Origin: Candidatus Nanoarchaeia archaeon
GTDB lineage: Archaea > Nanobdellota > Nanobdellia > Jingweiarchaeales > Jingweiarchaeaceae
DNA length: 64,000 nt
Direction: 5' to 3'
Assembly (NCBI GenBank): GCA_038874075.1
Contig: JAVZDD010000003.1
Coordinates: 25,488 to 89,487, forward strand
In this document: one piece after another, positions 1-64,000 of the stretch
How the letters are laid out: each line of letters opens with the position of its first letter
How positions within the stretch are numbered: position 1 is the stretch's first letter
Notes under the pieces: model-generated
Databases searched by the model: none
Seen by the model: the letters and a program-made list of their open reading frames with translations, nothing else
Told to the model about the DNA's origin: nothing
Made by a program: the position numbers and the translations under genes

Positions 1-3000
1 AGGTGTTGGACCGTAGTATGTTGTTTGATTCGCAAGTTGCCATTCTCCACCAGATTTCCTTATCCATAGATAAACAGTAACATTATCTCCATCAAAATTC
101 TTTACCTTTATTTCAAATGTGAATGTTGTCCCCCATTCACCAGAACCAGGAGTAATGCTCCACGAACCTTCAACAAATTCAGGCCTATGATTTATGTAAA
201 ATGCATTCTCATATGTTGAATTTTCATCTGCATAATAACTCTTACTACCATTCATCGTTAAGTTATGCCATCCCCAGTTCCAGTTCCAAGTATCACCACC
301 AAGTATTGTGGCTGTATAGTTACCATAACCTGTATCGGTTGCAAGATAAAATGCATTTTCACTTGGCACAGAGAAATAAACAGTAGCACCAGGAACTAGA
401 CCACAATTTGCATCGTCTGATAAATTACCTGAAAGAGGAATGTTATCGACACCCCTTTCAAATGCTGGATTGTTCTTTGGCCCAATTGGTTGATTTATCT
501 TAGGAGTGAATTCTGAAGTTATTGTAACATTGAAAATACTTGAGTTTGCATCTTTCCACTTCTGATCATTATACACTCCACCTTTCCACTTTTGCTTTCC
601 AACATTATAAACACATTTATTAACTCCAACTGGGAAGTATAGATAGAAGTGACCAGTAGAATTTGAATCACTACCTGGTATTCTTGGTCCCCATGAATTT
701 GGATCACTTGCATTCGTTGTTACCCAGAAACTTGTTTTTGCACCTGATGCACTTTGTCCCAAATCCAAATCAATTACTCTCAATATAAATGTCGTATTTT
801 CTGAGACCCTATTGAATGTTGTTTCATTTCCTGCGATGTATTCAATTGAAACATCATTTTTTTCTACCGTTATATTCAGTATCTTAGTATCGTTTCCCAA
901 ATCAACATCAGATTCATACACACTTTCGTTTACAAAGAACATAATTGACCAATTTCCTTGTTGTTGGTAATTGAATGTTGTAGTTCTCGTTGCAGTTCTA
1001 TTCGTACTACTGCTTCCTGAACTTGTACCGATTAGATGCCAGTCATCAGATACTGGATTGCCATTCGCATCTGTCAATTGTTTTTTATAGAAATAAACCA
1101 CGTCAGTATCCTCATCCGGATCGCTTACATTCACTGAAAGTATAAATGTCTCTCCCCACCCTCCAATCTGAGGAGTTACATTTGGGTAATATAGTTCTGG
1201 TTTTGTTTCTATCCAAAATGAATTGGATCCGTAGGTGGTATATGTAAGTGTGGTAATGTTTTCATTGTAATTTGTTTTGTTTGTTTTCATCGTTAGATTG
1301 TAAGCTTTTGGTGGCATTGAAGAGGTATTGAATGTACAATTGTAATGTCCGTCACCTTCACTTAAAACAGGTTCGCAAATGAAAAGCTCATTTGTTTTTA
1401 ATGATTTGGTTGTAAAGTTTACAGTTACTGGATCAATGATGACATTGCAGTCATCTGTAACATTTGCCCTTATTGTTACATTATCACCTCTTAAGAATTT
1501 TTCACCATCTGGTTGAATTACTGTATTAAACAAGCTCCCAATCACATTTACTGTGTAATTTTCAGTTGAATTTACTTCAACATAGCAAGCATCATTTGTT
1601 ACTCCACCTTTCCAATATTGCTTACCTACAGAATAACTACAATTCGGATCAAAATCAAGCGTAAGATAACCATTTGAATCCCCATTTATCACATAAGCAA
1701 AATTATAATTTTGTGAATCATTTGTGATCCAAATCGTTCCATTTGGATTTATCGCTGGTTGTGATCTGTTTAAGTCATAAATTCTTAATTTCAATTGTTG
1801 GCTAGCTCCATATCGATTTACGTTCGTGTTATTTCCAGCAATGTAGGTTACATTTACAATGTCTTTATGTAAAATTGGACCACTAGCGATCGTTGTGTTG
1901 ATTACATTTGTCGAATCATTTAATTCAAAGATGAAACTGTTTTCAGCCTGCAATAAGTAATCGTTGCATGTGAAGTCATTAACTGTAATCGAACAATTTC
2001 CTTTCCCATTTGTTACTGTGCTGCTTCCTTTATATATCCATTCACCCGTTGTGTTTACGTACAGCTTGCAAACAACAGTATCATTCTCAGGATCATCTAT
2101 TGTAACATTATATCTATACACATCACCAAATCCACCTTCACTTGGAGTAACAATTAAATTTGAATAATATGGATTGATATTCTCTAACCAAAAGCGATTC
2201 CAATAAATTGTGATATTATTATTATAGTAGTTCCTCGATGTTTCTATTCTAACACTATAATTTCCTTCTGGTTTATTTGTTGAATTCCAAGTACAATTGT
2301 ACCATCCATTTCCCTCGTTATTTATGTTTGTACATGAGTACTCATTACCAGTCTGATTATGTATTAATTTGATTGTAATAGATGAAACATCATTTATTAA
2401 GCCCTCATCGCTACAATCAGTTGATACATTGAATCTTATTGGAATTTGATCACTCACATTATAAACAAGTGAATCAGGTTTTTCCAAGTTATTCTTCAGC
2501 TGTCCATATAAGTAATAACTTTCCCAAGAAGTCATTTCTTTTGTTTCATAACAGTCTCCACCATTTATTGTTAATTTCCAATATTGCATTCCAGTACTAT
2601 AACTACAATTCGGATCAAAACCATAATAACTTATTCTACCATTCTCATCTGTTGTATTTGTATGATCAGAATCCCATACAGGAGTTGTGTTGTAGCTGAA
2701 ATTGAAATAACCATTTAATCCCTGAGGTACGGGTATCCCTTTATCCGTATCATTGATAAGAACAATAAATGTTCCGTAATTTATTCCCTCCCTATTTATG
2801 GTTATTCCAGAACCTTGTTCAACAATGAATGAAACATTGTCTTTTTGGAATGTAATATTGAAAATGCTTGATGTTTTAGTTAAATTATAGTTATCACTTG
2901 AATTGAATTTGAAATAAACAATCGGTCCGCTTTGTAAATCATTACATGTAAAAACAGGATAAAAGTTGAGTGTGTTCTCACTCAAACAATTCGTGCAATT

Positions 3001-6000
3001 TTTTGATTCCAAATATATCCATGGACCATTTTGGTTATATGCTTTCCATAGACTCACATTTACAACATCATCCGGATCGGAATCTTGAACTGATACATTC
3101 AATGTGAAATTGTATCCCCAACCCTCACTACTTGGATGAGCACCAGCACCGCTTAACTGTGATCTTGCTCTTAACTGGAACGCATTTATTTTCTCAACGA
3201 ATGTGCCATTATAGAAATTCTTTGAAACATTAAAGCTTACATTGTACCAACCTAATGGATCACCTGTTGTATCAAAAGTACATGTGTAATTTCCATTTCC
3301 TAAATCATTTGCATTGCAAGTATGATAGGAACTCCCATCTTGCATTACATTAAATTGTTTAATTGTTGCGCCACTTACACTTCCGCAATCATCGGAAACA
3401 TTTGCATTTACGATTAAAGATTCACCAACTGCAATTACTTCCCCATTGGGTTGGGTAATATTTGAATTTAGAACTGAGAGAATATTCACAAAATAAGCAG
3501 ATGAATTGTTTGCAAAGTAATAATCACTTTCAAATCCAATCTTCCAATATTGTAAATTGACCGCATAACTGCAACTTGGATTAAAGCTGAAGTTTAAGTA
3601 ATTTGAAACAGCACTTGTTGTACTGTCCAATATGTAATTGCTCTGATCAGTTGTAACATAGAGTTTTCCCGTAGGTCCTGATATACCCCTACCCGGCTCT
3701 ACAGCATCTATCACTTTAACAGAGAGTAATGTTACATTCGAGCCAATTCTTGAAACATTCGTGTTATTCCCAGCAATGTATTCAAAGTAAACATTTCTTT
3801 TTGTGATGTTGAAATAACCACCAAAACTTTCATTTGTTTGCCCGTATTTATCCGTAACATTGATTTTCCATTCATATTCTCCGATCTGTGATGAGCTGAA
3901 GCTCTCAGTAAATGTAACTCTTGTATTTATTGGATTTGTCACATTTTGAGAATCTTTTAATGTGAATGATGTATCAGAAATTTTCTTTACCCACAAACTC
4001 ACATTTACAACATCGTCCCTATCACTTACATTGCAATAAAAGTTTATGTTTACACCCCAAGGAACAGAAGATGGTGAAACATTTAGGCCGAATAAATTTG
4101 GAGGAACTTCGATAAACATCGCATTTGTGTATGTTGTTAAATTGCTATTGTAATTTTCAGTGTATGAGAACATCTTCACATCATACAAACCACCAGCAAG
4201 ATCTGTTGAATTCCAAGTACAATTGTAATAACCATCAGTATAATTATTTGCATAACATGCAAATGTTTCATAACCAATTCTTGAAACATTAAAGCTTACA
4301 TTACCATTACTTATTTTAATCCCACATTCATCCGTAACATTTGCTTCAAATGTTACATTTGAATATTGTTGATATACATTGTCCCCCCCAGGTTCTGTAT
4401 TTCCATTTGGTTCAATTAAGATATTATTTAACCATCCTTTTATTGTCAATGTGTAATTCTGAGTGCTATTCACATTCTTGTAACATGAGTTGTTTACTGT
4501 TCCAGCCTTCCAATATTGTTGACCCACAGAATAACTACAATTTGGTATGAAGCCATAATTTACATAACCATCAGAATTTGTAGTGTTTATACCACCATTA
4601 TCGAAATTTGATTGATCAAATGTTACCCAAAAGCTTACATTCACTCCGCTGAACACATAACTCTTATTATCAGTATCATTTATTCTAACACCAAGTAACG
4701 TGCTTTCACTTCTATTCACTTGTGAATTGTTTCCAAGTACATATTCAATGACCACATCATCCTTGTCTAATGTGAAGTCTATTCCAGCTCTGTCTGTTGT
4801 ATTATGCGCATCACTCGCATTAAACTTGAAATAAGCAGTTGGTATGTAGTCACATGTGAAACCTTTATAGTAGAATACTAATTCTTGCTCTGTCCCACAA
4901 TCATAACAAATCTGAGAACTTACGTACTGCCATGTTAAATTATCAGGAGATATCCATAAGCTTACATTTACATTTTCACCGTTTGCATCACTTACATTCA
5001 CTTTAAATGTGAAATTCTCACCCCATCCCCAATCTTGCTCCGGTAAAACGGTTTCATTTTTGAGAACAGGAGGTTGCCAAACTTGTACGATGTTAAATGC
5101 ATTATTTTTCGTGGAACTTCCATTATTGTAGAAATTTATATTACTTGCATTCATTTCAACATTATACCAACCTTGTACTGCATCAGTAGCATTCCAAGTA
5201 CAATTGTATGTTCCATTGCCTAGATCATTTATTTCATCACAGAAGTAATTTGTTCCTGGAAATGCAACACTTTTTATTGTGAAGTTCACATTTGCGCCAG
5301 CAAAGTAATGTAAGTTACATTCATCATACACGTCACCCGTTATGTTTATTGTCAAGTACTGCTCTCTCTGATATGTTTGACCATTTGGGAATGTGACGTT
5401 CGGCGTTAAGAAACCTTTTATTACCACATTGAAGGTATCTGAGTTCTTGTCTTTGTAACAAGAATCAGCAGAACTGTAAGCATACCAATTCCTATTTCCA
5501 GCTTCATAACTACAATTCGGAGCAAAATTATACTCTACATATCCACTTGAATTTGTCGTGTTCCAACCAGGAATGATATAAGTTGTACCGTTATGCACCT
5601 TAAACCATATTTTTGCTGCACCGTAGCTTGGATTGTATGCCGGAATGCCAGCATCCGTATCATTCACAAACAAGATAAATTTAGTTGGAGTACCACTTCT
5701 ATTCACTTGTGAATTGTTTCCAGCAATGTAGATAATATCAATGTCATCCTTTTCCAAAAGATGTGAACTTTCAGTTGTTTCAGCGTATGTATCTGGTTCT
5801 CCGGGCTCTGACGCATTGAACTTGTAATATTTAAGTGCAGCATCTTGGTAATCACTACAACTGTAATTTCTTGTAAAGTTTACGAGCGTATTGCTTGGAT
5901 TTTGGATATACTTACATTCAGTGATCTGATAATTCGAAGTTGCAGTCATTTTTTCTAAAAGACAAACATTCACATTTGCATAATGTGTAACAGTAACAGA

Positions 6001-8060
6001 GAAATTGAACGTCTCCCCCCATCCACCTGGATTTGGATTCACTTGTGCGGCACTTAAAACAACTGGGGTTCTGAGGAAAAATGCATTTGTTTTTAAATCA
6101 GTACCATTATTGTAATAATCATTCCAAGAATTCATTGTTACATTAAACCATCCACCACTAATCGCCTCAGATGAGTTCCAAGTACAATTATAATAACCAT
6201 TACCATCATAAGTTACATTCCCGACACCTTTACAGTAATAGACATTACTTCCAGATTGTATTTTGAATTCTATCCTGCTTTCTAAACCAGTCACAGGCTG
6301 ATTGCAATCGTCCAAAACTCTTCCTCTAAACGTAATATTTTCTCCCTTTGTGTAATTTGCTGATCCATCCGGTAGCACAATTTGATTTAAAAGATTACCA
6401 TAGATCTCAATGTAAAAGTTCTCTGTTTGATTGTCTTTATAACATGAGGCTCCGGAAACTGTTACATTCCAATATTTTTTACCAGGTGTATATGAGCAAT
6501 TTGGATTGAATTCACGGTAGTAATGTGTTTCATTCTTATACTCTTCATTTTCATTTTCCAACCAATACCCATTTGCTTTCACCCGGAAATGTACATTTGA
6601 AAGATCAATAACATTTGTATAATTGTTTGTTACTAAGTCCCATATTTGGACCGTAAGATTTACCTTATTATTTTCGCTTGAATCGCTCCTGTTCACTTGG
6701 CTATTGTTTCCACTTACATAATTAATCGAAATTGCTGATTTTGTTACATTGAAAGCAGTCTCAGATGTGGTTGCACTGAAACCAGTTACGCTACTTGCAT
6801 TGAATTTAAAGTACCAATTATCTATGTTGTCACAACTGAAGTTCTTTTGATAAGAATAATCGAAATTGTTACAATTTACACAGGAAGTTGAGTTCTCTAG
6901 GAACCAATTATAAGTTGTGTTCTTTAACCATAGCATGATTGTTACATTTTGATTGTCTTCGGATGTTACAATTAGAGAGAAATTGAATGGTTTTATTTCC
7001 CAGCTTCCTTCTGGATGGGGCTGGACTTGTGGATTAGTTAGACTAATATTACTCGCTAGGAAAAATGCATTTAAAATGTTCTTTGTTCCGTTCCAATATT
7101 TATTCCCATTTTCACCCTTACCAAATGCAATCATTGTGACATTGTACCAACCATATGGGAAACTCGAATTTGTTTCAATTTGACATGAGAAACCAGTTGT
7201 GGTTATACAAGTTCCATAAACATTTCCATTTTGCATCATTCTGAACTCTAAACCAAATTTGCTTGGATCAGTTTGTGTAACAGAACAATCATCGATCACG
7301 CTTCCAGAAAATGCAATTGTTTGTCCTCTAGTGAAGTTTTGATTGAACGATTGAATCGTTGAATTGCTTAAATCACCCATAAGCCAAAATAGAAGTGCAT
7401 TGTATGGTGATGGTTCGGTTAAATTGTTATTGTAATAACTTGAATCAATTGCTCCACCTTTCCAATAATTCTGCCCAAGATAAAAGTTATTTGCAGTTGG
7501 GCACCAATCACTTAATGTCATTGTTTGTGTCATGTAACCGCTCTCATTCACAACTGGTGATTGGGGATAATATGTCTTATAAGTTGTATTGCTTCCGAAT
7601 TGAGAAATTTGGATGAAACCTTTACCAAATTCTAGAAGTGTCGCAGGTGTTTGATTGTCACGATCATATATTTCTAATGTGAAATTGTAAGGTGTACTCC
7701 TGTTTATGTTTTCATTCCAGCTCGGAGTGATATTTATTACATCGATATCATCTTTCTCAACTTTAAAATTGTATCCACCAATTTCAGTACTACCATCAAC
7801 ATTGGTTGCATTGAATTTAAAGTACCAATTATCACTTATGTTAAGATGTGAGTAATCATAACTGAAATTGGCTTGCGTCCAGCTAGCACAATTTACACAT
7901 TCCCAACTCCCAATTAAATTGTAATCCTCTACTCCTTTTTTATGCCATGCATAAACAGTAACATTCCTACCGAATCTATCTTTGACCATCACAGAGAAAT
8001 TGAATTGTTCCCCCCATCCACCAGTTGTTAGAGATGGATTTCCATTTACGTAGAGCGTTG
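1..8060 (-). repeat. Tandem array of divergent coding modules of about 970 bp (about 320 aa) inside the giant ORF: 8 complete copies plus 1 partial copy that runs off the window
   Basis: Hand-translated motifs recur with a 950-1015 bp period. GGWGE-type motifs (TPQIGGWGETF, NPNPGGWGETF, TTGGWGEQFNF, SGEWGTTF, SEGGFGDVY) lie near 150, 1160, 2140, 3120, 4070, 5035, 6030, 7010 and 8015. PNCSY..G.QYWK motifs (DFDPNCSYSVGKQYWKGG, GFDPNCSYSTGMQYWK, FNPSCSYAVNLQYWK, FIPNCSYSVGQQYWKAG, FAPNCSYEAGNRNWY, FNPNCSYTPGKKYWN, NKCVYNVGKQKWKGG) lie near 615, 1635, 2605, 3570, 4535, 5505, 6495 and 7480. GNG.YNCTWN and KDD.I.Y.AGNNSQVNR also occur once per module. Confidence 0.85.
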
Positions 8061-11000
8061 CATTTTCCAAAAGTGGAGCATAACTATATTCTTTCACCTT
8101 CATGAACAAATGCTGGGTCTCATTAAACAAGAGTCCATATAACCAAGTGTAATAAATTTTTGTTATATTCGATGTTGTATTTGCACCATAAGTACCCGTT
8201 GCATAGGAATGTAAGTACAATGGGTGTTGCAATTGCCTGAATCTCCAACTTTGATCTTCGGTGAGGTTATATATTGTTTCGTATTCAAAGTAAATGCTTC
8301 CAAAAAAGTTTCTCTCAAAGAAAAGTGATTCTACATTATCATCAGTTTCAGTTTTTATTGAAAGTTCAGAAATTGTGAGATTTTCACCTGTCGCATTGAA
8401 TGTGAAGTTTATACCACCATTAATGATTCTCTGGTAATTTTTATTGGGTGATTGCAATGTGTGGTAGATTGTTTTATCACATGAGGCACCTGAGCAAACA
8501 TAGTTAGGATAGTCGGTATAATTTATTGTTCCCCTTGTATCTTTGATTGCGTATGGATTTAATACAATTCCACCTTCTGAACTGCAGTTTATTGTGAAAT
8601 TCAGATAAGTTGTATTCCTTACATTGAGGTTACTCAAATTCCATTCAATTGTTCTTGTGCTCGAATTCCAGCTTCCATTCCAAACTTGGGTTACATCACA
8701 AATTCCAGGAATTGGTAAATAAATCGTCCAATTGTTCGCTTGTGTGTCTCCAATGTTCCTCACGATTAAACTAGCATTATAAGTATAATTTGGTTGCAAA
8801 CTTCTCGGCTCATTCCAGGGAAAGTCAGGAAGCTGCCATAAAGCAAGATCGAATTCTATATGACTCTCATTTGTGTAATTTGCCGTTTGCAAATGATGGA
8901 ACTCATGCGGCTCATCCCAATCCACATTCTCATAGTTTAAATTCCACTTCATATTTCCTGTAGCTCCAATTGTCGTCGGAGCTTTTACTTGATAAGTAGC
9001 TACTCCATACTCATTCACATCAAAACCAGCAATTTGCCATATCACAAGATTGTTTTCCAAATCAACTGAGGAATTGAAATTCAATCCACCCAGCAAATTT
9101 GGATTTGCTGGTGTCCATCCAGGTTTTATCTCTTCTTTAAGTATCACATTTCCATTTATCGGTGCACATCCTTTGTTATGCAGTACTAGTGCACTTTCGA
9201 AAACACCATTCGGATAAACCCTTGTTGGTGTTTCCCTTATTACTTCGATCACAGAATGGTTTGCGTTACTCACATTCAATTGGTAAAGTTTAGTAATGTT
9301 GAACTCTAAAAACTCCTGCAAATAGGAAATCGAGACATTTATTGTTGCATTTTCTGCATTGTTAGGAGATGTGATGTTAAATTCAAACTTAATGTCCTCT
9401 GGTGTGAAAATGACATACTCTAAATAACCAGGCGATACATCCCAACCAGGAGGCACGCTCACACTTACATTTATTATTGTGTTTTCATCAGCATGGATCC
9501 CTTCTAATTCAACATTTAATGTTTCAGAAGTTCCGGGACACATTCTTGGATTGAGTGTTAGGTAAACTTGTTCAGGTATATTATAAAATCTCTCAAATCT
9601 GGTTGTCGAATTTCCATCGCTGAAATTCAAGGTTGTATTGACAACCAACATCTCGTGTGGCATATTCAGCGTGTTTACGAGAAATGTATAATTTATTAAG
9701 CTGTTTGGGGTCAAATTTAGATAAGTCGAATTTTCATAATAACTGACATTCCCATCCCAATTTGTTATGTTGATTGAAAGTAATGTGTCATTGTACCATT
9801 CATTGAATGGGTTTTTGATCGAAATGACCATATTAACCGTGTCATCACTTCTTAAATAAGTGACATCAGTTACTACGACTCTTTCTATCATGTAAATCGA
9901 TGCATTCACATAATCAATCATCAATGGCTCCGGACCATAATTTCGAAGTTGTAAGCCACAAGAACCATTGTTAAAAAGGCCAACATCCGGACCAAGTGGT
10001 CCAAGGGGCTTCATTGTGATATTTTCAGTCACAATCTGTGTGCTTGCAACCGTGAACCATTCTTTCTTTCCGTAGCCAATGATAACAGCATTGGCAGTAC
10101 CATTCAATGCTTCCCAGAAGATTTTTATGTCTGCTACTCTTGGCTCAATTGCACCACAATCCCATTCAAGCAATATACTTTCTCCAGGATCAACTTTTGC
10201 TTCAGCACTTTCATTATCAAAATCGTTACCAATCACCCCATCCAAAGAACAAACTTTGCTTGTAACATCTATCCCCTTTAATGTTAATCTGGCATTTGGA
10301 CACCCAAGATACTTATAACCCCAGACAATTGGATTCACATATTCTGTGTCATCATTACCTAATGAGTTATTTACATATATTGAAATACTAAAATTACCAT
10401 AAGTTGTTGCATTGATTGTCCATTTTACTTTCTTTAGTTCTCCAACCCCAATTGAACCAATATATTTAGTTCTATTATCTACCTGCCATTCTGAAGGGGC
10501 GTTCAATGTCACATAAACATCATTTGAAGTACTAACGAGGCTTGAAATCGTTGCATTTATTGTGAAGTTATTGTATTGGAATACTTCAATCGGAGAAAGC
10601 GCTTCTACGATTGTTGGTTGTGGTTCACAACCAGTTACGTCGATCGTTATTGTGAAATTCTCACTTATGTTACTATAGTAAGCACTGTCTTCACTAATCC
10701 ATGCAAACCATTTCTGGGCTCCTGGATTAAAATTACAATTTGGTGTGAATGTCACTGTTGCTATTCCATTTGTATCAGTTGTTGTTGAATTGACAAGATA
10801 ATTGTATATTCCATCATAACTCACATTGAAATAAACAGTCGTAGCGGGTGTCAAATTGTAAGTGTCAGCAATCAAATCCTTTACTCTTACTTTAAAAGTA
10901 GCTGCTTGTGTTAGATTCGCATAGCTATTGTTTCCAGAAACATATTCGATCGAAGTGTTATCTTTTTTGATTACAAAACTATCATAACCTGATGTTGATT

Positions 11001-14000
11001 CAGTAGCTAAACTGAACATGTAAAACCAAGTGCCAACATCTTGAGATGTAAAATTCTTGTACCAATACTTTGTTTGATTTATACAATCAGGATAACTACA
11101 ATTCAAAGGTGTTTGATTCACACAATCTGAGCACTCAGTGAAACCAGTCGGAGAACCCTTTGCTAATAATAATTTTACTTCATATGAATCTGTATCTCCA
11201 CTGCTTGATATAATAGAAAAATTCCAATTTTTATAACCCCAGCCTTGTGAGCTTGGAATCACACTTGGATTTTCCAATTTATAAATAGGGAAAAGATAGA
11301 ATAATCCAGGAGAAATTAATCTATAACTCACATTTGAATAGTAATAATTTGCTTCTGCGTACATCGTGGTATTGTACCATCCTTTTGGTGTGGTCACATT
11401 TGTATTCCAATCACAAGTATAAGCATTTGCACCTACTTGGCTTACTGGTGAGCACTCATAACCTGCTGTTGAATGATTCGCATAGAACTTTACATTTGTG
11501 CTTAATGGATCTCCGCAATCATCCGTTGTAGCACCTAAGAAAGGAATTTTTTGCTCCTGCGTATAATTCGTTGACCCATCTGGCTTTTGGAAATCCAAAT
11601 TTATATCTCCAGTTACAAGAATGCTTAAATTGTAGTAATTTTCCGTTGAATTGTCCTCATAGCATGCTTGTCCAGAAATTACAGCTTTCCATTTTTGATT
11701 TCCCACTTGGTATTTCGGAGAACATTTCGCCTGGAAATAGTAATTGGCATATGCGGATGAATTTGTTGTATTGCTCGTACCAACATCGTATATAGATCCA
11801 TCCAATGTTACATAGAAGGTAATCGGTAGATTTGTGATCAAAGTTCCATTTGCGTCTCTCACTCTTAATGCAAGTAATGTGGTCGTCTTTCCTCTTCTTG
11901 TTTCAGTGTTATTACCAATTACATCCTCAAAAATCGTCTTGTCTTTTGTTATCGTGAAAGTTTTCGTCGTTGAGTTCGTTGTTCCTGCATCATTCGTCGC
12001 ATTGAATTTCGCAAATACTGTTGAACCAATATCCTCACAATCTGGATCGAATTCGAATGTGAAATTTGTCCATTGTCCTGTCCCAGAGCCAGGTGCTTGA
12101 TATATCTGACAGTTTCCTACTTGTTTCCATGGTTCACTACCAGTCTTACTGAACCAGGCGCAAACGCTTACATTATTCTCGGAATTACTTACTCTTACAG
12201 TAATATTAAAAGTGAAATTGAATCCCCAAGCACCAGATGAACTTCCTGTTTCATTCGATACAATTGTTGCATTCTCCATTTCAATTGAGGCAGGAGGAGC
12301 TAGCACTTGTACATCTTTACAATTAAAAACAATCGTTGAGTTTTCAGTTGCATTTGCTTTTATGCAAAATGTATAAGTCCCTGGTGTTGTCCCAGATGTG
12401 TTAACAATGTAAGTGTAATCAGTATGTGCATTTCTTGATTGTAACGGACCTATTGTTCCAAGGTAAGTAAGATTACTAATTTCATTTGTGGAATTCCTAA
12501 CTTCAAATTTGCCTGTATAGTTTATCTCAACAATTACATTACTTGCATTGCCAGGACCAGCATTATAAATTGTTGATGAAATGTTGAAAACATCACCAGC
12601 ATATATCGTACTTGGTATTGTCGTTGGCTTTGAAACGTTTAATGAGGCACCACACGAAGCTGAGAAAATGTATGGTTTATTATAGTATATCAATGTTCCA
12701 TTTAAAGGTATTGCTTGGAATCTGAAAGTACCATTTGTTTGATATGTTACATTTAATGTGTAATTGTAATATTTTGAATAAGGCTTTCCATACGGAGATT
12801 GGAAATTTATATTATTGTCCCAGGTTATTTTTACTGAATCGTTTATCGTTGCAGGACTGCCTTCGCTTGACCATGTGTTTTGGAATATCAAATCTTGTGG
12901 ATGCGTTACAGTTAAATTTTCCTTATTTTCAGTAAAGTTGAAATTGCTTCCTGGCTGGTTTCCTTTGTTGAAAACTTGGAATGAAACATTGAAAGTACCG
13001 CACCCGAACGAGCTTGGAAAACCTATGAGCCACTGGGAAGAAGATGCATCATAATAATTTCTAATTGTTTTAATCCAAGGACCAAGAAGCGTTATTGTTC
13101 TCTTGTTTTTTGTCCACCACTCTCCCTTATTCCTTGCTGCTTCACCTAAGAGATTTTGATACCATGGTTTTCCTCCAGGTGCAAATTGAAGAATGCTTCC
13201 TATGGTTGTTTGTATGTTAGAAATCGTCACCAGACCACCTATCGTTGTTGATGTGGTGATGTAACCATTCGTAAATGCACCAAGTCTAGACCATCTAATC
13301 CACCAACCCTCATACATAGAACCTACTGGATAACCTGGATCAGGTGTATATCCACCACTAAAACTATCTCTACTTATATTGAAACCAGGAGGTATCCAAA
13401 GATCAATCACATACACATAACCAGCAGTTGCAGATCCTGTTCTTATCGCATATTGTATTGTTGCCGAGGAGCTCTCTCCAATTTCTGTAATGTTTAGGAA
13501 TGGATCAGGAGAACCGGAATGTCCCGTAGCAGCATTAGCAGAGATAAATGTGTCCGTTTTTGTGATCGTTTGTGAGCTCTGAGTAACGGGATCTACCCAA
13601 ACTACTTCTGTAACAAATTGACCATCTGCACTTGCCTCTTCTGGACCAACCCATTGGATTGTTGCATTGAAGCATGAAGATGTTGGTATTTCTCTATTTA
13701 ACCATTGAACTAGACTTGCAGTTATTGTATTCGCGCTTGGTCCTTCTATAATTGTTGGTGCTGTTGATGGTGATTGGCCAGAAGGATATACAGTAATATT
13801 AACTGTTAAGTTATAATCACCAAAATTACATACACTTAGTCTTTGGTAATTCCTACTACCACTATCACCTGTTCCTCTATTTGGATAAGTGGTAAATATG
13901 ATAAGTGGAGCAAGGTTGCCTTCTTCGGATTGATAAATATCAAATGTTTTTGTATAAGTAAGAGTTGGTCGATTAGTTTGATTTATTTCAACTTTTAAAG

Positions 14001-16404
14001 TATAAGTTTTTTGAGGAATATCCTCTGGAACTTCAAATCTCCAGGTTAAAATACTCTCATTCCAATATGGGATTGTACTCGTTGCTCCAATGGAAAATGG
14101 TTTAGTAGTGTTGTCCCAGAAAAACCAATCTAACTGTGTGTCACCATCCCACAAACTAACTGTAACATTTCCAGAAACACTCGCAGTGGTATTGTAATTC
14201 GCTAGAGGAACCGCGATGAAAGCAATATGTCCTCTTATTATTTTTTGGTCCTCACCAGTAGGAGAATAAATTTTTATATCTCTGACCAGGTTTGCATTTG
14301 TACAGTTTATTACTCTGACCGTAAGGATATTCGTATTTTCTCTGAATGCACCAGGATAAACAGATGAGGTTAACTTGAGCTTATATGTACCTGTTGCTGC
14401 GTCATTTGTGATGTTTAAAAGTCTTGTCTCGAAATAACACGCATCAGCTACACCATTTGTACAAGTTAAAGCAGCGTTACTTAATTCATTAGATACTGAA
14501 TGATCATTTGTATCCCCGCCCCAGTATGTCCAGCCAGCGTACGGTAAATTATTATATGTTGATGCACCTCCTGGAAGAAGTTGCAGTCTGAGAATCTGTG
14601 CTGACGATGCTGAGTCATAGGCAGCATCAACGACCTGTACGCTTACATTATAGTATTCTCCTCTACAAACAGTTAATGTATCCGTTATATTACTTGTGTC
14701 TCTCCATCTCCAAGTCCATTTTACATAATAATAGAAAATTGTATCAACTGCGATACTCCATGGTCTCACTTCTTCAAAGCTCTTAGCTTCTGAATCTTGT
14801 ATATAATCAATGTGTAATGGTCCAACTAAATAGAGCATCGGTGAGATTTGCGGCGTTTTATAAGTATATTCCAGAATTACATTATCAGATGGATTTTCAT
14901 ATTCCCATAAAATGAATTTTCCGCTTTCATTCTGTATTACGATTCCATTGGTTTGTGTTATTATGAAGTCATCCGGTATCGGTTCAATTATTTTAACACT
15001 TGAAGCGTTGAGATATGGTTTAATGTATATTTTCATTTTTGTTGGTGGCTCTGGATATATCACTGTCTCAGATTCCCGAAGTATATCGAACTCAACACTT
15101 TCACGAACCTCAAAGATTGTTTCATAATCAGCATCGACGTCTTCCCAAATAGCTCTTGCATAAATTTTGTAAATACCGATTTCTTCTGGATAATAAGTCA
15201 AGTTATAAGTTCCATCACCATTACTAATTATCCCATCATTTGTTGAGAATTCTTCTATTTTACCAGAAGGTGTTATTATTTTTAATGAAATGGAAGCATC
15301 AGGTACTCGATGACCATATTTATTTAGTACGCCAACTATTATCTTAGTTTCTTCACCTACTAAATAAATCGATTTTGGTGTGTTTATATTTACCAAGCCA
15401 ACGGAAAACTCACTCTCACTTAAAATTTTATCAAGAAGCATTAGTCTCAATTTGTATAAACCTGGTTTGAAATTTCTACTTGTATCTATCAAGAATTCTT
15501 TTCTTAATTCATTAAATCGAATCTGTGTTTCATTTCCTTCTGGATCAATTAGAATTACTCTTAATTTTCCGAGCCATTTTGTTATGTTTTCATTTGTTAA
15601 TATTTCAAAATTTATCTTTTCACCAATTTTAAAGGATTTTTTTGGCAGTTTAATTTCTATACGTTGTTCACCCACTTGTACCTGTTCCTGTTCTAAGATG
15701 CTCTGATTTTTGCTTATTTCTGTTGTTGTATCTTGCCCAGTTGCTAACCCATTCTGCGTTTCACTTAAAGAAATAAAATTTATATGTTCAATCGTAGAGA
15801 AGTTTTCGGTACTTGCAACAAATGTGTATTCACCACTTTCATTCCAATTGGCAGTTATTGTGAAATTGAAAGTATTTTCTGATAGATCCAGTTCTCTTTC
15901 AAACACACTCAAATTACTCGGAGAAATGATCTTTATTTTTATGATTGTTCCATTCGTTTCATTGACAATACCAAAAATAGTGAGATTTTCACCATAACTT
16001 AGATTAAGTTTATCTAAGATCACGATTTCCTGCCCACTTGATGGATTCAAGGCTTCACTAATATTAAGGATGCTGAATCCTGTAATACTTCCATTAAGAA
16101 CGATTAAAGATTCACTGAGCACAATTGCGCCAAAAATTAAAATCAATAAAAATTTTATTTGAGATCTCACCTGGGATTTTGCACTGAGCTTATTACTTTT
16201 GTAATTCATCTGTTCTTTCAAAAACCAAAGATGCCTGCCACTCGTGCTGATTCTATCAATCTTATCTTCTATCTGCATCTCTAGAAGTATTTCATGTACT
16301 CTATGCCAAGATATATTTAATTCCTCAGCAATTTCACCAGTACTTCTAGGGCTACTTCTTTTGAGAAGTTCCAGTATTTTTTCCTTGATTTCTTTATGAT
16401 TCAT
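1..16404 (-). CDS. Giant cell-surface protein, N-terminal 5468 codons (C-terminus lies beyond position 1): cytoplasmic wHTH-like domain, single TM helix, huge repetitive Ig-like ectodomain
   Basis: ATG at 16404-16402 with an in-frame TAG two codons upstream. Minus-strand codons fall on plus-strand triplets starting at positions 1, 4, 7 and so on. I found no tta/cta/tca in that register in any stretch checked by hand (1-660, 1601-1660, 2101-2160, 4721-4780, 5701-5760, 7981-8040, 12181-12360, 15121-15180, 16021-16404). The ORF track lists no complete minus-strand ORF between 714 and 16534, as expected if this frame never reaches a stop in the window. N-terminus: MNHKEIKEKILELLKRSSPRSTGEIAEELNISWHRVHEILLEMQIEDKIDRISTSGRHLWFLKEQMNYKSNKLSAKSQVRSQIKFLLILIFGAIVLSESLIVLNGSITGFSILNISEALNPSSGQEIV. 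Confidence 0.9.
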   Translation of the reverse strand, partial: MNHKEIKEKILELLKRSSPRSTGEIAEELNISWHRVHEILLEMQIEDKIDRISTSGRHLWFLKEQMNYKSNKLSAKSQVRSQIKFLLILIFGAIVLSESLIVLNGSITGFSILNISEALNPSSGQEIVILDKLNLSYGENLTIFGIVNETNGTIIKIKIISPSNLSVFERELDLSENTFNFTITANWNESGEYTFVASTENFSTIEHINFISLSETQNGLATGQDTTTEISKNQSILEQEQVQVGEQRIEIKLPKKSFKIGEKINFEILTNENITKWLGKLRVILIDPEGNETQIRFNELRKEFLIDTSRNFKPGLYKLRLMLLDKILSESEFSVGLVNINTPKSIYLVGEETKIIVGVLNKYGHRVPDASISLKIITPSGKIEEFSTNDGIISNGDGTYNLTYYPEEIGIYKIYARAIWEDVDADYETIFEVRESVEFDILRESETVIYPEPPTKMKIYIKPYLNASSVKIIEPIPDDFIITQTNGIVIQNESGKFILWEYENPSDNVILEYTYKTPQISPMLYLVGPLHIDYIQDSEAKSFEEVRPWSIAVDTIFYYYVKWTWRWRDTSNITDTLTVCRGEYYNVSVQVVDAAYDSASSAQILRLQLLPGGASTYNNLPYAGWTYWGGDTNDHSVSNELSNAALTCTNGVADACYFETRLLNITNDAATGTYKLKLTSSVYPGAFRENTNILTVRVINCTNANLVRDIKIYSPTGEDQKIIRGHIAFIAVPLANYNTTASVSGNVTVSLWDGDTQLDWFFWDNTTKPFSIGATSTIPYWNESILTWRFEVPEDIPQKTYTLKVEINQTNRPTLTYTKTFDIYQSEEGNLAPLIIFTTYPNRGTGDSGSRNYQRLSVCNFGDYNLTVNITVYPSGQSPSTAPTIIEGPSANTITASLVQWLNREIPTSSCFNATIQWVGPEEASADGQFVTEVVWVDPVTQSSQTITKTDTFISANAATGHSGSPDPFLNITEIGESSSATIQYAIRTGSATAGYVYVIDLWIPPGFNISRDSFSGGYTPDPGYPVGSMYEGWWIRWSRLGAFTNGYITTSTTIGGLVTISNIQTTIGSILQFAPGGKPWYQNLLGEAARNKGEWWTKNKRTITLLGPWIKTIRNYYDASSSQWLIGFPSSFGCGTFNVSFQVFNKGNQPGSNFNFTENKENLTVTHPQDLIFQNTWSSEGSPATINDSVKITWDNNINFQSPYGKPYSKYYNYTLNVTYQTNGTFRFQAIPLNGTLIYYNKPYIFSASCGASLNVSKPTTIPSTIYAGDVFNISSTIYNAGPGNASNVIVEINYTGKFEVRNSTNEISNLTYLGTIGPLQSRNAHTDYTYIVNTSGTTPGTYTFCIKANATENSTIVFNCKDVQVLAPPASIEMENATIVSNETGSSSGAWGFNFTFNITVRVSNSENNVSVCAWFSKTGSEPWKQVGNCQIYQAPGSGTGQWTNFTFEFDPDCEDIGSTVFAKFNATNDAGTTNSTTKTFTITKDKTIFEDVIGNNTETRRGKTTTLLALRVRDANGTLITNLPITFYVTLDGSIYDVGTSNTTNSSAYANYYFQAKCSPKYQVGNQKWKAVISGQACYEDNSTENYYNLSILVTGDINLDFQKPDGSTNYTQEQKIPFLGATTDDCGDPLSTNVKFYANHSTAGYECSPVSQVGANAYTCDWNTNVTTPKGWYNTTMYAEANYYYSNVSYRLISPGLFYLFPIYKLENPSVIPSSQGWGYKNWNFSIISSSGDTDSYEVKLLLAKGSPTGFTECSDCVNQTPLNCSYPDCINQTKYWYKNFTSQDVGTWFYMFSLATESTSGYDSFVIKKDNTSIEYVSGNNSYANLTQAATFKVRVKDLIADTYNLTPATTVYFNVSYDGIYNYLVNSTTTDTNGIATVTFTPNCNFNPGAQKWFAWISEDSAYYSNISENFTITIDVTGCEPQPTIVEALSPIEVFQYNNFTINATISSLVSTSNDVYVTLNAPSEWQVDNRTKYIGSIGVGELKKVKWTINATTYGNFSISIYVNNSLGNDDTEYVNPIVWGYKYLGCPNARLTLKGIDVTSKVCSLDGVIGNDFDNESAEAKVDPGESILLEWDCGAIEPRVADIKIFWEALNGTANAVIIGYGKKEWFTVASTQIVTENITMKPLGPLGPDVGLFNNGSCGLQLRNYGPEPLMIDYVNASIYMIERVVVTDVTYLRSDDTVNMVISIKNPFNEWYNDTLLSINITNWDGNVSYYENSTYLNLTPNSLINYTFLVNTLNMPHEMLVVNTTLNFSDGNSTTRFERFYNIPEQVYLTLNPRMCPGTSETLNVELEGIHADENTIINVSVSVPPGWDVSPGYLEYVIFTPEDIKFEFNITSPNNAENATINVSISYLQEFLEFNITKLYQLNVSNANHSVIEVIRETPTRVYPNGVFESALVLHNKGCAPINGNVILKEEIKPGWTPANPNLLGGLNFNSSVDLENNLVIWQIAGFDVNEYGVATYQVKAPTTIGATGNMKWNLNYENVDWDEPHEFHHLQTANYTNESHIEFDLALWQLPDFPWNEPRSLQPNYTYNASLIVRNIGDTQANNWTIYLPIPGICDVTQVWNGSWNSSTRTIEWNLSNLNVRNTTYLNFTINCSSEGGIVLNPYAIKDTRGTINYTDYPNYVCSGASCDKTIYHTLQSPNKNYQRIINGGINFTFNATGENLTISELSIKTETDDNVESLFFERNFFGSIYFEYETIYNLTEDQSWRFRQLQHPLYLHSYATGTYGANTTSNITKIYYTWLYGLLFNETQHLFMKVKEYSYAPLLENATLYVNGNPSLTTGGWGEQFNFSVMVKDRFGRNVTVYAWHKKGVEDYNLIGSWECVNCASWTQANFSYDYSHLNISDNWYFKFNATNVDGSTEIGGYNFKVEKDDIDVINITPSWNENINRSTPYNFTLEIYDRDNQTPATLLEFGKGFIQISQFGSNTTYKTYYPQSPVVNESGYMTQTMTLSDWCPTANNFYLGQNYWKGGAIDSSYYNNNLTEPSPYNALLFWLMGDLSNSTIQSFNQNFTRGQTIAFSGSVIDDCSVTQTDPSKFGLEFRMMQNGNVYGTCITTTGFSCQIETNSSFPYGWYNVTMIAFGKGENGNKYWNGTKNILNAFFLASNISLTNPQVQPHPEGSWEIKPFNFSLIVTSEDNQNVTIMLWLKNTTYNWFLENSTSCVNCNNFDYSYQKNFSCDNIDNWYFKFNASSVTGFSATTSETAFNVTKSAISINYVSGNNSQVNRSDSSENNKVNLTVQIWDLVTNNYTNVIDLSNVHFRVKANGYWLENENEEYKNETHYYREFNPNCSYTPGKKYWNVTVSGASCYKDNQTENFYIEIYGNLLNQIVLPDGSANYTKGENITFRGRVLDDCNQPVTGLESRIEFKIQSGSNVYYCKGVGNVTYDGNGYYNCTWNSSEAISGGWFNVTMNSWNDYYNNGTDLKTNAFFLRTPVVLSAAQVNPNPGGWGETFNFSVTVTHYANVNVCLLEKMTATSNYQITECKYIQNPSNTLVNFTRNYSCSDYQDAALKYYKFNASEPGEPDTYAETTESSHLLEKDDIDIIYIAGNNSQVNRSGTPTKFILFVNDTDAGIPAYNPSYGAAKIWFKVHNGTTYIIPGWNTTNSSGYVEYNFAPNCSYEAGNRNWYAYSSADSCYKDKNSDTFNVVIKGFLTPNVTFPNGQTYQREQYLTINITGDVYDECNLHYFAGANVNFTIKSVAFPGTNYFCDEINDLGNGTYNCTWNATDAVQGWYNVEMNASNINFYNNGSSTKNNAFNIVQVWQPPVLKNETVLPEQDWGWGENFTFKVNVSDANGENVNVSLWISPDNLTWQYVSSQICYDCGTEQELVFYYKGFTCDYIPTAYFKFNASDAHNTTDRAGIDFTLDKDDVVIEYVLGNNSQVNRSESTLLGVRINDTDNKSYVFSGVNVSFWVTFDQSNFDNGGINTTNSDGYVNYGFIPNCSYSVGQQYWKAGTVNNSCYKNVNSTQNYTLTIKGWLNNILIEPNGNTEPGGDNVYQQYSNVTFEANVTDECGIKISNGNVSFNVSRIGYETFACYANNYTDGYYNCTWNSTDLAGGLYDVKMFSYTENYNSNLTTYTNAMFIEVPPNLFGLNVSPSSVPWGVNINFYCNVSDRDDVVNVSLWVKKISDTSFTLKDSQNVTNPINTRVTFTESFSSSQIGEYEWKINVTDKYGQTNESFGGYFNITKRNVYFEYIAGNNTNVSRIGSNVTLLSVKVIDAVEPGRGISGPTGKLYVTTDQSNYILDSTTSAVSNYLNFSFNPSCSYAVNLQYWKIGFESDYYFANNSSAYFVNILSVLNSNITQPNGEVIAVGESLIVNANVSDDCGSVSGATIKQFNVMQDGSSYHTCNANDLGNGNYTCTFDTTGDPLGWYNVSFNVSKNFYNGTFVEKINAFQLRARSQLSGAGAHPSSEGWGYNFTLNVSVQDSDPDDVVNVSLWKAYNQNGPWIYLESKNCTNCLSENTLNFYPVFTCNDLQSGPIVYFKFNSSDNYNLTKTSSIFNITFQKDNVSFIVEQGSGITINREGINYGTFIVLINDTDKGIPVPQGLNGYFNFSYNTTPVWDSDHTNTTDENGRISYYGFDPNCSYSTGMQYWKLTINGGDCYETKEMTSWESYYLYGQLKNNLEKPDSLVYNVSDQIPIRFNVSTDCSDEGLINDVSSITIKLIHNQTGNEYSCTNINNEGNGWYNCTWNSTNKPEGNYSVRIETSRNYYNNNITIYWNRFWLENINPYYSNLIVTPSEGGFGDVYRYNVTIDDPENDTVVCKLYVNTTGEWIYKGSSTVTNGKGNCSITVNDFTCNDYLLQAENSFIFELNDSTNVINTTIASGPILHKDIVNVTYIAGNNTNVNRYGASQQLKLRIYDLNRSQPAINPNGTIWITNDSQNYNFAYVINGDSNGYLTLDFDPNCSYSVGKQYWKGGVTNDACYVEVNSTENYTVNVIGSLFNTVIQPDGEKFLRGDNVTIRANVTDDCNVIIDPVTVNFTTKSLKTNELFICEPVLSEGDGHYNCTFNTSSMPPKAYNLTMKTNKTNYNENITTLTYTTYGSNSFWIETKPELYYPNVTPQIGGWGETFILSVNVSDPDEDTDVVYFYKKQLTDANGNPVSDDWHLIGTSSGSSSTNRTATRTTTFNYQQQGNWSIMFFVNESVYESDVDLGNDTKILNITVEKNDVSIEYIAGNETTFNRVSENTTFILRVIDLDLGQSASGAKTSFWVTTNASDPNSWGPRIPGSDSNSTGHFYLYFPVGVNKCVYNVGKQKWKGGVYNDQKWKDANSSIFNVTITSEFTPKINQPIGPKNNPAFERGVDNIPLSGNLSDDANCGLVPGATVYFSVPSENAFYLATDTGYGNYTATILGGDTWNWNWGWHNLTMNGSKSYYADENSTYENAFYINHRPEFVEGSWSITPGSGEWGTTFTFEIKVKNFDGDNVTVYLWIRKSGGEWQLANQTTYYGPTP
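10560..12260 (-). repeat. Second block of the same module family (about 1.75 copies) in the giant ORF, separated from the main array by about 2.5 kb of non-repeat coding sequence
   Basis: Hand translation gives SSGAWGFNFTFNITVRVSN (about 12230), YFQAKCSPKYQVGNQKWKA (about 11700), SSQGWGYKNWN (about 11250) and VTFTPNCNFNPGAQKWFAW (about 10720). Spacing is again about 980 bp. Confidence 0.7.
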
Positions 16405-16488
16405 TAACTAGACCTTTTGCAGACTATCTGCTATAGGTCATTTTTCATTTTCCGTCCATCGTACGTAAAGTAATCTAAGAATTGGATT

Positions 16489-16496
16489 ATTTATAA
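16489..16496 (-). promoter_or_regulatory. TATA-box-like element (TTATAAAT on the minus strand) upstream of the giant ORF
   Basis: Plus strand atttataa. It lies about 88 nt upstream of the ATG at 16404 and 9 nt downstream (in the direction of transcription) of the 32-nt palindrome. No TSS data. Confidence 0.3.
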
Positions 16497-16504
16497 GCTT
16501 TTAC

Positions 16505-16536
16505 AAGTATTTGTACAAATATTTGTACAAATACTT
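16505..16536. promoter_or_regulatory. Perfect 32-nt palindrome (two tandem TTTGTACAAA cores); operator or terminator hairpin
   Basis: aagtatttgtacaaatatttgtacaaatactt. All 16 base pairs (16505/16536 through 16520/16521) verified as complementary. It overlaps the stop codon of the 727-aa gene and sits about 100 nt upstream of the giant ORF start. Confidence 0.6.
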
Positions 16537-18718
16537 AAGAAGTTTTGTTTACTAAAATTGTGATATTACCTGTATAAACATCAGCTACTTGCCCTGCTGG
16601 AACGAAAAGCCACCAATAAATTGGGATTATACTACCACTTTGTATGTTCTGTTGGAACAATATGAATTGATTCAAGAGTAAATTCATTTTTGAAGCAGGA
16701 TTTGAATTGTTTGCGCATTTTAAATTATTTACACTTATTGAACTTGCGCTTCCAATTAAATCTGTGTCTCCTCTCAGCCAAATCGATGTGTTCACATTTG
16801 ATTCAATGTAAACATTCATTGGAAACCCCTGAATTCCTGTACCACATTCTGTTTTCGAACCATCACTCGCATTTATTTCTATTCCAGTTCCGGTCACGCT
16901 ACCAAAGCAAATCGGATAATTTGAAAGTGTGACGCTTAAGAATTCTTCAACTATATTTACAGTGGTGTAGTCTGTTTTATTTGATTGTACATAGGGACTA
17001 TCAGAAACAAAATTAACATCGAGTTTGTAACTGCTCCCAACATTACCAGTGACATTCACGGTCCATTTTAAGCTGCAAGGTGGACTATTTAAATTTAAAT
17101 TTCCACATTCTTGTGGGTTTGATTCAATCGTATAGAAAGGTATTGCATATACACCGTTCCCCTGTACATTCGTGTCTGGATTTGAGTTTGATGTATTGTA
17201 TCTCAATGTACCATTTACTTTTCCACAAACAGCACCCTGTGGTCCAGCGCAGGTAACATTTGCTATCAATACAAAAGTTTGATTTTGTGCATAATTATTC
17301 GTTCCAGTTGGCGATATTAGTGTCACATTGAGATATCCGACCGGCGGATGGAATGATATTGAATAGGCCTCAAAAGTAGAAACCGTTGTGTCTGCTGTTA
17401 TTATAGAATCACCGTAATTTACATAATTAGTTCCATCAAAACTGAATGAACCAATGTCAAAATTACTATTTAATCTTGCACCGATTATGTTGATAGTATC
17501 ACTATCTGTTGGATTCGTGTATAATGATATCCATGCGCCAGTTCCAGCATAACTTGAAAAAGTAGTTGTGGAAGAAGTACATAGTGGTGAACAGGTTCTT
17601 TGGCTTAGAGTTGTACCAGTCGTATCTGTATCCCAAACCAATCTACCAGTAGAGCCAGATGGGTTCCATGCAAAGTCAGCACATCTTGCTGTTGCCAAAT
17701 CAACTGTTCCATCTATATTGGCTGTTATCGTCCATGAAGAACCATTCCAGTACATGGTATCTAGATCAGAGCCACTGTTGATGGAAACCGCCATTAAATC
17801 ATCACTAGCAGGATCTGCTTTTAATGTAAGCCATCTGGTATCCTGGTTATCCCCAGCATCCAAATCACCGATGTCTGCAACAGTCCAAGTTGAACCATCC
17901 CAATATCGTCCGACTACTGCACCGATAGTGCCAGTCGCGCTTATGACCATGCCCTTACTTCCATCTGATGCGTATTTTACTGCTATGGCTTCATATCCAC
18001 CCGTAGCAGTCGCAGCATCTGTTAATTCTACTCTATTACCCCAAGTGTTTCCGTTCCAAACCCAAGCATTTACATCACTACCCGAGGAATCAAAGCCGAC
18101 TAGTATTATTTCTTCGCTATTACTAACAGGTTTTCTATCTAATTTTACCCAACTATATTGAAGATCACTACCACCATTAGCACTATCATCATCTATACAA
18201 TATTCGACAGATTCTGAAAAGCTTGTTGAAGTTGCTGGCAAAATTTTGTAAGCCAAATCACAATTCACGCTTGTATTTAAAACACCATAAACCACTAATA
18301 AATCCCCAGTCTTTGTTTCGAATTCAATATCAAACCTTCTTGAGTGTGGTGTAGGTGCTGTGCTCCAGACTTGCCCAATGTTATTAGTGATAATCCATGA
18401 ATTTGTGTTGTTACAATTAGAAGTGCAAACATATGCGTCTAAATAACCATCATCACTTTGCGTAACTAAAACAATTTTTTCCGAGACAGGAGAATACTTA
18501 ACTATCACTTCTCTTATAGGTGAACCTGCTGTTGGTAATTCGATTTCACTTCCCCAACTACCAGCATTAGATGAATTCCAAAATCTGATTTTTGGTGAAT
18601 TTAATCCGTAGGTCCCAGTATTTGATCTATAAGCAATAATCGCATCCGTAGCGCTTACTGGTGACAGGGTGAAAGTTAAAATAAAAAAAGATAGCGCGAG
18701 AAGAAATTTTGATTTCAT
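16535..18718 (-). CDS. Secreted 727-aa protein: signal peptide, beta-propeller-like W-x-G-x-x-W repeats, Ig-like domain, C-terminal subunit-like domain shared with the 183-aa and 217-aa proteins
   Basis: ORF track. N-terminus is MKSKFLLALSFFILTFTLSPVSATDA. Recurrent blades end in FWNSSNAGSW, WVWNGNTW, YWDGSTW, YWNGSSW and FAWNPSGS. The C-terminus (EEFLSVTLSNYPICFGS...IYWWLFVPAGQVADVYTGNITILV) aligns by eye with ORFs 22315 and 23621. Confidence 0.85.
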   Translation of the reverse strand: MKSKFLLALSFFILTFTLSPVSATDAIIAYRSNTGTYGLNSPKIRFWNSSNAGSWGSEIELPTAGSPIREVIVKYSPVSEKIVLVTQSDDGYLDAYVCTSNCNNTNSWIITNNIGQVWSTAPTPHSRRFDIEFETKTGDLLVVYGVLNTSVNCDLAYKILPATSTSFSESVEYCIDDDSANGGSDLQYSWVKLDRKPVSNSEEIILVGFDSSGSDVNAWVWNGNTWGNRVELTDAATATGGYEAIAVKYASDGSKGMVISATGTIGAVVGRYWDGSTWTVADIGDLDAGDNQDTRWLTLKADPASDDLMAVSINSGSDLDTMYWNGSSWTITANIDGTVDLATARCADFAWNPSGSTGRLVWDTDTTGTTLSQRTCSPLCTSSTTTFSSYAGTGAWISLYTNPTDSDTINIIGARLNSNFDIGSFSFDGTNYVNYGDSIITADTTVSTFEAYSISFHPPVGYLNVTLISPTGTNNYAQNQTFVLIANVTCAGPQGAVCGKVNGTLRYNTSNSNPDTNVQGNGVYAIPFYTIESNPQECGNLNLNSPPCSLKWTVNVTGNVGSSYKLDVNFVSDSPYVQSNKTDYTTVNIVEEFLSVTLSNYPICFGSVTGTGIEINASDGSKTECGTGIQGFPMNVYIESNVNTSIWLRGDTDLIGSASSISVNNLKCANNSNPASKMNLLLNQFILFQQNIQSGSIIPIYWWLFVPAGQVADVYTGNITILVNKTS

Positions 18719-18724
18719 CTTTGT

Positions 18725-19972
18725 TCACTTGTATATTTTAACATACTTTATAACTCCATTGAAATTATCAAATGTTTGTCCTGTCCATTTGTAGTATCCT
18801 ACATCCGCCCCAATTGAGATTGGAACTTCACTATTAATACTCTTTATTCTTGAAATATCTCCTTGAGCTTCGAGCATGCCGTCAACATACAATAATATAT
18901 CATTTTGATTTAAAAGCACGAATATTTGATGGAATTTTCCATCATTATACGCTTTGTTTGTCTCAATCGATACAGAGTTATCACCATCACCAATATCAAA
19001 TCTTATCGTTCCTTCAGAATTGACTGCTAATACAAAAAACTTCCCATTCAAATAATCATTTCTGGATATAATCGTACCACTTGAATTTGGATATATTTTA
19101 ACATCAGTTTCTATTTTGAAAAAATTATCATTTAAATAGAATTTCTCTGAGTCTTTGATTATTACATAATCTTTCTCTCCGTCGAAATATAGACCTCCAT
19201 CTTTCATCTTGAATTTATCTCCCGACGAATAGTCCCAAGTGAGCACATCTAATTTTGATGGAATGTTTTGGTTAATTGGAGAAATTACCGGTTGGCTGAT
19301 ATACTGATCACTTTGATTTAGTGTTTGCATTTGAATTGGTTCATAACCCAAAAATTTATAATCTATTTTTTCAATTTTAATTGTCATATTTCCATCAAAG
19401 GTTAAAATAAGATCATAAGTACTATCAGTTAAATTTAAAATATCACATATCTCTCCACACATATTTTCAAAATAAAATGTTTCAGGTTCTTCGATCGTGA
19501 AATTGATTTCCTCCGTTACATTTATTGTTTGTGTAATTGTTTCATTTGTTGTCTCATTCACAAATGTGATGTTTTGTTCTCTTGTAACGTTCTCTGTAAC
19601 TATTGTTTGATTTAATTCAAAGTTTTTGGAAAGTATAGTATATATCTTCCCATTATTCTCCAAGTAAATACTTAGGTTACCAGAACTATTTGCGATTACA
19701 TAACCAGAAATTTTTACGGAAGTTAAAGTACAATTTGTTAGGTTGCAAGAATTTTTTAATATCCAATTGTAAATAGTAGGTTCATTTGTTTCAAAATTAA
19801 TCTCATCCACATAGTTCAATTCAACCGGGTTCCATGTTTCGTAGATAAAGAAACCCGTGATTGAACTAATTTCATTGAACCCAATGAATATCACGTAGAG
19901 AGATAGAAATAACAGAACTAAACTTATCAGATTTAGTAATGACCATTTGCTGAAAATTATTTTTTTCCTCAT
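18725..19972 (-). CDS. N-terminally anchored, sequon-rich protein with a C-terminal LamG/concanavalin-A-like lectin domain
   Basis: ORF track. TM segment is LLNLISLVLLFLSLYVIFIGF, followed by SSITGFF. The C-terminal about 170 aa (DGGLYFDGEKDYVII...GKFHQIFVLLNQNDILLYVDG...FNGVIKYVKIYK) match the Laminin_G_3 pattern (F.G.ID.V.IY ending). Confidence 0.8.
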   Translation of the reverse strand: MRKKIIFSKWSLLNLISLVLLFLSLYVIFIGFNEISSITGFFIYETWNPVELNYVDEINFETNEPTIYNWILKNSCNLTNCTLTSVKISGYVIANSSGNLSIYLENNGKIYTILSKNFELNQTIVTENVTREQNITFVNETTNETITQTINVTEEINFTIEEPETFYFENMCGEICDILNLTDSTYDLILTFDGNMTIKIEKIDYKFLGYEPIQMQTLNQSDQYISQPVISPINQNIPSKLDVLTWDYSSGDKFKMKDGGLYFDGEKDYVIIKDSEKFYLNDNFFKIETDVKIYPNSSGTIISRNDYLNGKFFVLAVNSEGTIRFDIGDGDNSVSIETNKAYNDGKFHQIFVLLNQNDILLYVDGMLEAQGDISRIKSINSEVPISIGADVGYYKWTGQTFDNFNGVIKYVKIYK

Positions 19973-20032
19973 TTTTTCTCACTGTAAGATAATTAAATTA
20001 ATTCATTTGGATATATAAAACTTAGAGATGGT

Positions 20033-20794
20033 TTATTCTAGTCTGAGTAAGAATCTAGCAATTTTATCAATTATGCTTCTCTCTTCCTCTTCTATGCCAC
20101 AAAGCTTTTTTGCTAGTTCCTTGAATTTTTTCGAAGAACTTGCATTCGGATTCAGTAAAACAACAGGTATCTTGAAAAATAAACTTCTTGCGACTTCATC
20201 ATCATGTGGTATTACCGACAATATTGGAATATCACACATTTCTTCGATTTCTTCAATTTTCATTCTGTATTTTTTCTTATACATGTTCACAACAAGCCCA
20301 GTCAATTTTACATTGTATTCATTCAACACATCTTTAACTCTCATCACATCAACAACACTCATGAAATTTGGATTTGCTACTAAAAGAACTTCGCTTGAGG
20401 CGAGTAATGTTCCCATCGTTTCTCTTCCGAATCCTGGTGCAGAATCAAGAAGTACGAAGTCTGCCATACCTAATACATCTTTTATCTTTTTCCTTAGGTT
20501 CACGATATCAACACCAATCATGCTGTGCGAGGAAAGAGAAGCAGGAATGATTTTCACACCACTTTTGTGTTCGTATATTGCATCATAGATTTCATATTTT
20601 CCCTTTAACACGTCATTTATCGTAACAGAATAATCATGAATTCCGAAATAGAGCGCCAAATGCGAAGTAGATATATTGCAATCAACAATTATCACTTCCT
20701 TACCCAATTGCGCAAGACATACGGCCAGATTTGCAGTTACTGTCGTCTTACCAACTCCACCCTTTCCAGACATAATTCCAATTACCCTGGTCAT
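20033..20794 (-). CDS. MinD/ParA-family P-loop ATPase (deviant Walker A)
   Basis: MTRVIGIMSGKGGVGKTTVTANLA... carries the KGGxGK[ST] deviant Walker A motif. Length is 253 aa. The start ATG overlaps the TGA of the upstream 469-aa gene (tcat at 20791-20794). Confidence 0.9.
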   Translation of the reverse strand: MTRVIGIMSGKGGVGKTTVTANLAVCLAQLGKEVIIVDCNISTSHLALYFGIHDYSVTINDVLKGKYEIYDAIYEHKSGVKIIPASLSSHSMIGVDIVNLRKKIKDVLGMADFVLLDSAPGFGRETMGTLLASSEVLLVANPNFMSVVDVMRVKDVLNEYNVKLTGLVVNMYKKKYRMKIEEIEEMCDIPILSVIPHDDEVARSLFFKIPVVLLNPNASSSKKFKELAKKLCGIEEEERSIIDKIARFLLRLE

Positions 20795-22200
20795 TTCTCT
20801 TCCTCTCTACTTTCCAATGCCTTTAATCTTTCTTCACATTTTTCCTTTATTTCATCATATGCATTCTTTGATATATTGCCAATTGCATATTCTTTTTCAA
20901 TTATCTTCAATAGTTGTCTGAGTCGCTTTATTTTCTCTTTTGGTGCTGTCTCTTTTTCTTCAGCTATCTTTTCCTTTACGGCCTCCATGAACTTCTTATC
21001 TATTTCTCCCTTCATCTTCTTTACATCGATTTGAGCACCAGGTATTCCTTTCTCCATCGTTCTCAATACTTCTGAACTATAGAAACTCAATATTCTAGCA
21101 AGCCTTTTTTCTGACCATCGATGGTAAATGTAAATCGCAATGATTGGTATTGTGATTAACACGATATAAGAAATGATAATTAATGTATTCATCTTTGCAT
21201 ATTCTGGTAGATATGGTAAATTGTTTATCTGTTCTTCACTTTTTGTCAGCAATTCATCCGCACTTGCAAGCGCAATCAATGCTTGGTCAAATTTTTCCTG
21301 CTCCAAGTACTGCTTGGCAAAATTTAATTGCATCTCAGCCTGTTGTATTAGCAATGAAATTGAAGACGTATTTCTTCCTTCAAATATCGCTGCTTGCATC
21401 TTTAACTTTGCATCATTCAATCTAACTTCAAGTTTCTGCATATCGAACATGGCAAGTTCCTTTGCAGAGGTGAAAACGCGCATTAATGCCTTCTTGACAT
21501 CAAACAAACCTTCTGCTGATGAAACACGCATCGTTATTTCATAATTCTTTGTTGTTGCATTTGGGGGCACATTTATTCTAAAAGAAAACACAAGCTCTGT
21601 GTTTGGTAGTATACGATCGTAAATTTCCGGTGAAATCGTGTACCAATCATTTTCAATACCATCAATTGTGAACGTTAAATTGTGGAGTATTTCATCTCCA
21701 CTGTTCCTCACTTTTAATGTAAAAAGTTTTGACCACCCACGTTCAGCGCTTATCTCAATTGGATATTCAGTGATGTTGAGATTTGTGGTAGTTATGTTTA
21801 CGATTCCCTTTGCAACGTAAAATTGTTTGTTCGTAGATAAATCAGTACTCGTATTGCTGAACTTTAACTTTACCTTTAATAAGTAATTTCCTGGGGGTTG
21901 TATTGAGAAGATGTAAACTTCTCTAGACAAATTAACAAAGGCAGGAGCATCGCTAATATAAACGATTGTTGTTTCCCTTATCCAAGTACCACCATCCATC
22001 GATTCAATCCAATACTCTATTGATGCATCAGCGCCAGGACCACGTGTTTTGTTTATTAAGATATTAAAGGGTAAAAATTCTCCCTGTCTTACAATTGTCT
22101 TATCCAATTCAATACTGACTGTACCTTCCTGAATTTGAGCATTTGAAATAGAAAAAATCAATAGTGGAAGTACGATGAAGATGAAAATCTTTTTTTCCAT
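20791..22200 (-). CDS. Bitopic surface protein: signal peptide, two Ig-like (CARDB/NEW3-like) domains, helical stalk, TM, K/E-rich cytoplasmic tail of about 100 aa
   Basis: ORF track. Signal peptide is MEKKIFIFIVLPLLIFSISNAQ. TM segment is LIIISYIVLITIPIIAIYIY. The tail ends ...KEYAIGNISKNAYDEIKEKCEERLKALESREEEK. Confidence 0.85.
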   Translation of the reverse strand: MEKKIFIFIVLPLLIFSISNAQIQEGTVSIELDKTIVRQGEFLPFNILINKTRGPGADASIEYWIESMDGGTWIRETTIVYISDAPAFVNLSREVYIFSIQPPGNYLLKVKLKFSNTSTDLSTNKQFYVAKGIVNITTTNLNITEYPIEISAERGWSKLFTLKVRNSGDEILHNLTFTIDGIENDWYTISPEIYDRILPNTELVFSFRINVPPNATTKNYEITMRVSSAEGLFDVKKALMRVFTSAKELAMFDMQKLEVRLNDAKLKMQAAIFEGRNTSSISLLIQQAEMQLNFAKQYLEQEKFDQALIALASADELLTKSEEQINNLPYLPEYAKMNTLIIISYIVLITIPIIAIYIYHRWSEKRLARILSFYSSEVLRTMEKGIPGAQIDVKKMKGEIDKKFMEAVKEKIAEEKETAPKEKIKRLRQLLKIIEKEYAIGNISKNAYDEIKEKCEERLKALESREEEK

Positions 22201-22223
22201 TAAAACTAATTTAAAGATTTGCG

Positions 22224-22231
22224 TTTTATAA
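22224..22231 (-). promoter_or_regulatory. TATA-like box for the minus-strand operon (469-aa gene / MinD ...)
   Basis: Plus strand ttttataa. Its centre is about 27 nt upstream of the ATG at 22200, which is compatible with a leaderless archaeal transcript. Confidence 0.4.
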
Positions 22232-22285
22232 TTCTTTCTTTTTAAATCTTTTCCTGCATCTGTTTTTAAGTAAATCCGAAAGAGA

Positions 22286-22292
22286 TTTAAAT
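22286..22292 (+). promoter_or_regulatory. TATA-like box for the plus-strand six-gene operon
   Basis: TTTAAAT is centred 26 nt upstream of the ATG at 22315 (leaderless geometry). AGATTTAAA here is the inverted copy of TTTAAATCT at 22241-22249. Confidence 0.4.
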
Positions 22293-22314
22293 GATGAAAG
22301 TTTCTTATTAGAAC

Positions 22315-22866
22315 ATGAACAAAGAATTTGATGCCATGTTAGTAGTAACAATTGCCATCATTGTTTTAGGAGTTTTTTCTGTGATCGCATACAGGGAAAA
22401 CCTTGTTTCTGGAATTGCTTCATTGACCGGTTACGCAACATGGAATCAAACAACTTCCGCGAGTGTTACAGTGAATGAGTACATCTCAGCAACTCTTTCA
22501 AACATACCAATTGATTTCGGTAGCTTAGATCCAGGTACAACAAACCAACCTGCAACGAATAATCCATTATTAGTTCAAGTCGGAGCAGAAACAAATGTTG
22601 AATATAACATCACTTTGAATGGTACCACTAATTTCGTCTCAGGTGGAAATAGTTTCTCTGTAGGAAATCTCTCTTACAACACAACAGAAATTACAACACC
22701 AACACCTTATGAATTAAATGTTGAAAAAAATGCATACACGAATGAACCATGTCCCTGCGGAACACAAGCAGATAGAAACGTCTGGCATTACATTTCTGTG
22801 CCAGCTGGACAAGTAGCTGGAGCGTATTCAGCAAACATAAAAATCACAGTGAAGAAGAGTACGTAA
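22315..22866 (+). CDS. Small N-terminally anchored beta-rich protein, subunit-like paralog 1
   Basis: ORF track. TM segment is MLVVTIAIIVLGVFSVIAY, followed by SLTGYATW. Motifs ISATLSNIPIDFGSLDPG, ETNVEYNITLNG, FSVGNLSYNTT, CPCG and the terminal strand WHYISVPAGQVAGAYSANIKITV are shared with ORF 23621 and with the C-terminus of ORF 16535. Confidence 0.85.
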   Translation: MNKEFDAMLVVTIAIIVLGVFSVIAYRENLVSGIASLTGYATWNQTTSASVTVNEYISATLSNIPIDFGSLDPGTTNQPATNNPLLVQVGAETNVEYNITLNGTTNFVSGGNSFSVGNLSYNTTEITTPTPYELNVEKNAYTNEPCPCGTQADRNVWHYISVPAGQVAGAYSANIKITVKKST

Positions 22867-22904
22867 ATATTAAATATCAAAATTACCTAAGTTAAGAAAG
22901 CGAG

Positions 22905-23624
22905 GTGCAAAAAATGACAAGAATAGTTAGCTCTTTAAAAATTGTTTCCATGCTTCTACTCTTTATAATGTTTCTAAACATTTCACACGCACAAAAGTGT
23001 AGTCTTGGAATGACTCCTCTTTCTGCATCTGTGAGAGCGACCCCAGGACAAACTGCGATCATAATTTGGAATTTATATAACATTTATGGTGATAGATTAA
23101 CACATGTAAGTTTGACATACACTTCAGATGTTGATTGGCCTGTTACATTTGATCCAGCGCTTAAAAATGTAACGTATGACATTGCAGGACAAATAGTAAC
23201 TGTTACTGAGAACTTGGCATTGGAACCAAATCCACCAGTAACAGTAAAACCTGAAGTAATTCCACCAGGAACAAACTATGTAAAACATCCATTCACTGAT
23301 GAGTACATTCCTGTAAAGACTGTTAAAATATCAATAAAAATTCCTGAAAATGCTGAGGTTTGGAAGACACATGAATTTACAATATTGGCTGAGGGAAATT
23401 GCTTCACTGCACCTGGTGCAGTTATACCATCACTTTCAACTCCATTGAAAATTACACTTCAAGTGGTTCCAAGAGAATTTTATGAAAAGGCAGTTTTACA
23501 AATACCATGGTACGTCCAATATAGCTATGTGATTATTGCAATCGTGATAATCGTGCTCTTAGGAATAATATATTGGAGTTATAGAAGAGGAAAAAAATTA
23601 ACCCAAAAAGTGAGTAAAAAATGA
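22905..23624 (+). CDS. C-terminally anchored Ig-like surface protein, partner paralog 1
   Basis: ORF track. It has a signal peptide, then AQKC, and a C-terminal TM (YVIIAIVIIVLLGIIYW) followed by RRGKK. It is paralogous to ORF 24264 through shared LYN[IL]YG, THV, IP[VA]K.V...I..P.NAE[VL]WKT and VVP.E[FY]YE[KR]A. Confidence 0.85.
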   Translation: MQKMTRIVSSLKIVSMLLLFIMFLNISHAQKCSLGMTPLSASVRATPGQTAIIIWNLYNIYGDRLTHVSLTYTSDVDWPVTFDPALKNVTYDIAGQIVTVTENLALEPNPPVTVKPEVIPPGTNYVKHPFTDEYIPVKTVKISIKIPENAEVWKTHEFTILAEGNCFTAPGAVIPSLSTPLKITLQVVPREFYEKAVLQIPWYVQYSYVIIAIVIIVLLGIIYWSYRRGKKLTQKVSKK

Positions 23625-24274
23625 AATTTGAAATACCACTAGGACATATCATTGCAATTCTAATAGGATTACTTGTATTTTTTCCTGTGTACAACTACCT
23701 AAGCTTTGGAAGAATAGGAGTCGAAGTTACAGGTTTCGAAGCATTACCAAAAACACAGCAAGCACAAGCAATTCTAAGCATAAATAGATACATCAATACA
23801 GGCATCGATAAAGTACCAATTGATTTTGGTTCTGTAGATCCAGGTTACACATACAATGCAACTCCAAATTCTGGATGGCCTTCAGAATTAATATTATATT
23901 GGGAAACAAACGTTGAAACAAATGTAACATTTTGGGGCACTCAATACTTTTGCAGAAGTAATACAGCCTGTGATGTTGAGCTCGTGAATAGGTTTCAAAT
24001 TGGTAACTTAACGTTCAATACCACAAGCATTAATTTCACGCAGCCAGGGGATGCATGGATGCATTACATTTGGGGAAAGTTTGATAATACAATTCCACAG
24101 AAATCAGTTAATTATACAGAAGCGAATGCTGATTTGATATATAACACAACTTGCCCTTGCGGTGAAGAAAATTATACATTACCAAATTACTTCAGATTGT
24201 CTGTTCCCCCAGGTGTCAGAACAGGAAATTGGAACGCAACCGTCACTTGGAAAGTGATAGATATTGGAACATAA
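23621..24274 (+). CDS. Small N-terminally anchored beta-rich protein, subunit-like paralog 2
   Basis: ORF track. ATGA overlap with the upstream gene. N-terminal hydrophobic segment is HIIAILIGLLVFFPVY, followed by VTGFEAL. Motifs: VPIDFGSVDPG, ETNVETNVTFWG, FQIGNLTFNTT, CPCG and YFRLSVPPGVRTGNWNATVTWKV. Confidence 0.85.
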   Translation: MKFEIPLGHIIAILIGLLVFFPVYNYLSFGRIGVEVTGFEALPKTQQAQAILSINRYINTGIDKVPIDFGSVDPGYTYNATPNSGWPSELILYWETNVETNVTFWGTQYFCRSNTACDVELVNRFQIGNLTFNTTSINFTQPGDAWMHYIWGKFDNTIPQKSVNYTEANADLIYNTTCPCGEENYTLPNYFRLSVPPGVRTGNWNATVTWKVIDIGT

Positions 24275-24986
24275 AATAATCCAAAAACTTTCAATTTGTA
24301 GCCTTTTTTTATTTGTACTTTTCTCTATCTCTTTTGCCCAATGTGATTTTGGAACAATGCAGCCAGTGCTCGCTTATAGTGCTGCACCTGGTGCAATCAT
24401 AAATGCAAAAATCTATTTGTACAATCTTTACGGTACTTATCCAACACATGTCTTGTTCAATGTTACAACAGCACCCCCAAATTGGGTAATTAATATTAAT
24501 CCTCCAGCCAGGAATGTGATTTATGAGATTCCAGGAGGAACAACAACCATATTTGAAAATGTTGGCGTCGAGCAGATGGATAGGGTAAATGAAACACCCG
24601 CTACACCTCCCGAAGGAATTGAATATATAAGAGACCCAGTTAAGATTGGTATGTTTATACCAGCAAAAGTTGTTTATGTGAACATAGAAGTACCAAACAA
24701 CGCTGAACTTTGGAAGACGTACGATATAAAGATCTCAGCAAGTGCTTGGTGCACTGGTGGCGCTCCTGGTACAGTTGGAGCAACGCAATCAAGGGACTTC
24801 AATTTCCAAGTTAAAGTTGTACCAACGGAATATTATGAGAGAGCACAAGTGAAAGTTGGATGGATTGAATTTTTAAGACAAAACGCAATTCTCGTTGCAT
24901 TAATTGTAGCAATCATTGTCGTAATTCTCATAATCTTCGTATTAAAGAGGATGGGAAAATTAATATTGAAAGTTGAACTTAAATAG
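24264..24986 (+). CDS. C-terminally anchored Ig-like surface protein, partner paralog 2
   Basis: ORF track. 11-nt overlap with the upstream gene. It has a signal peptide, then AQC, a C-terminal TM (ILVALIVAIIVVILIIFVL) and KRMGK. Conserved blocks as in ORF 22905. Confidence 0.85.
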   Translation: MEHKIIQKLSICSLFLFVLFSISFAQCDFGTMQPVLAYSAAPGAIINAKIYLYNLYGTYPTHVLFNVTTAPPNWVININPPARNVIYEIPGGTTTIFENVGVEQMDRVNETPATPPEGIEYIRDPVKIGMFIPAKVVYVNIEVPNNAELWKTYDIKISASAWCTGGAPGTVGATQSRDFNFQVKVVPTEYYERAQVKVGWIEFLRQNAILVALIVAIIVVILIIFVLKRMGKLILKVELK

Positions 24987-26946
24987 ATTTATGGATAAAT
25001 CGAAATTGTCCATTCTTTTTATTTTCTTCGTACTATTCAGCATTGTATTTGCAAATTCTCCAACTGCTGAATCTAGTGTCACATTCAGCGTCCAAGACCT
25101 GTATCCAAACGTCTCGATTGAACCAAGCCCCATTTTAATTAAGATTAGACCGAATTCAAGTGATAGATACAGTATCGTTGCAAGGTCATTGATTGGAAAT
25201 TTACCGATAAACGTTTCATTTGAATTACTTGGCAATGTAACGAACATTTCTTTCATATATCCAACAGAGCTTTCACTTGATGTACTAGAAGCGAAATCAA
25301 TCGGATTTTATATCTCAACTGAAAACATTTCTGTTTCGAATTACACAGGTGAACTTCACTCCATAATAAATGAAACAGGTGTTGAGAACTCAACACCCAT
25401 ATTTATTGAAGTGAGTGAAAATGTTGGGAGATTTCATATACATGTGGTTGATGAGGCAAACAGATCATTGGAAGGAGCATTCGTGCAAGTGTACCAAGGT
25501 GTAAATTTCGTTGAACAGGGCTATACAGATGGTAATGGGATGTACATTACCCATTATTATGACATGGATTTGTACTATGCCTTTCTCGTGATGAGAGAAG
25601 GTTATACCTCTACGACAAGAGGTAAAAGACTAACTGAGCCTGAAATGTACTTTGAGATTGTTATGGGAGGTACTCCTCAATTGAATTTCAATCCTAGCAA
25701 TGTGACAATTTCAATGTATATAAATCAAACAAGAAATAAAACACTCACGCTTGAAAATATTGGTACTGGAAAGGAGAAGTGGATAGAAATAATTTCAGAT
25801 ACTAGTTGGTTAGTTCCGAACGTTAGAGAGATCGAGTACATAGAACCAGGTGGTTATCGTGAAATCACTGTGAACATTGGACCATTTTCACAGAGTGGAA
25901 CATACACAAGTAGACTAAGAGCATTTGGTTACAAATCAAGTGCTATTGCATATTTTACAATCGATGTACGTCTACTTCCTTTTTGTGGTGATGGTGTTTG
26001 TGGAGGAAACGAAACATGTGAAAATTGTCCAGAAGATTGTGGACCTTGTCCACCCCCACCACCTTTACCACCAGGTCCACCTGGTCCCGGTGGTGGTGCA
26101 CCCACACAACCAACCCAACCAGGTGCAGGAGTGACTCCGGGTGCGGGAGCAGGAGGAGCACCAGGTGCTGGTGCGGGGGGAATAGGAGCAGGTGGCGCTT
26201 ATCCTTGGGAACAAATTACCAGATTTCCAAGACTCGATGTCTCATATCCAAGAGAAATCACACTTACGAAGTTGGTTCCAAAATTAGTATTTATTTACAT
26301 AAAAAATGTCGGTGAAATTCCGATTACTAATATGGCCCTCTATACGAACGCAACGAATATTTCAATTGAAATTCATCCGATAATGTATTCAATTTTATTC
26401 ATAAATGAAACCAGGATTTTTTTATTAAAGCTACTTGCCAGTGAGATAACACAAGGAAACATTATCTTGAAAATTGATTCTGGTGAAATTGAAACATACA
26501 ATGTCATAAAATTTAATGTTATTTCATCAGAGGTTGATCCAGAGGCACTTTTGAGAGAAATTGATTCAATCATAAATGTTCTTAGGAAAGCAAATGAGGA
26601 AGTTGAAGAACTGGCAAAGGAGGGTTACACAGTAGCACCAGCTGTTTCGCTCATAAATGCAATTGAAAGCAAGTTATTAAAAGCAAGAGATGCAGTTCGT
26701 GCTAAGGCGTATTATGAAGCAAAGGCAAGGATCGATGATTCACTTAGGGACATCGATGACTTGTATATGATGATTTCGAAGATAAGGGAGCAAGGTCCTG
26801 CAAAGCCAGCAGGAATAAATTGGTGGCTCATTTTATTATTAATAATTTTATTGATTTTAATCTTAATTTTAATAATTAAGAGAAGGAAGAAAAAGGAGGA
26901 GGTTGAGGAAGTTAAAATACCAAAGAAAAAAGCTGAGAAAAAATGA
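24973..26946 (+). CDS. Large type-I anchored surface protein: Ig-like domains, carboxypeptidase-regulatory-like domain, CGDGxC Cys knot, Pro/Gly linker, helical stalk, TM
   Basis: ORF track. Landmarks: HIHVVDEANRSLEGAFVQVYQG...GYTDGNGMY; FCGDGVCGGNETCENCPEDCGPCPPPPPLPPGPPGPGGGAP...; helical ALLREIDSIINVLRKANEEVEELAKEG...; TM WWLILLLIILLILILILII followed by KRRKKK. The true start may be the second Met (MDKSKL, 24991). Confidence 0.85.
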   Translation: MNLNRFMDKSKLSILFIFFVLFSIVFANSPTAESSVTFSVQDLYPNVSIEPSPILIKIRPNSSDRYSIVARSLIGNLPINVSFELLGNVTNISFIYPTELSLDVLEAKSIGFYISTENISVSNYTGELHSIINETGVENSTPIFIEVSENVGRFHIHVVDEANRSLEGAFVQVYQGVNFVEQGYTDGNGMYITHYYDMDLYYAFLVMREGYTSTTRGKRLTEPEMYFEIVMGGTPQLNFNPSNVTISMYINQTRNKTLTLENIGTGKEKWIEIISDTSWLVPNVREIEYIEPGGYREITVNIGPFSQSGTYTSRLRAFGYKSSAIAYFTIDVRLLPFCGDGVCGGNETCENCPEDCGPCPPPPPLPPGPPGPGGGAPTQPTQPGAGVTPGAGAGGAPGAGAGGIGAGGAYPWEQITRFPRLDVSYPREITLTKLVPKLVFIYIKNVGEIPITNMALYTNATNISIEIHPIMYSILFINETRIFLLKLLASEITQGNIILKIDSGEIETYNVIKFNVISSEVDPEALLREIDSIINVLRKANEEVEELAKEGYTVAPAVSLINAIESKLLKARDAVRAKAYYEAKARIDDSLRDIDDLYMMISKIREQGPAKPAGINWWLILLLIILLILILILIIKRRKKKEEVEEVKIPKKKAEKK

Positions 26947-28559
26947 GGAGAATTATCTTAATATTAACTATTCTTTTGTTAATTGAAACATCACTTGCAT
27001 TAGAACCAGTAATATCTGTTTCGCCAGTACAAGTGAATAAATCAGTTCTAATACTAGGTAAAATATCAAACTTTTTTGAAGTTTTCACATTTGATGGAAA
27101 TGAATCTGCAAACATAACATTCAGCACAGAAGGTGAAATTGCTGGTTGGATAAAATTACAAGATAATTCAATTATGATCGGACCTAATAGCAGCAGGAAA
27201 GTATACTACACGATCAATGTGCCAAGGACAAATCCAGGAACGTATGGTGGGAAAATTAAGTTAGCAACGAGTAAGGGCCAAGTAGATGAGATCAATTTGA
27301 CGATAAGTACCAGTTATGCATTAGGTAAATTTGTGATTGAAGGTTTATCTGGAAATAAAATTGTTTCCAATTTTTCTGTTTTTGTTTATAAAAACAATGA
27401 TCTTATCTATCACGATTCAACGTCAAACGGATATTTAATTTCGGACTACTTCCCATATGGCGAGTACAAAGTTATTGTTAGAAGTGATTTTTTTTATGAA
27501 GCATCCAAAAATATTTTTTTGAATGCACCAGAGATAGTATTGCTTTACAATTTGACGAGAGTTCCAACAATCTCAATCAAACTAATTCCCGAACAAGTAG
27601 TGATGGATGTGTGCGAAACAGAAACTGGTTCATTTTCAATCACGATAAAGAATGATGGCGAAGAGGATTTTAATGCAAGTGTAAGATATGATGATAAACT
27701 TATAAAGCCAGAGATTGAACAAATGAAAATTTCATCCAAAAATTCTTTTAATTTAGGATTCAAGACAAAAAAATTGAGTGAAGGCAATTACACAACAACA
27801 ATAGGTATCGGCAATGAGAATTTGACGAGAAATGTTTCATTAAATTTGCGGATTATACCTCTCTCACAATGTAGCATTACACAGATTGCAGAAATAAAAG
27901 TGAGAGACAGGGTAGAAGTCGCTAAGAATTATATTTCACCAATCGTGGTCATTGTAAGAGCAAATCAAAAATTGGGAACGCTGATCATCAGTGTGAAATC
28001 CAAATTTTTCACTGAGGTCTATCCACAAAATTATTTAAATTTGAAGATTGACGAAGAAGCACCATTTTTGATTCGAATAATTCCAAATGAAACAACGAAT
28101 GATACGCTGCTAATAAGTTTAAGAAGCAATGTTGGTGAAATGAGTGATGTGGTAAGCGTTTCTGTTTATGATTCATTGAATAAGGAGATTGTTGGGAGAG
28201 AAATAAATGATACAAGGGAGCTCCTGAATAATATTAGATCGAAAATCATTCAAAAAGGCATTCTGGGAGAAAGGATTGATGAGCCAATGCTTTTGGTCGG
28301 TGAGTATTTAACAAAACTAGATATGGCTTCAACATTGTACGAAAGCGACCTAAAAAGTGCAAAAGAATACGTTGATATGGCCACAGTTGGTGCAAGACAA
28401 ATGCTGGTTGACTATGTAGCAGTAACGGAAGTTAAAAAAACAAATTATGCGATTATCATTCTCGTTCTGATCATTATTGCATTCATTGCTACCTTACTGT
28501 ACTGGAAGTTCATTCTTCCAAAAAGGAAAAAAGAAGAAGCTGAGAGAAAGGGATTTTAA
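26943..28559 (+). CDS. Large type-I anchored surface protein with the same architecture as ORF 24973 but no Pro/Gly linker
   Basis: ORF track. ATGA overlap with the upstream gene. It has a signal peptide, an Ig-like domain (WIKLQDNSIMIGPNSSRKVYYTINVPRTNPGTYGGKIKL), a CarboxypepD_reg-like segment, a helical stalk, and a TM (YAIIILVLIIIAFIATLLYW) followed by a basic tail. Confidence 0.85.
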   Translation: MRRIILILTILLLIETSLALEPVISVSPVQVNKSVLILGKISNFFEVFTFDGNESANITFSTEGEIAGWIKLQDNSIMIGPNSSRKVYYTINVPRTNPGTYGGKIKLATSKGQVDEINLTISTSYALGKFVIEGLSGNKIVSNFSVFVYKNNDLIYHDSTSNGYLISDYFPYGEYKVIVRSDFFYEASKNIFLNAPEIVLLYNLTRVPTISIKLIPEQVVMDVCETETGSFSITIKNDGEEDFNASVRYDDKLIKPEIEQMKISSKNSFNLGFKTKKLSEGNYTTTIGIGNENLTRNVSLNLRIIPLSQCSITQIAEIKVRDRVEVAKNYISPIVVIVRANQKLGTLIISVKSKFFTEVYPQNYLNLKIDEEAPFLIRIIPNETTNDTLLISLRSNVGEMSDVVSVSVYDSLNKEIVGREINDTRELLNNIRSKIIQKGILGERIDEPMLLVGEYLTKLDMASTLYESDLKSAKEYVDMATVGARQMLVDYVAVTEVKKTNYAIIILVLIIIAFIATLLYWKFILPKRKKEEAERKGF

Positions 28560-28720
28560 CCAAATACCTTTGATATGTGTAAAAATATTACGAAAATAAT
28601 TACGATGATTGTTAACACGATCACCATCTCTGGTTTTAGAGGTATCTTACTTTTGTATTCATTGTAATAGGTGATTATACCCCCATAACTTGATGGTAAG
28701 GCAATTTTATCTTCTGCCAT
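28556..28720 (-). CDS. secG: Preprotein translocase subunit Sec61beta (archaeal SecG), 54 aa; below the ORF-track length cut-off
   Basis: Hand translation: MAEDKIALPSSYGGIITYYNEYKSKIPLKPEMVIVLTIIVIIFVIFLHISKVFG. The pattern (S..GG[IL]..Y[YF].E....I...P..V, then a tail-anchor TM) is typical of archaeal Sec61beta. Confidence 0.7.
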   Translation of the reverse strand: MAEDKIALPSSYGGIITYYNEYKSKIPLKPEMVIVLTIIVIIFVIFLHISKVFG

Positions 28721-28763
28721 GCTTTCCACTTAATTAATTTAACATTAAAAATCTTTTCATTAG

Positions 28764-28871
28764 AATTGGGGGCACAAGAACTCGCTATTATCCTTGTTCT
28801 TTGTAAATAATGCAAGTACTTACATAAACAATGGACGGAGTCCTTTTGATATTCAATTTGTGCCCCCAGTT
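28764..28871. repeat. Long-range GC-rich inverted repeat (14-bp arms enclosing 80 nt with internal hairpins); candidate structured RNA of unknown class
   Basis: aattgggggcacaa (28764-28777) pairs with ttgtgcccccagtt (28858-28871), giving 13 Watson-Crick pairs plus 1 G-U. Inner hairpins include GGAC-gga-GTCC. It lies in the divergent intergenic region between secG and the TrmB gene. Confidence 0.35.
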
Positions 28872-28930
28872 AACTTAGGCCACATTTAGAATTCAGCACT
28901 TCATCGTTAGTTCTAACTAAAATCAATAAA

Positions 28931-28979
28931 TATATAAATTTTTGTTACCAAATTATTTGTTACTTTGGTAACAAAAATT
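28931..28979 (+). promoter_or_regulatory. TATA-like box (tatataaa) followed by a 16-nt-arm inverted repeat; candidate autoregulatory operator of the TrmB-family gene
   Basis: aatttttgttaccaaa (28937-28952) is the exact reverse complement of tttggtaacaaaaatt (28964-28979), with an 11-nt spacer. The predicted TSS (about 25 nt after the TATA box) falls inside the repeat. ATG at 29005. Confidence 0.45.
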
Positions 28980-29004
28980 TTATTTAAGGTAAAGTGAAGG
29001 AAAA

Positions 29005-29865
29005 ATGAAAATTTTTGAGGAAGATGTAATCAAAATATTGAATGATCTTGGATTAACAAATTATGAAGCCCGGGTATACCTAACACTCATCTCTCTCGGA
29101 GCTATGACTGCAACACAGCTAAGTTTTCAAGCAAAGATTCCTAGGCCAAAGGTTTATGGTGCAATCAGAAAGCTCGTTGAAAAAGGTTTGGTTTTTATTC
29201 TTCCAGAAAAACCAGAAAAATACACCGGTGCAAGTCCAAGCATATTTTACTCGATTCTCGAAGACAGAGCAAGACAAATTAGAACAACAAATACAATCAT
29301 TAAAATTTTGGAGAAAAAATACAAAGAAATGAAACGCTCAGAATATGAAAGTGAACGAGAAATACTCGTAATTAAGGGAAGGGAAAACATATATCAAAAA
29401 ATAAAAGAGGCCGCAAATAGGATGAGGAAAGAAGCGCTATTACTCACGACTGCAAATGGCTTGATAAGGACATATAGAGGTTTTAAAGATTTGATCGCGA
29501 AGAAAAAAGGCAAAGGAATTAATCTTAAAATAATAACTTGCATCAATCAGTTTAACTATGAATTTGTTGAAAAATTGATTTCACTTAGCCCAAAAGAAAT
29601 ACAAATAAGACACATGAATGAATTAACAAAAATGAGGATTCTGATCATAGATAATAAAGAGATGATTTTATTCGAGGCAGTACCAGATAATATAAGTACG
29701 AGTAGCATGGCAGATATTGGTATATGGACAAATTCAAAATCATTTTTGAGTTTAATGAAATACTGTTTTTATGCATATTGGGAGAGAGCGAGTGATGCTT
29801 TAGAAGTTATAAAAAAGATAGAGAAAAATCAAAGGGGTGGCAGGGCTGTAGCCCGTCTTCTGTAA
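29005..29865 (+). CDS. TrmB-family transcriptional regulator
   Basis: The N-terminus (LGLTNYEARVYLTLISLGAMTATQLSFQAKIPRPKVYGAIRKLVEKGLV) matches the TrmB wHTH pattern. The last about 11 codons read into the antisense RNase P RNA gene. Confidence 0.85.
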   Translation: MKIFEEDVIKILNDLGLTNYEARVYLTLISLGAMTATQLSFQAKIPRPKVYGAIRKLVEKGLVFILPEKPEKYTGASPSIFYSILEDRARQIRTTNTIIKILEKKYKEMKRSEYESEREILVIKGRENIYQKIKEAANRMRKEALLLTTANGLIRTYRGFKDLIAKKKGKGINLKIITCINQFNYEFVEKLISLSPKEIQIRHMNELTKMRILIIDNKEMILFEAVPDNISTSSMADIGIWTNSKSFLSLMKYCFYAYWERASDALEVIKKIEKNQRGGRAVARLL

Positions 29866-30128
29866 GGGAGCTATACAGCATTCCCTTCTTTAGCATTCGA
29901 CTTAGCGTTTTAAACTTGCACCGACTGGGTCGGCCGTTTCAACTTACTTTGAGATTCTTCAGCTTCGCCAGCATCACAAACATTTCACAAAGCAGTCTCG
30001 TTTCTGATCCGTTGCCATCCTTTTACGGATGAGCATTGCTGCTCCAGTCTTTTTTTGGGTGGACGGACTTCCTCAGCACTTTTGGTTTTATCCAAAAGCA
30101 CCGACAGCTAAACACCCCACCACCCTTC
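29832..30128 (-). ncRNA. rnpB: RNase P RNA (archaeal type), about 297 nt
   Basis: GC-rich island. The minus-strand RNA contains GCUGAGGAAGUCCGUCC (CR-I-like, compare GAGGAAAGUCCG) and ACAGAAGACGGGCUACAG (CR-V-like, compare ACAGAA..CGGCUUA). These can form P4 (AGUCCG with CGGGCU). The termini pair as P1 (AAGGGUGGUGGGG with CCCUGCCACCCCUU). Confidence 0.75.
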
Positions 30129-30165
30129 TCGTCTAATTAAATCTTTTACTTTTTAAGATTTTTGA

Positions 30166-30516
30166 TTATACAGAGGATTGCACCAAATTACTAAGTTCCT
30201 GTCTTTTGCTTTGTTCTAGTTTATTTTCTATCCCCGCTTTCTTCCTCTTCTCTTTTACCTTTCTGTAAATTTCGTATCCAATGAAAGTAGTTAGAAAAGC
30301 CGGTGGACTTAGCATGTAAGCTCCAAGACCAGTGAATAGTGCAGCCAGCGCATACTTCTTTTCATTTTTTTTGTCATTGCCACTCCTGTATTTAATAGAT
30401 TTGCGTGCAAGTTCGGAGGTTGGAATAGCGAGAACTGCACCTAATGCGTGTCTTGCAATCTCTATTGTTAATGCGGGTGGAAATCCAGCAGCCAATGTTG
30501 ACAAATAATCCTGCAT
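30166..30516 (-). CDS. Hypothetical small membrane protein (116 aa)
   Basis: ORF track. It has two hydrophobic segments and a K/E-rich C-terminus. I recognise no family. Confidence 0.55.
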   Translation of the reverse strand: MQDYLSTLAAGFPPALTIEIARHALGAVLAIPTSELARKSIKYRSGNDKKNEKKYALAALFTGLGAYMLSPPAFLTTFIGYEIYRKVKEKRKKAGIENKLEQSKRQELSNLVQSSV

Positions 30517-30604
30517 TTTTGATCAATAGAAACTACTACTTAGTAATTAATAAATTTTACTCTTTAACTGACTTGGCAATTTGAACTGATAAAGAAATAA
30601 TAGA

Positions 30605-33589
<2,985 letters not shown>

Positions 33590-33829
33590 ATTAGAACATT
33601 AACTGTGTTTGAAACAGCACAGTTTCTGTTCCTTGAATCTTACTTCACGACCTTTTGGTCATGAAGCGCATGATGAACATGAAAATGGATTGGAAATGAT
33701 TGACAACAAATTGAAGCTCACACTAAAATCATCGCAGAAAAATGCTCAATTAGCAGCTAACCATATGCATCACTTCAGTTCATTTATTACGCTTGCATCC
33801 TTTAAAAACTTTTCGTTTTTTACTTAGAA

Positions 33830-36172
33830 TCAAAGTACAAAATTCAATTTTTTGATGTTATGCATTTGCCTCAGATCATCCTTAAAAATTTCTAATTCTT
33901 TTGGAGCATCAAATTCATCCAGTTTTTCATTCAATGCCATTCCCTTTTCTTTCTTATACTTCCAAACCGATGAATTGAGAGTGACGATTTTTTCTGTAAA
34001 ATTGATTAACTGCTTGCTTACTTTTATTTTTCCTGGCAATCTTTCATGGTGGACACTTTTATTATATAATTCTCGATAGATCTTATCCGTGATGAATGGA
34101 CAAATTGGTGCAAATAACCTTAGGAGAATTTCCAAGCAAAAGTGGAGTGTGTATATTGCAGATTTATCTCCTTCGTATGCCCTCGATTTCACCATTTCTA
34201 TGTAATGCGGTGCGAACAAATTCCAAACAAATCCACGGATCGCCTGTGCAGGTATGCTGAAATCAAGTTCATTATATCCATTCAAACATTTCTCTATTAC
34301 CTCATTCAATTCAGCAATTATCCATTCATCACTTTTTTTCATCTTCTTTGGCTTCTTACAATTCTTGAAGCATGAGATGAACCTAGCCACGTTCCAGAAC
34401 TTTGTTAGAAATTTGAAAGCACCATTCACTCTCTCCTCATTGTATCTAAAATCAGAGCCAAGTGAAGCTTCGCTCACACTCCACAATCTAAGCGCATCTC
34501 CACCATATTTATCTAACACAGGTTGTGGTAGCACGATATTACCTAGGCTCTTACTCATTTTCTGTCCTTTTTCATCAACACCCAAACCTGAGATCCATAC
34601 ATATTTAAAAGCTGGTTTTTTGAAAAGTTGGTATGCTCTGAGCAATGTGTAATACAACCATGTCCTCACGATTTCCTTTCCTTGTGGTCTAATCGAGCAT
34701 GGGAATGTTCTTTTGAAAAGTTCATCGTCCCTCATATAACCACAAACAACCAGTTCAGATATACTTGAATCGAACCATGTATCAAATGTCCTTGTCTCTC
34801 CAACGAATTCGTTACTGCCACACTTACATCTCTTTATTGGAGGTTTCTCCTTCCATGGTTGATAGTAATTCCCAGGTTTTGGTAGAAAGACTTCTTTACA
34901 ATTCTTACAATACCAGATTGGAATTTCTGTTCCATAGTATCTCCTTCTTGAAATCGGCCAATCGATTGTAATTGAATTCATCCAATCAATTAAGTATTGC
35001 TTTGATTCTGGTGGATGAAACTTTATTTTATCCACAATTTTTCTTAACTCATCTAAAAATTCAATTTGTTTTAAGTAAAATTCTTTCATGTTCACAAATT
35101 CAATTGGATTCTTTGACCTCCAACAGATAGGTGTTCGATGCATGATCTTTTCTTCTTTTTCAATTAAACCCATTTCTTTTAAGTCAGAGATTATTTTTTC
35201 TCTTGCTTGCTCTACTTTCATTCCTTTGTATTTTCCACTTACATCAGTCATTTCACCTTTCTCATTTATTGCATATATTGGTTTGAGTTTCAATTCTCTA
35301 AACAAGCGAACATCGGAGTAATCACCATAACTACAGATCATCACGAGTCCTGTTCCAAATTCTGGTTTTGCATATTCATGTGATCTCACTTCAACAACAT
35401 TCTCGTAAATCGGTACGATCAAATGCTTACCTTCCAACTCTTTGTATCTTGAATCGCTTGGATTGAAAATAACGCAAGCACAGGCACATAAGAGCTCAGG
35501 TCTCGTTGTTGCAATTACAACATCCTCATTCGTTTCCTTTACCTTGAACTTCAGATAGACCAACTTTGTCTCCATCTCTTTATATTCAATCTCAGCATCA
35601 GCAATCGTTGTTCTACAAACTGGGCAATAATTCGTTGGTCTTTCATCCTCGTATATTAAACCTTTTTTCCATAGTTCAATGAATGTCGCCTGTGTTATTT
35701 TTCTATAGCTCGGCCAATCAGTCCTATAGTAAAAATTAGAATATCCAATACCACTCCTCTCCATTACTTTCAACATTTCTTTTTCAAGTTCATCAAGTGC
35801 AGTGCTGCACAATTGAATAAACTTTTCTCTTGGAACTTCATGTAATTTTATTTTGTACTTTTTTTCTGTGTAAACTTCAACAGGTAAACCATTCCTATCA
35901 ATTCCACATGGGAAAAGAACCTCATAACCCTTCATTCTCATCGTCCTGGCAATCATGTCTATCTGTGAATAATGCGCGCTTGCACCAATATGCCATGTGC
36001 CACTCGGATATGGAGGAGGCGTATCAATTGTAAAAATTTTTTTCTTTGTTTTTTTATTGAAATCATAAATTTTTTCTTTCTTCCAAATTCTAATTATCTC
36101 CTCTTCAATCTTAGGATTCCATGATTTCTCCTTTATTTTTGGTTTGAGCATCAAAAATGATAAAATATACAA
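33830..36172 (-). CDS. valS: Class Ia aminoacyl-tRNA synthetase, most likely valyl-tRNA synthetase
   Basis: IDTPPPYPSGTWHIGASAHYSQIDMIARTMRMKGYEVLFPCGIDRNGLPVE covers the HIGH region. KMSKS is present (GQKMSKSLGN), as are DWPISRRRYYGTEIPIWYC and Zn-type CPVC/CKNC pairs. The 780-aa length fits archaeal ValRS better than LeuRS or IleRS. The real start may be Met8 (MLKPKIKE). Confidence 0.75.
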   Translation of the reverse strand: MYILSFLMLKPKIKEKSWNPKIEEEIIRIWKKEKIYDFNKKTKKKIFTIDTPPPYPSGTWHIGASAHYSQIDMIARTMRMKGYEVLFPCGIDRNGLPVEVYTEKKYKIKLHEVPREKFIQLCSTALDELEKEMLKVMERSGIGYSNFYYRTDWPSYRKITQATFIELWKKGLIYEDERPTNYCPVCRTTIADAEIEYKEMETKLVYLKFKVKETNEDVVIATTRPELLCACACVIFNPSDSRYKELEGKHLIVPIYENVVEVRSHEYAKPEFGTGLVMICSYGDYSDVRLFRELKLKPIYAINEKGEMTDVSGKYKGMKVEQAREKIISDLKEMGLIEKEEKIMHRTPICWRSKNPIEFVNMKEFYLKQIEFLDELRKIVDKIKFHPPESKQYLIDWMNSITIDWPISRRRYYGTEIPIWYCKNCKEVFLPKPGNYYQPWKEKPPIKRCKCGSNEFVGETRTFDTWFDSSISELVVCGYMRDDELFKRTFPCSIRPQGKEIVRTWLYYTLLRAYQLFKKPAFKYVWISGLGVDEKGQKMSKSLGNIVLPQPVLDKYGGDALRLWSVSEASLGSDFRYNEERVNGAFKFLTKFWNVARFISCFKNCKKPKKMKKSDEWIIAELNEVIEKCLNGYNELDFSIPAQAIRGFVWNLFAPHYIEMVKSRAYEGDKSAIYTLHFCLEILLRLFAPICPFITDKIYRELYNKSVHHERLPGKIKVSKQLINFTEKIVTLNSSVWKYKKEKGMALNEKLDEFDAPKELEIFKDDLRQMHNIKKLNFVL

Positions 36173-36235
36173 AAATTAAAACTTTTTTACAGGGATAAAG
36201 TTTTAATTGAATGGAAATTGATTTCTATTTAGAAA

Positions 36236-36565
36236 ATGCCCGTTGATTACAAAGAGCTATACGAAACGAATTTGGCACTGAGAAAGATAAAGTGCCCGAG
36301 ATGCAGAAATTACACACTCATCGCCTCTCCATCTCTTTTAAGCACGACAATCATCATTACCTGTGAATATTGTAATTATACACCGAATGAGGATGAACTT
36401 AAAGAAATAAATGAGAATGTGAGAAAAGAGATTCAAAGGAGAAAGATTGAGAAGACGATTTTAGGTCCAACCACACCCGAAACATTATGCGCTCATGAAA
36501 GATTGACAAAGGTGAAGGAGAACATTTACAGGTGTGAAGAATGTGGTAAAATATTTAGTTTTTGA
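36236..36565 (+). CDS. Small zinc-ribbon protein (two CxxC pairs at each end)
   Basis: ORF track. CPRC...CEYC and C(AHE)...CEECGK. Confidence 0.6.
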   Translation: MPVDYKELYETNLALRKIKCPRCRNYTLIASPSLLSTTIIITCEYCNYTPNEDELKEINENVRKEIQRRKIEKTILGPTTPETLCAHERLTKVKENIYRCEECGKIFSF

Positions 36566-36613
36566 GATTTTAACTCTACTTAATTTATGACATCATCCTT
36601 CTTAAATAATCTA

Positions 36614-36685
36614 TGGACCGGCTGGGATTCGAACCCAGGGCATCGAGCTTGCAAAGCTCGCGTCATACCACTAGACCACCGGCCC
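36614..36685 (-). tRNA. tRNA-Ala (UGC)
   Basis: Reverse complement is GGGCCGGTGGTCTAGTGGTATGACGCGAGCTTTGCAAGCTCGATGCCCTGGGTTCGAATCCCAGCCGGTCCA. It folds as a cloverleaf, with anticodon loop TTTGCAA and the G3:U70 identity pair. Confidence 0.9.
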
Positions 36686-36726
36686 ACGAATTAATTAATT
36701 TCTCTAAAATTATAAGTTTTGCTGAA

Positions 36727-37581
36727 TTATTTTATCCCTGCTGGAATTTCTAGATCAGTAACATTAACATAATCTACCCTTTCGATGATGATATATCCTT
36801 CAGCATAACCTGCTTCGCTACCTGTCCTAATAATACTTTCTAATAAGATACCATGCTCGCTCTCAAAACAAATAGAAGCGTTTATATCCGGCATAAATTT
36901 TGTAGCATTTGGATATATTATCTCACCCAATTTCTTTATACCAATTGGGTTATAATAAAAACCAATTTTTTCACAATTTTTTTCAGCAATCGTTTTGTTT
37001 CCAAGATACTTTATTTCAATTAATGGCAGTGAGGAAAAATATTTGTAGATATCTGGATTCAAAAGTTCTAAAATATCCTTTCTTTTTATTGTGGATGTGC
37101 TGCAGTTCCACGGAAGCTCATCCAGACCAATACAACCAAGTGAAACATCACTGATATTTCCACGTGCACAATCAATCACTTTACCTGCCTCTTCGTATGA
37201 AAATACTTCACATGGAATTGTATAGTTCTCTTGTGTTTTATTTCCAGAAATCATCCGAGCAATTTTAAACAACATATTAGAAATTTCTTCAAAACTGAAG
37301 TCCTTTGATATGTTTATCACCTTCATGCTTTTTCTTTCACCATTTTTTCTACTCAAATTAAATTCCAATTCAATTACGTTCTCTGTAAAAGGATCATGTA
37401 TCTTTAACACCATTCTACCATCCAAACTCAAAGATTCAGTTTCATTAAATTTTTTAGAAGCTTTATTCACTATGTTTCTAGCCTCGTTTGATTCTCTACT
37501 TAGGACAAAGATAAAACTACCAATTACTACAACACCCAACAGTAAAACTATAATGATGGGTACAATTGCTTTTTTGTTCAT
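36727..37581 (-). CDS. N-terminally anchored hypothetical extracytoplasmic protein (284 aa)
   Basis: ORF track. TM segment is AIVPIIIVLLLGVVVIGSFIFVL. I recognise no family. Confidence 0.7.
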   Translation of the reverse strand: MNKKAIVPIIIVLLLGVVVIGSFIFVLSRESNEARNIVNKASKKFNETESLSLDGRMVLKIHDPFTENVIELEFNLSRKNGERKSMKVINISKDFSFEEISNMLFKIARMISGNKTQENYTIPCEVFSYEEAGKVIDCARGNISDVSLGCIGLDELPWNCSTSTIKRKDILELLNPDIYKYFSSLPLIEIKYLGNKTIAEKNCEKIGFYYNPIGIKKLGEIIYPNATKFMPDINASICFESEHGILLESIIRTGSEAGYAEGYIIIERVDYVNVTDLEIPAGIK

Positions 37582-37701
37582 AGTCTATTAATAATTTTTA
37601 TCATTTAAATCTATTATTAGAAGAAATTGTCCTACTACTTAGTAGATTAAATTGAAACAAGTTTCAGAATAAAGTTTTGGTGCCTAACTAGAAAATAAAA
37701 A

Positions 37702-39218
<1,517 letters not shown>

Positions 39219-39382
39219 TGCGCAAGGCCTACTTCTTTCTAGCTAGGTTTCACCAACTACATTATACTGAGATATCTTACCTCAGTACTCATGATTTTAG
39301 CCACAGATGGAGAACAGCTTTTCATAATTCGAATTTTATTCGAACTTCTAAGCCAACGCCGCCATTATCTGTGGCATCCATT

Positions 39383-39412
39383 TATAAATCTTACCCAATA
39401 TATAAATCTTAC
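39383..39412 (-). promoter_or_regulatory. Tandem direct repeat GTAAGATTTATA x2 (minus-strand reading), each with a TTTATA box; candidate tandem 16S promoters
   Basis: tataaatcttac occurs at 39383-39394 and again at 39401-39412, 165-195 nt upstream of the 16S 5' end. Confidence 0.35.
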
Positions 39413-39579
39413 GTTTTCCCTTATAAGCTTTTCCCATCATTTTTCTCATTGACTCATCGTATCAAAATTTTTTTAAATCAAAATATAAGATTTAAAACTT
39501 GGTGAGAACATGGCAAAGAAAAAGGCAAAAAAGAAAAAACAACTTTACTACAAAGGTAAAGAAGTTAAATCTGAAGCAG

Positions 39580-40392
39580 TCAGTCCCTGTTGTAAATAAA
39601 GTTTGGTATGCATTTTTTATTTTTTAATGGATCAAAATTTTCAATCTCTTTGAATTTCAGAGGAATACAAATCCTTGAGACCATTCCATGGAGTGAAAAA
39701 GGTAATCTAATCAATCGCATTTCACCGATCGTAACCCATTCATCAATTGCAAAACCCTTTTTCAAAATTTCGTCTGCAATTTTCTTCCTTTCTTCTTTCC
39801 TCAAGAAATATGCATTCTTATCAAGCACGTGTAAGTGAATTCCTCTTCCAGAATATGTAAGTTTTATTTTAGAGAAATTTTTTTTCAATTCATCATAAAG
39901 CTTGATTGCTTGTCTTTTCACAATACCAAACTCAAACATACAGAAACTGAGACCCTGTTTTTTCATCATCTTTTTTTCTATATCCCCATGGTACGGACAT
40001 TTAACATTTTCAGGATCGATGTCAAACGCAAGTTCTTGTCCAATGAAATTCTTGCAATCAAAACATTTTTTATGCCCAAGTTCACATTTTCTGCAAATTT
40101 CCAATTTATCATATATATTTCTATCGTAATAAACACTCTCAGGTAAAAACCTCAATATTTTTCTTTTTAGATCAAATAGATTTTTATGATCATCAATTAT
40201 GATCGTGTCATTTGCTATTCTTTTGAATTCTTCTGGAAAGATTTTGGTGTGCCTACCAATGATGCAAGCAAAAACTGTACTTTTCCTATCTTTTAACCAA
40301 TTTGCTACGCCTTTTAAATTAAATTCATCCTCATAAAATTCTTTTCTTTCCTCGAGTGAAGAATATCTCATTCCTTTTGGCAATTTATACAT
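39580..40392 (-). CDS. priS: DNA primase small (catalytic) subunit PriS, archaeo-eukaryotic primase family
   Basis: AEP motifs ELAFDIDPEN (motif I) and YSGRGIHLHVLD (motif II). Zn-knuckle CRKCELGHKKCFDCKNF. Confidence 0.8.
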   Translation of the reverse strand: MYKLPKGMRYSSLEERKEFYEDEFNLKGVANWLKDRKSTVFACIIGRHTKIFPEEFKRIANDTIIIDDHKNLFDLKRKILRFLPESVYYDRNIYDKLEICRKCELGHKKCFDCKNFIGQELAFDIDPENVKCPYHGDIEKKMMKKQGLSFCMFEFGIVKRQAIKLYDELKKNFSKIKLTYSGRGIHLHVLDKNAYFLRKEERKKIADEILKKGFAIDEWVTIGEMRLIRLPFSLHGMVSRICIPLKFKEIENFDPLKNKKCIPNFIYNRD

Positions 40393-40396
40393 AGGA

Positions 40397-43300
40397 TCAC
40401 TTCTTTGTTTTTTCAGCCCTTATCTTTTCAAGTTTTTCATTCAAAATTCTTATCTTGTTCTCCCTTTCAACAATATCTTCTTGATATTTCCTCATCATAT
40501 TCTCAAAGCTCTTCTCATCAATCATTCCCTTGTAATACTGCGCTTCAGTTTTTATCTTCAAATCCTTAAGTTTCTTAATTTCTTCTTCAAATTTTTTTAT
40601 CTCCAACAAAGTTCTCTTTTCTTTGTAGAAAGGTAATCTTATCAAAATAGATCGATAAAAAATCGTGGTAACCAGAAGCCCAATGACAAAAAAATAAAAG
40701 TATTTTTCTAGAAATCCTTTCATCGTCTCTTGTGCTTTGATCACAATTACCTTTGTTCCATGATTTTCATACATGTCCAATGCATTGAAGCTTAATGTAA
40801 AATTACCAATCTCTTTTGTTGTATACTCAGTGGCGTAGATACCACCCTCTTGTTCTATCAGTGGAATGATACCTTGAGGAGAAAAAACAGATACATTTGC
40901 ATTACTTACAACTTCACCATTTTCATAACTTAGCTTTACAACAATCTTAAATTTCTCTTCATATTTTACAATATCTTTTTCAGGAGACAATAACTGTAAA
41001 ATTATGTTAGCTGGTAGTACAACAATTCTTGTGAAATTACCACCACCAAATGTTTTTCCCCCCTCATTTTTTATTACCTGGACAGAAATCATCCAAAATC
41101 CAAGCGCATCATTATAATTAATCGTATAATTTCCATTATAAATTCCATTTTCAATCTCTAATAATGGAACCCCTATTTTTTCTTGTCCATAAATAAATAA
41201 AGTGGCAGTTGCATTTGCCCCGCTTACTGGTAAATAGTTTGTTGTTACATTTACAGTGATATTTATCATTTCACCTCTTTTAAAATTCTGTTCAATTTCA
41301 GGTACTAAAAATGTCACATTGTAAATCGATGTACTCGAAAGCACAACTTCTTTCATCGAACTCCAACTTCCAGCATTTCCAAAATTATCTGTTGCATCTA
41401 CCTTTATTTCCCACATTCCTTCAGGGTCAGAAAAGCTTATCCAATATTGATAATCAAATCTACCATCTTGAGTGGTGTTCAATTTTTTTGATATGCTCCA
41501 ATTCCCATTTTTGAATGTGATTATGACACTAAAATTATTTGTTTTATTGTCAGAATAAAAAACATTGCCAGCAATGCGCATCAGTTCATTTTTCTCATAA
41601 ACATCCTTATCCATCTGCACAAATATATTCAAATTTTGTTTTGTTGTGTAACAGCTTGTGATGATACAACCATATGGACAATTTGTCCTTGATCTTTCTG
41701 CACAAACACCACCAATCGTTGGACAATACCTTTTGACGAGATAGCCAGCATTACAAACTTCAGGACAATCAGCATCTGAACAACAATAAAGTTCACTGCA
41801 CTTCTTTTCAACGCAGACATTGTTCACGCAAATCCTATTCGTTGGACATGGGCAGATTGTGCAATTAAATTCCCAGCTCCCAGATTTGCAAACCATTTGG
41901 TCTTTGCAAGTTCCTTGCGAATAACAAGTATAGTTGCTACAACACTCTGATAAGAAACAAAGATAGTAACCATCCAAACAACATTTTTTTGTATTTTTAT
42001 TATAACAATAGCTACCACAGACTCCCTCTTCGATTGAATTTCCACAGCAACCATAACCACTAATCCAAGTATAATTATAGAAAGAGCAGCAATTCGCATC
42101 GCTTTCAATGACTGATTCGTTACAACAATCTTTCGGGCAATTCAAACTTGTTTCCCCATTATCACAAATACCATCTCCACATGTAGCAGGAGGGATAATA
42201 ATACTAAATGTTCTTTTTTCACTTTCTCTTAAATTTCCAGCCGTATCTCTACATTTAATATACCATGTGTGATTTCCAATCGATATCCCATTTATCGTGA
42301 AAGTAGTTAATGTATTATTGACCACAGATACATTTGTTTGGTTTAAACCCAAATCTAGAAATATATTACAAGTGAATTTTGTGAACATATCATCTGTTGC
42401 GATAAAAGTGAAATTCAGGTTTTGTGATGTAGTTATAGTTGAATTTTCTGGTGAAATTAAATTGATTAAGGGCGCATTGACATCACAAATGAACTTTAGT
42501 CCAATTATACTGTGATTCATGTTTCCAGAAGTATCGTTTGCCCATGTATCTGTCCAATTGTATTCTTTTGATTCAGCACATATTCCAATCCGATAGAATT
42601 CATCTCCATTTCTGTTCGTTGAATAATTTACACTATTTATCGTAAAATAAACAAGAGAAACATTCACATTATCTTTAACCGTCTGATTTAATTTTATTGC
42701 TGAATTGCTGATAGTGGGTGTGGCATTTGCATCCGGATAAATTATCGGCGCTTCTGTGTCTAGTGGTAAAATTGTAATTTGAACTTTTGAAGAGGCTGAA
42801 GTTGGTGAATCTGAATAAATCGAAGTGCCATTACAAGCAATTAAATTTGTTGATGGTTTGTTTGCCAATAGTGTTAAATTTATACTTTTTATTATATTTG
42901 GAGGCACAATTGTGATTAATTCCTTAGGATTTTTTTCTCCAGGTCCCAATAAAATATTTTTATATGGATCAGATTCAGAACCAATGATGTACCAATTAGT
43001 AATATTTGGTGCATATACAGCATAGGGATAGACAAAAATACAGGAGCCACCATCACAGATCATACTACAAGTAATGTTATATGTTGAGCCGTTTATCCAG
43101 TTTTGTGGGGTTGTTGGGTAAGTGAGATTAACTTTTAAAAATCCAAGTGGTGTTTCTGGAACATCAACTTTACTTAGACAGGAATCACTTCCAAAGTAAT
43201 GCGTAAATTGTTTTTGAGAGGAAGTCGGATTAAAGGCATATATCCTCTCTACTAATGTGTAGTTTGCTTCGACCCAATATGCTTCCACGTTACAAGTGCT

Positions 43301-43690
43301 GTTTATTTGTATAACATCGCTGCTAGAGATTTTTGTTTCCGTCGTCTTACAAATTTCATTAATTATACCTTCTTTCTCTTTGTACAATCCAAATGAAACA
43401 TTTATTCCATAACCTCTAAAATATCCAGAGAAATTTATTTTCTCATTTATTAATATACCATTTGCACCTTCTGGAACTTGCTTTCTGAAGGTTAAATTCA
43501 CCGTACTATTTGGTTCTATTCTTATTGTGGTATTTTCGCACGTGCCTAAGCTTGGATATTCTCTACTCAAATACCAAGTGTATGGAAAAGTGCCAACACC
43601 AATTTCATAGTAGGTAGTAGTAGCATACGAGTATCTAATGAACGTAAGTAAAAATAAAAGTGAATATATCAGCAAGATATGCCTTCCCAT
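40397..43690 (-). CDS. 1097-aa type-I anchored surface protein with a Cys-rich core, Ig-like domains, a TM and a conserved K/E-rich cytoplasmic tail
   Basis: ORF track. Signal peptide is MGRHILLIYSLLFLLTFIRYSYA. There are 34 Cys in about 185 aa (TCGDGICDNGETSLNCPKDCC...). TM is FYFFVIGLLVTTIFY. Tail is ...LKIKTEAQYYKGMIDEKSFENMMRKYQEDIVERENKIRIL... Confidence 0.85.
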   Translation of the reverse strand: MGRHILLIYSLLFLLTFIRYSYATTTYYEIGVGTFPYTWYLSREYPSLGTCENTTIRIEPNSTVNLTFRKQVPEGANGILINEKINFSGYFRGYGINVSFGLYKEKEGIINEICKTTETKISSSDVIQINSTCNVEAYWVEANYTLVERIYAFNPTSSQKQFTHYFGSDSCLSKVDVPETPLGFLKVNLTYPTTPQNWINGSTYNITCSMICDGGSCIFVYPYAVYAPNITNWYIIGSESDPYKNILLGPGEKNPKELITIVPPNIIKSINLTLLANKPSTNLIACNGTSIYSDSPTSASSKVQITILPLDTEAPIIYPDANATPTISNSAIKLNQTVKDNVNVSLVYFTINSVNYSTNRNGDEFYRIGICAESKEYNWTDTWANDTSGNMNHSIIGLKFICDVNAPLINLISPENSTITTSQNLNFTFIATDDMFTKFTCNIFLDLGLNQTNVSVVNNTLTTFTINGISIGNHTWYIKCRDTAGNLRESEKRTFSIIIPPATCGDGICDNGETSLNCPKDCCNESVIESDANCCSFYNYTWISGYGCCGNSIEEGVCGSYCYNKNTKKCCLDGYYLCFLSECCSNYTCYSQGTCKDQMVCKSGSWEFNCTICPCPTNRICVNNVCVEKKCSELYCCSDADCPEVCNAGYLVKRYCPTIGGVCAERSRTNCPYGCIITSCYTTKQNLNIFVQMDKDVYEKNELMRIAGNVFYSDNKTNNFSVIITFKNGNWSISKKLNTTQDGRFDYQYWISFSDPEGMWEIKVDATDNFGNAGSWSSMKEVVLSSTSIYNVTFLVPEIEQNFKRGEMINITVNVTTNYLPVSGANATATLFIYGQEKIGVPLLEIENGIYNGNYTINYNDALGFWMISVQVIKNEGGKTFGGGNFTRIVVLPANIILQLLSPEKDIVKYEEKFKIVVKLSYENGEVVSNANVSVFSPQGIIPLIEQEGGIYATEYTTKEIGNFTLSFNALDMYENHGTKVIVIKAQETMKGFLEKYFYFFVIGLLVTTIFYRSILIRLPFYKEKRTLLEIKKFEEEIKKLKDLKIKTEAQYYKGMIDEKSFENMMRKYQEDIVERENKIRILNEKLEKIRAEKTKK

Positions 43691-43742
43691 AAACTTACTT
43701 AATTAAGTAAAGTATATATTTTTAGTTTTTCATTCTTAAATT

Positions 43743-44474
43743 ATGACACTTGTAAGTTCTGGAATTCCTGGACTCGATGAGCTGGTTTATGGCGGAATTG
43801 AAAGAGGTTCGATTGTTCTCGTGAGCGGCAGCTGTGGAGCCGGTAAAACGATATTTGGTATGCAATTTATTTATGAAGCATTAAACAGAGGTGAGAAATG
43901 TGCTTTTATTTCATTAGAAGAACCGGTTGAAAGAGTTAGAAAGTATTTTTCAAAATTTGGATATGAGATAAATAAATTTGAGAAAGAGAAGAAACTCCTC
44001 ATTCTACATATCGAACCAAATGAAATCGCTTCAAAAATTGAATTCCAGACAAAGAAAAAGAAGATGCTGGCAGTAAACATAAGACAGACACCGATATTCT
44101 TCTCAAAAGAAGATAAGATTGATCGGATCGTAATAGATTCAGTATCAGCGCTTGAATCAGCATTTACAGAAAAAAAGACATATCGTCTTTATATTCACGA
44201 GTTATTCAAAAATCTTCGTAGCACAGGAGCAACTTGTCTTGTTTTAACTGAGACATATGGAAAAGAGGATAGATACAGTAGGAGTGGTGTCGAAGAATTC
44301 TTAGCAGATGGAGTCATCGTTCTATATCACTTCAAACATGGAAATCAAAGATTAAGGGCAATTGAAATAGTAAAAATGCGTGGGAGCAAACATTCGAATA
44401 AGATAGTACCCTTCAATATCACTGAAAATGGTATAAAGGTATATCCAACAGAAGAGGTTTATACTAATCTTTGA
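43743..44474 (+). CDS. KaiC/RecA-superfamily single-domain ATPase (paralog 1)
   Basis: GIPGLDELVYGGIERGSIVLVSGSCGAGKT (Walker A) and RIVIDSVSALE (Walker B-like). 243 aa. Confidence 0.8.
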   Translation: MTLVSSGIPGLDELVYGGIERGSIVLVSGSCGAGKTIFGMQFIYEALNRGEKCAFISLEEPVERVRKYFSKFGYEINKFEKEKKLLILHIEPNEIASKIEFQTKKKKMLAVNIRQTPIFFSKEDKIDRIVIDSVSALESAFTEKKTYRLYIHELFKNLRSTGATCLVLTETYGKEDRYSRSGVEEFLADGVIVLYHFKHGNQRLRAIEIVKMRGSKHSNKIVPFNITENGIKVYPTEEVYTNL

Positions 44475-45147
44475 AGAGTATGCCAATGAACTTTATTCCT
44501 TCTTTTGTTAACTTAAATTCGAACCAACTTGTTTCATGGAAGAATCCTTTTATGTAGAGAATTCTAAAAAATCTACTTACACCTTCACTCTCATCACTAA
44601 TTTTGAATTCAAATACCCCATCAAAAAAGTAACTTAACATGTCTATCACTTCTTTTGGATGTATTGTTTCTAGCAAAAAGAACGCACATATCTTATTCTC
44701 CTCGAATTTTTCGATCTGATCTTGGATGAATTTTAATGTCTGCTCAGCTCCGTTATATATAATTGATGTTGAGAGTGTATCAAAAAAGAAATAGAATTTA
44801 CCTATTTCACTTATTTTTTCACTGATTAAAATACTGAGTTCATTCAAGTTTCTTATGTCAACTACATTTTCTTCACCATGTTTTTTTGCCTCTGCACAAA
44901 TGAAATAAAGCAAATTATTTTTTTCATACTCACTTAAATTCCAGTTAAATTCTCTCTTCACAATTTCTTTTATTTCTTCCGGCGAATCTTCAGTACAGAC
45001 ATAAACGCATTTTTTACCTTTGTCTAAAAAATCCTTCATCAAACTCAAACAGAAGGAGCTCTTACCGCTTCCGCTTGGTCCACGTAATAAATAAATGTCT
45101 TCTTTGAACCCACCTTGTATTAATTTGTTTAAGTCATTCAACACCAT
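44464..45147 (-). CDS. KaiC/RecA-superfamily single-domain ATPase (divergent paralog 2)
   Basis: LLRGPSGSGKSSFCLSL (Walker A) and YFFFDTLSTSI. It is convergent with paralog 1, with an 11-nt overlap. Confidence 0.7.
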   Translation of the reverse strand: MVLNDLNKLIQGGFKEDIYLLRGPSGSGKSSFCLSLMKDFLDKGKKCVYVCTEDSPEEIKEIVKREFNWNLSEYEKNNLLYFICAEAKKHGEENVVDIRNLNELSILISEKISEIGKFYFFFDTLSTSIIYNGAEQTLKFIQDQIEKFEENKICAFFLLETIHPKEVIDMLSYFFDGVFEFKISDESEGVSRFFRILYIKGFFHETSWFEFKLTKEGIKFIGILFKD

Positions 45148-45193
45148 GTTAAAATAAATAACTTATAAATATATAAAAAATGTTATTTTAGAT

Positions 45194-45883
45194 ATGGCAA
45201 GAGTACCAAGCGGTATTCCTGGTCTTGATAGGTTCATCGGCAATGGTTTTGTTCCAGGTTCTATAAACTTAGTGACTGGAAAGACAGGAACTGGAAAATC
45301 AATTTTCTGCGGACAATTCATTTACAAAGGAGCAATGGATTACAACGAACCTGGAATTTACATCACAACAGAGCAAACAGCCAATGAACTTCGAGGTGAT
45401 TTTAAAGAATCATTTGGTTGGGATTTTGCAATGCTAGAAAGAATGGGTAAAGTTGCGATACTTGAAGTTAAACCATACGAGATTAGACCGCTGATAAACA
45501 TATTGGAAAGTGTAATCACGAAGATAGGCGCAAGAAGGGCAGTTATAGATTCCGAAACTGTGTTCGGTCTTTACTTGAAAGATAAATACTTGGCAAGAAA
45601 GGAAATGTGGGAAGTGATGAATATATTAAAAGAATATGGTATTACAACACTTATCACTGCACAGATCCTTGAGGAGAGTGAGGGGTTAAGTAGGTTTGGC
45701 GTAATTGAATTTATGGTTGATTCAATCATCGTGCTTCGCTATATGGCATTAGCAGAAAAATTTAAAAGAAATTTAACAATAAGAAAAATGAGAAGGACGA
45801 AGCACAGCGAAGAAATTCATCCGATTGTAATATCAAATCAAGGAATTGTTGTTTATTCTCCATCAGAAGCGCTGGGTAAGTGA
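45194..45883 (+). CDS. KaiC/RecA-superfamily single-domain ATPase (paralog 3)
   Basis: GIPGLDRFIGNGFVPGSINLVTGKTGTGKS and RAVIDSETVF. 229 aa. Confidence 0.8.
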   Translation: MARVPSGIPGLDRFIGNGFVPGSINLVTGKTGTGKSIFCGQFIYKGAMDYNEPGIYITTEQTANELRGDFKESFGWDFAMLERMGKVAILEVKPYEIRPLINILESVITKIGARRAVIDSETVFGLYLKDKYLARKEMWEVMNILKEYGITTLITAQILEESEGLSRFGVIEFMVDSIIVLRYMALAEKFKRNLTIRKMRRTKHSEEIHPIVISNQGIVVYSPSEALGK

Positions 45884-47212
45884 TTAAATACTATTCATTA
45901 TTCCGCGAGCAGCGATGATGCCAGTCGCGGCTGCACCAACGATTCCCCTACTCACTCCAGCGCCATCGCCAGCAACATAAACATTTTTAATATTTGTCTC
46001 AAGATTCTTGTCTGTGATCACACGCATCGCGTAAAATTTTATTTCAGGCGCATACAATATTGTGGAATCGTCTGAGACACCAGGTATTACTCTGTCTAAT
46101 TTGTCCAGACCTTCAACAATGTCGGTTACGATTCGATGTGGTAAAGCCATGCTTATATCACCTGGTGTGGCATCTAAGAGTGTTGGCGAAACATTACTTC
46201 TCTTTATTCTTTCCCATGTACTTCTCTTTCCAGATCTTAAATCAACAAGTCTTTGAATTAATGGTTTGCCGCCACCAATTGTTGTTGTTAACTTAGCAAT
46301 ACTCTCACCATATGCATGTGTGTTTTCAACTGGTTGAGTCAAATTTACTTGGACAAGAAATGCGAAGTTTGTGTTTTGAGTTCTTATGTCCTTCCTAGAG
46401 TGACCATTTACCAAGACATATTTTTCATACTCTTCCTTTATTACATAACCATAAGGTGAAGTGCAAAATGTTCTTACAAAATCATCATATGTTGGTGTTC
46501 TTATGTGGAACTTTGGATCCCAATTCACACTCGTTACTTCTTCCATCACTTTTGCCGGCACTTCCACTCTTACGCCGACATCAACAGGATTGAACTTTTT
46601 CTTTATTCCCAACTTTTCAGAAATTTTTTCGAGCCAATTTGAATTGCTTCTCCCACAAGCGATTATTAGTTTATCAAAATTTATCTTTTCATTTTTACCA
46701 TTTCTTTTATATGACACGTATCGCTCTTTATTAATCACTAAATCAGTAGCTTCACAATTTATTAGAAATTTTACACCATTTTTTTCCAATTTTGTTTTAA
46801 TCGATTCGATTACTTTTGGTAAACAATCAGAACCAATATGGAGCTGGTCTGTTGGGATAAATTTTATCCCAGCTTTTATTGATCTCCTCTCAAGTTCATC
46901 TTCCATTCTCTTGTTATTTAAATCTTCATTCTCGACTCCGTTTTCAAGGAATATCTCTTTAATGTAATCTAATAATTTTCTTGCTTCATCGTCATGCATA
47001 AATTCATATAAATTCCCGCCAACCATTGGACTAAAAATTAGCTTTCCATCTGAGAAAAGACCCGCACCACCAATACCATAAAAAACATTTTGTGTCCTAT
47101 CCTTAACATCATTCCCCTTTTCGAGGATGATGACTTCTATGTTTTTGTTCTTAGAAAGCTCATGTGCAGCAAATAGACCAGCAGGTCCAGCTCCAATGAT
47201 GCAGACTCTCAA
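45884..47212 (-). CDS. FAD-dependent oxidoreductase (COG2509-like uncharacterised FAD-dependent dehydrogenase)
   Basis: N-terminal Rossmann motif MRVCIIGAGPAGLFAAHEL. C-terminal GDGAGVSRGIVGAAATG. Confidence 0.8.
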   Translation of the reverse strand: MRVCIIGAGPAGLFAAHELSKNKNIEVIILEKGNDVKDRTQNVFYGIGGAGLFSDGKLIFSPMVGGNLYEFMHDDEARKLLDYIKEIFLENGVENEDLNNKRMEDELERRSIKAGIKFIPTDQLHIGSDCLPKVIESIKTKLEKNGVKFLINCEATDLVINKERYVSYKRNGKNEKINFDKLIIACGRSNSNWLEKISEKLGIKKKFNPVDVGVRVEVPAKVMEEVTSVNWDPKFHIRTPTYDDFVRTFCTSPYGYVIKEEYEKYVLVNGHSRKDIRTQNTNFAFLVQVNLTQPVENTHAYGESIAKLTTTIGGGKPLIQRLVDLRSGKRSTWERIKRSNVSPTLLDATPGDISMALPHRIVTDIVEGLDKLDRVIPGVSDDSTILYAPEIKFYAMRVITDKNLETNIKNVYVAGDGAGVSRGIVGAAATGIIAARGIMNSI

Positions 47213-47272
47213 AGTATTCCCTCAATTTTCAAGAATTTACCAATATTTAAATTTTATTTAACACAATTTTTA

Positions 47273-47968
47273 TTAAAGCTTAGAAGGTGAGATTTCCCTG
47301 ATTCTTCTTGGCTTTAAGAAGTAATCTAAAATTAGCCAACTTACGAAACAAAATATTAGATATAACAATAAGTTAATTAAAGATTCCTGTGCCCTCAAAA
47401 ATAAAAATTCTTCTATTTCCATCAATCCATAATGAATAATAAACATTGCATAGAGATAGCGAAACATAATTGACAGAACCATAATTATCACCACAATTTT
47501 TAGAAAACCAACGAATATTCCATTTATTTTCTTACTTTTATTGCATTCAAACCCATGTTCATCAATTAATACTATTTTCCCATTTTTTTCCAATCTGAAA
47601 TGATAATTTCTTTTACATCTATCACATTCTAATTCTGTATCAACATTATCCTTTGATAAATCAATATAAATAGTGCCATAATCACAATAAGCGCATGGAA
47701 TCCTGTATTCGCTACCAAATTTCTCTATTTTTCTCATGTTGGGCTTAGGTTTCGCTCCTTTGATGATATCCCCGATCATTGAAAAAAGTAAAATAAATAC
47801 AGGTGCTGTTGATGACAGATAACCAGCAAACAAAATGAAGGAAGAGGCGTAAGAATAGTATCCAATTTTTATGAGTAATAAGTATACAAGCCATACGAAG
47901 AAGCTAATGATAAAACAAATGGTTTCTATCCTATTTCTTAGGTTGGAGATGATGCTATTTAAATTCAT
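47273..47968 (-). CDS. Multi-TM membrane protein with a central 4-Cys zinc ribbon
   Basis: ORF track, but I moved the start to Met13 (MNLNSII, ATG at 47968) because the listed first 12 codons overlap tRNA-Leu. Zinc ribbon is CAYCDYG...CDRCKRNY. Confidence 0.65.
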   Translation of the reverse strand: MNLNSIISNLRNRIETICFIISFFVWLVYLLLIKIGYYSYASSFILFAGYLSSTAPVFILLFSMIGDIIKGAKPKPNMRKIEKFGSEYRIPCAYCDYGTIYIDLSKDNVDTELECDRCKRNYHFRLEKNGKIVLIDEHGFECNKSKKINGIFVGFLKIVVIIMVLSIMFRYLYAMFIIHYGLMEIEEFLFLRAQESLINLLLYLIFCFVSWLILDYFLKPRRIREISPSKL

Positions 47969-47971
47969 AAA

Positions 47972-48057
47972 TGCGGAGGGAGGGATTCGAACCCTCGCGG
48001 GCACTAAGCCACAGGAGCCTCAGTCCTGCGCGTTGGACCTAGCTTCGCTACCTCCGC
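47972..48057 (-). tRNA. tRNA-Leu (GAG), long variable arm
   Basis: Reverse complement is GCGGAGGTAGCGAAGCTAGGTCCAACGCGCAGGACTGAGGCTCCTGTGGCTTAGTGCCCGCGAGGGTTCGAATCCCTCCCTCCGCA. Anticodon arm is CAGGA-CTGAGGC-TCCTG. Confidence 0.9.
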
Positions 48058-48058
48058 T

Positions 48059-48175
48059 TTATGCTACTTTCTTCCTCTCTTGCTCGTGCTTTCTCTTTCT
48101 TTCCCTTAATCTCTTTTTTCTTGTTCTCCACCTACAAGTTTTGTATTTTTTCCAGTGTCTTGAACTTCTCTTCAT
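48059..48175 (-). CDS. rpl41e: Ribosomal protein eL41 (L41e), 38 aa; below the ORF-track cut-off
   Basis: Hand translation: MKRSSRHWKKYKTCRWRTRKKRLRERKRKHEQERKKVA. This resembles the archaeal L41e pattern KRSSR.WKK...RW..KKRLRRLKRERK. The stop codon lies 1 nt from tRNA-Leu. Confidence 0.65.
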   Translation of the reverse strand: MKRSSRHWKKYKTCRWRTRKKRLRERKRKHEQERKKVA

Positions 48176-48218
48176 TTTTTCACCAAACCAAATAAAAACT
48201 ACCAATATTAATATATTT

Positions 48219-49370
48219 TCATTTGTTTTTTAATTTTTTACATATCTTCAAGAATTTTTCTGCTATTCTTTCAGGATCAAATTTGCTTACATACCTTGGT
48301 AAGTAATCGATAAGCTTCCTTCTGGTCTTTTCGTCCATGATCATTCTCATTTTTTTCGCCAAGTCCTCAGCATCTCCAGCATTGAACAAAAATCCATTTT
48401 TACCATCCTTGACCATTTCTTTTGAACCACCTATGTTTGAACCTATTACTGGTAATCCACACGCCATCGCCTCGATAAAAACAAGTCCTTGCGTTTCTGT
48501 ATCGCTAGCAGATACAAATGCATCACAACTATGATAAAAAGAAGCAACATCCTCATCCCTTACGAAACCTGCAAATCTAATATTTTTTATTTCAAGCCTT
48601 TTGCTCAATTTCTTACATCTGTTTAAATCAGGACCAGTTCCAGCAATTAAGAGGTAAATATTTTCTTCTTCAATCTTCTTAAATGCATTTAATAATATTT
48701 CCATCCTTTTTTCGAAACTTACCCGGCCAAAGTAAAGGAAAACAAATGCATTTTTTGGTATGTTCATTTTTTCTCTTATGTTTTTTATTTTATATGACCT
48801 GAATCTACTTACATCAATGCCACTCGGTAATACTTCTATTCGTTTAAAACCATTCTTTATTAAAAGCTTCTTAATTTCTTCGGTGGGTGCGATTATTCGA
48901 TCAAATTCCATATAAAATGTCTTAAGATATGACCAACTCGGTTTGTTTAAGAAGAACATTACCATTTTCTTTGGTACACCTTTGAACACATGGGGCGCGT
49001 ATTCATCGTACCTTGTGTGTAATATACCTATCATTGGTTTTTTCGTTTTTTTAGCAAAATATTTTCCAAGAAAACCGATCGGAAATGGGTCTTGTACATA
49101 AAAAATATCAATGTCTTCCTTTATTAAATCATCACATATTTTTATAAGGTCGAGACCTGCTACATACATACCTGGATAAAAAATAAATGGATATGACTTA
49201 ATTCGATATACTTTTGTTCCTAACCACTCTTCTTTTTTCGTTGATTTGCCTGGGGCAAATATAATTACATCCACATTCTTTTTCTTTAGTGCTTTCGTTA
49301 ATTCACATATTGATGTAACTACACCATTTTTTTGAGGGAGGAATGTATCCGTGAAAATTCCCACTTTCAT
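48219..49370 (-). CDS. Glycosyltransferase family 4 (GT-B, group 1)
   Basis: MKVGIFTDTFLPQKNGV... and the E..G....EAMA.G.PV signature (TETQGLVFIEAMACGLPVIGSNIGG). Confidence 0.85.
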   Translation of the reverse strand: MKVGIFTDTFLPQKNGVVTSICELTKALKKKNVDVIIFAPGKSTKKEEWLGTKVYRIKSYPFIFYPGMYVAGLDLIKICDDLIKEDIDIFYVQDPFPIGFLGKYFAKKTKKPMIGILHTRYDEYAPHVFKGVPKKMVMFFLNKPSWSYLKTFYMEFDRIIAPTEEIKKLLIKNGFKRIEVLPSGIDVSRFRSYKIKNIREKMNIPKNAFVFLYFGRVSFEKRMEILLNAFKKIEEENIYLLIAGTGPDLNRCKKLSKRLEIKNIRFAGFVRDEDVASFYHSCDAFVSASDTETQGLVFIEAMACGLPVIGSNIGGSKEMVKDGKNGFLFNAGDAEDLAKKMRMIMDEKTRRKLIDYLPRYVSKFDPERIAEKFLKICKKLKNK

Positions 49371-49407
49371 TTTATTTCAAAAATAGTTTCCTAAATAAAA
49401 AATTTTG

Positions 49408-50115
49408 TTATCTAACCACAGTGTATTTGGTCCTTCCTTTTTTGAATAACATGTAATTTATCCATGAAATCAGATGGTAGGTAAAGAATTTCGCATGCCC
49501 CCATCTTCTCATCCTTCTTAATGAAGTTTTCACATATGTACTGTTAACATATACAAATTTACCGTATTTTTTTGCCCTTTCACAAAAATCTAAATCTTCA
49601 TTTGTTTTCATTTCTTCATTAAAACCACCAACATCATCAAAAATTTTTTTCCTAACACATAAACATACACCAGCCACCTGTGGTGTTAAAAACTGGAAAA
49701 TGAGACTAATTCTGACTAAAAAATTGTATAGGATTAAACCAACATGTTCGAAAATTGTTGGTTTTTCCTTTGCTTTCATTTCAACTGTTGCGCCGATTAT
49801 ATCTCCACCTTCCAGCGCTTCATTTAACTTTTTTAACAAATTTGGTGCAACAACTGTATCAGCATCCGTAAAAAGAAGCAACTCACCCTTTGCAATCTTT
49901 GCACCCTTATTTCTTCCAGCACCTATACTCTTATCCATTGAAGAAATTACTTTACTCGTGTATTTTTTTGCTATCTTTACTGTATTATCACTGCTCAAAC
50001 CATCCGCAACGATTATCTCGTAGTCTTTAAAATCTTGTTTTTTGAAACTCAATAGACATTCCTCAATGTGCTTTTCCTCGTTCAATGTCGGTATGATAAC
50101 TGATATTTTTACCAA
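49408..50115 (-). CDS. Glycosyltransferase family 2
   Basis: ISVIIPTLNEEKHIEECLLS, ADGLSSDNT, and DAD in LLLFTDADTVV. Confidence 0.85.
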   Translation of the reverse strand: MVKISVIIPTLNEEKHIEECLLSFKKQDFKDYEIIVADGLSSDNTVKIAKKYTSKVISSMDKSIGAGRNKGAKIAKGELLLFTDADTVVAPNLLKKLNEALEGGDIIGATVEMKAKEKPTIFEHVGLILYNFLVRISLIFQFLTPQVAGVCLCVRKKIFDDVGGFNEEMKTNEDLDFCERAKKYGKFVYVNSTYVKTSLRRMRRWGHAKFFTYHLISWINYMLFKKGRTKYTVVR

Positions 50116-50148
50116 CTTGGATCCTATAATTTACAATTAATTCACAAC

Positions 50149-50706
50149 TTATTTTTGTATCGGTATTAATATACCAAGTTCGTAGGTCCAAGAACCACTA
50201 CCGGTGGCAAGGAAGACATAGATATCCATGTAATACGCAAATGCTCCTAATCGATGCCCATCATAAAGCAAGTTGTATTTATGCGCTGGTGAATTCATCC
50301 AACCTTCGATTGCTTCTGAAGGTGAGATATAACCCTTACCCAAATTCTCCCCAACATCGGTATAAATACCATAAGAATCAGCGATTTCATTCACTGTTTT
50401 TCCTTCAGGAGTGATGTGTGAATAGTAACCCCTATCATACATATCCTTAGCCCTGTATTTTGCCAATTCATACAACCTATCATCCCATACCAACTTACTC
50501 TTCCCATTTTCATATCTAATTTCATTTATTTTATCAAATGCCTTTTTTGATTCATTGAGCGCATATCTATCATACTTTTCTTGTATGCTTTTCAATGTTT
50601 CTTCGAAAATCTGTTTTACGAATGGATTTTCATTCGAATAGAGAAAGTATAGGATTCCAAATATTAAAATTAGTAGAACAAATATTTTAAAAAAGCCACG
50701 AGCCAT
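50149..50706 (-). CDS. Secreted or anchored CAP/SCP (PR-1-like, COG2340) domain protein
   Basis: N-terminal TM, then INEIRYENGKSKLVWDDRLYELAKYRAKDM...YYSHITPEG...GENLG...WMNSPAHKYNLL. Confidence 0.75.
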   Translation of the reverse strand: MARGFFKIFVLLILIFGILYFLYSNENPFVKQIFEETLKSIQEKYDRYALNESKKAFDKINEIRYENGKSKLVWDDRLYELAKYRAKDMYDRGYYSHITPEGKTVNEIADSYGIYTDVGENLGKGYISPSEAIEGWMNSPAHKYNLLYDGHRLGAFAYYMDIYVFLATGSGSWTYELGILIPIQK

Positions 50707-50818
50707 TTTAATGAAAAGTAAAAACTTTTATAAAAATGTATCCAATTAAACAAATAAAATTTTGTATTTTTAACACTATAAAAAATTAGTTAAATACAAA
50801 GGTAGTTAATTTATAATT

Positions 50819-51136
50819 ATGTTGGAGATTGAAATTCTGACGAGAATTGTGTTCTTTTTTCTCGTACTCGTACTTTTCATTTCACTCGTTATTTATAGAT
50901 GCGCATTCCTAATGGAACCATTAGATAGAAAACAAAGGCTTCTCGCCAGGATTCAGCAATTAAGAAAGGAGATAAGAACATTTAAAAACTTGAAAATAGA
51001 AACTGAGAAAAAATATTATCAAGGTAAGATAGATGATAAAAGTTTTGAGAACATCATGCGCGAATATGAAGAAGAAATTGTGAGGAGAGAGAATAGGTTA
51101 AGAATACTAACCAAGTTTTATAGAAAAGAAAGATGA
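50819..51136 (+). CDS. Small TM protein that is a free-standing copy of the TM + cytoplasmic tail module of the 1097-aa surface protein
   Basis: LKIETEKKYYQGKIDDKSFENIMREYEEEIVRRENRLRIL aligns with LKIKTEAQYYKGMIDEKSFENMMRKYQEDIVERENKIRIL at the C-terminus of ORF 40397. Confidence 0.7.
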   Translation: MLEIEILTRIVFFFLVLVLFISLVIYRCAFLMEPLDRKQRLLARIQQLRKEIRTFKNLKIETEKKYYQGKIDDKSFENIMREYEEEIVRRENRLRILTKFYRKER

Positions 51137-51426
51137 AAGAAGAATTAGAAGACACATTTGAAACTTCGAAAGTATTCTTATATATACTTACCCCTTTGCT
51201 CACAAGTATGTCTTCTTTGTATTTTGGAATGTTATACGGTTTGCCAGGTTTCTTAGCTCCACCAGTCATTGTTGGCACGCCAATGGTTTATTATTTACGT
51301 AAGAGAGAAAAACAGAGCCTGGAAGCAATGCTCAAACCCACAAAAATAAGAGACCTCGAAGAGGTTGTGAAGGAATTTCAAGAACTTCTTGATAAACAAA
51401 ATAATGATGAGAGATCTAAGAAGTAA
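51133..51426 (+). CDS. Hypothetical small membrane protein (97 aa), ATGA-coupled to ORF 50819
   Basis: ORF track. Two hydrophobic segments. 4-nt overlap with the upstream gene. Confidence 0.5.
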   Translation: MKEELEDTFETSKVFLYILTPLLTSMSSLYFGMLYGLPGFLAPPVIVGTPMVYYLRKREKQSLEAMLKPTKIRDLEEVVKEFQELLDKQNNDERSKK

Positions 51427-51430
51427 TTAT

Positions 51431-51808
51431 TTATTTTTTCACAAGTTCTTCCAGACCATAATCTTCTATTAGATGTCTTTCAGCTTCTTTTTCAAGCTTA
51501 TAACGATAAGCTACAAGCGTAGCGGGTATTGCACTTACCATTCCAACACTAGCTAGGATACTGTATGGGTATGTTATATAAGTATGAGTATTATAAGCCA
51601 AAGCAAACATCTGCCACTCTCCCAGGATTATTGTACAAATTCCAACAGGAATAAGTACAACATTTTTTACATATGCCCACGGAGAATCAAATTTTCGTGC
51701 GATCTTTATCTTCATTAATTCCCATTTGCTTCTCTTTTTATTTTTCTCCTTCTCTAGAAATTCAATATAATCTTCCACTCTTTTTACAGGCTCTTTCCAA
51801 TCACGCAT
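51431..51808 (-). CDS. Hypothetical membrane protein (125 aa)
   Basis: ORF track. Two TM segments flanked by K/E-rich regions. Confidence 0.55.
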   Translation of the reverse strand: MRDWKEPVKRVEDYIEFLEKEKNKKRSKWELMKIKIARKFDSPWAYVKNVVLIPVGICTIILGEWQMFALAYNTHTYITYPYSILASVGMVSAIPATLVAYRYKLEKEAERHLIEDYGLEELVKK

Positions 51809-51858
51809 TATTATTTTATTCTTTTCATAAATTTTTAAATGTTAATATTCAAAAAATT

Positions 51859-51933
51859 TGCCCCGGCCGGGATTTGAACCCGGGTCTCCGGCTCGAAAGG
51901 CCGGAATCCTTGACCGGACTAGACTATCGGGGC
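51859..51933 (-). tRNA. tRNA-Glu (UUC)
   Basis: Reverse complement is GCCCCGATAGTCTAGTCCGGTCAAGGATTCCGGCCTTTCGAGCCGGAGACCCGGGTTCAAATCCCGGCCGGGGCA. Anticodon arm is CCGGC-CTTTCGA-GCCGG. Confidence 0.9.
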
Positions 51934-51968
51934 ATAATAAAACCTATTTCTTCAGACAATAAATAAAT

Positions 51969-52466
51969 TTATGCTTTATGATAAGAACCCTTCTTAATTA
52001 ATTTACCTTCTCTATCTATTTCATTTTTTCTTATTCTTGTAGAACAAAGTAACCCATTATCTTCAGCAAGCACCATATCAACTACAATTAAATCAAGTTC
52101 TTTTAATCCCCTCTTTTTTCTGATTTCATTTATTTCCTTTCCACTTTCTAGTGTTAATTGGCTCACAACAAGTGCCTCAAGCTCGGGATCACTCGTTGTT
52201 ATACTATATTTATCATAAAGTGGTATGATCTTGAATTTTTTATTTGGGTTTAATTTTCTTATGTACTCAAGTAAGTTATCAACACGTTTCTCATATGGTT
52301 CTATTATTTCCTTAAGTTCTTTTTGCTTCAGTAGCTCTTCACTTGCAACAACACCAATGTAAATATTTTCACCAATTTCAAATGTTTTTTTTAATATCAC
52401 ATCATGTCCCTTGTGTAATCTATCCCAAGTTCCACCAACAGCTACTTTTTTGTAAAGCTTAGACAT
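51969..52466 (-). CDS. Cytidylyltransferase-family protein, probably archaeal phosphopantetheine adenylyltransferase (COG1019)
   Basis: VAVGGTWDRLHKGHDVILKK matches the GGTFD.LH.GH nucleotidyltransferase motif. The 165-aa size fits. Confidence 0.7.
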   Translation of the reverse strand: MSKLYKKVAVGGTWDRLHKGHDVILKKTFEIGENIYIGVVASEELLKQKELKEIIEPYEKRVDNLLEYIRKLNPNKKFKIIPLYDKYSITTSDPELEALVVSQLTLESGKEINEIRKKRGLKELDLIVVDMVLAEDNGLLCSTRIRKNEIDREGKLIKKGSYHKA

Positions 52467-52531
52467 TTTTACTACAATTAAATGACAAATTTTTCATACT
52501 TATAAATGTTGGGTAGAAATAAATTAATAAA

Positions 52532-52628
52532 TGGGCCTGGGGAGATTTGAACTCCCGACCCTCGGTTTTCCTATGTGCGAAGCATCGCCTTATAAGACCG
52601 ATGCTCCACCAGGCTAAGCTACAGGCCC
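52532..52628 (-). tRNA. tRNA-Ile (UAU) with a 23-nt intron at the canonical 37/38 position (intron 52568-52590)
   Basis: Reverse complement is GGGCCTGTAGCTTAGCCTGGTGGAGCATCGGTCTTATA[AGGCGATGCTTCGCACATAGGAA]AACCGAGGGTCGGGAGTTCAAATCTCCCCAGGCCCA. Anticodon stem is TCGGT/ACCGA and the loop is CTTATAA once the intron is removed. Intron ATAGG can pair with CTTAT. Confidence 0.75.
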
Positions 52629-52680
52629 ATGATTAAGTGTTACTAATCTTATTCTAAATATTAACTTTCTTATAAATTTT

Positions 52681-53091
52681 TTATCTGTACTTTAACATAA
52701 AGAAAAGTGCACCAAGAATTATAATGCTTATTACCAATGGTCCCAAATATTCTATTAACCTTAAAAACCATATTTGTTCGGAATAGCTAGCACCTATCAT
52801 AATCAAGAATACTTGGCTTGTGAGCGTGTAATACAAAATCAAGCCCAGTAATGCAAGCATGAAGCTTGATACTATATTTGCACCGAAGATGAAGATGCAC
52901 ACGCACACAATAATTCCGAAGAGAAAGACAGGTCCAAGATAATCAATGAAATTTAGTGTCTGTCTTTGTGTTTGGTAAGGAACACCGACCAATTCAAAAA
53001 ATTTTGGATTTGTTAGTTTGCTATATGCGATTAGCGCTACAAACAATATAAAGAAGCCGACAATCGCCCTTCTAAAATCAATTTCAACCAT
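52681..53091 (-). CDS. Hypothetical polytopic membrane protein (136 aa)
   Basis: ORF track. Four hydrophobic segments. Confidence 0.55.
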   Translation of the reverse strand: MVEIDFRRAIVGFFILFVALIAYSKLTNPKFFELVGVPYQTQRQTLNFIDYLGPVFLFGIIVCVCIFIFGANIVSSFMLALLGLILYYTLTSQVFLIMIGASYSEQIWFLRLIEYLGPLVISIIILGALFFMLKYR

Positions 53092-53173
53092 ATTGTTTTA
53101 TAGTTTTTTCTGTTTTAAAAAATTTGTTATTTTTTATAAGCATTCAATCGAGATTTTTACTAAATTTAATAGA

Positions 53174-53491
53174 TTATATAATGATGATTCCAATTAGAAT
53201 CAAAACTATTCCAATTAATTTGTAAATGTTTAACGTTTCGGATAATATAATTATCCCCAAAATAACAGAAGTAAGTGTTATTGTTCCAGTAAGTAACGTA
53301 ATTGAGGCTGAAAGTTTTTCACTAAAGAGCTCTTTTTGGAAAATTAAGAATGCAGCGATGTTGATGATTGCAAATGGGATGAAATAAAGCCAAAATGAGA
53401 GAGAAAAAAGTGGATTATTTAAACAAAGTTTTAGGATTATCGGTGATATTCCGAGTAAAATACCAGCAAATATGATCTTCTTATAAGCCAA
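53174..53491 (-). CDS. Small DMT-superfamily (EamA/SMR-like) membrane protein, second half of a pair
   Basis: ORF track. Hydrophobic 105-aa protein ending LIGIVLILIGIIII. 11-nt overlap with ORF 53481. Confidence 0.55.
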   Translation of the reverse strand: MAYKKIIFAGILLGISPIILKLCLNNPLFSLSFWLYFIPFAIINIAAFLIFQKELFSEKLSASITLLTGTITLTSVILGIIILSETLNIYKLIGIVLILIGIIII

Positions 53492-53822
53492 TTATTAACA
53501 CCCCAACTATGAGTATTATAATTCCAATAAGTTCTTTTTTTGTCATCTCCTCCTTCAAAAAAACCTTTCCAAACACAACAGGGAAGATCAATGAAAGATT
53601 TAGAATTGGTTGGAGCAGTGTAATTTCGATTTTTTTCACTGCATATACGTACAACAATGCACCAACAGCACCAAAAAATATACCAATCAACCACTTCTTT
53701 GATTTTAACATTCCAGTGATTGAGAATTTCTCTATCTCCTTCAATCCAAATTTTTGAAAAAATGCACAAAGTCCAAATAAAAATGCAATTGCTAGTCCAA
53801 TTGATACATCTAAGAGCTTCAT
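53481..53822 (-). CDS. Small DMT-superfamily (EamA/SMR-like) membrane protein, first half of a pair
   Basis: ORF track. 113 aa. The ending (KEEMTKKELIGIIILIVGVLIIGL) is typical of an EamA repeat. Confidence 0.55.
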   Translation of the reverse strand: MKLLDVSIGLAIAFLFGLCAFFQKFGLKEIEKFSITGMLKSKKWLIGIFFGAVGALLYVYAVKKIEITLLQPILNLSLIFPVVFGKVFLKEEMTKKELIGIIILIVGVLIIGL

Positions 53823-54140
53823 TTATCCTGCCTGTTCACAACACTGGCAAATATAACCCCTTCTAAATCTTTTGTCGCTTTCTATTAAACTTGGAAGTAA
53901 GTCCTCATCTTCCTTTGTCATTTCTTGTGATCTTACTGATTGCATCTGTTCGTACGGTATCTTTACATATACACTATTCGGCACAATGATGGGAAAGGAC
54001 TCCTTTTCCAAGATTTCATGTCCACTTTTTGGAATTTTGTTTGGATCAATTGCAAGCACAAGTGCTCCATCCACATTTCCTATTAGTATTCCCTCTAATT
54101 TTTCTCCATTTTTCAGTTTAACACTCAAACTTGTGACCAT
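53823..54140 (-). CDS. Hypothetical protein (105 aa), possibly an Sm-like beta-barrel N-terminus with a C-terminal CQCC motif
   Basis: ORF track. VKLKNGEKLEGILIGNVDGALVLAI. It abuts ORF 53481 with no gap. Confidence 0.5.
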   Translation of the reverse strand: MVTSLSVKLKNGEKLEGILIGNVDGALVLAIDPNKIPKSGHEILEKESFPIIVPNSVYVKIPYEQMQSVRSQEMTKEDEDLLPSLIESDKRFRRGYICQCCEQAG

Positions 54141-54220
54141 AATCTTCCATATAAAACTCTAAAATTTAAATCTTAGTATTTCCAGAAAATCTAATAAACA
54201 TGAAATAATAATAGAAGAAT

Positions 54221-54457
54221 ATGAGGAAAGGTATTTTTCCTTTTCACATTGAAATAAAAAGACTGCTTTTATGTTTCGTAATTGCATTTTTGATCATTGA
54301 ATTTATTATCGGCTTAGTGTTCCTTCTCTATTTTTCACTTTGGTCAGCATTGATGCCTGAAATTTCGATGGAAACAAGAATAGTTACTGCAAGTTTGGAT
54401 GCATATGCAGTCACATTTCTTACTGCTTGGCTTTATTTAAACGTGATAAAAAAATGA
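54221..54457 (+). CDS. Hypothetical small membrane protein (78 aa)
   Basis: ORF track. Two TM segments. Confidence 0.45.
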   Translation: MRKGIFPFHIEIKRLLLCFVIAFLIIEFIIGLVFLLYFSLWSALMPEISMETRIVTASLDAYAVTFLTAWLYLNVIKK

Positions 54458-54603
54458 AACAGAAAAAGGAGACTCGAGAAGAAATATTAAGGGAAGAGGA
54501 AGGAGAAAAACTCACAATTTTTTTTGTGACACTTATCATTGTATTAATTTTATTGTCACTTATAATTCTACTTTACTTGTATGTGTCTGGAGGAATAATC
54601 TAA
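54454..54603 (+). CDS. Hypothetical 49-aa tail-anchored peptide, ATGA-coupled to ORF 54221 (not in the ORF track)
   Basis: Hand translation: MKQKKETREEILREEEGEKLTIFFVTLIIVLILLSLIILLYLYVSGGII. Confidence 0.35.
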   Translation: MKQKKETREEILREEEGEKLTIFFVTLIIVLILLSLIILLYLYVSGGII

Positions 54604-54604
54604 C

Positions 54605-54678
54605 CGCCCAGGGCCGGACTTGAACCGGCGACCGTTCGGTTAACAGCCGAACGCTCTACCTGACTGAGCTACCTGGGC
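54605..54678 (-). tRNA. tRNA-Asn (GUU)
   Basis: Reverse complement is GCCCAGGTAGCTCAGTCAGGTAGAGCGTTCGGCTGTTAACCGAACGGTCGCCGGTTCAAGTCCGGCCCTGGGCG. Anticodon arm is TTCGG-CTGTTAA-CCGAA. Confidence 0.9.
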
Positions 54679-54716
54679 TTCTTTTATAAATATCCAACCT
54701 TTTTTAAAATATTTTT

Positions 54717-55796
54717 CTACAGGATAAAATCCTTGTTCTTTATCTTTGTTGGCAAATATTCCTCTGAAATGAATTTTATACCCCTACTGCTCAATGCTTC
54801 TAATTCCAGCTTATAACCAACTTTTAACATGTGATTTATTTCGTCCTGCCATGCCTTCGATTTGAACCAAGGATATTCCAAAAGTTCTTTTGCCCTTTTG
54901 ATATCCATTTCGTTCAATTTGATTGTGACATTCTTTGGTAATTTAAATTTTTCCACATCCTTTGTTGTTAATCCAACAAAAATTGCATCCGGTACACCTA
55001 ACTTTGGAGAAAGATGTGCCAAGTTTATTGAACCTTGTTTGATGACTGAATAAATATAATAACCCCAACCATCAGCATCCGTTAATACATATATTGGTAA
55101 ACCAAATTCATTGTGCAGTCTATAAAGCATCCTTCTTACTCCTCTGGAAGGTTGACCTTCTCCTGTGATCAGAATACAATTATGTTTTTTCCAGAACTTG
55201 TCCTCATTCAAACGACTGAAAACTGCAGCCTTTTCTACAAAAAGTACAAAATCAGCATCTATCTTCTTAAACTTTATCATCTCTTCCTCGACATTACTTG
55301 GTACTCCATAACCACCCGTACCCATCTTCCTTAAATTTATTTCATCACCCGCATCCAGAATTGTACAATTACCCACCATCAATCCTTTTCTTTCAGCATT
55401 TAAGTGCATCTCTTCTCTTAGTACATCCAATGTTACTTCCAAATCTTCGATGATGGGATCGGATTCGCTTTGTTCTTCAAACGTATTCTCCTTTGTGCCT
55501 GGAAGCGTCCTTTTCAATGCATAATATAGATCTCTAATGCTCGTTGTAACTTTTTGCTCTATCAATCCTTTTGTGAATGCTGCTACCAACAATGTTTGCA
55601 TGAATTTACGAGCATGCGCAACATTCAAAAAGAATCTTTTTGCCTTCATACCCTTCAGTTTTATTATACCTGTTTTTTCATCGAATTCAACATTGGCAAG
55701 TGTTCTCACGGGTATTTCAATGTATGGATTTTTTCCCTTTTTCATCTGTTCTAAAACATTTTCACCTATTCCCTTAATCTTCTTCTCTACGCTCAT
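54717..55796 (-). CDS. top6A: DNA topoisomerase VI subunit A (Spo11-like)
   Basis: 359 aa. Toprim DxD region VLTDADGWGYYIY. Located immediately downstream of top6B with a 23-nt overlap. Confidence 0.9.
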   Translation of the reverse strand: MSVEKKIKGIGENVLEQMKKGKNPYIEIPVRTLANVEFDEKTGIIKLKGMKAKRFFLNVAHARKFMQTLLVAAFTKGLIEQKVTTSIRDLYYALKRTLPGTKENTFEEQSESDPIIEDLEVTLDVLREEMHLNAERKGLMVGNCTILDAGDEINLRKMGTGGYGVPSNVEEEMIKFKKIDADFVLFVEKAAVFSRLNEDKFWKKHNCILITGEGQPSRGVRRMLYRLHNEFGLPIYVLTDADGWGYYIYSVIKQGSINLAHLSPKLGVPDAIFVGLTTKDVEKFKLPKNVTIKLNEMDIKRAKELLEYPWFKSKAWQDEINHMLKVGYKLELEALSSRGIKFISEEYLPTKIKNKDFIL

Positions 55797-57630
55797 TTTC
55801 CTCGCCTTCTATTTTATTCGTTTCTTTAATCTCCTCCATTTCTACAATATCATTACTTTTTTTTATTAGTTTATCAAGAATCTTCTTTATTTCATCCTTT
55901 TTTTCTCCAGTTAACTCACTTAACGCTTGTGTAACTTCTTCACCATACTTCATGAATGTTAAAATTCTTTCCTTCCTTCGCTGCGCGTAATATCGTTTCG
56001 ATAAATACAATTTCAATTTTCTTGCAATCTCTTGGAGTGCAAGTTTTATCTCTTTTATAATTATTGGATAACTTGCGATTGCACTCTTACCTTCGCTTGT
56101 GTATGGAACCCATACACTTGCAAAATGTACAAGAATTACGATTGGACCAAGCGGTATTCCATTTAATTCTTCAATGTTATAATTTTTCCAATGGACGCTT
56201 TGTATCGCTTTCAAGATTGCGCACGAAGAAGCATCGTATAACAACGGTATTTTGTTTGCAAATCTTAGTATTTCTGCCTTTTCCAATGTAATTTTACCAC
56301 CATATGCGATTGCAGCTTCCACTTGGAATGGCATTCCTCTATAAACATTCGGCTCTCTCGTAAGTGCGCAGACGAATTCTGCACCAGTCTCGTCTTTTAA
56401 GCTTTTCTCAATGTTTTCCTGTCCTATCGGAGACAAGCAGTCTAACGGTGGTCTAGCTAGTTTTACTCGCTGCATTGCCTTTAATAAACTTTCTATTTCG
56501 TGAATTTCAAGTTCTTTTGGATTTTTTTCCTTTATTGCAGCAATCTTAATTATTTGTTTTGCACTACTTGGACCTATCTTGCAGAACTCATTCATAAGAA
56601 AGCCATAGATGCTTCTTGAAGTTGTCTTTTTAATCATTCTTTTCAATATTCCAAGTTCAATCCCGTGGGGATGTGGTTTTATTTCTCTTGGCTCCTTTGG
56701 TATCTCATTTGTTTTACGCTTGAATTCAAAGACATTTCCATCCGGATCTTTAAATTTTATTGATACATATGGATTTATGATCGATGTCTGTTTTAAATAC
56801 TCATAAACTGATCTCTTACCCTTTGAGATGTAAATTCCTTCTATTTCTAGTTCAACTCTTGTACCTCTTTCCTTCTTAAAATTTTCATCGATACTTTCTG
56901 ATATGATTTCTGGTTCATTCTTTACTGTATCAATCATTACCTCAACCACATGCGCTGGTTTATCCGGAGAAATTCTCGATGTTATCCTTGCAGGTTTTCC
57001 AGTTGTAAGTTGTGCATAAAGCACAGCGCTATGAATTCCAATACCTTGTTGACCTCTGCTCTCTTTCAATCGATGAAACTTTGAACCGTATAAAAATTTA
57101 CCAAATGTATATGGTATCTGTTCTTTTACAATGCCAAGACCATTGTCCTCAACGATTAACCTATACTTTTTCGATCTCGTCTTGGTTTGCATTTCTTTAT
57201 TATTCAGAAAAATTTTGAATCTTTCACCATTAAAAATGATTCTCGCTTTTTCATTATCTATTTCAAAATTCAATTCATTCTCTTTTTTATTGACGAGCTT
57301 GAATTTCTTTCCATTCAATACGAGTAAGTGCTCCCTTCCCCTCTTAACATATTCACCAATCACATTTGTATTTTCCATCACATCGAACGTCTCTTCTGTG
57401 TTTTTAACCTCAACATAGATTTCTGGCGGAACGATACTCTTTCCCTTCTTCAGCAAAGCATAGTTCAATTCATCACAAGCATCTAGTGCATTATCAACTG
57501 CCTCCTTCACACAGGTTACTACTGCCTTTGTTTTAAGATCAAATCCGAGTAGATGCCTATTCTTCTCAAAAAACTCAGCCACACTTATTTCTTTATGTTT
57601 TTTTGCCATTTCTTCTGCGATTTCCTTCAT
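55774..57630 (-). CDS. top6B: DNA topoisomerase VI subunit B (GHKL ATPase)
   Basis: Bergerat-fold motifs KEAVDNALDAC and VEDNGLGI, plus GQQGIG. Confidence 0.9.
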   Translation of the reverse strand: MKEIAEEMAKKHKEISVAEFFEKNRHLLGFDLKTKAVVTCVKEAVDNALDACDELNYALLKKGKSIVPPEIYVEVKNTEETFDVMENTNVIGEYVKRGREHLLVLNGKKFKLVNKKENELNFEIDNEKARIIFNGERFKIFLNNKEMQTKTRSKKYRLIVEDNGLGIVKEQIPYTFGKFLYGSKFHRLKESRGQQGIGIHSAVLYAQLTTGKPARITSRISPDKPAHVVEVMIDTVKNEPEIISESIDENFKKERGTRVELEIEGIYISKGKRSVYEYLKQTSIINPYVSIKFKDPDGNVFEFKRKTNEIPKEPREIKPHPHGIELGILKRMIKKTTSRSIYGFLMNEFCKIGPSSAKQIIKIAAIKEKNPKELEIHEIESLLKAMQRVKLARPPLDCLSPIGQENIEKSLKDETGAEFVCALTREPNVYRGMPFQVEAAIAYGGKITLEKAEILRFANKIPLLYDASSCAILKAIQSVHWKNYNIEELNGIPLGPIVILVHFASVWVPYTSEGKSAIASYPIIIKEIKLALQEIARKLKLYLSKRYYAQRRKERILTFMKYGEEVTQALSELTGEKKDEIKKILDKLIKKSNDIVEMEEIKETNKIEGEENERREED

Positions 57631-58157
57631 AACAGCACCATCTCCTTTAATCTCCTTCTTTCCCTTTCCAACATTCGATACACAGTTGCATGTCTTGCAC
57701 CTTCCAAGAGCATGATAATTGCTCTTCTTGCAATTTCAATATTTTCAATTTTTCCTATCAGTGCTACACTTTTACCATATACACTTATATAAGTTTCGGA
57801 TAGCTCTTCGATGAGTTTTCTTGCTTTGCCTTCCTTTCCAATTATTCTCCCCTTTAATCGCACAAGTGCATTCTTTGATTTCCCAGCATACTCAGTCAGA
57901 TCTATTATCTCAATTATATTCTCTTCATTTAATAAACGAAAAGCCTTCTCAGGTGAGAAACCTCTTGCGATCGCTCTTATCAGGTCTCTCACGATCCAGA
58001 CCATAACCGAATCATCACCTTCAATTGATACGCCTTCTTCGCTTATTTTTATTTTTGTGTTTGTTTCTTCCTCTATCTTCTTTTTTACTTCTCCTCCCTT
58101 TCCAATTATCACATTGATCCTTTCCTTTGGTACTTTTACAATCTGGGTAAATTTCAT
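57627..58157 (-). CDS. KH-domain RNA-binding protein (Dim2/Pno1-like, two KH domains)
   Basis: IIGKGGEVKKKIEE and GRIIGKEGKARKLIEE. It sits in the conserved archaeal neighbourhood with the RIO kinase and aIF1A. Confidence 0.8.
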   Translation of the reverse strand: MKFTQIVKVPKERINVIIGKGGEVKKKIEEETNTKIKISEEGVSIEGDDSVMVWIVRDLIRAIARGFSPEKAFRLLNEENIIEIIDLTEYAGKSKNALVRLKGRIIGKEGKARKLIEELSETYISVYGKSVALIGKIENIEIARRAIIMLLEGARHATVYRMLERERRRLKEMVLL

Positions 58158-58160
58158 TTT

Positions 58161-58865
58161 TTATTCACTGGTTACATCTTCATATATTTCTTTTTCACTT
58201 CTAACTTTTACACCAAGTTTCCTAAACCATGAATTTACCCTGTTAATGTCCCTTAAGAGCAATTCATTTGCTAGATAATGATCTCTTGGCACACCTTGTG
58301 AAAAATCAATGAGTACTGGTTTATCTCGCTGATTTAATATATTGTATTCACTAATATCTCCATGAATTAAATCTTTTTTATACATTCTTTTTATGTAATC
58401 AATGATAATCCCATACCATTTTTCTGGATTTCTCGGTTTTGCAACCTTTGCATATTGACACGGGTTTCCATTTTCACCGATGAATTCCATTACTAGTACA
58501 TTATTAACAACGAATATAGGTTCAGGCGCTCTTACTCCAGCTTCCACAGCAATACTAAGGTTCTTAAATTCCTTTCTTGAAAAGGCATAAACAATGTCCC
58601 TTCTTTTCATTTTCACATTATCAAACCTTTTATCACCTTTTATGTATTTCCACATTGACTTAAATTCAGATGTGTCAGTTCTGAAAATTTTTACTGCGAA
58701 AATTTTTTCGTTCTTTCTAGCTTTATACACATTCGCTTCCTTACCGGTTGATATTACGCCTTCCAAAACATCAAAATATCCCTTGTTAACTGCCTTATAC
58801 AAACTCATCAGTGTTGATTCATCAAATACCTCCTTATATATCTTAAATCGCTCAGAAATACGCAT
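58161..58865 (-). CDS. rio1: RIO-type serine/threonine protein kinase (Rio1-like, no N-terminal wHTH)
   Basis: ISTGKEANVYKA, LIHGDISEYNIL, VLIDFSQGV. Confidence 0.85.
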   Translation of the reverse strand: MRISERFKIYKEVFDESTLMSLYKAVNKGYFDVLEGVISTGKEANVYKARKNEKIFAVKIFRTDTSEFKSMWKYIKGDKRFDNVKMKRRDIVYAFSRKEFKNLSIAVEAGVRAPEPIFVVNNVLVMEFIGENGNPCQYAKVAKPRNPEKWYGIIIDYIKRMYKKDLIHGDISEYNILNQRDKPVLIDFSQGVPRDHYLANELLLRDINRVNSWFRKLGVKVRSEKEIYEDVTSE

Positions 58866-58866
58866 T

Positions 58867-59172
58867 TTATATCAGGTCTTTTTGTAGTGTTTTGAAAAAA
58901 CCTTTTCTCAATAAAAAAGAGACTTCACTCTTTGTGTATCTAAATATAATGTCACCCCTAGTATCTCCTTGTACTTCCCATGGTTCTACGAGTACCACAT
59001 CTCCTTCTTTTATCCACACTTTTCTCACAAGTCTACCAGGAATTCTACAAAGCCTTATTTTGCCATCATCACATCTGACATACATCTTACAAAAACCAAG
59101 AAGTTGCTCCACAATACCCAAAACCTCATTCCCCCTTGGTGTCCTAACCTTCTCTTCCATTTTTTCACTCAA
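58867..59172 (-). CDS. eif1A: Translation initiation factor aIF-1A
   Basis: S1-like OB pattern: [48 protein letters not shown]. Confidence 0.85.
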
Positions 59173-59482
59173 TTATTGAAACAAGCTGTGCGTGTGGAAT
59201 GTCTTTTATTTTTATTACATTTTCTTCCTTTATAATACCAGCTTTTATTGCAAGATCAATAGCCCTTTTTCCCACGATATTTGCGATCGTTGCTTTTCTT
59301 AACTCTTCTATTGCCTTCTTTTTGCTAATTATTTTTCCTTTGTAAAATCTCGGATTCACAAATAACCTCAAGTTTCCATCACTAAATTTTTTACCAATGA
59401 GTTCTTTATCGCAGAGAGCGACGATATACTCTTCAATGTCATACTGTATAATTCTATATGTTTTAATGTAAATTCCACTCAT
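59165..59482 (-). CDS. DUF424-family protein (COG2412-like)
   Basis: I moved the start to Met15 (MSGIYIK), whose ATG overlaps the TGA of aIF2beta (tcat at 59479-59482). [26 protein letters not shown]...[10 protein letters not shown]...IPHAQ resembles the DUF424 pattern as I recall it. Confidence 0.6.
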
Positions 59483-59898
59483 TTTATTGCCCTTATTGGC
59501 TTTCTTGCTCCACAAGCAAGACATTTAATGAATGTGATTCTATCCTCTTTCTCAAACCTCGTGTCTGGTTTCTTACATTCAGCACATATCACAAATTCAT
59601 TGACATACTTCTCAATTTTACTATTTAACAAACTTGTTGGAAATCTACCTGTAAAAATTACCCTGTAGTCCTCAATGTTACCAGAAGTTGCAAGTTCTCT
59701 TGATAAGAATTTTAACAGATGGTTTATATCTCTTTTTAAATAATTTGATATGTGTGTTAGGTTGGTAACGATTGTTCTATTTCCCTGAATAAAAGATTCA
59801 ACTTTTGGAATCTCGAATCTAACTCTTTCTCTCACTTTTTCAGGTAAGTTTTTGTAAATCCTTTCAAGCATTTCATTATAATCGTATTCCATCCTCAC
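59479..59898 (-). CDS. eif2b: Translation initiation factor aIF-2 beta subunit
   Basis: YDYNEMLERIYKNLPE..., C-terminal zinc ribbon CAECKKPDT...CLACGA. 139 aa. Confidence 0.85.
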   Translation of the reverse strand: MRMEYDYNEMLERIYKNLPEKVRERVRFEIPKVESFIQGNRTIVTNLTHISNYLKRDINHLLKFLSRELATSGNIEDYRVIFTGRFPTSLLNSKIEKYVNEFVICAECKKPDTRFEKEDRITFIKCLACGARKPIRAIK

Positions 59899-60560
59899 TC
59901 CTCCAATATCTTGAACTTTCCAGGTTTTGGTTCATATATTTCGCTTTCCTCAAGCAGCTCCCTCAAAATTTCTTGACATTTTATTTTATCGCTAATTTCA
60001 TTTAAGATTTCTTTTATATCAACACCTTCCCCCTTATCTAAGCTTCTTATTATATTTAGAACTTTGCTCTTCATCTCAATTTCTTTTTCATCTAAAATCT
60101 TTTCCTCCTTGATCTGCACTTTTGTCTCTTCACCTTTTTCTTCTTCTTCCTTTTCAATTAATTTTTTTAGTTTTTCTTTTAAAATCATTATTTCAATTTT
60201 TCTTTCTATTTCCCAATTCGGATCGTCAACTTTTATGATTTTTTCCTCCACCAAATAGACTTCGTTTTTATACACATTTATTCTCCCAATTACATCGACA
60301 ATATCACCAATTTTTATTCCAGAAAAATTTTTGGATGGATCAAAACTTTTTATTCTTATCGTCTCGGTTCCATCGTCAAGTACAATAAAACCATACTTAT
60401 TATCCTCAGAAATAAAAATTTTCATTACGCTTCCAATTATTCTTGCTTTCCTGACATTTAATCCAAATTTTGTTCTTATTGTTCTGTTATCCTCTTTAGG
60501 TTCAGCATCCACGATGTCCTTAATTGTTAATTTATAAGCAGTGTCTATTTTTGTGAACAA
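59895..60560 (-). CDS. OB-fold protein with an acidic coiled linker and a C-terminal winged-helix-like domain (RPA32/Stn1-like architecture)
   Basis: ORF track. The OB-like core is ARIIGSVMKIFISEDNKYGFIVLDDGTETIRIKSF...GDIVDVIGRINVYKNEVYLVEE. The C-terminus is LNIIRSLDKGEGVDIKEILNEI. It lies next to mcm. The assignment rests on architecture only. Confidence 0.5.
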   Translation of the reverse strand: MFTKIDTAYKLTIKDIVDAEPKEDNRTIRTKFGLNVRKARIIGSVMKIFISEDNKYGFIVLDDGTETIRIKSFDPSKNFSGIKIGDIVDVIGRINVYKNEVYLVEEKIIKVDDPNWEIERKIEIMILKEKLKKLIEKEEEEKGEETKVQIKEEKILDEKEIEMKSKVLNIIRSLDKGEGVDIKEILNEISDKIKCQEILRELLEESEIYEPKPGKFKILEE

Positions 60561-60564
60561 TTTC

Positions 60565-62613
60565 TCACCTGAAAATCACGCGCTTTATGAATCCATGCTT
60601 CGGTTCAAATATCTCCCCGTCCCTTTTCATTTTGTCTATGACTTCCTCTGTTTTGGTTGCTTCTATGCCTTTTGATTTTGCCTCTTCGACAATTTCAGTG
60701 ATAGGTATTGGTGAGTCTTTATACTTATTTTCTAATCCAGCTATGATTTCTTTTACTGTAACTATTCTTGATCTTTGAGCAGTTGTTATCCCTGTAACGA
60801 TTCGATCGATATCAAATTGTCCGGTTTCGTAATCAATCCCCACTTCACTCAAGCAATGTCTTAGCAATCTTATTGCCCTTCTCGCATCGCTTCTCGTCAC
60901 GGTATTGCTCAATCTTACCCTTGCACTTGCCTCAGCCAGTCTTACTAGTGCTTCAAGTTGTCTTGGCGAGATTGGGATTGGTTTTACTTCAGATTCTGCA
61001 GAAACTGCTTTTCCTCTTAGTGTCGCATAAAAATTTTTTAATTCTTTTATTGCTTCGTCACTGAGTTTTGGTTTACATACGCGCTTTGCATATGCGATGT
61101 ACTTCTTTATCATTTCTGGTGGTATTACTGGATGTTTTAACTCTGGCTCTTTTGCAATTTCAAGCATATGGGTTGCAATTTTCTCATCTATCTCCCTTCT
61201 AGGTTTATCTTGTATTGTAAATATCAAATCAAATCTATTAATCAAAGTGGGTGGAATATCAATTTGTTCAGGTATTGGTTGATATGGGTCAAATCTTCCA
61301 AGTTTTGGATTAGCAGCAGCAAGTATTGTTGTTTCACATCTTAGCGTTGCTTGTATGTTCGCTTTTGATATTGTGACGATTTGTAGTTCCATTGCTTCAT
61401 GCATCGCAACCCTGTCATCTTTATCCATCTTATCAATTTCATCGATGCAGACAACCGATTTGTTCGCTAATACAAGCGCGCCGGCTTCTAAGCTCCAACC
61501 TCTTACGAATTCATCTCTCACAACTGCAGCCGTTAATCCAGCACCGGTCGTTCCTTTTCCAGACACATATCTTGCCTTTGGTGCCAATTTTGAGACATAT
61601 CTTAATAATTGTGATTTTGCCACACCAGGATCCCCAACAAGTAAAATGTGTATATCTCCTCTTCTTTCTGTCCCATCAGTCATAATTTTTTTCACACCAC
61701 CAAATAATTGAAGCGCAATTGCTTCTTTTATGATCTTATAACCATAAATTGTAGGTGCGATCGAATCCCTAAGTTTTTTGTATATTTTTGGATCAGAAGC
61801 GAGTTTCCTGATTTCTTTTTCATCCTCTGGCGTTAATTCAATCTCTTCAAACTCTTTTTCAGAGGGCAATATGTTATTGGCCTCGATCATTAAGTCATAT
61901 CTTGTTGATTCTCCACCCCCTTTTAATGGAAGTGGTACTTCAACCACAACACCGATTACTTGCACCCTACTTCCAGGGCATGTTTTCTTCACAATTTGTG
62001 GATCAACGAGATCCTTTCTTAAAAAAACACTAATCCTTCTTGGCTGTTCTCCACCTTCTAATGTTTCCGGACTTTCTTCAAGAACGATTCTCTGCGTATC
62101 AATAAATTTTCTTTTTATTACTTTAAATTTTCCCTTCCTTCCACAATTTGGACATCTGAATGGTTGGCGAATCATCCTTTCGTCTTGCTCCTGTTCTATC
62201 ATCGTTCCACATGCTGGACACTCAAAAGTAACTAAGCAAGAAACAGGTCTTACATCACTCGTTTGTCTTACTAGACCATCGATGCATATCAATTTCCCAA
62301 TGTGTTTACTTCTAATATCTTTGATGGCCACCATTCTGCTTTCTGGTAAATTGAAAAACCTAATTTCAATTTCTTTACTTTCCTCAAATGGCAGGTCTAT
62401 CGCATCTATTGAACGCTTGAATAACTCCAATGTTTTCATTGGTTCTTCAAGTAATAAATCAGCAATTTCTACACTGAACTTTTCTAATTCTTTGAAATTT
62501 ATGTTTACACTTGTCCTTCCTTCTTCAACGACCCTTGCCAATTCCTTAAAGTAAAATTTTTTCAAAAAATCTTCAAATTTCTCTATGATTTCCCTTTCCT
62601 CTATTTCACTCAC
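60565..62613 (-). CDS. mcm: MCM replicative helicase
   Basis: Zn motif CPACG...CPNCG, Walker A LLVGDPGVAKSQLL, Walker B CIDEIDKM, and arginine-finger region NRFDLIF. Confidence 0.95.
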   Translation of the reverse strand: MSEIEEREIIEKFEDFLKKFYFKELARVVEEGRTSVNINFKELEKFSVEIADLLLEEPMKTLELFKRSIDAIDLPFEESKEIEIRFFNLPESRMVAIKDIRSKHIGKLICIDGLVRQTSDVRPVSCLVTFECPACGTMIEQEQDERMIRQPFRCPNCGRKGKFKVIKRKFIDTQRIVLEESPETLEGGEQPRRISVFLRKDLVDPQIVKKTCPGSRVQVIGVVVEVPLPLKGGGESTRYDLMIEANNILPSEKEFEEIELTPEDEKEIRKLASDPKIYKKLRDSIAPTIYGYKIIKEAIALQLFGGVKKIMTDGTERRGDIHILLVGDPGVAKSQLLRYVSKLAPKARYVSGKGTTGAGLTAAVVRDEFVRGWSLEAGALVLANKSVVCIDEIDKMDKDDRVAMHEAMELQIVTISKANIQATLRCETTILAAANPKLGRFDPYQPIPEQIDIPPTLINRFDLIFTIQDKPRREIDEKIATHMLEIAKEPELKHPVIPPEMIKKYIAYAKRVCKPKLSDEAIKELKNFYATLRGKAVSAESEVKPIPISPRQLEALVRLAEASARVRLSNTVTRSDARRAIRLLRHCLSEVGIDYETGQFDIDRIVTGITTAQRSRIVTVKEIIAGLENKYKDSPIPITEIVEEAKSKGIEATKTEEVIDKMKRDGEIFEPKHGFIKRVIFR

Positions 62614-63155
62614 CTCTTTAATCTTCTTAAAACTCTGACTAGATTATCAACAGCCTGTTTAATTTCTCTTTCATTTTTTGCACCAGTACAAACAATCTTT
62701 CCAGTACCAAATAAGAGGAATGTGATGTGTGATGCTGGCACCTTGTACACCAATCCAGGAAATTGTTCAGGTTCATATTCAGCATTCTCCAATTTAAATG
62801 CCAAGTCGTTCAAGTTCAGTCTCATTCCAAGATTTCCACTTGCAACCATGTTCTGTATTTCTATGTCTGGCTTTGCTCTGATGTTGACCCCAGCTTTCCT
62901 GATTTCTTTTATTATCTGTTTTACTGCTTCCCCTACACCCCTTTCGCTCTTTGCACCAGTACAAACAATCTTTCCAGAACTAAAGACGAGCGATGTAATT
63001 CCTTCTTTATTTAGTCTCAATACCAATCCAGGAAATTGTTCAGGATTGTATTCTGTGTTCGGTAAGATACTTGCTACTTTTTCAAGTGGAATTTCTTTAT
63101 GTAGAGAAGCACTTGCAACAACATTTTCTATCCTTACTTGTTTTTTACTTTTCAT
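62610..63155 (-). CDS. tbp: TATA-box binding protein
   Basis: Two direct repeats carry PEQFPGLVLRL...SGKIVCTGAKSE and PEQFPGLVYKV...TGKIVCTGAKNE. Confidence 0.95.
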   Translation of the reverse strand: MKSKKQVRIENVVASASLHKEIPLEKVASILPNTEYNPEQFPGLVLRLNKEGITSLVFSSGKIVCTGAKSERGVGEAVKQIIKEIRKAGVNIRAKPDIEIQNMVASGNLGMRLNLNDLAFKLENAEYEPEQFPGLVYKVPASHITFLLFGTGKIVCTGAKNEREIKQAVDNLVRVLRRLKR

Positions 63156-63225
63156 CGCACCCCCTCCTTTTATTTATAAGATAGAAAAATTTATAAGGAG
63201 TTCCTTTATAAATACTTTTTCCGAA

Positions 63226-64000
63226 TTAAACAGGTGTAATTCCAATTAAAAATTCTCTATTTCTTATCTTGATTTTATCTACTTTCTTTTCAATCACTTC
63301 ACCCTTGTCCTTTACTATTAATCCACAATTTACTCGTGTCTCAATTTCTTCCCTGAACTTTTCCATCACATTCAAGAAATCACTATCACAAAGCACTACA
63401 AGTCTTATCCTATTTAATTTTCTTAAGTTCATTTCTTTTCTTATTTCTTGAACCCTTCTAATCAATTCTCTCACATAACCCTCATTTTCTAGCTCAGTAC
63501 CGGGTTCTATGTCAAGATAAACAAAACCGAATTTTGATTCATTTCCTACGATATTTTTTGGGAATTTCTTTTCAAACTTTATATCTTCTTCCAAAATCTC
63601 AATTTTTTTACCATCCTCTAAACTGATCACAAATTTTTTCTCTTTCTCAAGTGCCTTTTCAATCGATTTTGTGCTCATCTCCATAATCTTCCTAATTACT
63701 TCTGGAAGATCCTGCTTGAATTTTTTTTCAATGATTTCATAATTTACCTTATGTACCTTTTCAACGAAACTTGGTTCCCCCTCAAGGAAAACTACTTCCT
63801 TTACATTTGCAAGTTTTTTAATTACATTGTCAAAATCATGAAGATCTTCTTTCGTGATTATAAATGCCTTCCTTAAAGGCCACCTTAAACTTATGTTCAC
63901 TCTATCCCTACAAGCTTGCAATGCTTGCACGAAATCCCTCACAATTTGCATTTTCCTCTCGAGCTCAACATTAATTTTTGTTTCGTCAAAGGACGGCCAT
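63226..64000 (-). CDS. ileS: Isoleucyl-tRNA synthetase, C-terminal part (N-terminus lies beyond position 64000)
   Basis: The frame stays open upstream of the listed Met to the window edge (WPSFDETKINVELERKMQIVRDF...). R.RWPL and EGYVRELIRRVQEIRKEMNL are characteristic of archaeal-type IleRS C-termini. Confidence 0.75.
   Translation of the reverse strand, partial: WPSFDETKINVELERKMQIVRDFVQALQACRDRVNISLRWPLRKAFIITKEDLHDFDNVIKKLANVKEVVFLEGEPSFVEKVHKVNYEIIEKKFKQDLPEVIRKIMEMSTKSIEKALEKEKKFVISLEDGKKIEILEEDIKFEKKFPKNIVGNESKFGFVYLDIEPGTELENEGYVRELIRRVQEIRKEMNLRKLNRIRLVVLCDSDFLNVMEKFREEIETRVNCGLIVKDKGEVIEKKVDKIKIRNREFLIGITPV

Follow-up and report, generated by a model that had tools for sequence, protein, structure and literature searches.

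The closest described systems are the SPEARE giants of the nanohaloarchaea, which include SVXNc_0300 (9,409 aa), BNXNv_0298 (8,880 aa) and a protein of Ca. Nanohaloarchaeum antarcticus (PMC10266531). SVXNc_0300 is given as the largest reported protein in cultivated archaea and bears WD40/PQQ-like propellers near its N-terminus (PMC10266531). SPEARE proteins are each encoded by one giant open reading frame (ORF) in a DPANN symbiont; an N-terminal export signal is followed by a bulk of tandem Ig-like domains of ~100 aa each and by a C-terminal transmembrane (TM) segment, a VirB4/HerA-type ATPase and a coiled coil, and contact with the host is presumed. Elsewhere, bacterial giant fibrillar or RTX adhesins (MpIBP of 1.5 MDa, PDB 4p99/5irb; the extender of the large adhesion protein, PDB 6xi3; LapA and SiiE types) form megadalton fibres of tens to ~100 tandem beta-sandwich extenders, and halomucin of Haloquadratum walsbyi (9,159 aa) is a very large secreted archaeal glycoprotein. 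Halomucin is mucin-like, consists of low-complexity repeats and is thought to guard against desiccation.

The locus analysed here lies in a stretch of DNA of 64,000 nucleotides, hereafter the window, which an earlier note on the sequence had taken as archaeal and from a small-genome lineage. Archaeal LSU and SSU rRNA and RNase P RNA are indeed present, and the DNA belongs to Ca. Jingweiarchaeum tengchongense, a hot-spring DPANN archaeon with a reduced genome (PMC10134863). The note had also reported a giant minus-strand ORF, absent from the ORF track and incomplete at the window edge. Translation of the reverse complement of window 1-16404 gave 5,468 codons from ATG 16404 to base 1 without a single in-frame stop, and the product, estimated in the note at over 600 kDa, amounts to 613.9 kDa with a pI of 4.64. 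The region looks empty in the track because the ORF listing drops ORFs that run past the ends of the source, and this one is cut off by the window edge. Since an in-frame TAG lies at 16410-16408, the nearest upstream stop on the minus strand, ATG 16404 is the first possible start. The remaining five frames over 1-16404 contain 282-548 stops each (5-10%), with a longest open run of 112 codons; base composition predicts stops at 7.7% of codons, and P ~1e-191 for 5,468 open codons rules out a chance ORF. The leftward extension that the note had proposed is provided by the sister MAG GCA_025920735.1, in which one uninterrupted product of 12,055 aa is called from the same start codon, 99.946% identical and without indels; by computed coordinates the gene would take up about 98,084-134,251 of its contig JAPDLF010000002.1. 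Window 1-16404 is the 5' 45% of a single genuine 36-kb gene of 12,055 codons (Table 1).

Assembly error would be the obvious objection to a gene of this size, the giant ORF then having been put together from several smaller, paralogous genes for surface proteins, as a chimera or through collapse or expansion of a repeat. The public assemblies are MAGs built from short reads, and GCA_025920645.1 has two scaffold gaps of N inside the gene; contigs of Logan and of GCA_025920765.1 end at or near it; homologues elsewhere are nearly all fragments of 2-5 kb; and repeats of 96-179 bp, 98-100% identical, occur downstream of the window. However, two further assemblies are collinear with the window at 99.95-99.97% identity with no indels, making three collinear assemblies of which one calls the unbroken product. 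The pieces called in GCA_025920645.1 (3857, 1679 and 6495 aa) add up, with 24 uncalled codons, to exactly 12,055, and both gap junctions keep the repeat register: the first gap (98 N) is closed in the window with nothing inserted, its junction DYIPTA|YFKFNAS being in register with the other repeat copies within a region of pLDDT ~95, and one complete repeat unit runs in register across both the window edge and the second gap. Chimeric joins made at random would disrupt the reading frame in two thirds of cases. Furthermore, TRF detected no tandem repeats and self-blastn no DNA repeat at E<1e-10 in the first 16.4 kb of the gene, and the protein repeats described below are only 25-40% identical to each other. 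An artefactual origin is therefore extremely improbable, and tandem-repeat collapse within the window part, given the empty TRF and self-blastn results and the collinear assemblies, was considered unlikely and set aside. Of the 12,055 aa, 8,836 were read directly, and the C-terminal ~3,219 are known only from precomputed annotation. Exact-pattern scans gave no match, either in genome contigs with window 1-50 and the far end of contig L003 or in metagenome contigs with the ends of L003 and L005, and the 6,495-aa piece was not among the matches of a homologue search with L003:22042-25038.

Table 1. Features of the giant gene and its upstream region in the window
Feature	Window positions	Strand	Basis
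N-terminal 5,468 codons (45%) of the 12,055-codon gene	1..16404	-	No stops; remainder left of the window
Upstream region with SD-like, TATA-like and palindrome elements	16405..16536	-	Sequence; putative functions
Winged helix-turn-helix domain, aa 1-65, predicted cytoplasmic	16210..16404	-	Pfam, AF2, Foldseek, homologues
Single TM signal-anchor helix, aa 76-104	16093..16179	-	Hydropathy and AF2 helix 76-104
Non-repeated beta-sandwich region, aa 105-1376	12277..16092	-	Pfam; shared by homologues
First two super-repeat copies, aa 1377-2029	10318..12276	-	hmmsearch with repeat profile
Second non-repeated region, aa 2030-2783	8056..10317	-	Pfam
Eight complete super-repeat copies and first 56 aa of a ninth, aa 2784-5468	1..8055	-	Self-comparison, alignments, profile, AF2
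First scaffold gap (98 N) of GCA_025920645.1	4834..4836	.	L003 against window

The gene product begins with a winged helix, made of helices H1-H2-H3 and a beta-hairpin wing; where helix 3 begins, an S-W-H motif is conserved. As an isolated 64-aa domain it scores above the Pfam gathering thresholds of FaeA (PF04703; 24.3 against 20.7) and HTH_24 (PF13412; 22.8 against 21.9), both of which drop below threshold when the domain sits in a 1,000-aa query; further family matches are HVO_A0114, HTH_11 and GntR. AF2 modelled the domain at a pLDDT of 95-98, and Foldseek matched the model to MarR/ZitR, ArsR/CzrA, PapI and Z-alpha. A K/R-rich stretch (aa 66-82) follows, and then the TM helix, whose hydrophobic core (~aa 83-103) is the sole hydrophobic 19-mer in 5,468 aa and directly after which stands the first sequon, N104-G-S. 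Because of the positive-inside rule, the helix is predicted to be oriented N-in, which would place the winged helix in the cytoplasm. A Sec-type export signal is thus present in a variant form, as a signal anchor behind a folded domain of 65 aa and not as a terminal signal peptide.

The family of the winged helix was recovered solely by exhaustive phmmer of aa 1-130, which yielded 46 homologues at E<1e-3; a word-based search with the first 600 aa found one match, with a different N-terminus. The fusion of winged helix and TM helix (wHTH-TM) recurs in at least 12 homologues from independent samples or metagenomes, and three of them (P0079, P0085 and P0091) share the downstream ectodomain motifs as well. 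P0060 and P0072 have no winged helix, their N-termini being an ordinary signal peptide or different TM segments, so the domain is not essential to the family.

These family members bear on whether the winged helix belongs to the mature giant protein at all. Translation might start at Met66 (ATG 16209), or signal peptidase might cut after the TM helix and free a wHTH-TM peptide. From Met66, MNYKSNKLSAKSQVRSQIKFLLILIFGAIVLSES resembles a standard Sec signal peptide, other members of the family start with a plain one, and stand-alone winged-helix homologues of 65-94 aa exist (P0074, P0075, P0082 and P0089). Against this, none of the three assemblies has a stop between the winged helix and Met66, the same fusion is kept in the independent homologues just mentioned, and an SD-like AGGT precedes ATG 16404 only. 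Loss of the winged helix from the giant protein by either route is thus very unlikely, although an isoform without it may exist, since a start at Met66 would give a classical signal peptide.

The SD-like tetramer is found at 16415-16412, 7 nt before the ATG, the 16S 3' end being GGATCACCTCC. Further upstream lie a TATA-like TTATAAATA at 16496-16488 and, upstream of this box, a perfect 32-nt palindrome, AAGTATTTGTACAAATATTTGTACAAATACTT, at 16505-16536. The sequence TTTGTACAAA occurs a single time in the 64 kb, in this upstream region of the giant gene. The gene itself is located within an island of genes for signal-peptide or TM proteins, in which a gene for a ParA/MinD-like ATPase is found; such a gene also adjoins the homologous gene in contig L010.

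In the part of the protein that was read beyond the TM helix, over 8,700 aa are made up of Ig/MG-like beta-sandwich domains, most of them in a super-repeat. The unit of ~325 aa comprises three beta-sandwich domains; the window includes ten complete copies and the beginning of one more, out of 21 counted in the 8,836 aa read. The first two copies were delimited by the repeat profile at aa 1377-1705 (265.9 bits) and 1709-2029 (108.8 bits; hmmsearch envelopes). An AF2 model of aa 3781-4102 (pLDDT 95.1, pTM 0.84) showed three all-beta domains, and the domain searches that the earlier note had suggested returned beta-sandwich arrays: Pfam matched Filamin, Big_1, NPCBM_assoc and Big_7 in aa 1-5468, and Foldseek of the repeat model found MG-domain arrays and, at E ~1e-8, the adhesin extenders 6xi3, 4p99 and 5irb, a resemblance of structure only. 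The first non-repeated region, common to P0072, P0079, P0085 and P0091, contains a Filamin/MG2-like domain at aa 341-415 (window 15160-15384; Filamin 30.8 bits, gathering score 26.9; MG2 and YtkA below threshold). The second contains an NPCBM_assoc/NEW3 domain at aa ~2290-2355 (window 9340-9537; 36.7 bits, gathering score 24.4; CBM_2 and DUF11 below threshold). For these two regions NCBIfam gave no useful match and PDB sequence searches only weak filamin matches. Neither Pfam nor NCBIfam scans of aa 1-5468 detected WD40/PQQ propeller families at E<=0.1, and Pfam gave no RTX/HemolysinCabind match over the same residues.

The earlier note had pointed to N-x-S/T sequons and cysteine pairs as signs of an extracellular glycoprotein, and both hold up. 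The window part has 293 sequons, whereas 1,000 shuffles averaged 106.9 ± 8.9 and reached at most 135, an excess of ~2.7-fold or ~21 SD. The density of 5.4 per 100 aa compares with 0-0.6 in most window ORFs that have neither signal peptide nor TM segment, and it is maintained over the following 3,299 aa (199 sequons). The 87 cysteines lie mostly at conserved positions of the repeat, in motifs such as PNCSY..CY, DDC and YNCTWN. An extracytoplasmic product agrees with this enrichment and conservation, as with the single N-terminal signal-anchor helix followed by beta-sandwich arrays.

Such features might equally belong to a passive envelope, sheath or coat, S-layer-like or halomucin-like: a real extracellular protein, and no device for host contact. 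Heavy glycosylation, the acidic pI and repetitive folded domains would suit a coat, as would the window part, in which no catalytic, lectin or other ligand-binding 'head' domain was recognised, and for life in hot springs a robust coat would be useful (PMC10134863). However, why a coat should carry a winged helix on one terminus and a P-loop ATPase on the opposite one is not obvious, and the architecture parallels that of proteins implicated in the association of nanohaloarchaea with their hosts (PMC10266531). The known archaeal coats also differ in build. S-layer proteins are far smaller, and halomucin has neither a TM-anchored winged helix nor an ATPase nor a super-repeat of folded Ig-like domains. 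An S-layer protein or a halomucin-like coat was rejected on this architecture, and a purely passive role appears distinctly improbable.

As judged from annotation and homologues, the C-terminal part of the product probably crosses the membrane again and finishes with a HerA/VirB4-type ATPase. Precomputed Pfam matches to DUF87 (E<=1e-5) and HerA_C fall on the last, 6,495-aa piece of the gene, and DUF87 falls likewise on the last piece of one homologue. In the homologue on contig L010, which was read directly, beta-sandwich domains are followed by a TM helix, an ATPase with intact Walker A and B motifs and a coiled coil; the ATPase matches DUF87 (40.7 bits), HerA_C (27), T4SS-DNA_transf (20.4) and also FtsK_SpoIIIE. 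In L010 the ATPase piece was called as an ORF of its own, on a contig full of frameshifts, and its fusion there is assumed. Other relatives are fragmentary and mostly found in Aenigmarchaeota MAGs; every named homologue found is a MAG entry labelled 'hypothetical protein', CP070809.1 contains no more than a fragment of 1,373 aa flanked by gaps, and contigs L006, L007 and L008 carry broken pieces with no informative end. Beyond what the earlier note had described, the analysis brought out the winged helix in the first 65 residues, the three-domain super-repeat and this probable C-terminal ATPase.

An ATPase of this type could mean transport in place of adhesion, with the protein serving as a T4SS-like conduit or 'straw' that is powered by its VirB4/VirD4/HerA-type end and moves proteins or DNA between symbiont and host. 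The matches on the last piece of the gene and in L010 are what such a motor would give, a winged helix of DNA-binding type sits on the same polypeptide, and a conduit was proposed for the nanohaloarchaeal giants (PMC10266531). It is hypothetical even there, however; it is not evident where a channel would run in a string of beta-sandwich domains, no further T4SS components were seen within the window, and the ATPase of the gene itself is known only from precomputed matches. Transport as the main function is accordingly regarded as unlikely.

Taken together, the gene likely encodes a 12,055-aa membrane-anchored, glycosylated beta-sandwich fibre with an N-terminal winged helix, for attachment to, and possibly exchange with, a host. 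The full product, of ~1.35 MDa before glycosylation, would contain about 100 Ig-like domains. In the proposed mechanism, the TM helix would act as an N-in signal anchor, so that the winged helix is kept in the cytoplasm while Sec exports all that follows. N-glycosylated and stabilised by disulfides, this outer chain would extend as a fibre over hundreds of nanometres, and its far end would pass back through the membrane to a cytoplasmic P-loop ATPase of HerA/VirB4/FtsK type, as in SPEARE proteins. In this arrangement the protein would have its two ends in the cytoplasm and, between them, a giant ectodomain loop anchored on both sides. The fibre would serve for attachment to the host cell on which the reduced-genome archaeon depends, and possibly for exchange; a host-attachment role, in keeping with the host-interaction factors that the earlier note had brought up, is suggested because of the analogy with the nanohaloarchaeal giant proteins (PMC10266531). 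The winged helix, perhaps together with the 32-nt palindrome before the gene's promoter, may make DNA binding or transcription depend on the state of the fibre.

A bolder version was also considered, in which a single polypeptide bridges two cells while both its ends, a DNA-binding winged helix and an FtsK/HerA/VirD4-type motor, lie in the cytoplasm of the symbiont and cooperate at the membrane in DNA uptake from the host or transfer to it, or in relaying mechanical engagement of the extracellular loop of ~100 domains to transcription via the palindrome. This bridge is improbable; if true, either of its modes would be a hitherto undescribed way for archaea to connect a megadalton adhesin with transactions on nucleic acids. 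FtsK itself combines a motor with a winged-helix DNA-recognition (gamma) domain. The C-terminal module of the family, as read in L010, matches the FtsK/HerA/VirB4/VirD4 translocases, but in the present protein a giant ectodomain would be attached to the motor, and the winged helix would lie ~12,000 residues away at the other terminus. A resemblance to the ToxR/CadC regulators is likewise confined to the first 110 residues, which form a winged helix, one TM helix and an extracytoplasmic part. The winged helix itself differs from the OmpR/PhoB type: Trans_reg_C gave no match to it, and the best matches were FaeA/PapI, HTH_24, MarR and ArsR; moreover, the 'sensor' is a fibre of ~12,000 aa and DNA binding is putative.

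Among the giant fibres, the bacterial RTX adhesins share the megadalton string of extenders. Unlike the archaeal protein, they are delivered C-terminus first by type I secretion, carry an N-terminal plug and RTX repeats and are stiffened by Ca2+; the archaeal protein has a Sec-type signal anchor, presumably N-glycans and disulfides instead, and a cytoplasmic domain at one end and probably at both. An RTX adhesin was rejected on the winged helix and TM anchor of the N-terminus and the DUF87/HerA matches of the C-terminus. The SPEARE proteins are alike in the giant ORF, the N-terminal export signal, the presumed host contact and the tandem Ig-like bulk, as well as in the C-terminal TM segment, ATPase and coiled coil, for which the evidence here is precomputed annotation and the homologue in L010. 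This likeness is one of architecture. The present protein is longer, comes from the thermophilic Jingweiarchaeales, has a ~325-aa three-domain super-repeat with conserved cysteines, and places a folded winged helix before its signal anchor. It also has no detected WD40/PQQ propellers in aa 1-5468; propellers are a feature of SVXNc_0300 and may not define the class.

DPANN archaea depend on hosts, and for the molecules that make the contact the SPEARE giants of the halophilic nanohaloarchaea are the only described candidates. Giant genes are mentioned neither in the paper describing the present organism (PMC10134863) nor in a 2026 survey of Nanobdellota, and the assembly accessions were not found in the searchable literature. 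The locus points to a comparable architecture, with the C-terminal ATPase taken from annotation and a homologue, in a thermophilic and phylogenetically distant DPANN order, and its 12,055 aa exceed the 9,409 aa of the largest protein reported in cultivated archaea. It also shows why giant genes are systematically shattered, and apparently mis-binned, in metagenome assemblies, and it provides a concrete and well-modelled repeat unit for structural work. In conclusion, this kind of giant surface protein is already known from SPEARE, and what is new is the length, the different repeat and the wHTH-TM module that recurs in independent metagenomes. The fusion of a predicted cytoplasmic winged helix to a signal anchor is unusual, and with it a surface fibre wired to DNA binding or regulation becomes a testable idea.

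The minus strand of window positions 1-16404 was translated from the reverse complement and found open for 5,468 codons, with 0 stops from ATG 16404 to the window edge, as the earlier note had claimed. This ATG is the earliest possible start of the giant gene, because an in-frame TAG lies two codons upstream. The remaining five frames contain 282-548 stops with a longest open run of 112 codons, and at the stop frequency of 7.7% per codon expected from base composition, the chance probability of 5,468 open codons is ~1e-191; the reading frame is real and very long. The apparent emptiness of a quarter of the window proved to be an artefact of the ORF track, since the lister discards ORFs crossing the source end.

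The locus is shared with three further assemblies from what is essentially one and the same organism. GCA_025920735.1 (JAPDLF010000002.1, 210,996 bp) matches window 6535-28718 at 99.946% identity without indels, and here the giant gene is called as a single 12,055-residue product from the same ATG. GCA_025920645.1 (JAPDLI010000002.1, 159,298 bp), whose locus L003 reaches left of the window, is 99.97% identical to the window, with the gene cut by two N runs into products of 3,857, 1,679 and 6,495 aa. At window 4835, the site of the first gap, the window sequence runs directly from one flank into the other; the junction of …DYIPTA with YFKFNAS… is in register with other repeat copies, and the structural model has pLDDT ~95 there. 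The second gap falls outside the window, 206 nt beyond its left edge at position 1, and the repeat unit across it is complete (profile alignment, env 5413-5733, 277 bits). Since 3,857 + 1,679 + 1 + 23 uncalled open codons + 6,495 gives 12,055, neither gap has any appreciable length. Within the window part, neither a tandem DNA repeat nor a DNA self-match at E<1e-10 was found; DNA repeats of 96-179 bp with 98-100% identity occur only downstream. Judged from these sequences, mis-assembly of the window part is very unlikely, because DNA repeats are absent, the assemblies collinear and the gaps essentially without length. An assembly artefact as the source of the whole ORF is hardly credible against the single full-length call, the indel-free match, the two in-register junctions and the repeat-free window part, and it is accepted with high confidence that one real gene encodes a surface-exposed protein built of Ig arrays. 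The leftward extension envisaged in the earlier note succeeded in part: window and L003 together allowed 8,836 of the 12,055 aa to be read, all but the C-terminal ~3,219 aa. Because one gene appears as three "genes" at near-zero N runs, giant genes are systematically broken up when such MAGs are annotated; the neighbouring 727-aa gene is likewise split in GCA_025920645.1 (147 + 579 aa). The near-identical DNA stretches of the distal repeat units encode …IELRSPSGVWESCTPVYDEGNGWYNCTWNS…, whereas window units lack such identity, which points to duplication or gene conversion that was recent, local and limited to the gene's distal half.

Features of the giant gene, its product and the surrounding window
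Feature	Position	Strand	Remark
wHTH (winged helix-turn-helix)	residues 1-65		scored as an isolated domain, exceeds the curated Pfam cut-offs for FaeA and HTH_24
K/R-rich stretch	residues 66-82
Hydrophobic helix	residues 76-104		sole one among the 5,468 aa of the window part
Non-repeated regions	residues 105-1376 and 2030-2783		Filamin/MG2-like and NPCBM_assoc (NEW3) above Pfam threshold
Super-repeat copies (~325 aa)	residues 1377-2029 and 2784 onward		mutual identity 25-40%
N runs inside giant gene	L003 9903-10000 and 15041-15139		GCA_025920645.1
Near-identical DNA pair	gene coordinates 16,996-17,091 = 19,960-20,055		L003, left of window
Near-identical DNA pair	gene coordinates 19,963-20,141 = 23,020-23,198		L003, left of window
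TATA-like TTATAAATA	window 16496-16488		upstream of giant gene
Perfect 32-nt palindrome AAGTATTTGTACAAAT ATTTGTACAAATACTT	window 16505-16536		between 727-aa gene stop and TATA-like box
LamG protein	window 18725-19972		surface-gene island
ParA/MinD-like ATPase	window 20033-20794		surface-gene island
RNase P RNA	window 29837-30123		directly adjoins 23S gene
780-aa ORF	window 33830-36172		between 23S and 16S genes
tRNA-Ala	window 36613-36686		between 23S and 16S genes
1,097-aa ORF	window 40397-43690	minus	signal peptide and C-terminal TM helix
tRNA-Leu(aag)	window 52531-52629	minus	99 nt by ARAGORN, exceeding normal class II tRNA length

The product opens with a wHTH domain and a signal anchor. 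AlphaFold2 with 22 homologues gave H1-H2-H3 and a beta-hairpin wing for the former at pLDDT 95-98, and Foldseek matched the model to MarR/ZitR, ArsR/CzrA, PapI and Z-alpha (TM-scores up to 0.9 on small targets). The first N-x-S/T sequon, at residue 104, directly follows the hydrophobic helix, and by the positive-inside rule the wHTH would be cytoplasmic and everything past residue 104 outside. No stop separates wHTH from anchor in the window or in two other assemblies covering the gene start, and 7 nt ahead of ATG 16404 stands an AGGT that complements the 16S 3' end; internal Met66 has none ahead of it. When 1.84 billion representatives were searched exhaustively with phmmer, 46 relatives of residues 1-130 came up, including stand-alone 65-94-aa proteins, tandem arrays of the domain and at least 12 wHTH-TM-ectodomain proteins; the wHTH-TM module is conserved. 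Three of these wHTH-TM-ectodomain proteins, P0079, P0085 and P0091, from other metagenomes (SRR3989344 and an NCBI TPA MAG), go on into the ectodomain motifs …LGLVNINT.KS.Y… and …FYYYVKW..RWRD…CRGEYYN… of the giant gene. That the mature protein lacks the wHTH is improbable, given the uninterrupted frame in three assemblies, the fusion kept in these relatives and the AGGT before ATG 16404 only; on sequence grounds the wHTH belongs to the giant gene. Elsewhere in the repeat family the N-terminus is a plain signal peptide or another TM segment, so that the wHTH marks a sub-family and is not universal. Three relatives, P0073, P0076 and P0083, carry 5-7 tandem wHTH copies in proteins of 410-1,019 aa, one of them on 2-2.6 Mb contigs, and look like an uncharacterised multi-wHTH protein family.

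The domain searches proposed earlier gave, through Pfam and Foldseek, the wHTH, Filamin/MG2-like and NPCBM_assoc domains and Ig/MG-like beta-sandwich arrays; Big_1, CBM_2 and DUF11 matched the non-repeated regions below threshold. One super-repeat copy (aa 3781-4102) was modelled from a 40-sequence alignment as three beta-sandwich domains (pLDDT 95.1, pTM 0.84), near macroglobulin-domain arrays of complement C5, A2ML1 and ECAM as well as the bacterial giant-adhesin extender repeats 6xi3, 4p99 and 5irb. As modelled, it is a generic Ig/MG-like architecture and no specific enzyme. The sequon richness read from the sequence alone was borne out, with 293 N-x-S/T sites in the window part vs 106.9 ± 8.9 in shuffles, a density that persists downstream; the Cys of the motifs spotted there (PNCSY…CY, DDC, YNCTWN) are conserved across repeat copies. 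The ectodomain is probably glycosylated and disulfide-bonded, and would extend over several hundred nanometres. Nearly all of the ~70 super-repeat homologues (P0002-P0063) are "partial hypothetical proteins" spanning entire 2-5 kb contigs, often in bins named Peribacteraceae, Zixibacteria, Chloroflexi, Deltaproteobacteria, Thermoprotei, Thorarchaeota and others, and probably represent mis-binned DPANN DNA.

In the precomputed Pfam list, the final 6,495-aa piece of the giant gene has hits to Invasin_D3, Big_7, NPCBM_assoc and MG2, followed by DUF87 (unmarked, which denotes E<=1e-5) and HerA_C. A homologous giant gene in a JGI contig is called as 5,223+98+996+1,575+2,799 aa, and DUF87 ends its last piece too. 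In a third homologue, on the JGI contig L010, the terminal piece was read directly, in the order beta-sandwich domains, TM helix (aa 275-303), basic stretch, Walker A/B ATPase (AAGGTGSGKS, MVWDEVH) and coiled coil. Its matches to DUF87 (40.7 bits), HerA_C (27 bits) and T4SS-DNA_transf (20.4 bits) each exceed threshold; continuity from repeats to ATPase is assumed in L010, because this contig is full of frameshifts. ATPase modules end the homologues, and the giant gene itself presumably encodes a second TM helix and an ATPase. The full architecture would be wHTH (in), TM, ~100 beta-sandwich domains (out), TM, HerA/VirB4-type ATPase (in) and coiled coil, with both termini in the cytoplasm. Based on the Pfam list and the ATPase ends of homologues, such a double-ended, SPEARE-like architecture is the most probable, and is accepted with fair assurance.

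As published, the SPEARE giant surface proteins of nanohaloarchaea open with a Sec signal and an Ig domain, go on with two WD40 propellers and ~75 Ig-like domains, and close with a TM helix, VirB4/TraG-like ATPase and coiled coil (PMC10266531). Compared by architecture, not by sequence, the probable full layout of the giant product agrees with this description, but the product belongs to another lineage and habitat, reaches 12,055 aa (~1.35 MDa by extrapolation), shows no propellers in Pfam and NCBIfam scans of aa 1-5468, and has a distinctive Cys-bearing three-domain super-repeat and a wHTH ahead of the signal anchor. Its fibre part resembles the extender of bacterial RTX/fibrillar adhesins, membership in which is ruled out by its termini. 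The first 110 residues share the topology of ToxR/CadC regulators, although the winged helix is not of OmpR type. The protein may serve in host attachment or exchange, and host contact is somewhat favoured as its function. A device primarily for secretion or DNA transfer, which is compatible with adhesion, is unlikely, and a passive coat slightly more so; taken as a whole, the reading of one giant gene for a SPEARE-like surface protein in host contact is likely.

The giant gene heads a surface-gene island of ten consecutive ORFs (window 16535-28559), all with a signal peptide and/or C-terminal TM anchor except the ParA/MinD-like ATPase; a 35% identical ParA-like gene also adjoins the L010 homologue. 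The palindrome core TTTGTACAAA occurs in 2 copies, both here, vs 0.32 expected in 64 kb (4/100 shuffles reach 2). As a lead, not a finding, the palindrome might serve as operator to a winged helix acting as a dimer, the gene's own, or be a mere terminator hairpin. Several surface proteins (window 20791-22200, 40397-43690; L010 9902-10171) end in a TM helix and a cytoplasmic coiled-coil tail with the motif S...Y.E[LI]K.K...RL..LE, also present in the ~1,100-aa MG2 proteins P0066-P0071, to whose C-terminal 300 aa the 469-aa ORF is ~30% identical; such tails may share a role in docking or sorting. The 1,097-aa ORF (4.2% Cys, 3.8 sequons per 100 aa), flanked by housekeeping genes and the 16S rRNA gene, is a candidate for another large Cys-rich surface glycoprotein.

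Both rRNA genes in the window, 23S and 16S, are archaeal, as is its RNase P RNA; five tRNAs are also present. The 23S (30612-33582) and 16S (37702-39218) genes are unlinked, with a 284-aa ORF also between them, and the length of tRNA-Leu(aag) suggests a short intron. The 90%-identity cluster of the adjacent 727-aa protein has a member named Candidatus Jingweiarchaeum tengchongense in NCBI (with Ca. Parvarchaeota archaeon as a second label); this DPANN lineage was reconstructed from hot springs at Tengchong (PMC10134863), and the words giant, adhesin and surface protein are absent from that paper. Database entries for the gene's product already exist, under the name hypothetical protein(s), and no description of the protein was found in the searchable literature. 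Its 12,055 aa exceed the 9,409 aa of the SPEARE protein called the largest in cultivated archaea (PMC10266531). SPEARE-type giant proteins would extend to thermophilic Jingweiarchaeales and Aenigmarchaeota-annotated MAGs, with a cytoplasmic DNA-binding-type domain as an addition.

Follow-up and report, generated by a model that had tools for sequence, protein, structure and literature searches.

The first 28.6 kb of the window analyzed here (the whole 64,000-nucleotide stretch of contig JAVZDD010000003.1, from a Candidatus Nanoarchaeia archaeon, a tiny symbiont of the DPANN group) hold an 11-gene cluster that may encode one conserved surface-appendage system, with an usher-less donor-strand fibre or display module at its core. 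We see an even chance that this reading is right; it is computational only, with polymerisation, processing and co-expression inferred. The first-pass annotation had left three products open, namely a filament, an S-layer-like canopy and a host-attachment organelle. The pilin-like fold of the small subunits, together with a donor-strand signature in their sequences, now favours a filament or display system over the other two. No description of this cluster was found in the literature, and no Pfam family covers the core proteins.

Gene content and organization of the cluster

The cluster spans positions 1-28559 of the window and consists of two divergent arms around a 114-bp region.

1..16404, minus strand: giant surface protein, more than 5468 aa, running past the window start
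16535..18718, minus strand: g727, a variable W-rich head behind a cleavable signal peptide, with a pilin-like domain at the C-terminus
18725..19972, minus strand: LamG415, with an N-terminal transmembrane (TM) helix and ITGF, then a glycosylation-rich spacer that leads to a laminin-G/ConA-like lectin domain at the C-terminus
20033..20794, minus strand: MinD253, archaeal MinD-type ATPase, overlapping g469 by 4 nt
20791..22200, minus strand: g469, with a signal peptide, NEW3-like Ig domains, a helical region, a TM helix at aa 340-358 and a cytoplasmic tail
22315..22866, plus strand: p183, pilin-like subunit, with an N-terminal TM helix, LTGY, an ASVTVN strand and an Ig-like beta-sandwich
22905/22914-23624, plus strand: p239, partner of p183, whose single Ig-like domain contains a conserved Cys pair and lies between a signal peptide and a C-terminal TM helix
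23621..24274, plus strand: p217, second pilin-like subunit, with a VTGF motif and the donor-like variant AILSIN (HMM E = 8e-42)
24264..24986, plus strand: p240, Ig+TM partner of p217 and paralogue of p239
24973..26946, plus strand: p657, stalk paralogue, whose signal peptide is followed by Ig and CarboxypepD_reg-like domains and whose Pro/Gly linker leads to a further Ig domain, then to a helical region and TM helix
26943..28559, plus strand: p538, paralogous to p657 over its entire length, carrying Ig domains as well as a helical region and TM helix

This layout matches the one first annotated, and the minus-arm gaps (-4, 60, 6 and 130 nt) are exact. The overlaps of 4 to 14 nt assigned to the plus arm hold for four junctions but not for p183/p239, which are separated by 38 nt (GTG start) or 47 nt (ATG start, as in the 236-aa orthologue calls). 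Ten of the 11 products are secreted or membrane-anchored, as had been predicted for all proteins other than MinD, the remaining one being the archaeal MinD. An N-terminal hydrophobic segment is present in each of the ten; g469, p239, p240, p657 and p538 additionally carry a C-terminal TM helix.

Three sets of paralogues are found. The pilin-like set comprises p183, p217 and the C-terminus of g727, with p183 matching both p217 (E = 4e-16) and residues 590-727 of g727 (E = 2e-9). The latter match bears out the claim that a subunit-like domain occurs in both arms. The Ig+TM set consists of p239 and p240 (E = 3e-33), and the Ig+helical+TM set of g469, p657 and p538. Here, p657 and p538 align over their full length (hhalign, 99.8%, E = 1e-28), and the last Ig domain and helical region of g469 are common to p657 (97.5%) and p538 (95.4%), in agreement with the architecture first ascribed to these three proteins.

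Conservation across Nanobdellota

Nine of the 11 genes occur together in Ca. Haiyanarchaeum (loci L001, L002, L008 and L031) and in the Guaymas Nanoarchaeota B33_G15 lineage (L003 and L018), the latter with both arms in the same orientation. Up to the contig ends, the same block is found on a Woesearchaeota contig (L006) and in DRN63 (L015). Across several Nanobdellota lineages, the block is inverted or reordered and has unrelated neighbours, yet it stays together. The proposal of one functional system was to be refuted by homologues scattered over related genomes; the nine genes instead stay co-localised across lineages.

These data also bear on the possibility that the cluster is merely a set of unrelated, fast-evolving surface genes brought together by local genome organisation. 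Several members are indeed poorly conserved, p538 sharing only 25-28% identity with its orthologues; g727 and LamG415 are variable, and no expression data exist. However, the same nine families recur in at least four divergent lineages in rearranged order and between different flanks, the junctions are translationally coupled, and paralogous domains are common to both arms. This explanation is thus hard to sustain, and we consider it very improbable.

The most widespread element is smaller than the block. In all 28 fetched loci that include upstream sequence, some of them on contigs labelled Chloroflexota, a pilin-like gene directly precedes an Ig-TM gene. In many cases, such as L011 and L012, this minimal pair is accompanied by no stalk proteins, MinD or giant protein, so the extended set could be an independent machine, associated with the pair by linkage alone.

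Pilin-like subunits and a donor-strand signature

The AlphaFold2 model of p183 (pLDDT of 89.8) was compared to solved structures. Among the best 50 PDB fold matches, 43 are chaperone-usher pilins and two are Pyrodictium cannulae. These matches are of moderate strength, with E-values of 4e-4 to 2e-2 and TM-scores of 0.4-0.55, and at the sequence level p183 belongs to none of the chaperone-usher pilin families. Weak DUF4402 matches were also obtained. A profile search retrieved approximately 900 clusters of related sequences, and the pilin-like family extends over DPANN, other archaea and contigs labelled Chloroflexota. An identity as TasA or archaeal bundling-pilus subunits was rejected: PF12389 (Peptidase_M73) has no match in p183, p217 or 62 family members, and neither TasA nor AbpA is among the 50 best fold matches of p183.

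In 100 free-standing subunits, a donor-like strand, A[ST]V[TS][VI]N, is conserved at HMM positions 34-39 (A, 88%; V, 83%; V/I, 97%). In 42 cargo fusions, these positions are only 26-71% occupied and unconserved, and from position 40 onward conservation is equal in both groups. Of 48 fusions, 46 have a pilin-like domain that ends no more than five residues before the C-terminus. The g727 protein follows this pattern: its pilin-like domain (aa 580-726, nt ~16538-16981; HMM E = 9e-21) covers HMM positions 29-171 and is missing the donor-strand motif. Equivalent fusions in L003 and L006 bear other heads. An N-terminal strand kept in free-standing subunits and lost in fusions is what donor-strand exchange would leave behind; judged from sequence alone, it is a signature and no more. 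The donor segment of p183 is not assigned as a strand by DSSP in the monomer model.

A post-TM [ILV]TG[FY] motif is found in p183, p217, LamG415 and the giant protein and is conserved in their orthologues. It recurs in one of approximately 98 other N-terminally hydrophobic ORFs examined, a probable chance match; the motif noted earlier as common to locus proteins is therefore specific to four protein classes. The distance from TG[FY] to ASVTVN equals that from the classical signal-peptidase sites in the L011 and L012 pilins. As an alternative to cleavage, the N-terminal TM helix of the subunits could serve as an uncleaved anchor.

The same domains might instead form a non-filamentous display complex, in which an Ig-TM anchor binds a single pilin-like domain, on cargo or a small adaptor, without polymerisation. 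Such a complex would resemble the WxL/Csc clusters of Firmicutes, which follow the same logic: a small beta-domain forms the C-terminus of a large protein and also occurs as a small free-standing paralogue, and an Ig-type protein has a C-terminal TM helix. Diverse cargo, such as the subtilisin-like protease in L012, fits this idea, as does a WxLIP_HBD match near the N-terminus of p538 (aa 25-113). That match (26.5 bits) is nevertheless below the cut-off of 28.9 and is found in only one of three orthologues. Unlike WxL/Csc clusters, the locus has no LPXTG protein and no WxL domain (PF13731 has no match anywhere at E <= 0.1). The display complex also leaves unexplained the extra alternating-hydrophobic N-terminal strand of cargo-less subunits, absent in fusions, and sits poorly with a p183 fold that matches polymerising pilins. 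It remains a serious candidate, albeit an unlikely one.

Membrane-tethered partners and proposed fibre assembly

The p239 model (pLDDT of 91) has fold matches that include FaeE, CsuC, FimC and MSP/VAP PapD-like domains, making p239 a candidate membrane-tethered chaperone or anchor. Its best matches, however, are GH123 N-terminal domains and not chaperones. It has one Ig domain instead of two, no invariant basic pair of the PapD R8/K112 type, and no Pfam match to the chaperone domains PF00345 and PF02753.

The proteins p183 and p217 both have a pilin-like Ig fold and are exported through Sec, and each gene directly precedes that of its own Ig+TM partner. In the fibre that we propose, the subunits would be cleaved near [ILV]TG/[FY], and the A[ST]V[TS][VI]N strand would fill the groove of the subunit before it, as happens in Fim, Pap and Csu pili. 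Because a cargo fusion can only accept a strand, it would be an adhesin at the distal tip, for which g727 is the candidate. The membrane-tethered, PapD-like partner would cap or chaperone the newest subunit, so that the fibre is held on the membrane. Scans of the locus proteins with Pfam and NCBIfam found no usher, dedicated peptidase or sortase.

This scheme resembles chaperone-usher pili (Fim, Pap, Csu, CFA/I and Caf1) in the subunit fold, the presence of several paralogous subunits, the alternating-hydrophobic N-terminal strand of free-standing subunits and its absence from the two-domain tip protein, the pilin domain at the extreme C-terminus, and a partner with a PapD/MSP-like Ig domain. 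It differs in that the locus belongs to a monoderm archaeon without an usher, that the partner is a single Ig domain with a C-terminal TM helix, and that stalk proteins, MinD and a giant protein are added. The Pfam families Fimbrial, PapD and Usher (PF00577) have no match in the locus proteins. If the fibre is real, donor-strand assembly would extend to a new protein family without a Pfam model, and a route to chaperone-usher-like fibres on a single membrane without an usher is suggested. The two-gene module of pilin and Ig-TM partner is simple enough to express and test.

Similarities are also seen to archaeal donor-strand filaments (Tat-fimbriae, or tafi; Mth60; AbpA/TasA-like bundling pili; threads; cannulae), which consist of small, beta-rich, Sec- or Tat-exported subunits and assemble by strand donation. 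The cannulae are among the p183 fold matches, and Mth59, encoded in the Mth60 operon, is predicted to be a chaperone (PMC10370314). No report links any of these filaments to MinD, to Ig-helical-TM paralogues or to a giant protein. The tafi system (TafA-G) includes a LamG-bearing tip protein (TafC), a TM anchor (TafF) and a membrane-bound winged helix-turn-helix (wHTH) regulator (TafB) (PMC11821415). The parallels with the locus, namely a LamG protein, TM-anchored Ig proteins and a wHTH beside a TM helix, are functional only. Membership in the Tat-fimbriae/DUF1102 group was ruled out, as Pfam searches gave no DUF1102 match in p183, p217 or the other locus proteins and detected neither a TafD-like signal peptidase nor TafG (DUF5305) among them.

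MinD and the Ig+helical+TM proteins

MinD253 scores 238 bits against TIGR01969 (curated cut-off, 201.75) and has the deviant Walker A motif GKGGVGKTT. Its adjacency to g469 is conserved in L001, L003, L013 and L031, with an analogous pair in L007, and the two genes are translationally coupled in three lineages. The 111-aa cytoplasmic tail of g469 is strongly conserved, and g469 is a candidate MinD-binding platform subunit, without binding data so far. TadZ/CpaE, FlhG, BcsQ and Haloferax MinD4 are MinD/ParA-family ATPases that position surface machines. Like them, MinD253 is a deviant-Walker-A ATPase within, and conserved with, a surface-structure locus. The proposed partner differs, being the cytoplasmic tail of a bitopic Ig protein, and unlike loci of the type IV pilus kind, this one has no secretion ATPase or platform protein. 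In the proposed system, g469, p657 and p538 would form a membrane platform, and MinD would bind the g469 tail to position or organise it, as TadZ/CpaE, FlhG and BcsQ do for other surface machines.

The same three proteins could alternatively be SlaB-like stalks of an S-layer or pseudo-periplasm scaffold, with the giant and other secreted proteins as the canopy and the pilin-like proteins as an accessory lattice. A SlaB-type stalk is built of beta-sandwich domains and a long trimeric coiled coil, has its TM helix at the C-terminus and pairs with the canopy protein SlaA; the architecture shared by the three paralogues is similar. The ectodomains are heavily glycosylated, and the giant protein is conserved beside the stalk candidates. 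The helical region, however, is only ~85 aa and resembles a hairpin or bundle instead of a long coiled coil. Sequence searches against solved structures returned no relatives, although homology to SlaB and other S-layer proteins was not directly compared. In addition, no other element is as conserved or as widespread as the pilin/Ig-TM pair, which in many genomes has no stalks beside it, and the candidate Nanobdellota S-layer genes in the literature are different ones (PMC11420986; no comparison was made here). Overall, an S-layer scaffold appears quite improbable.

Giant protein, lectin protein and possible host contact

For the giant protein, the sequence P0185 reaches 68 aa past the window. 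The N-terminal TM helix of the giant protein (aa 85-103) is followed by ITGF and Ig-like domains, with Pfam matches to Big_1, Big_7, NPCBM_assoc and Filamin, a ~328-aa super-repeat from ~aa 1400 and 293 N-glycosylation sequons. Orthologues adjoin MinD in L001, L003 and L031, and as every one ends at a contig edge, the C-terminus is unseen. The SPEARE proteins of Nanohaloarchaeota are giant DPANN surface proteins and likewise exceed 5,000 aa in a host-dependent archaeon. In contrast to these, the giant protein has no detected protease or restriction-endonuclease domains, only Ig-like repeats, and its TG[FY] export signal is also that of the pilin-like subunits. The lectin domain of LamG415 matches Laminin_G_3 (1.2e-11). 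LamG415 is found in this lineage only, its motif being conserved in L014; together with g727, it is a lineage-variable accessory. In the proposed system, the giant protein and LamG415 would be exported by the signal they have in common with the subunits and would serve this apparatus as adhesins, host contact being a plausible role.

Two further features lie at the start of the giant gene.

16210..16404, minus strand: wHTH segment of 65 aa that opens the giant ORF in frame and is predicted to lie in the cytoplasm
16488..16531, minus strand: putative promoter/operator of the giant gene, with TTATAAATA and two palindromes

The wHTH segment matches FaeA (22.8 bits; cut-off, 20.7) and HTH_24 (21.7 bits) and is missing from the giant orthologues of L001 and L003. 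Upstream of the gene, TTATAAATA (16488-16496) is accompanied by perfect 10-bp palindromes, TTTGTACAAA, at 16510-16519 and 16522-16531, perfect copies of which occur nowhere else in the window. From these elements, the giant gene is predicted to have, probably, its own promoter and operator, separate from the rest of the minus arm.

Attachment organelles and filaments have been visualized in Nanobdellota by cryo-electron tomography, with no genes assigned to them (PMC11420986). Host attachment by DPANN archaea is an open question, for which the cluster provides a defined, conserved candidate gene set. One can speculate that it encodes the host-attachment apparatus of Nanobdellota: an usher-less donor-strand fibre assembled by PapD-like chaperones or anchors that are single-domain and membrane-tethered, a MinD-positioned Ig-helical-TM platform, and a giant adhesin at the tip or flank whose cytoplasmic wHTH could couple host contact to transcription from its own palindromic operator, in a ToxR-like manner. 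We regard this full scenario as unlikely.

Divergent control region and flanking genes

Three features concern the shared control region and the downstream flank.

22201..22314, no strand assigned: divergent control region with TATA-like boxes, spaced as genome-wide and conserved in L013 and L014
28556-28729, minus strand: Sec61beta/SecG, confirmed
29005-29865, plus strand: TrmB-family gene, confirmed

The first-pass annotation placed a TrmB-family regulator downstream of the cluster after a convergent secG gene. Both genes are present, but nothing ties TrmB to the system, because the adjacency is seen only in close relatives. The TATA-like boxes it described near each first ATG were recovered at 22286-22292 (plus strand) and 22225-22232 (minus strand). 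They begin 29-32 nt from each ATG, which is the norm in this genome, and both are kept in close relatives, with a variable spacer centre.

A divergent locus of surface proteins

The divergent surface locus described in the first-pass annotation is confirmed, and all eleven ORFs were found at the coordinates assigned to them, in two arms that flank nucleotides 22201-22314:

1-16404, minus strand, giant protein
16535-18718, minus strand, g727, a cargo head fused to a C-terminal pilin-like domain
18725-19972, minus strand, LamG415
20033-20794, minus strand, MinD253
20791-22200, minus strand, g469, stalk paralogue (Ig, helical region, and TM)
22315-22866, plus strand, p183, pilin-like subunit
22905/22914-23624, plus strand, p239, Ig-TM partner
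23621-24274, plus strand, p217, pilin-like subunit
24264-24986, plus strand, p240, Ig-TM partner
24973-26946, plus strand, p657, stalk paralogue
26943-28559, plus strand, p538, stalk paralogue

The minus-arm gaps (-4, 60, 6, and 130 nt) are exact. The overlaps of 4 to 14 nt reported for the plus arm hold at four junctions but not between p183 and p239, which are instead separated by 38 to 47 nt. Apart from MinD, all locus proteins carry a hydrophobic segment at the N terminus, and g469, p239, p240, p657, and p538 have a C-terminal TM helix. LamG415 carries a laminin-G/ConA-like domain, while MinD253 exceeds the curated archaeal MinD cut-off.

As proposed earlier, TATA-like boxes precede both divergent start codons, starting 29 to 32 nt upstream. 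An equal TATA-to-start spacing is seen in eight or more other genes of the window, so leaderless transcription seems to be usual in this genome. Both boxes are kept in close relatives, with an 11-nt indel in the centre of the spacer. A scan for bacterial promoters and terminators revealed no enrichment and is irrelevant in an archaeon. TrmB was rejected as regulator of the system, as its adjacency to the locus is not kept beyond close relatives.

The two arms do share domains. p217 is a paralogue of p183, and the same domain occupies the final 140 residues of g727; p239 is a paralogue of p240; homology between p657 and p538 extends over the full length (hhalign E = 1e-28), and g469 has the last Ig domain and the helical region in common with them. 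The post-TM TG[FY] motif noted previously reads [ILV]TG[FY] and lies behind the N-terminal TM of p183, p217, LamG415, and the giant protein; the orthologues of these proteins keep it. Of 110 different neighbourhood ORFs whose N terminus is hydrophobic, 12 carry the motif, and 11 of these fall in the four classes. When LamG415 (18725-19972, minus strand) was checked for a pilin-like domain, the sole match lay at residues 144 to 172, where TQTINVTEEINFTIEEPETFYF is similar to the pilin-family N-terminal strand region (ASVTVNEYISATL..IDFG). The resemblance is statistically weak (hhalign probability 0.9%, hmmsearch i-E = 0.006) and constitutes a lead from sequence, not a result. N-glycosylation sequons per 100 aa number approximately 0.8 in the Ig-TM partners (22905-24986), equal to cytoplasmic MinD, and 1.9 to 5.4 in the other ectodomains of the locus.

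Conservation of the block in relatives

Judged by the locus proteins, the nearest named relatives are Nanoarchaeota/Nanobdellota MAGs, among them "Ca. Haiyanarchaeum thermophilum" (order Jingweiarchaeales) and Guaymas isolate B33_G15. The first-pass reading of the locus as one functional system is supported by synteny of the block, the gene order of which is permuted and the flanking genes of which differ in every lineage. Two close relatives (L013 and L014) have a layout identical to that of the window. In "Ca. Haiyanarchaeum" (L001, L002, L008, and L031), the giant gene, MinD, and g469 point leftward, and p217, p240, p657, p538, p183, and p239 point rightward. The B33_G15 lineage (L003 and L018) has all genes co-directional, in the order fusion, p183, p239, p217, p240, p657, p538, g469, MinD, and giant. 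A Woesearchaeota contig (L006) encodes a >1849-aa protein with a C-terminal pilin-like domain, followed by p183, p239, p217, p240, p657, and p538, and the pattern in DRN63 (L015) is consistent with these relatives. In the unrelated archaeon BMS3Abin16 (L007), a fusion, a pilin, an Ig-TM protein, a 581-aa Ig/TM protein, and MinD are consecutive.

The minimal pilin and Ig-TM pair also occurs in other Nanoarchaeia and on contigs labelled Chloroflexota, and the pilin-domain gene lies directly 5' of the Ig-TM gene in all 28 fetched loci with upstream sequence present. A cargo fusion is often located upstream of the pair, and these fusions include a subtilisin-like protease. In locus L012, a 971-aa protease of this type (Peptidase_S8; 6377-9292) directly upstream of the pair carries the pilin-like domain at residues 712 to 854; the domain would therefore serve to display enzymes in addition to adhesins. 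Four loci (L009, L010, L016, and L017) contain the pilin, cargo-fusion, and Ig-TM trio on contigs labelled Chloroflexota or Dehalococcoidales or with bacterial two-component flanks. This suggests a spread of the trio across domains, although the binning of these contigs is unconfirmed.

Fold of the pilin-like subunits and their partner

Searching with a profile of the p183 family retrieved 903 clusters at E <= 1e-3, mostly secreted proteins of approximately 170 aa, the remainder being large proteins with the domain at the C terminus. No Pfam or NCBIfam family covers the core proteins, for which only weak DUF4402 and GH123_N matches were obtained. Sequence searches of p183, p239, g727, and the stalk profiles against solved structures yielded nothing useful, the p183-family profile touching GH123 N-terminal domains only. 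In the AF2 model of p183 (pLDDT 89.8), a linker joins a TM helix to a beta-sandwich that is predicted with confidence. Among the best 50 PDB matches to this fold, 43 are chaperone-usher pilins (CS20, FimA/F/G, CsuA/B, CfaB, PapA, and Caf1) and two are Pyrodictium cannulae.

When 100 free-standing subunits were compared to 42 cargo fusions, the hexapeptide A[ST]V[TS][VI]N ranked among the best-conserved positions of the former, whereas these positions are poorly occupied and unconserved in the latter. The residues that follow are equally conserved in both classes. Judged from the alignments, this is the pattern expected of an N-terminal donor strand that is dispensable in tip subunits. p217 has a donor-like variant, AILSIN. 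In 46 of 48 fusions, the pilin-like domain ends at most 5 residues from the C terminus.

The p239 model (pLDDT 91) shows a signal peptide, one Ig-like domain, and a C-terminal TM. Fold comparison matches it to, among others, Ig domains of GH123 and sialidases, three chaperones (FaeE, CsuC, and FimC), and MSP/VAP domains. The predicted likeness to chaperones is suggestive but not specific.

A putative donor-strand system without an usher

We infer, with moderate confidence, that the locus encodes a donor-strand fibre or display system lacking an usher. Subunits would be exported and cleaved near the TG/[FY] junction, which is supported by the TG[FY]-to-ASVTVN distance, equal to that found in related pilins between the strand and a classical signal-peptidase site. 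They would then be chained through strand insertion, with cargo fusions such as g727 accepting a strand only and forming the tip, and the membrane-tethered Ig partner capping and anchoring the proximal end. The three stalk paralogues and MinD may form and position a membrane platform, as supported by the translational coupling of g469 and MinD and by the cytoplasmic tail of g469 (111 aa, residues 359 to 469), which is conserved. The giant protein and LamG415, which bear the export signal of the subunits, would probably act as adhesins.

Chaperone-usher pili are closest to the cluster in its inferred working mode. However, membership failed, as the cluster lacks an usher, a two-domain chaperone, and family-level sequence matches. 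Of the archaeal filaments built by strand donation, tafi and Mth60 fimbriae (PMC11821415, PMC10370314) have their logic in common with the cluster but not their Pfam families. With moderate confidence in the mechanism, the cluster is classed here with donor-strand surface fibres, as a variant. A link to WxL was dropped, as it rested on a single below-cut-off match not shared by orthologues. No description of the cluster was found in the literature on DPANN donor strands or Nanobdellota giant surface proteins, nor is it mentioned in publications about the attachment organelles of Nanobdellota or about Jingweiarchaeales.

The giant protein and its upstream region

The giant ORF exceeds 5468 aa, with a super-repeat of approximately 328 aa from around residue 1400, Ig-type Pfam matches, and 293 N-glycosylation sequons. 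Two features mark its start:

16210-16404, minus strand, 65-aa in-frame winged-helix domain at the start of the ORF (Pfam FaeA above cut-off), followed by a TM
16488-16531, a pair of perfect 10-bp palindromes (TTTGTACAAA) with 2 bp between them and a TTATAAATA box just downstream

The winged helix and TM together would give a ToxR-like topology. The domain is missing from the L001 and L003 orthologues. A Shine-Dalgarno-like AAGGT lies upstream of M1, with nothing comparable upstream of M66. The TTATAAATA box is located approximately 90 nt ahead of the gene start, and no further perfect TTTGTACAAA copies occur elsewhere in the window. The palindrome pair is likely an operator for a dimeric regulator.

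A pilin domain at the C terminus of the giant protein was sought but could not be read, as all orthologues (L001, L002, L003, and L031) are cut at a contig edge. Its database homologues (P0185-P0222) are mostly annotated as partial, on 3- to 5-kb contigs binned across many phyla. The repeats of the giant gene break assemblies and probably cause mis-binning.

Other features of the window

The window, from a DPANN archaeon, has a low GC content (approximately 35%) and contains archaeal 23S and 16S rRNA genes, an archaeal RNase P RNA, and five tRNAs. Features outside the locus include:

29837-30123, minus strand, RNase P RNA, sharing 29 nt with the TrmB gene at the 3' end of the latter
33830-36172, class-I aminoacyl-tRNA synthetase gene, between the 23S and 16S rRNA genes
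40397-43690, minus strand, second large surface protein (1097 aa; weak MG2 and Big_13 matches)
52531-52629, minus strand, tRNA-Leu(AAG), 99 nt

The 23S and 16S rRNA genes (within 30612-39218) are unlinked, approximately 4 kb apart, and a tRNA-Ala and a 284-aa membrane-anchored ORF also lie between them. MG2-domain proteins of approximately 1100 aa (P0231-P0235) also match part of the giant protein. The 99-nt length of tRNA-Leu(AAG) suggests an intron.

Follow-up and report, generated by a model that had tools for sequence, protein, structure and literature searches.

The giant surface protein encoded in the 64,000-nucleotide stretch of DNA analysed here (the window) would be translated from Met1, beginning with a PapI/FaeA-like winged helix-turn-helix (wHTH) leader that is tethered to the membrane and autoregulates its own locus through an upstream array of TTGnnCAA repeats. 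We assign this reading a probability of roughly 0.55.

Architecture of the giant protein

The frame from the ATG at 16404-16402 on the minus strand, the earliest possible start following an in-frame TAG, is open over 5,468 codons and runs off the window at position 1, so that its length is a lower bound for a protein continuing beyond that point. The N-terminal peptide quoted in an earlier sequence-only reading was confirmed, with a wHTH at residues 1-65, a basic stretch, one transmembrane (TM) helix and an ectodomain of more than 5,300 residues (Table 1). As that reading had stated, no stop separates the wHTH from the TM helix, and the same in-frame fusion is found in an independent assembly (GCA_025920765.1, L023; 99.94% identical, 2 mismatches).

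The TM helix has a Kyte-Doolittle value of 2.69 and is the sole strong hydrophobic segment, and the sole hydropathy window above 1.6, in 5,468 residues. The charge is +5 ahead of the helix and -1 behind it (positive-inside, N-in), the AlphaFold2 (AF2) model places residues 63-105 in one continuous helix, and the ectodomain contains 292 N-X-S/T sequons vs 107 ± 9 in shuffles, an excess of about 20 SD after the TM helix. These results support a topology of N-in, one TM and C-out. The ectodomain matches the Ig-like repeat models Filamin, Big_1, NPCBM_assoc and Big_7 in Pfam, and is homologous to giant open reading frames in L013, L014, L017 and L020 and to P0020 and P0001.

Table 1 Features of the wHTH/giant locus in the window
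Feature	Position	Strand	Basis
Ectodomain, aa 104-5468, continuing past the window	1..16095	-	Pfam repeats, sequon count, homology
Single TM helix, aa 85-103 (FLLILIFGAIVLSESLIVL), signal anchor, N-terminus cytoplasmic	16096..16152	-	Hydropathy, flanking charge, AF2
Juxtamembrane basic linker, aa 66-84 (MNYKSNKLSAKSQVRSQIK), net charge +5, contains Met66	16153..16209	-	Sequence, charge count
wHTH domain, aa 1-65 of the giant protein	16210..16404	-	Pfam, AF2, Foldseek, family alignment, family profile vs 2HTJ
Shine-Dalgarno-like AGGT, 7 nt upstream of ATG 16404	16412..16415	-	16S 3' end; scan of the window's gene starts
TATA-box-like TTATAAATA, -92 to -84 relative to the ATG	16488..16496	-	Read from sequence
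Candidate operator, three TTGTAYA / TTGnnCAA units, 12-nt register	16499..16536	-	Motif counts, related loci
MinD/ParA-type ATPase gene, syntenic with the wHTH/giant locus in several genomes	20033..20794	-	Pfam

The winged-helix domain and its recurrence

Pfam searches with residues 1-65 alone returned FaeA (24.2 bits; cut-off 20.7), HTH_24 (22.8 bits; cut-off 21.9) and z-alpha (21.5 bits; cut-off 21). The AF2 model has a pLDDT of 94-98 across residues 1-60 and a helix-helix-helix-beta-hairpin topology (H1, 3-16; H2, 22-29; recognition helix H3, 33-45; beta-hairpin wing, 49-62), and Foldseek placed the model among winged-helix DNA binders, with matches to Zalpha, MarR and ArsR folds. The best match of the family profile among solved structures was 2HTJ, a PapI-like fimbrial regulator, aligned end to end (E 2e-4). 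Structure and profile searches therefore support the wHTH fold proposed earlier; the accompanying assignment to the MarR/ArsR/TrmB type was rejected because those Pfam models score below their cut-offs, and the nearest family is PapI/FaeA, a DNA-binding co-regulator of adhesin operons. The PapI/FaeA-like winged-helix domain modelled for residues 1-65 is real and lies on the cytoplasmic side of the TM helix.

The domain is a member of a narrow family in Aenigmatarchaeota-like DPANN archaea. Thirteen residues are invariant in the family alignment (S18, P19, T22, A26, S32, W33, H34, E38, L40, L41, E42, R51 and W60), and all 13 are intact in the window protein. The S-W-H..E residues of the recognition helix do not vary within the family, an invariance that parallels the conserved operator core described below. 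The domain is near-neutral (net charge -1 here and -2 to +5 across the family), and two invariant glutamates sit on the recognition helix.

The fusion of the wHTH to the giant protein is not an artefact, as it recurs in the independent assembly and in diverged homologues. A search for the same N-terminal arrangement in relatives recovered P0020 (55% identity in the wHTH and 39% across 454 aa of ectodomain), L013 (frame open for more than 3,392 codons; 36% identical across 1,600 aa) and two additional diverged homologues, P0006 and P0014. Split forms are also found, with free wHTH genes of 67-94 aa. A stand-alone 67-aa wHTH gene in L020 lies 27 nt ahead of an 8,727-aa gene, the product of which is 52% identical to the window protein across 645 aa, and both the wHTH gene and its upstream sequence are the same in L021. 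In L014, L017 and L018 the first gene joins the wHTH to a small membrane protein, and the giant gene comes next; in L002, L011 and L012 the wHTH stands alone ahead of a signal-anchored small protein, the domain of which is fused in P0009 and P0018. Compared across loci, the wHTH appears to serve giant surface-protein loci as a dedicated leader module, always encoded first, whether free or fused. The window's wHTH groups with stand-alone members in a neighbour-joining tree, which suggests that the window fusion was a separate, possibly recent event.

Promoter and repeat element

The 16S 3' end is GGAUCACCUCCU, and the AGGT before Met1 resembles a Shine-Dalgarno sequence (Table 1). The TATA-like box has the same placement relative to the repeats as in related loci, and transcription is predicted to start about 55 nt upstream of the ATG. 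The 32-nt perfect palindrome noticed earlier at 16505-16536 is real, and forms part of a conserved promoter element with a phased TTGnnCAA array. The units of the candidate operator (16523-16530, 16511-16518 and 16499-16506) abut the BRE/TATA region and overlap the stop codon of the upstream gene. Exact TTTGTACAAA occurs twice in the 64 kb, both times in the candidate operator, and the phased pattern has 4 matches in the window, all at this site, vs 0.23 expected.

Comparable arrays precede the wHTH genes of L002, L009, L013, L014, L017, L018 and L020, although promoter similarity among L009, L013, L017 and L018 could partly reflect the shared ancestry of these related loci. The window contains a single exact TTGNNCAA-N4-TTGNNCAA pair, as does each of L014, L020 and L021, and every copy lies within about 140 nt upstream of a wHTH start. 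When up to 2 mismatches are allowed, 12 pairs fall within 1.76 kb of sequence upstream of wHTH genes vs 12 within 181 kb elsewhere, the pattern having been refined on some of the loci later included in its counts. L012 has no array upstream of its wHTH, L011 a single pair with two mismatches, and L006 only loose TTGTA/TACAA clustering. L001, where the homologous giant gene (P0001) has no wHTH, also has no repeat element.

Role of the leader and alternative readings

Since the same small domain, free or fused, stands before the same giant genes and behind the repeat element, it would most likely be a regulator dedicated to the giant gene, and the leader module is probably autoregulatory. Translated from Met1, the protein would keep its wHTH in the cytoplasm, 10-25 residues from the membrane and held by one signal-anchor helix, with the glycosylated Ig-repeat portion, over 5,300 residues long, outside the cell. 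The wHTH would bind the 12-bp-phased array immediately upstream of the BRE/TATA in its own promoter, and the locus would thereby be autoregulated. The position of the array upstream of the BRE resembles that of EarA and other archaeal activators. In the fused form, one regulator domain would be made first and membrane-tethered with each product molecule, so that regulator dose and location would be tied to the product. Against this autoregulatory reading stand the near-neutral charge and the recognition-helix glutamates, the kinship and refinement that qualify the motif counts, the weak or missing arrays in L006, L011 and L012, and a homologous giant gene lacking wHTH and element alike; moreover, the repeats could be the site of another factor. 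The linker is also short, much shorter than in ToxR or CadC, and therefore the DNA would need to lie against the membrane.

Signalling in the manner of ToxR/CadC, with the giant ectodomain sensing surface or host contact or clustering and altering the DNA-binding state of the tethered wHTH, is unlikely. The topology does match that of ToxR/CadC (cytoplasmic DNA-binding domain, one TM, external C-terminal part), transmembrane regulators are common in archaea (PMC10269533), and a palindromic, phased array would suit contact-driven oligomerisation. However, the existence of split forms means that the ectodomain need not act as a sensor; the same wHTH is also found in stand-alone genes ahead of homologous giant genes or attached to unrelated small ectodomains, and therefore no specific sensor domain co-evolves with it. 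The separate fusion suggested by the tree also counts against sensing, and ToxR/CadC are defined by an OmpR-type domain, whereas Pfam found none in residues 1-65. The sequence-only reading knew of no described archaeal example, which is incorrect at the level of the class: archaeal regulators of transcription that are bound to the membrane have been described, including ArnR/ArnR1 (PMC6396743) and the 1,384 transmembrane transcription regulators of one survey (PMC10269533).

The MinD/ParA-type ATPase of the window shares 42% identity with the copy that immediately precedes P0006 in L009; the gene is also found in L013, L017 and L018/L019 and is conserved beside the locus in at least five genomes, and a functional link with the wHTH/giant locus is possible. 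Winged helices often mediate protein contacts. The wHTH might thus bind no DNA and serve as a cytoplasmic handle, for example for this ATPase, that positions or clusters the adhesin, the array belonging to another regulator. The near-neutral charge, the acidic residues on helix 3 and the very short tether would fit such a handle, which we nevertheless consider quite unlikely: the nearest family binds DNA at adhesin operons, the operator-like array accompanies the wHTH and is missing from the wHTH-less homologue, and soluble forms exist without an attached membrane protein.

It is likewise improbable that the wHTH is made within a precursor and cut free in or near the membrane, whether by regulated proteolysis or by processing like that of a signal peptide, to act as a soluble factor in a one-to-one ratio with the exported protein. 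Fused and split forms do seem interchangeable in evolution, and in many fused members a conserved [KR]G, placed 5-9 residues ahead of the hydrophobic core, resembles prepilin-type cleavage sites. The window protein, with the junction peptide HLWFLKEQMNYK, has no glycine in residues 63-84 and charged residues right up to the TM helix, and therefore does not match a class III signal peptide; no peptidase for this cleavage was identified. The free fragment would be about 8-10 kDa, and we know of no leader of that size for class III-type signals.

Very improbable is the alternative start raised earlier, in which the protein mostly begins at Met66 and the wHTH codons survive as the remnant of an upstream gene that was fused recently: Met66, the basic stretch and the hydrophobic helix do look like a normal signal anchor and resemble the N-termini of unfused homologues, and the clustering with stand-alone members would fit, but the 22 nt upstream of Met66 contain no Shine-Dalgarno match, no TATA-like box was seen before it, P0020, P0015 and P0021 have no Met between wHTH and TM, and Met1 is favoured by its AGGT, the conserved promoter element upstream, the frame open in two independent assemblies and the intact invariant residues.

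The winged-helix domain and its giant partner

The giant surface protein is encoded on the minus strand, and ATG 16404 is the first possible start downstream of an in-frame TAG. The frame continues from there for 5,468 codons without a stop and leaves the window still open; the ectodomain data refer to the part inside the window, the C-terminus lying beyond its edge and not being retrievable from related loci. The sequence-only reading had placed a MarR/ArsR/TrmB-type winged-helix (wHTH) domain at residues 1-65 of this protein, with a start at Met66 as the alternative. Its peptide is exactly that read from the sequence, and the predicted junction peptide is HLWFLKEQMNYK. The in-frame fusion was reproduced in an independent assembly, GCA_025920765.1 (locus L023; 99.94% identical, two mismatches, same uninterrupted frame), where the gene call starts at the same Met1, and in diverged homologues. 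An AGGT match to the anti-Shine-Dalgarno sequence lies 7 nt upstream of Met1 and no match precedes Met66; roughly one in two gene starts of the window has a match of this type.

When residues 1-600 were used in a word-indexed homologue search, they returned a single match, the wHTH-less protein P0001, and the family surfaced only by exhaustive phmmer with residues 1-110, which found 54 relatives. Few extra members were added by a profile search of a 5.8-billion-protein set, and scans of genome and metagenome contigs yielded only four and three loci, respectively, because a single peptide pattern was used. Besides the window protein, a wHTH fused directly to a giant was found in four diverged members, namely, proteins P0020, P0006 and P0014 and locus L013 from a 180-kb MAG contig. 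P0020, for which no contig was located, shares 55% identity with the window protein in the wHTH and 39% over 454 residues of the ectodomain, and the layout of P0006 and P0014 is the same as that of the window protein. In L013, the wHTH and transmembrane (TM) helix begin a frame that runs past 3,392 codons without a stop and shares 36% identity with the window protein across 1,600 residues. P0020 and two further relatives (P0015 and P0021) have no methionine between wHTH and TM helix, and therefore no downstream ATG start.

The winged-helix fold was borne out by Pfam, AlphaFold2 and Foldseek. The AlphaFold2 model, computed from a 17-sequence family alignment, reached a pLDDT of 94-98 over residues 1-60 and comprises helices 3-16, 22-29 and 33-45 (H1 to H3) and strands 49-54 and 57-62 (a beta-hairpin wing), followed by a single long helix at residues 63-105 that includes the TM segment. 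The top Foldseek matches in the PDB were all winged-helix proteins, namely, Zalpha domains, MarR-type ZitR and AdcR, ArsR-type CzrA and SmtB, DsrD and TFE-alpha. The best sequence-family match is PapI/FaeA: Pfam FaeA (PF04703, cut-off 20.7) passed the gathering threshold with 24.2 bits for residues 1-65 and 21.5 bits for residues 1-152, the alignment spanning model positions 2-60 of 62. With isolated residues 1-65, HTH_24 (22.8 versus cut-off 21.9) and z-alpha (marginal, 21.5 versus 21; 18.6, below cut-off, in the longer construct) were also obtained, and about twenty further HTH models agreed with weaker scores. The only significant solved relative by family profile was 2HTJ, the PapI-like 'P fimbrial regulatory protein KS71A' (E 2e-4); the alignment runs over the full length and takes in the W-F-L-K wing. 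Membership in the MarR, ArsR or TrmB families did not hold, and the likeness is one of fold: HTH_5 (ArsR; 20.4 versus 22) and TrmB (12.1 versus 25.6) stayed under the Pfam gathering thresholds, and no MarR model appeared among Pfam matches at E up to 10. The OmpR/PhoB-type Trans_reg_C was also missing from those matches, and the NCBIfam HTH matches were all sub-threshold. Thirteen residues are invariant in the family (S18, P19, T22, A26, S32, W33, H34, E38, L40, L41, E42, R51 and W60), and all are kept in the window protein. The phmmer hits also included unrelated-looking proteins (P0002, P0005, P0010 and P0019) in which a similar wHTH is repeated 4-7 times in tandem, with the consensus ..ILELI..N..IT..E.A..M.LS..TI.R.I..LK.EGRL.R.G....GYW.I; in P0005 (1,019 aa), the repeats are located after a helicase-like N-terminal region.

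The ToxR/CadC-style topology that had been proposed agrees with the features of the protein. Residues 85-103 are its sole strongly hydrophobic segment, with a charge of +5 before and -1 after, and Ig-like domains (Filamin, Big_1, NPCBM_assoc and Big_7 in Pfam) follow. The ectodomain contains 292 N-X-S/T sequons, whereas shuffled sequences gave 107 +/- 9. The predicted topology is therefore N-terminus in and C-terminus out, with a glycosylated ectodomain. The sequon density is 5.4 per 100 aa, and the ectodomain has 87 cysteines and 11% Asn; together with the sequon excess, these values suggest very heavy N-glycosylation of the surface protein. Class III (prepilin-like) signal-peptide processing was rejected for the window protein, which lacks the [KR]-[GA] motif directly before the hydrophobic core; there is no Gly in residues 63-84, and K, R and Q extend up to the TM segment. 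Many other fused members carry [KR]G 5-9 residues before the hydrophobic core.

Upstream repeat arrays and fused or split loci

The palindrome upstream of the giant gene is part of three TTGTAYA/TTGnnCAA units in 12-nt register, at -126, -114 and -102 relative to ATG 16404, which lead straight into a TATA-like TTATAAATA at -92 to -84. Exact TTTGTACAAA has two copies in the 64-kb window, both in this array, and the phased pattern has four matches, all at this array, where 0.23 would be expected in the window. Equivalent arrays were found ahead of the wHTH gene in seven related loci (L002, L009, L013, L014, L017, L018 and L020), of which L009, L013, L017 and L018 are mutually related. The L014 array consists of five to six units on both sides of the TATA box, and that of L020 includes the inverted pair TTGTTCAA-N4-TTGAACAA. 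Among 21 loci, exact TTGNNCAA-N4-TTGNNCAA is confined to L014, L020 and L021, with one copy per locus, each lying upstream of the wHTH start at a distance of up to about 140 nt; L021 shares its wHTH gene and upstream sequence with L020. When two mismatches were allowed, 12 pairs were counted in 1.76 kb of wHTH upstream regions versus 12 in 181 kb elsewhere, a roughly 100-fold enrichment obtained with a pattern refined on some of the counted sequences. In the window, L002, L009 and L014, TTGTA/TACAA motifs cluster more densely at this promoter than anywhere else in the locus. The element is absent from L001, which has no wHTH; L012 has no array, L011 has one two-mismatch pair only, and L006 shows loose TTGTA/TACAA clustering only. 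We rejected the idea that the palindrome terminates the upstream gene: it is not followed by a T-run, the same element occurs in L020 where the upstream gene is divergent, and the terminator scan was empty. Sigma-70 promoter and intrinsic terminator patterns are uninformative for an archaeon.

At the head of homologous giant-gene loci, the wHTH occurs in three arrangements, namely, stand-alone, fused to a small ectodomain and fused directly to the giant. The stand-alone form is represented by L020/L021, where a 67-aa wHTH gene is followed after 27 nt by a gene called at 8,727 aa whose product shares 52% identity with the window protein across 645 aa. In L014, L017 and L018/L019, the wHTH is joined through a TM helix to a small ectodomain of 259-325 aa, and the giant starts at or overlapping the stop of this fusion gene. 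In L002-L005, L011 and L012, a stand-alone wHTH gene adjoins that of a signal-anchored protein of 167-193 aa, the C-terminal domain of which is the ectodomain of the fused proteins P0009 and P0018. The wHTH gene of L002 and L012 overlaps the start of the next gene in another frame by 11 and 17 nt, respectively, so that a single small indel could fuse or split the genes; this may be why fusion and fission recur. In a neighbour-joining tree of the 56-residue core, which has low resolution, the window wHTH groups with stand-alone members, apart from the clade of the other giant fusions, and this position suggests more than one fusion event. No second copy of the wHTH family was found within the 64-kb window, and L001 encodes a homologous giant (P0001) without any wHTH. 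The repeated fusion and fission constitute a clear Rosetta-stone link of the regulator to its presumed target.

Candidate autoregulation and its alternatives

At wHTH-bearing loci, a regulator-type domain is encoded first, whether free or fused, an operator-like array accompanies it, and both the recognition-helix residues and the operator core are conserved, the former invariantly. The simplest reading of this architecture, from which we infer a mechanism, is that the wHTH would bind DNA as an autoregulator dedicated to the loci of giant surface proteins. PapI/FaeA, the nearest characterised family, likewise regulates adhesin (fimbrial) operons. It is also a minimal wHTH of about 60-80 aa (PF04703; PDB 2HTJ) whose gene stands first in loci for adhesive surface structures; in characterised cases its members are DNA-binding co-regulators that act with Lrp, PapI at GATC sites. 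For the present family, the observations are its place beside giant surface-protein genes in the genome and a conserved upstream repeat array. PapI/FaeA proteins belong to enterobacteria, whereas the present family is archaeal, has its own signature (SP..T...A.....SWH...E.LLE....R....W) and in many cases forms one polypeptide with the surface protein, a TM helix lying between them. The repeats lie immediately upstream of BRE/TATA, positioned like those of archaeal activators such as EarA, the euryarchaeal archaellum regulator that binds TACATA, or A(C/G)(C/G)TACA(T/C), just upstream of BRE, in up to three adjacent copies (PMC10665913). EarA is likewise dedicated to a surface-structure operon, and is likened here by repeat position; it is soluble, unlike the window protein, and the motif details are unrelated. 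Some units of L014 are found on the downstream side of its TATA box as well, so the regulation may be of either sign.

A non-DNA role of the wHTH is possible, perhaps in contacting the MinD/ParA ATPase encoded in synteny, given that the domain is nearly neutral in charge, carries two invariant glutamates on helix 3 and sits only 10-25 residues from the membrane. Linkers are longer in ToxR, CadC and TcpP. Proteins of that type are able to bind DNA from the membrane (PMC10269533, PMC6320335), and they share with the window protein a predicted layout in which the N-terminal DNA-binding domain is cytoplasmic, the C-terminal domain is external and one TM helix lies between. They differ in using an OmpR/PhoB-type wHTH, which was not detected in the window protein, and in having a dedicated small sensor domain, whereas the external part here is variable or giant and adhesin-like, and dispensable in split forms.

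A more specific version of the autoregulator is unlikely in our estimation, namely, a built-in reporter of a long gene. The fused wHTH would leave the ribosome minutes ahead of the end of the 16-26 kb gene; tethered next to the promoter that drives it, it would act back in cis on initiation and keep a one-for-one count of the product. In another form of this unlikely reading, it would be released or clustered on adhesin-host engagement in a Notch-like manner, which would convert surface contact into transcription in a DPANN symbiont. The ToxR-style sensor logic of the sequence-only reading, in which the ectodomain senses, is disfavoured: the wHTH stands alone or is fused to unrelated domains at homologous loci, and free forms appear to serve homologous genes, so the ectodomain would not be needed as a sensor. 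More plausibly, membrane tethering would tie the dose, timing and place of the regulator to those of its product.

Zalpha domains gave the best structural superpositions (TM-score 0.82-0.89, target-length normalised; rmsd 1.0-1.8 A over about 60 residues), and the wing Trp W60 is invariant in the wHTH family. Z-DNA binding seems unlikely and is treated here as a curiosity, as the helix-3 contact residues appear to differ: N173 and Y177 of ADAR1 presumably correspond to H/Q37 and L41 here, in our own alignment to ADAR1. The operator cores TGTACA, TGCACA and TGTATA (window, L013, L014 and L018) alternate between pyrimidine and purine; the cores TGTTCA and TGCTCA do not.

The window protein combines a predicted DNA-binding domain with a predicted TM helix, and falls under the definition of a transmembrane transcription regulator, for which at least one predicted TM region in the same protein suffices (PMC10269533). 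The statement that no archaeal example had been described is not sustained, as fusion of the putative regulator places it in a class already known in archaea: 1,384 such regulators were recorded in 367/404 archaeal species, and 56% of all members of the class are single-pass (PMC10269533). ArnR/ArnR1 of Sulfolobus acidocaldarius are membrane-bound and control archaellum and pili genes (PMC6396743). Like the window protein, they are archaeal and membrane-anchored with an N-terminal HTH; unlike it, ArnR lacks a large ectodomain and combines a HAMP-like and sensor region in the cytoplasm with two TM helices at the C-terminus, and no sequence relationship between the two was detected. What is new is a partner of 5,000-8,000 residues, with regulator and presumed target in one polypeptide; transmembrane transcription regulators are thereby extended to an external part of that size.

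Host attachment in DPANN archaea is ascribed chiefly to giant surface proteins as candidates, and to our knowledge nothing is known of their regulation. The locus thus offers a directly testable handle on their control as a concrete module of a 65-aa domain expressible on its own, a 38-bp candidate operator and natural fused and split versions, which serve at homologous loci as built-in controls for the effect of membrane tethering.

Gene neighbourhood

Features of the window and of related loci (L-numbers)
Feature	Sequence	Coordinates	Strand	Remark
Ectodomain of giant protein	window	1-16095	-	
Operator cores	window	16499-16530		
Palindrome	window	16505-16536		
Two secreted-protein genes	window	16535-19972	-	between MinD and giant genes
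MinD/ParA-type ATPase gene	window	20033-20794	-	
MinD/ParA-type ATPase gene	L009	605-1360		
MinD/ParA-type ATPase gene	L013	9081-9851		
MinD/ParA-type ATPase gene	L017	6409-7209		
MinD/ParA-type ATPase gene	L018	5471-6169		
Second operon of secreted/anchored proteins	window	22315-28559	+	no clear Pfam family
TrmB-family regulator gene	window	29005-29865		adjoins RNase P RNA
RNase P RNA	window	29837-30123		
LSU rRNA	window	30612-33582	-	within 29837-39218
Class I aminoacyl-tRNA synthetase	window	33830-36172		between LSU and SSU
tRNA-Ala	window	36613-36686		between LSU and SSU
284-aa ORF	window			between LSU and SSU
SSU rRNA	window	37702-39218	-	within 29837-39218
1,097-aa ORF	window	40397-43690	-	weak MG2 (macroglobulin-like) match
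tRNA-Leu (aag)	window	52531-52629	-	99 nt long
wHTH gene overlapping next gene	L002	265-997		
wHTH gene overlapping next gene	L012	2881-3703		
Giant	L014			at least 2,129 aa; 57-60% identity to window aa 246-1174
Giant	L017			at least 2,921 aa; 37% identity over 1,889 aa
Giant	L018/L019			at least 804 aa; no BLAST match to window protein at E 1e-8

In at least five genomes, the wHTH/giant locus lies in synteny with a MinD/ParA-type ATPase gene, the window and L009 copies of which are 42% identical. This gene is directly followed by the wHTH gene in L009 and L013, and preceded in L009, L017 and L018 by the gene of a 79-80 aa basic protein (MGLFGPYVY...YYFSKEP), no homologue of which was found within the window. 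Only in this genome do two secreted proteins intervene between the MinD and giant genes; one, of 415 aa, has a laminin-G/concanavalin-like domain, and the other, of 727 aa, matches no Pfam family but starts with a classical signal peptide. The second operon is divergent from the string of genes for a 469-aa NPCBM_assoc protein, MinD, the LamG protein, the 727-aa protein and the giant. It encodes alternating paralogue pairs of 183/217 aa and 239/240 aa, then proteins of 657 aa and 538 aa, the latter with a weak match to the WxLIP host-binding domain.

The archaeal LSU and SSU rRNA genes are unlinked, and the RNase P RNA is also archaeal. The window further encodes MCM, primase and topoisomerase VI, the A subunit of which has its best named relatives in Candidatus Aenigmatarchaeota (62-67% identity), which marks the source as an archaeon of DPANN type. 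The length of the tRNA-Leu gene may be due to an intron or to a variable arm of unusual size, and the 1,097-aa ORF is probably a further surface protein.

Follow-up and report, generated by a model that had tools for sequence, protein, structure and literature searches.

The 727-aa secreted protein described here ends in a domain (hereafter the A domain) that sequence comparison confirmed as homologous, far beyond chance, to two small proteins of 183 and 217 aa (A1 and A2) encoded in the same window, by which we mean the whole 64,000-nucleotide stretch of DNA analysed. An earlier note had proposed for it a tip-adhesin design like that of FimH or PapG. We regard a FimH-like design as a good working model, short of established fact: the shared domain, a lectin- or integrin-like head, a pilin-like fold, an asymmetry in the N-terminal strand and a recurrent operon all argue for it, while the absence of a PapD-like chaperone and an usher argues against it. 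The 727-aa system falls outside the chaperone-usher family, and the mechanism that we favour, with a probability of roughly 0.5, is a lectin head carried on a fibre of A domains that would be built by strand insertion without an usher or a PapD-type chaperone.

Domain layout and mosaic origin of the 727-aa protein

The gene and the parts of its product lie in the window as follows.

16535..18718 (-): head-A gene, 727-aa secreted adhesin-like protein (ORF, homologues, AF2 model)
18650..18718 (-): Sec-type signal peptide, aa 1-23, predicted cleavage VSA|TD (sequence; N-terminal helix 2-16 in the model)
17351..18646 (-): beta-propeller head, aa 25-456, 7-8 blades, W-x-G/N-x-x-W motifs (pLDDT >90; Foldseek)
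16952..17350 (-): Ig-like spacer, aa 457-589 (all-beta in the AF2 model)
16538..16951 (-): C-terminal A domain, aa 590-727 (BLASTP, MAFFT alignment, family profile)

As the earlier note had it, the protein begins with a signal peptide, of the Sec type and read from the sequence as MKSKFLLALSFFILTFTLSPVSA|TD, and an Ig-like domain follows the propeller. In the AF2 model (pLDDT 83 overall) residues 25-456 form a beta-propeller with pLDDT >90, residues 461-588 are all-beta and Ig-like, and residues 594-727 form a third beta domain. The propeller and its W-rich motifs (at residues 47, WNSSNAGSW; 219, WVWNGNTW; 273, WDGSTW; and 324, WNGSSW) were thus borne out; the blades, put at about seven in the note, come to eight four-stranded ones by a count from the strand list of the model, in a ring closed by the N- and C-terminal strands.

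By Foldseek the head resembles integrin alphaV (3e-11) and the seven-bladed PLL/PHL fucose lectins of Photorhabdus (TM(target) 0.61-0.66). A multi-blade propeller with repeated aromatic (W) motifs is a trait of beta-propeller lectins that the modelled head shares, and the likeness to integrin alpha ectodomains and to the propeller lectins (PLL/PHL, AAL/AFL/RSL) covers both a W-rich propeller and Ig-like 'leg' domains. The head differs from the propeller lectins in its length of ~430 aa, in having eight blades by count rather than seven, and in lacking a match at the sequence level; a sequence search of the 727-aa protein against PDB chains likewise gave no meaningful match. The model supports a head that is lectin- or integrin-like by fold and that may bind sugars. 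The protein has a Sec signal, 16 N-glycosylation sequons and no TM helix, and sequons number 2-5 per 100 aa in the surface proteins of the cluster against 0-0.5 in cytoplasmic proteins. We envisage a secreted, N-glycosylated adhesin with a lectin-type propeller head on an Ig-like spacer, for which the A domain would be the sole means of staying on the cell.

The propeller head is a widespread module, joined in its homologues to varied C-termini. That of the 727-aa protein is 50-66% identical to the heads of one group of proteins (P0002/5/6/7/8), yet its A domain is just 21-36% identical to the A domains of head-sharing proteins and 62-64% identical to those of P0149 and P0155, which carry other heads. 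The head matches proteins of Micrarchaeota, whereas the A domain matches local systems of the Nanobdellota type. An Ig-like spacer also precedes the A domain in P0003 and P0005 (58-60% identity), in P0149 and P0155 (38-40%) and in a 1452-aa protein of locus L011. These identities mark the 727-aa protein as a mosaic, with a head of a kind exchanged between lineages and a tail matched to the local system. The A domain thus tracks the subunits of its local system, which is what would be required of a pilin domain.

The A domain, its family and its N-terminal strand

The two stand-alone subunits, and a candidate donor strand within A1, are encoded on the opposite strand.

22315..22866 (+): A1, 183-aa stand-alone subunit (alignment, AF2 model, Foldseek)
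22450..22476 (+): candidate donor strand of A1, aa 46-54, TTSASVTVN (conservation; unpaired in the monomer model)
23621..24274 (+): A2, 217-aa stand-alone subunit paralogue, VTG|F motif, extension AILSIN (BLASTP, alignment, profile)

Residues 590-727 of the 727-aa protein align with residues 53-183 of A1 (BLASTP, E=5e-11, 31% identity), and A1 with A2 (E=9e-18); pairwise BLASTP between the 727-aa protein and A2 was not significant. An independent A profile, built from 88 family members from elsewhere and zero window sequences (Z=100,000), matched all three, namely A1 (1.3e-43), A2 (2.6e-20) and residues 582-726 of the 727-aa protein (6.3e-18). In a MAFFT alignment I66, F68, E92, N94, V95, N118, G149, P163 and G165 are invariant, and the four blocks that had been aligned by eye in the earlier note all fall in the same columns across the three proteins. 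Its claim that the last ~140 aa are homologous to the two small proteins is therefore upheld, by pairwise alignment for A1 and by the profile for both.

The A domain, which in the 727-aa protein comprises ~135 aa at the C-terminus, defines by sequence a family that is large and carries no annotation; at 50% identity more than 1,100 clusters belong to it (1,116 representatives at E<=1e-3). Each member whose source name was checked is either unnamed or a "hypothetical protein", and we found no paper on the family and none that mentions DUF4402 or PF14352. A member is either a protein of 150-220 aa that stands alone and has a signal peptide, or a domain placed behind one of various heads, and in the fusions it always forms the very C-terminus (44 of 44). 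Tandem A-A fusions, seen in 6 of 160 proteins, give a hint of head-to-tail contact between A domains. A type IV pilin origin of A1 and A2 was rejected: their hydrophobic helix precedes the TG[FY] motif and does not lie behind a class III cleavage site, most members of the family carry ordinary A-x-A Sec signals, and only two match Pilin_N, weakly.

Profile searches place the family near several others without assigning it to any. When 92 members were scanned against Pfam, 24 matched DUF4402 weakly (best E 4.5e-5), 23 matched GH123_N weakly with their C-terminal half, four matched SCPU, the family of archaic chaperone-usher pilus subunits, at 0.08 or weaker, and two matched WxLIP_PGBD weakly. 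A1 itself scored 18.0 bits against DUF4402, below the cut-off of 25.2, and the A profiles gave no above-threshold match to Fimbrial, SCPU, DUF4402 or any PDB chain, nor did the sequence of A1 meet with a meaningful match in PDB; the GH123-type entries 5l7v, 8k2h and 5fqg came at 0.015-0.04, and 7UEG, 7PNB and 9H8B were not matched in the sequence searches of PDB. Peptidase_M73 is absent from the 25 families listed of the 55 matched by these 92 members at E<=1, and at most one member may match it. The Pfam scans gave no match of the family to WxL (PF13731), nor does it bear the dual W-x-L motif: A1 has no W-x-L, and the tail of the 727-aa protein has one fortuitous WWL. P-x-G-Q-x-A-G-x-Y, the strongest motif near the C-terminus, typifies the complete sandwiches of NEW3, CARDB and GH123-N as well.

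A1 consists of an N-terminal TM/signal helix, an LTG|Y motif, a conserved strand (S48-ASVTVNEYIS-58) and a beta-sandwich. Its AF2 model, a monomer computed from an alignment of 14 sequences with three of the five models poor, has pLDDT >90 for the sandwich at residues 55-183. The top 37 PDB matches of this model in Foldseek are almost exclusively subunits of donor-strand filaments (E ~1e-3, TM 0.4-0.5, TM(target) 0.45-0.52, probability about 1.0), including FimG, FimA, CS20, Caf1, PapA, CsuA/B, CfaB, SafA, the PapG pilin domain and CsuE. Archaeal matches are the Pyrodictium cannulae at rank 6, the Hyper2 tube at rank 15 and the bundling pilus of Pyrobaculum (AbpA) at rank 43, and GH123 entries rank below all pilins.

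No segment of the subunit is better conserved than the N-terminal strand (A49 in 93%, V51 in 87% and V53 in 81% of about 100 stand-alone subunits), yet the strand has no sheet pairing in the monomer model of A1. It is present, as A-x-V-x-V, in A1 and A2 and absent from the 727-aa protein. The same asymmetry runs through the family: 78 of the 102 stand-alone subunits have the A-x-[VI]-x-[VI] motif, which sits 5-9 residues past the signal cleavage site, whereas 2 of the 42 fused copies do (Fisher p=2e-16). If stand-alone subunits are pilus subunits and fused copies tip adhesins, such a difference would be expected, and the comparison supports this reading.

Partner proteins and operon conservation

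The genes around that of the 727-aa protein are the following.

22905..23624 (+): B1, 239 aa, candidate membrane anchor or chaperone for A
24264..24986 (+): B2, 240 aa, paralogue of B1 (B1 vs B2, E=7e-35)
24973..26946 (+): C657, part of the conserved cluster in Nanobdellota-type relatives
26943..28559 (+): D538, signal peptide, Ig-like domains and C-terminal TM, conserved in relatives
20791..22200 (-): E469, overlapping the MinD-like gene by 4 bp
20033..20794 (-): MinD/ParA-type P-loop ATPase (Pfam ParA 2.6e-23, CbiA 8e-22)
18725..19972 (-): LamG415, N-terminal TM and ITG|F motif, C-terminal LamG/ConA-like lectin domain (Laminin_G_3 1.2e-11)
1..16407 (-): giant surface-protein ORF, >5,469 aa, running past the window at its 3' end, immediately downstream of the gene for the 727-aa protein

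B1, B2, C657 and D538 each have a signal peptide and a C-terminal TM helix. In B1 these enclose a NEW3-like beta-sandwich, a conserved Cys pair and an EFYE motif, and a basic tail follows. C657 has beta-sandwich domains, a Pro/Gly-rich linker and a coiled coil before its TM, and E469 combines a signal peptide, a NEW3 domain, a TM helix and a cytoplasmic coiled-coil tail of ~110 aa. The B family extends to a high-GC locus, L007, the B protein of which matches B1 at 4e-16. Profile scans of this family gave weak NEW3 matches alone, with no PapD-like chaperone, DUF916 or DUF3324, and a search of the B profile against PDB chains gave nothing meaningful; B has a single NEW3-like domain, against the two domains of PapD-like chaperones. 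A lipoprotein nature of B was rejected, as its N-terminal Cys is not in a lipobox and is accompanied by a second conserved Cys (G-x-C-F). In L005 and L007 neither of the two is present, which makes a disulfide more likely.

The usual operon consists of a small A gene, a head-A fusion and B, and it recurs in distant lineages. Of 20 informative loci, 18 have B next to A genes; a ratio of two A domains to one B is common, and A1 with B1 and A2 with B2 are strictly paired. MinD, C657, D538 and E469 were rejected as universal parts of the system, their co-occurrence with A and B being confined to Nanobdellota-type relatives. The A+B operon also stands alone, without the MinD or the giant gene, in many other loci, so that the A/B module has a function of its own. 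Conversely, two close relatives (L001 and L002) have the cluster of A, B, C, D, E, MinD and giant genes without any 727-type gene, so that the 727-aa adhesin is accessory.

The giant ORF has homologues of 5,418-5,492 aa that adjoin MinD in relatives. As to whether it ends in an A domain, its visible part contains no internal copy, metagenome sequences scanned with the last 400 residues in view gave no match, and BLAST gave none to other long A-domain proteins. No NCBIfam family was assigned to the surface proteins of the cluster, and the Pfam and NCBIfam scans found among the cluster proteins neither a PapD-like chaperone nor an outer-membrane usher.

In the mechanism that we favour, the A body would be an Ig-like sandwich completed by a beta-strand of its partner; the A domain of the 727-aa protein is a copy of the A1/A2 body without their conserved N-terminal strand. 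The A-x-V-x-V strand of a small subunit could then insert into the A domain of the adhesin, and further subunits could join head-to-tail in the same manner, so that a short fibre or stalk would arise that bears the lectin head at its distal end. The single-pass membrane proteins B1 and B2 may hold or cap the subunits at the membrane and tether the base. A fixed heteromeric complex accounts at least as well as a polymer for the strict pairing of each A with its own B and for the common presence of two A domains to one B.

Relation to known assembly systems and rival explanations

The parallel with chaperone-usher pili lies in the design. Tip adhesins such as FimH, PapG and CsuE join an N-terminal receptor-binding head to a C-terminal copy of the subunit domain, as the 727-aa protein does, and pilins such as FimA/G, PapA and CsuA/B, like A1 and A2, have an N-terminal extension that is absent from the adhesin. 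These pilins are also the best PDB matches of the Ig-like sandwich of A1, and DUF4402 and SCPU provide sub-threshold profile links. In contrast to chaperone-usher systems, the archaeal host has no outer membrane; a PapD-like chaperone and an usher are missing from the cluster; no sequence relationship rises above threshold; the partner is the single-domain, TM-anchored, NEW3-like B; and an Ig spacer separates the head from the pilin-like domain. The archaeal host also lacks murein.

Among archaeal filaments, those of the TasA superfamily (AbpA bundling pili, Saci_0406 threads and CanA cannulae) share with A a Sec signal, an N-terminal strand right after cleavage and, if our reading of A is correct, chaperone-free assembly (PMC12518558, PMC9715654). 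Most A members indeed show the arrangement of an A-x-A cleavage site, 5-9 residues and a conserved strand. The TasA-superfamily proteins are, however, jelly-rolls linked to Peptidase_M73, the cannulae, Hyper2 and AbpA rank below chaperone-usher pilins as matches of A1, and neither head-fused tip adhesins nor B-like partners have been described for them. The Mth60 fimbrin family of Methanothermobacter was considered through the description of its operon. The Pam pili of CPR bacteria consist of Ig-like pilins joined by donor-strand exchange, with accessory proteins that have a C-terminal TM anchor (the chaperones PamC and PamD and the terminator PamR), a tip pilin without the linker strand, and no trans-envelope machine (bioRxiv 10.64898/2026.03.03.709456). 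Compared by description, they resemble the A/B system in belonging to an ultrasmall episymbiont lineage with a single membrane and in their C-terminal-TM accessory proteins. Also by description, they are set apart by two-domain pilins, PamA and PamB, against the single-domain A; they are reported to be exclusive to CPR, and no lectin-head fusion has been described (bioRxiv 10.64898/2026.03.03.709456). PamC and PamD are two-domain chaperones of the PapD/FimC kind, while B, C657 and D538 are TM-anchored, yet B is not PapD-like.

A serious rival to a fibre, though a less likely one, is a non-filamentous platform like that of the WxL clusters of Lactobacillales and Bacillales. Those clusters encode a small WxL protein that is the domain only, a large one that has host-binding heads in front and invariably ends in the domain, and an Ig-like partner, WxLIP (DUF916-DUF3324-TM); the commonest cluster has two WxL and one WxLIP, AF2 predicts that a strand of WxLIP fills a gap in the WxL sandwich, and WxL domains bind peptidoglycan (PMC9772566, PMC10599100). 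Translated to the present locus, A, the head-A protein and the membrane-anchored B, perhaps with C657 and D538, would form a fixed heteromeric complex without polymerisation, in which a strand of B completes the A sandwich and the TM of B tethers the head. The three-part gene logic of the A/B operon is the same, down to the TM-anchored Ig-like partner and the ratio of two A domains to one B, and the strict pairing of A1 with B1 and A2 with B2 fits it well. D538 comes near the threshold for WxLIP_HBD (PF11797; E=6.9e-6, 26.5 bits, cut-off 28.9) and one of its homologues matches WxLIP_PGBD at 7.3e-5; two A members match WxLIP_PGBD weakly. The families themselves nevertheless differ, A being without WxL motifs or a PF13731 match and B without DUF916 or DUF3324, and the ligand of WxL domains, peptidoglycan, is absent from the host. 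No fibre is known or proposed for WxL clusters, and such a platform alone leaves unexplained why just the stand-alone subunits keep the N-terminal strand and why the best fold matches are polymerising pilins.

We give little credence to a reading in which A is a complete, self-sufficient sandwich of the CBM type that binds carbohydrate or the S-layer and so sticks secreted proteins to a glycosylated envelope, with small A proteins as free lectins or competitors and B as a mere neighbour. The weak similarity of the C-terminal half to the N-terminal sandwich of GH123, the resemblance of the C-terminal motif to those of NEW3/CARDB-type domains and the invariably C-terminal position, as in many wall-binding modules, speak for this reading; the near-obligate adjacency of B, the asymmetry of the N-terminal strand, the A-A tandems and the tracking of the local A/B system by the A domain are left without explanation, and the GH123 entries fall below all pilins in Foldseek. 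It is about as improbable that an S-layer-like coat or an organelle of the contact site is the joint work, in construction or positioning, of the A-E proteins, the MinD-like ATPase and the giant protein, and that the 727-aa protein is a further component of the coat with a shared lattice-forming domain. The core cluster is kept with a ~5,400-aa protein and a MinD-type ATPase in Nanobdellota relatives even where a 727-type gene is missing, no S-layer protein has been determined for any DPANN archaeon, and filaments occur at the contact sites of Nanobdella with its host; the many A+B operons without a MinD or giant gene weigh against it.

A lectin head on an A-domain fibre accordingly remains our preferred reading of this locus. 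Its generalisation is more tentative, and we think the odds somewhat against it: that the A/B genes constitute an undescribed donor-strand pilus system without usher or PapD-like chaperone, in which small subunits polymerise through their conserved N-terminal strand, B is a single-domain, membrane-anchored chaperone or anchor, and a C-terminal A domain makes any protein a fibre tip, in DPANN archaea (Nanobdellota, Micrarchaeota, Aenigmatarchaeota), other archaea and single-membrane bacteria. What was found does look like an undescribed and widespread surface system that mounts interchangeable adhesion heads on a fibre or complex. Host recognition and attachment by DPANN archaea are largely unknown; filaments have been seen at their contact sites, the proteins behind them have not been identified, and our literature search found nothing linking donor strands to DPANN beyond a 2018 review. 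The locus, from a tiny archaeon of the symbiotic type, offers a concrete, testable candidate, with a lectin head, a spacer, a pilin-like tail, matching small subunits and a membrane anchor. If strand complementation holds true, the range of donor-strand assembly with tip adhesins would come to include archaea beyond the TasA superfamily, and a mechanistic reading would become available for the WxL clusters of Gram-positive bacteria, which are parallel in design and poorly understood. Should the A/B pilus reading be correct, the family would form a link between chaperone-usher pilins, WxL clusters and the Pam pili of CPR, and ultrasmall archaea would have a device by which to display and swap host-recognition lectins.

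The gene next to that of the 727-aa protein also recurs: a LamG415-type gene always lies directly upstream of the 727-type gene, the pairing being repeated in L005 and L006. The MinD-type gene adjoins E469 and the giant gene in relatives, and in L005 it adjoins the LamG-702 pair.

Gene neighbourhood and head of the 727-aa protein

The window has a low GC content (about 35%) and encodes archaeal LSU and SSU rRNA as well as RNase P RNA. The nearest relatives of its surface genes come from MAGs of Nanobdellota/"Nanoarchaeota" such as Ca. Haiyanarchaeum thermophilum, and its source is therefore a DPANN-type archaeon. The gene of the secreted 727-aa protein belongs to a minus-strand row comprising E469, a MinD/ParA-type ATPase, LamG415, the 727-aa protein and a giant ORF (numbers in gene names are lengths in aa):

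16535-18718, minus strand: ORF of the 727-aa protein, member of the row
1-16407, minus strand: giant ORF, stop-free, >5,469 aa, running past the window start
within the row, minus strand: E469, a membrane protein with a NEW3 domain and a coiled-coil tail in the cytoplasm
within the row, minus strand: MinD/ParA-type ATPase gene, with a 4-bp overlap with E469
divergent from the row, plus strand: stand-alone subunits A1 (183 aa) and A2 (217 aa), the paralogous membrane-anchored proteins B1 (239 aa) and B2 (240 aa), and the surface proteins C657 and D538

The ATPase and E469, whose coiled-coil tail spans about 110 aa, are translationally coupled through their overlap (20033-22200, minus strand). 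This pair is kept together with A and B genes in Nanobdellota relatives, a ParA gene also occurs in the Micrarchaeota locus L005, and it may be that the two proteins position the surface structure.

All the features that the earlier note had described in the 727-aa protein are present. It begins with a Sec-type signal peptide, and the blade-like tryptophan motifs recur as W-x-G/N-x-x-W at residues 47, 219, 273 and 324. In the AF2 model (pLDDT 83 overall) a beta-propeller occupies residues 25-456 with pLDDT above 90, as had been proposed, although the strand list gives eight four-stranded blades rather than about seven; the Ig-like domain expected behind it lies at residues 461-588, followed by a third beta domain at 594-727. 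Foldseek matched the head to integrin alpha ectodomains, which consist of a propeller plus Ig legs (3e-11), and to seven-bladed Photorhabdus fucose lectins (TM(target) about 0.65), with the lectins AAL, AFL and RSL also among the matches. Together with the adjoining LamG protein, the modelled propeller head points to glycan recognition. The protein carries 16 N-glycosylation sequons; their density is 2-5 per 100 aa in surface proteins of the cluster and 0-0.5 in cytoplasmic proteins.

The A-domain family, its N-terminal strand and its B partner

The proposed homology between the tail of the 727-aa protein (the A domain) and the small subunits was borne out, with E=5e-11 for the tail against A1 and 9e-18 for A1 against A2; the tail and A2 gave no significant pairwise match. 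A profile built from 88 outside family members only recovered A1 (1e-43), A2 (3e-20) and the tail (6e-18), and the four blocks that the earlier note had aligned fall in the same columns of the MAFFT alignment. The domain belongs to no curated family: Pfam matches to DUF4402, the GH123 N-terminal sandwich and SCPU were all sub-threshold, and neither NCBIfam nor PDB sequence searches returned a match. Searching 1.84 billion representatives with the profile yielded 1,116 proteins at E<=1e-3, 418 of them at E<=1e-10; all ten cluster names looked up were unnamed or "hypothetical protein" only, and no paper on the family was found in the literature. Members show two architectures: stand-alone proteins, 150-220 aa long and equipped with a signal peptide, and long proteins (260-3,552 aa) whose chain always ends in the A domain, behind very diverse heads (propellers, subtilase-like and others).

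For A1, AF2 gave a model with high confidence at residues 55-183, and the Foldseek matches of this model in the PDB at ranks 1-37 are without exception subunits of donor-strand filaments, comprising FimG, FimA, CS20, Caf1, PapA, CsuA/B, CfaB and SafA as well as the pilin domains of PapG and CsuE, archaeal cannulae and the Hyper2 tube; AbpA follows at rank 43. Taken singly, the scores are modest (E about 1e-3, TM 0.4-0.5), so the weight is carried by the consistency of the matches.

In a fibre polymerised from the small proteins and capped by the fused copies, only the small proteins would need a donor strand. When 160 family members were aligned to the A-domain profile, the stand-alone subunits proved to have a segment A49-x-V51-x-V53-N directly ahead of the first core strand and 5-9 residues past the predicted signal cleavage site, in which A49 (93%), V51 (87%) and V53 (81%) are conserved above most of the core. 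The pattern A-x-[VI]-x-[VI] occurs in 78/102 stand-alone proteins, including A1 (ASVTVN) and A2 (AILSIN), versus 2/42 C-terminal fused copies (Fisher p=2e-16); at this position the 727-aa protein has TVNIVE, the last strand of its Ig spacer. In the monomer model of A1 the conserved segment is unpaired with any sheet, and A-A tandems make up 6 of the 160 proteins. The motif asymmetry, the unpaired strand and the tandems fit strand complementation between A domains, though they are no proof of it.

Four cluster proteins share another, unusual N-terminal arrangement, in which about 10 residues, charged ones among them, separate a TM helix from the motif [ILV]-T-G-[FY] that follows:

22420-22434: motif in A1, aa 36-40
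A2: motif at aa 35-39
LamG415: motif at aa 36-41
giant ORF: motif at about aa 105-112

The motif also occurs in DPANN homologues elsewhere (P0113-P0119, P0131, P0142, P0248, L006). The 727-aa protein, B1/B2, C657, D538 and E469 have ordinary Sec signals, and A-family members outside DPANN have A-x-A sites at an equivalent distance from the conserved strand. This N-terminus may direct cleavage or sorting in a lineage-specific way.

Scanning 31 fetched loci, translated in six frames, with profiles of A and B revealed a recurrent operon of small A, a head-A fusion (a long protein ending in an A domain) and B. The B protein combines a signal peptide, one NEW3-like beta-sandwich, a conserved cysteine pair, an EFYE motif, a C-terminal TM helix and a basic tail, and it adjoins A genes in 18/20 distinct loci with enough flanking DNA, among them the high-GC locus L007, which has bacterial-type two-component genes and a B matching B1 at 4e-16. 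The set A1-B1-A2-B2-C-D-E-MinD-giant is conserved in Nanobdellota-type relatives whether the head-A gene is present or absent, and the LamG and 727-type pair also occurs in Micrarchaeota loci beside ParA, B, NEW3 or small-A genes. One B cysteine (22905-23624 and 24264-24986, plus strand) directly follows the signal cleavage site and the other lies in G-x-C-F; their joint absence from the L005 and L007 homologues suggests that they form a disulfide. B1/B2 have 0.8 sequons per 100 aa, far below the other surface proteins.

Head exchange, proposed assembly and rival explanations

Over its head, the 727-aa protein shares 50-66% identity with a group of proteins from Micrarchaeota and Woesearchaeota; over its A domain, identity to the tails of proteins with the same head is just 21-36%. 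Relatives that lack a 727-type gene have other head-A fusions directly beside their A/B genes:

L013 5741-7687, minus strand: P0155, 645-aa head-A fusion
L014 9236-10573, minus strand: P0149, 544-aa head-A fusion
L003 8341-9963, plus strand: 540-aa head-A fusion

The tails of all three are 62-64% identical to that of the 727-aa protein; the heads of P0149 and P0155 are unrelated to its head, and their loci are A/B clusters of the Nanobdellota type. The tail thus co-varies with the subunits and anchor of its own locus, and it is the heads that are exchanged, as would be expected if the tail is an assembly or attachment module; comparison among relatives shows head replacement on a constant tail.

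As the most likely mechanism, to which we assign a probability of about one half, Sec would export the 727-aa protein, which would then be glycosylated; its A domain would accept the N-terminal strand of A1 or A2 and so be captured, more subunits would join head-to-tail, and B proteins would hold the subunits on the membrane and tether the base. Pfam and NCBIfam scans of the cluster proteins detected neither an usher nor a PapD-like chaperone. The main rival, a serious one that we hold to be less likely, is a non-filamentous complex resembling the WxL clusters of Firmicutes. These contain small WxL proteins, large WxL proteins with host-binding heads and a C-terminal WxL domain, and WxLIP proteins with Ig-like domains and a TM helix (PMC9772566, PMC10599100), that is, the same three parts in the same ratio as A, head-A and B; the WxL partner is predicted to donate a strand, and D538 falls just short of the WxLIP_HBD threshold. 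Yet the WxL signature is missing from A, as are DUF916 and DUF3324 from B, so the likeness is one of functional analogy, not membership. Two explanations are of lesser standing: the A domain could bind the envelope or glycans as a self-sufficient module, or the cluster as a whole could serve to build an S-layer-like coat or contact-site structure.

For the proposed mechanism, the closest functional precedent in an ultrasmall single-membrane organism is the CPR Pam pilus, whose Ig-like pilins assemble by donor-strand exchange and whose accessory proteins are anchored by a TM helix (bioRxiv 10.64898/2026.03.03.709456). Chaperone-usher pili already show the design of the 727-aa protein, A1 and A2, in which a lectin head sits on a pilin-like tail and has matching subunits; WxL clusters offer a precedent for the gene triad, Pam pili for membrane-anchored helpers and TasA-superfamily filaments for archaeal N-terminal donor strands (PMC12518558, PMC9715654). 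By sequence and components the A-domain family is a member of none of these four systems, the Pam proteins having been compared by description only. Inferred so far from synteny, sequence and models of monomers, the A-domain system deserves real interest as a candidate for host attachment by DPANN archaea.

The giant ORF and other genes of the window

The giant ORF contains 291 N-glycosylation sequons and scattered matches to Big_1, NEW3, Filamin and Big_7, and homologues of 5,418-5,492 aa adjoin the MinD-like gene in relatives. Its first 65 or so codons (16200-16404, minus strand) encode a winged-helix HTH, which exceeds the Pfam FaeA-like cut-off (22.7 bits against 20.7) and also matches HTH_24. 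The TM helix and ITGF motif follow it immediately and in the same reading frame. Either the giant surface protein carries a cytoplasmic DNA-binding domain as a fusion, or the HTH is a small gene of its own that no stop codon separates from the rest.

A secreted 1,097-aa protein (40397-43690, minus strand) with MG2 and Big_13 matches and a charged coiled-coil C-terminus is laid out like E469 and C657, and may be of one class with them, as a surface protein whose tail is cytoplasmic. Three adjoining KaiC/RecA-superfamily ATPase paralogues of 243, 227 and 229 aa alternate in orientation at 43743-45883, the first matching Pfam KaiC at 1e-63. The rRNA genes are unlinked (30612-39218, minus strand), with about 4 kb between LSU (30612-33582) and SSU (37702-39218) holding a class I aminoacyl-tRNA synthetase gene (33830-36172), tRNA-Ala and a 284-aa membrane protein; their GC content is 47-49%, against 35% for the genome. 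A 159-aa ORF at 37798-38277 falls within the SSU gene and was rejected as spurious. Finally, tRNA-Leu(aag) at 52531-52629 (minus strand) probably contains an intron, since its 99 nt exceed the 86 nt of the other tRNA-Leu.
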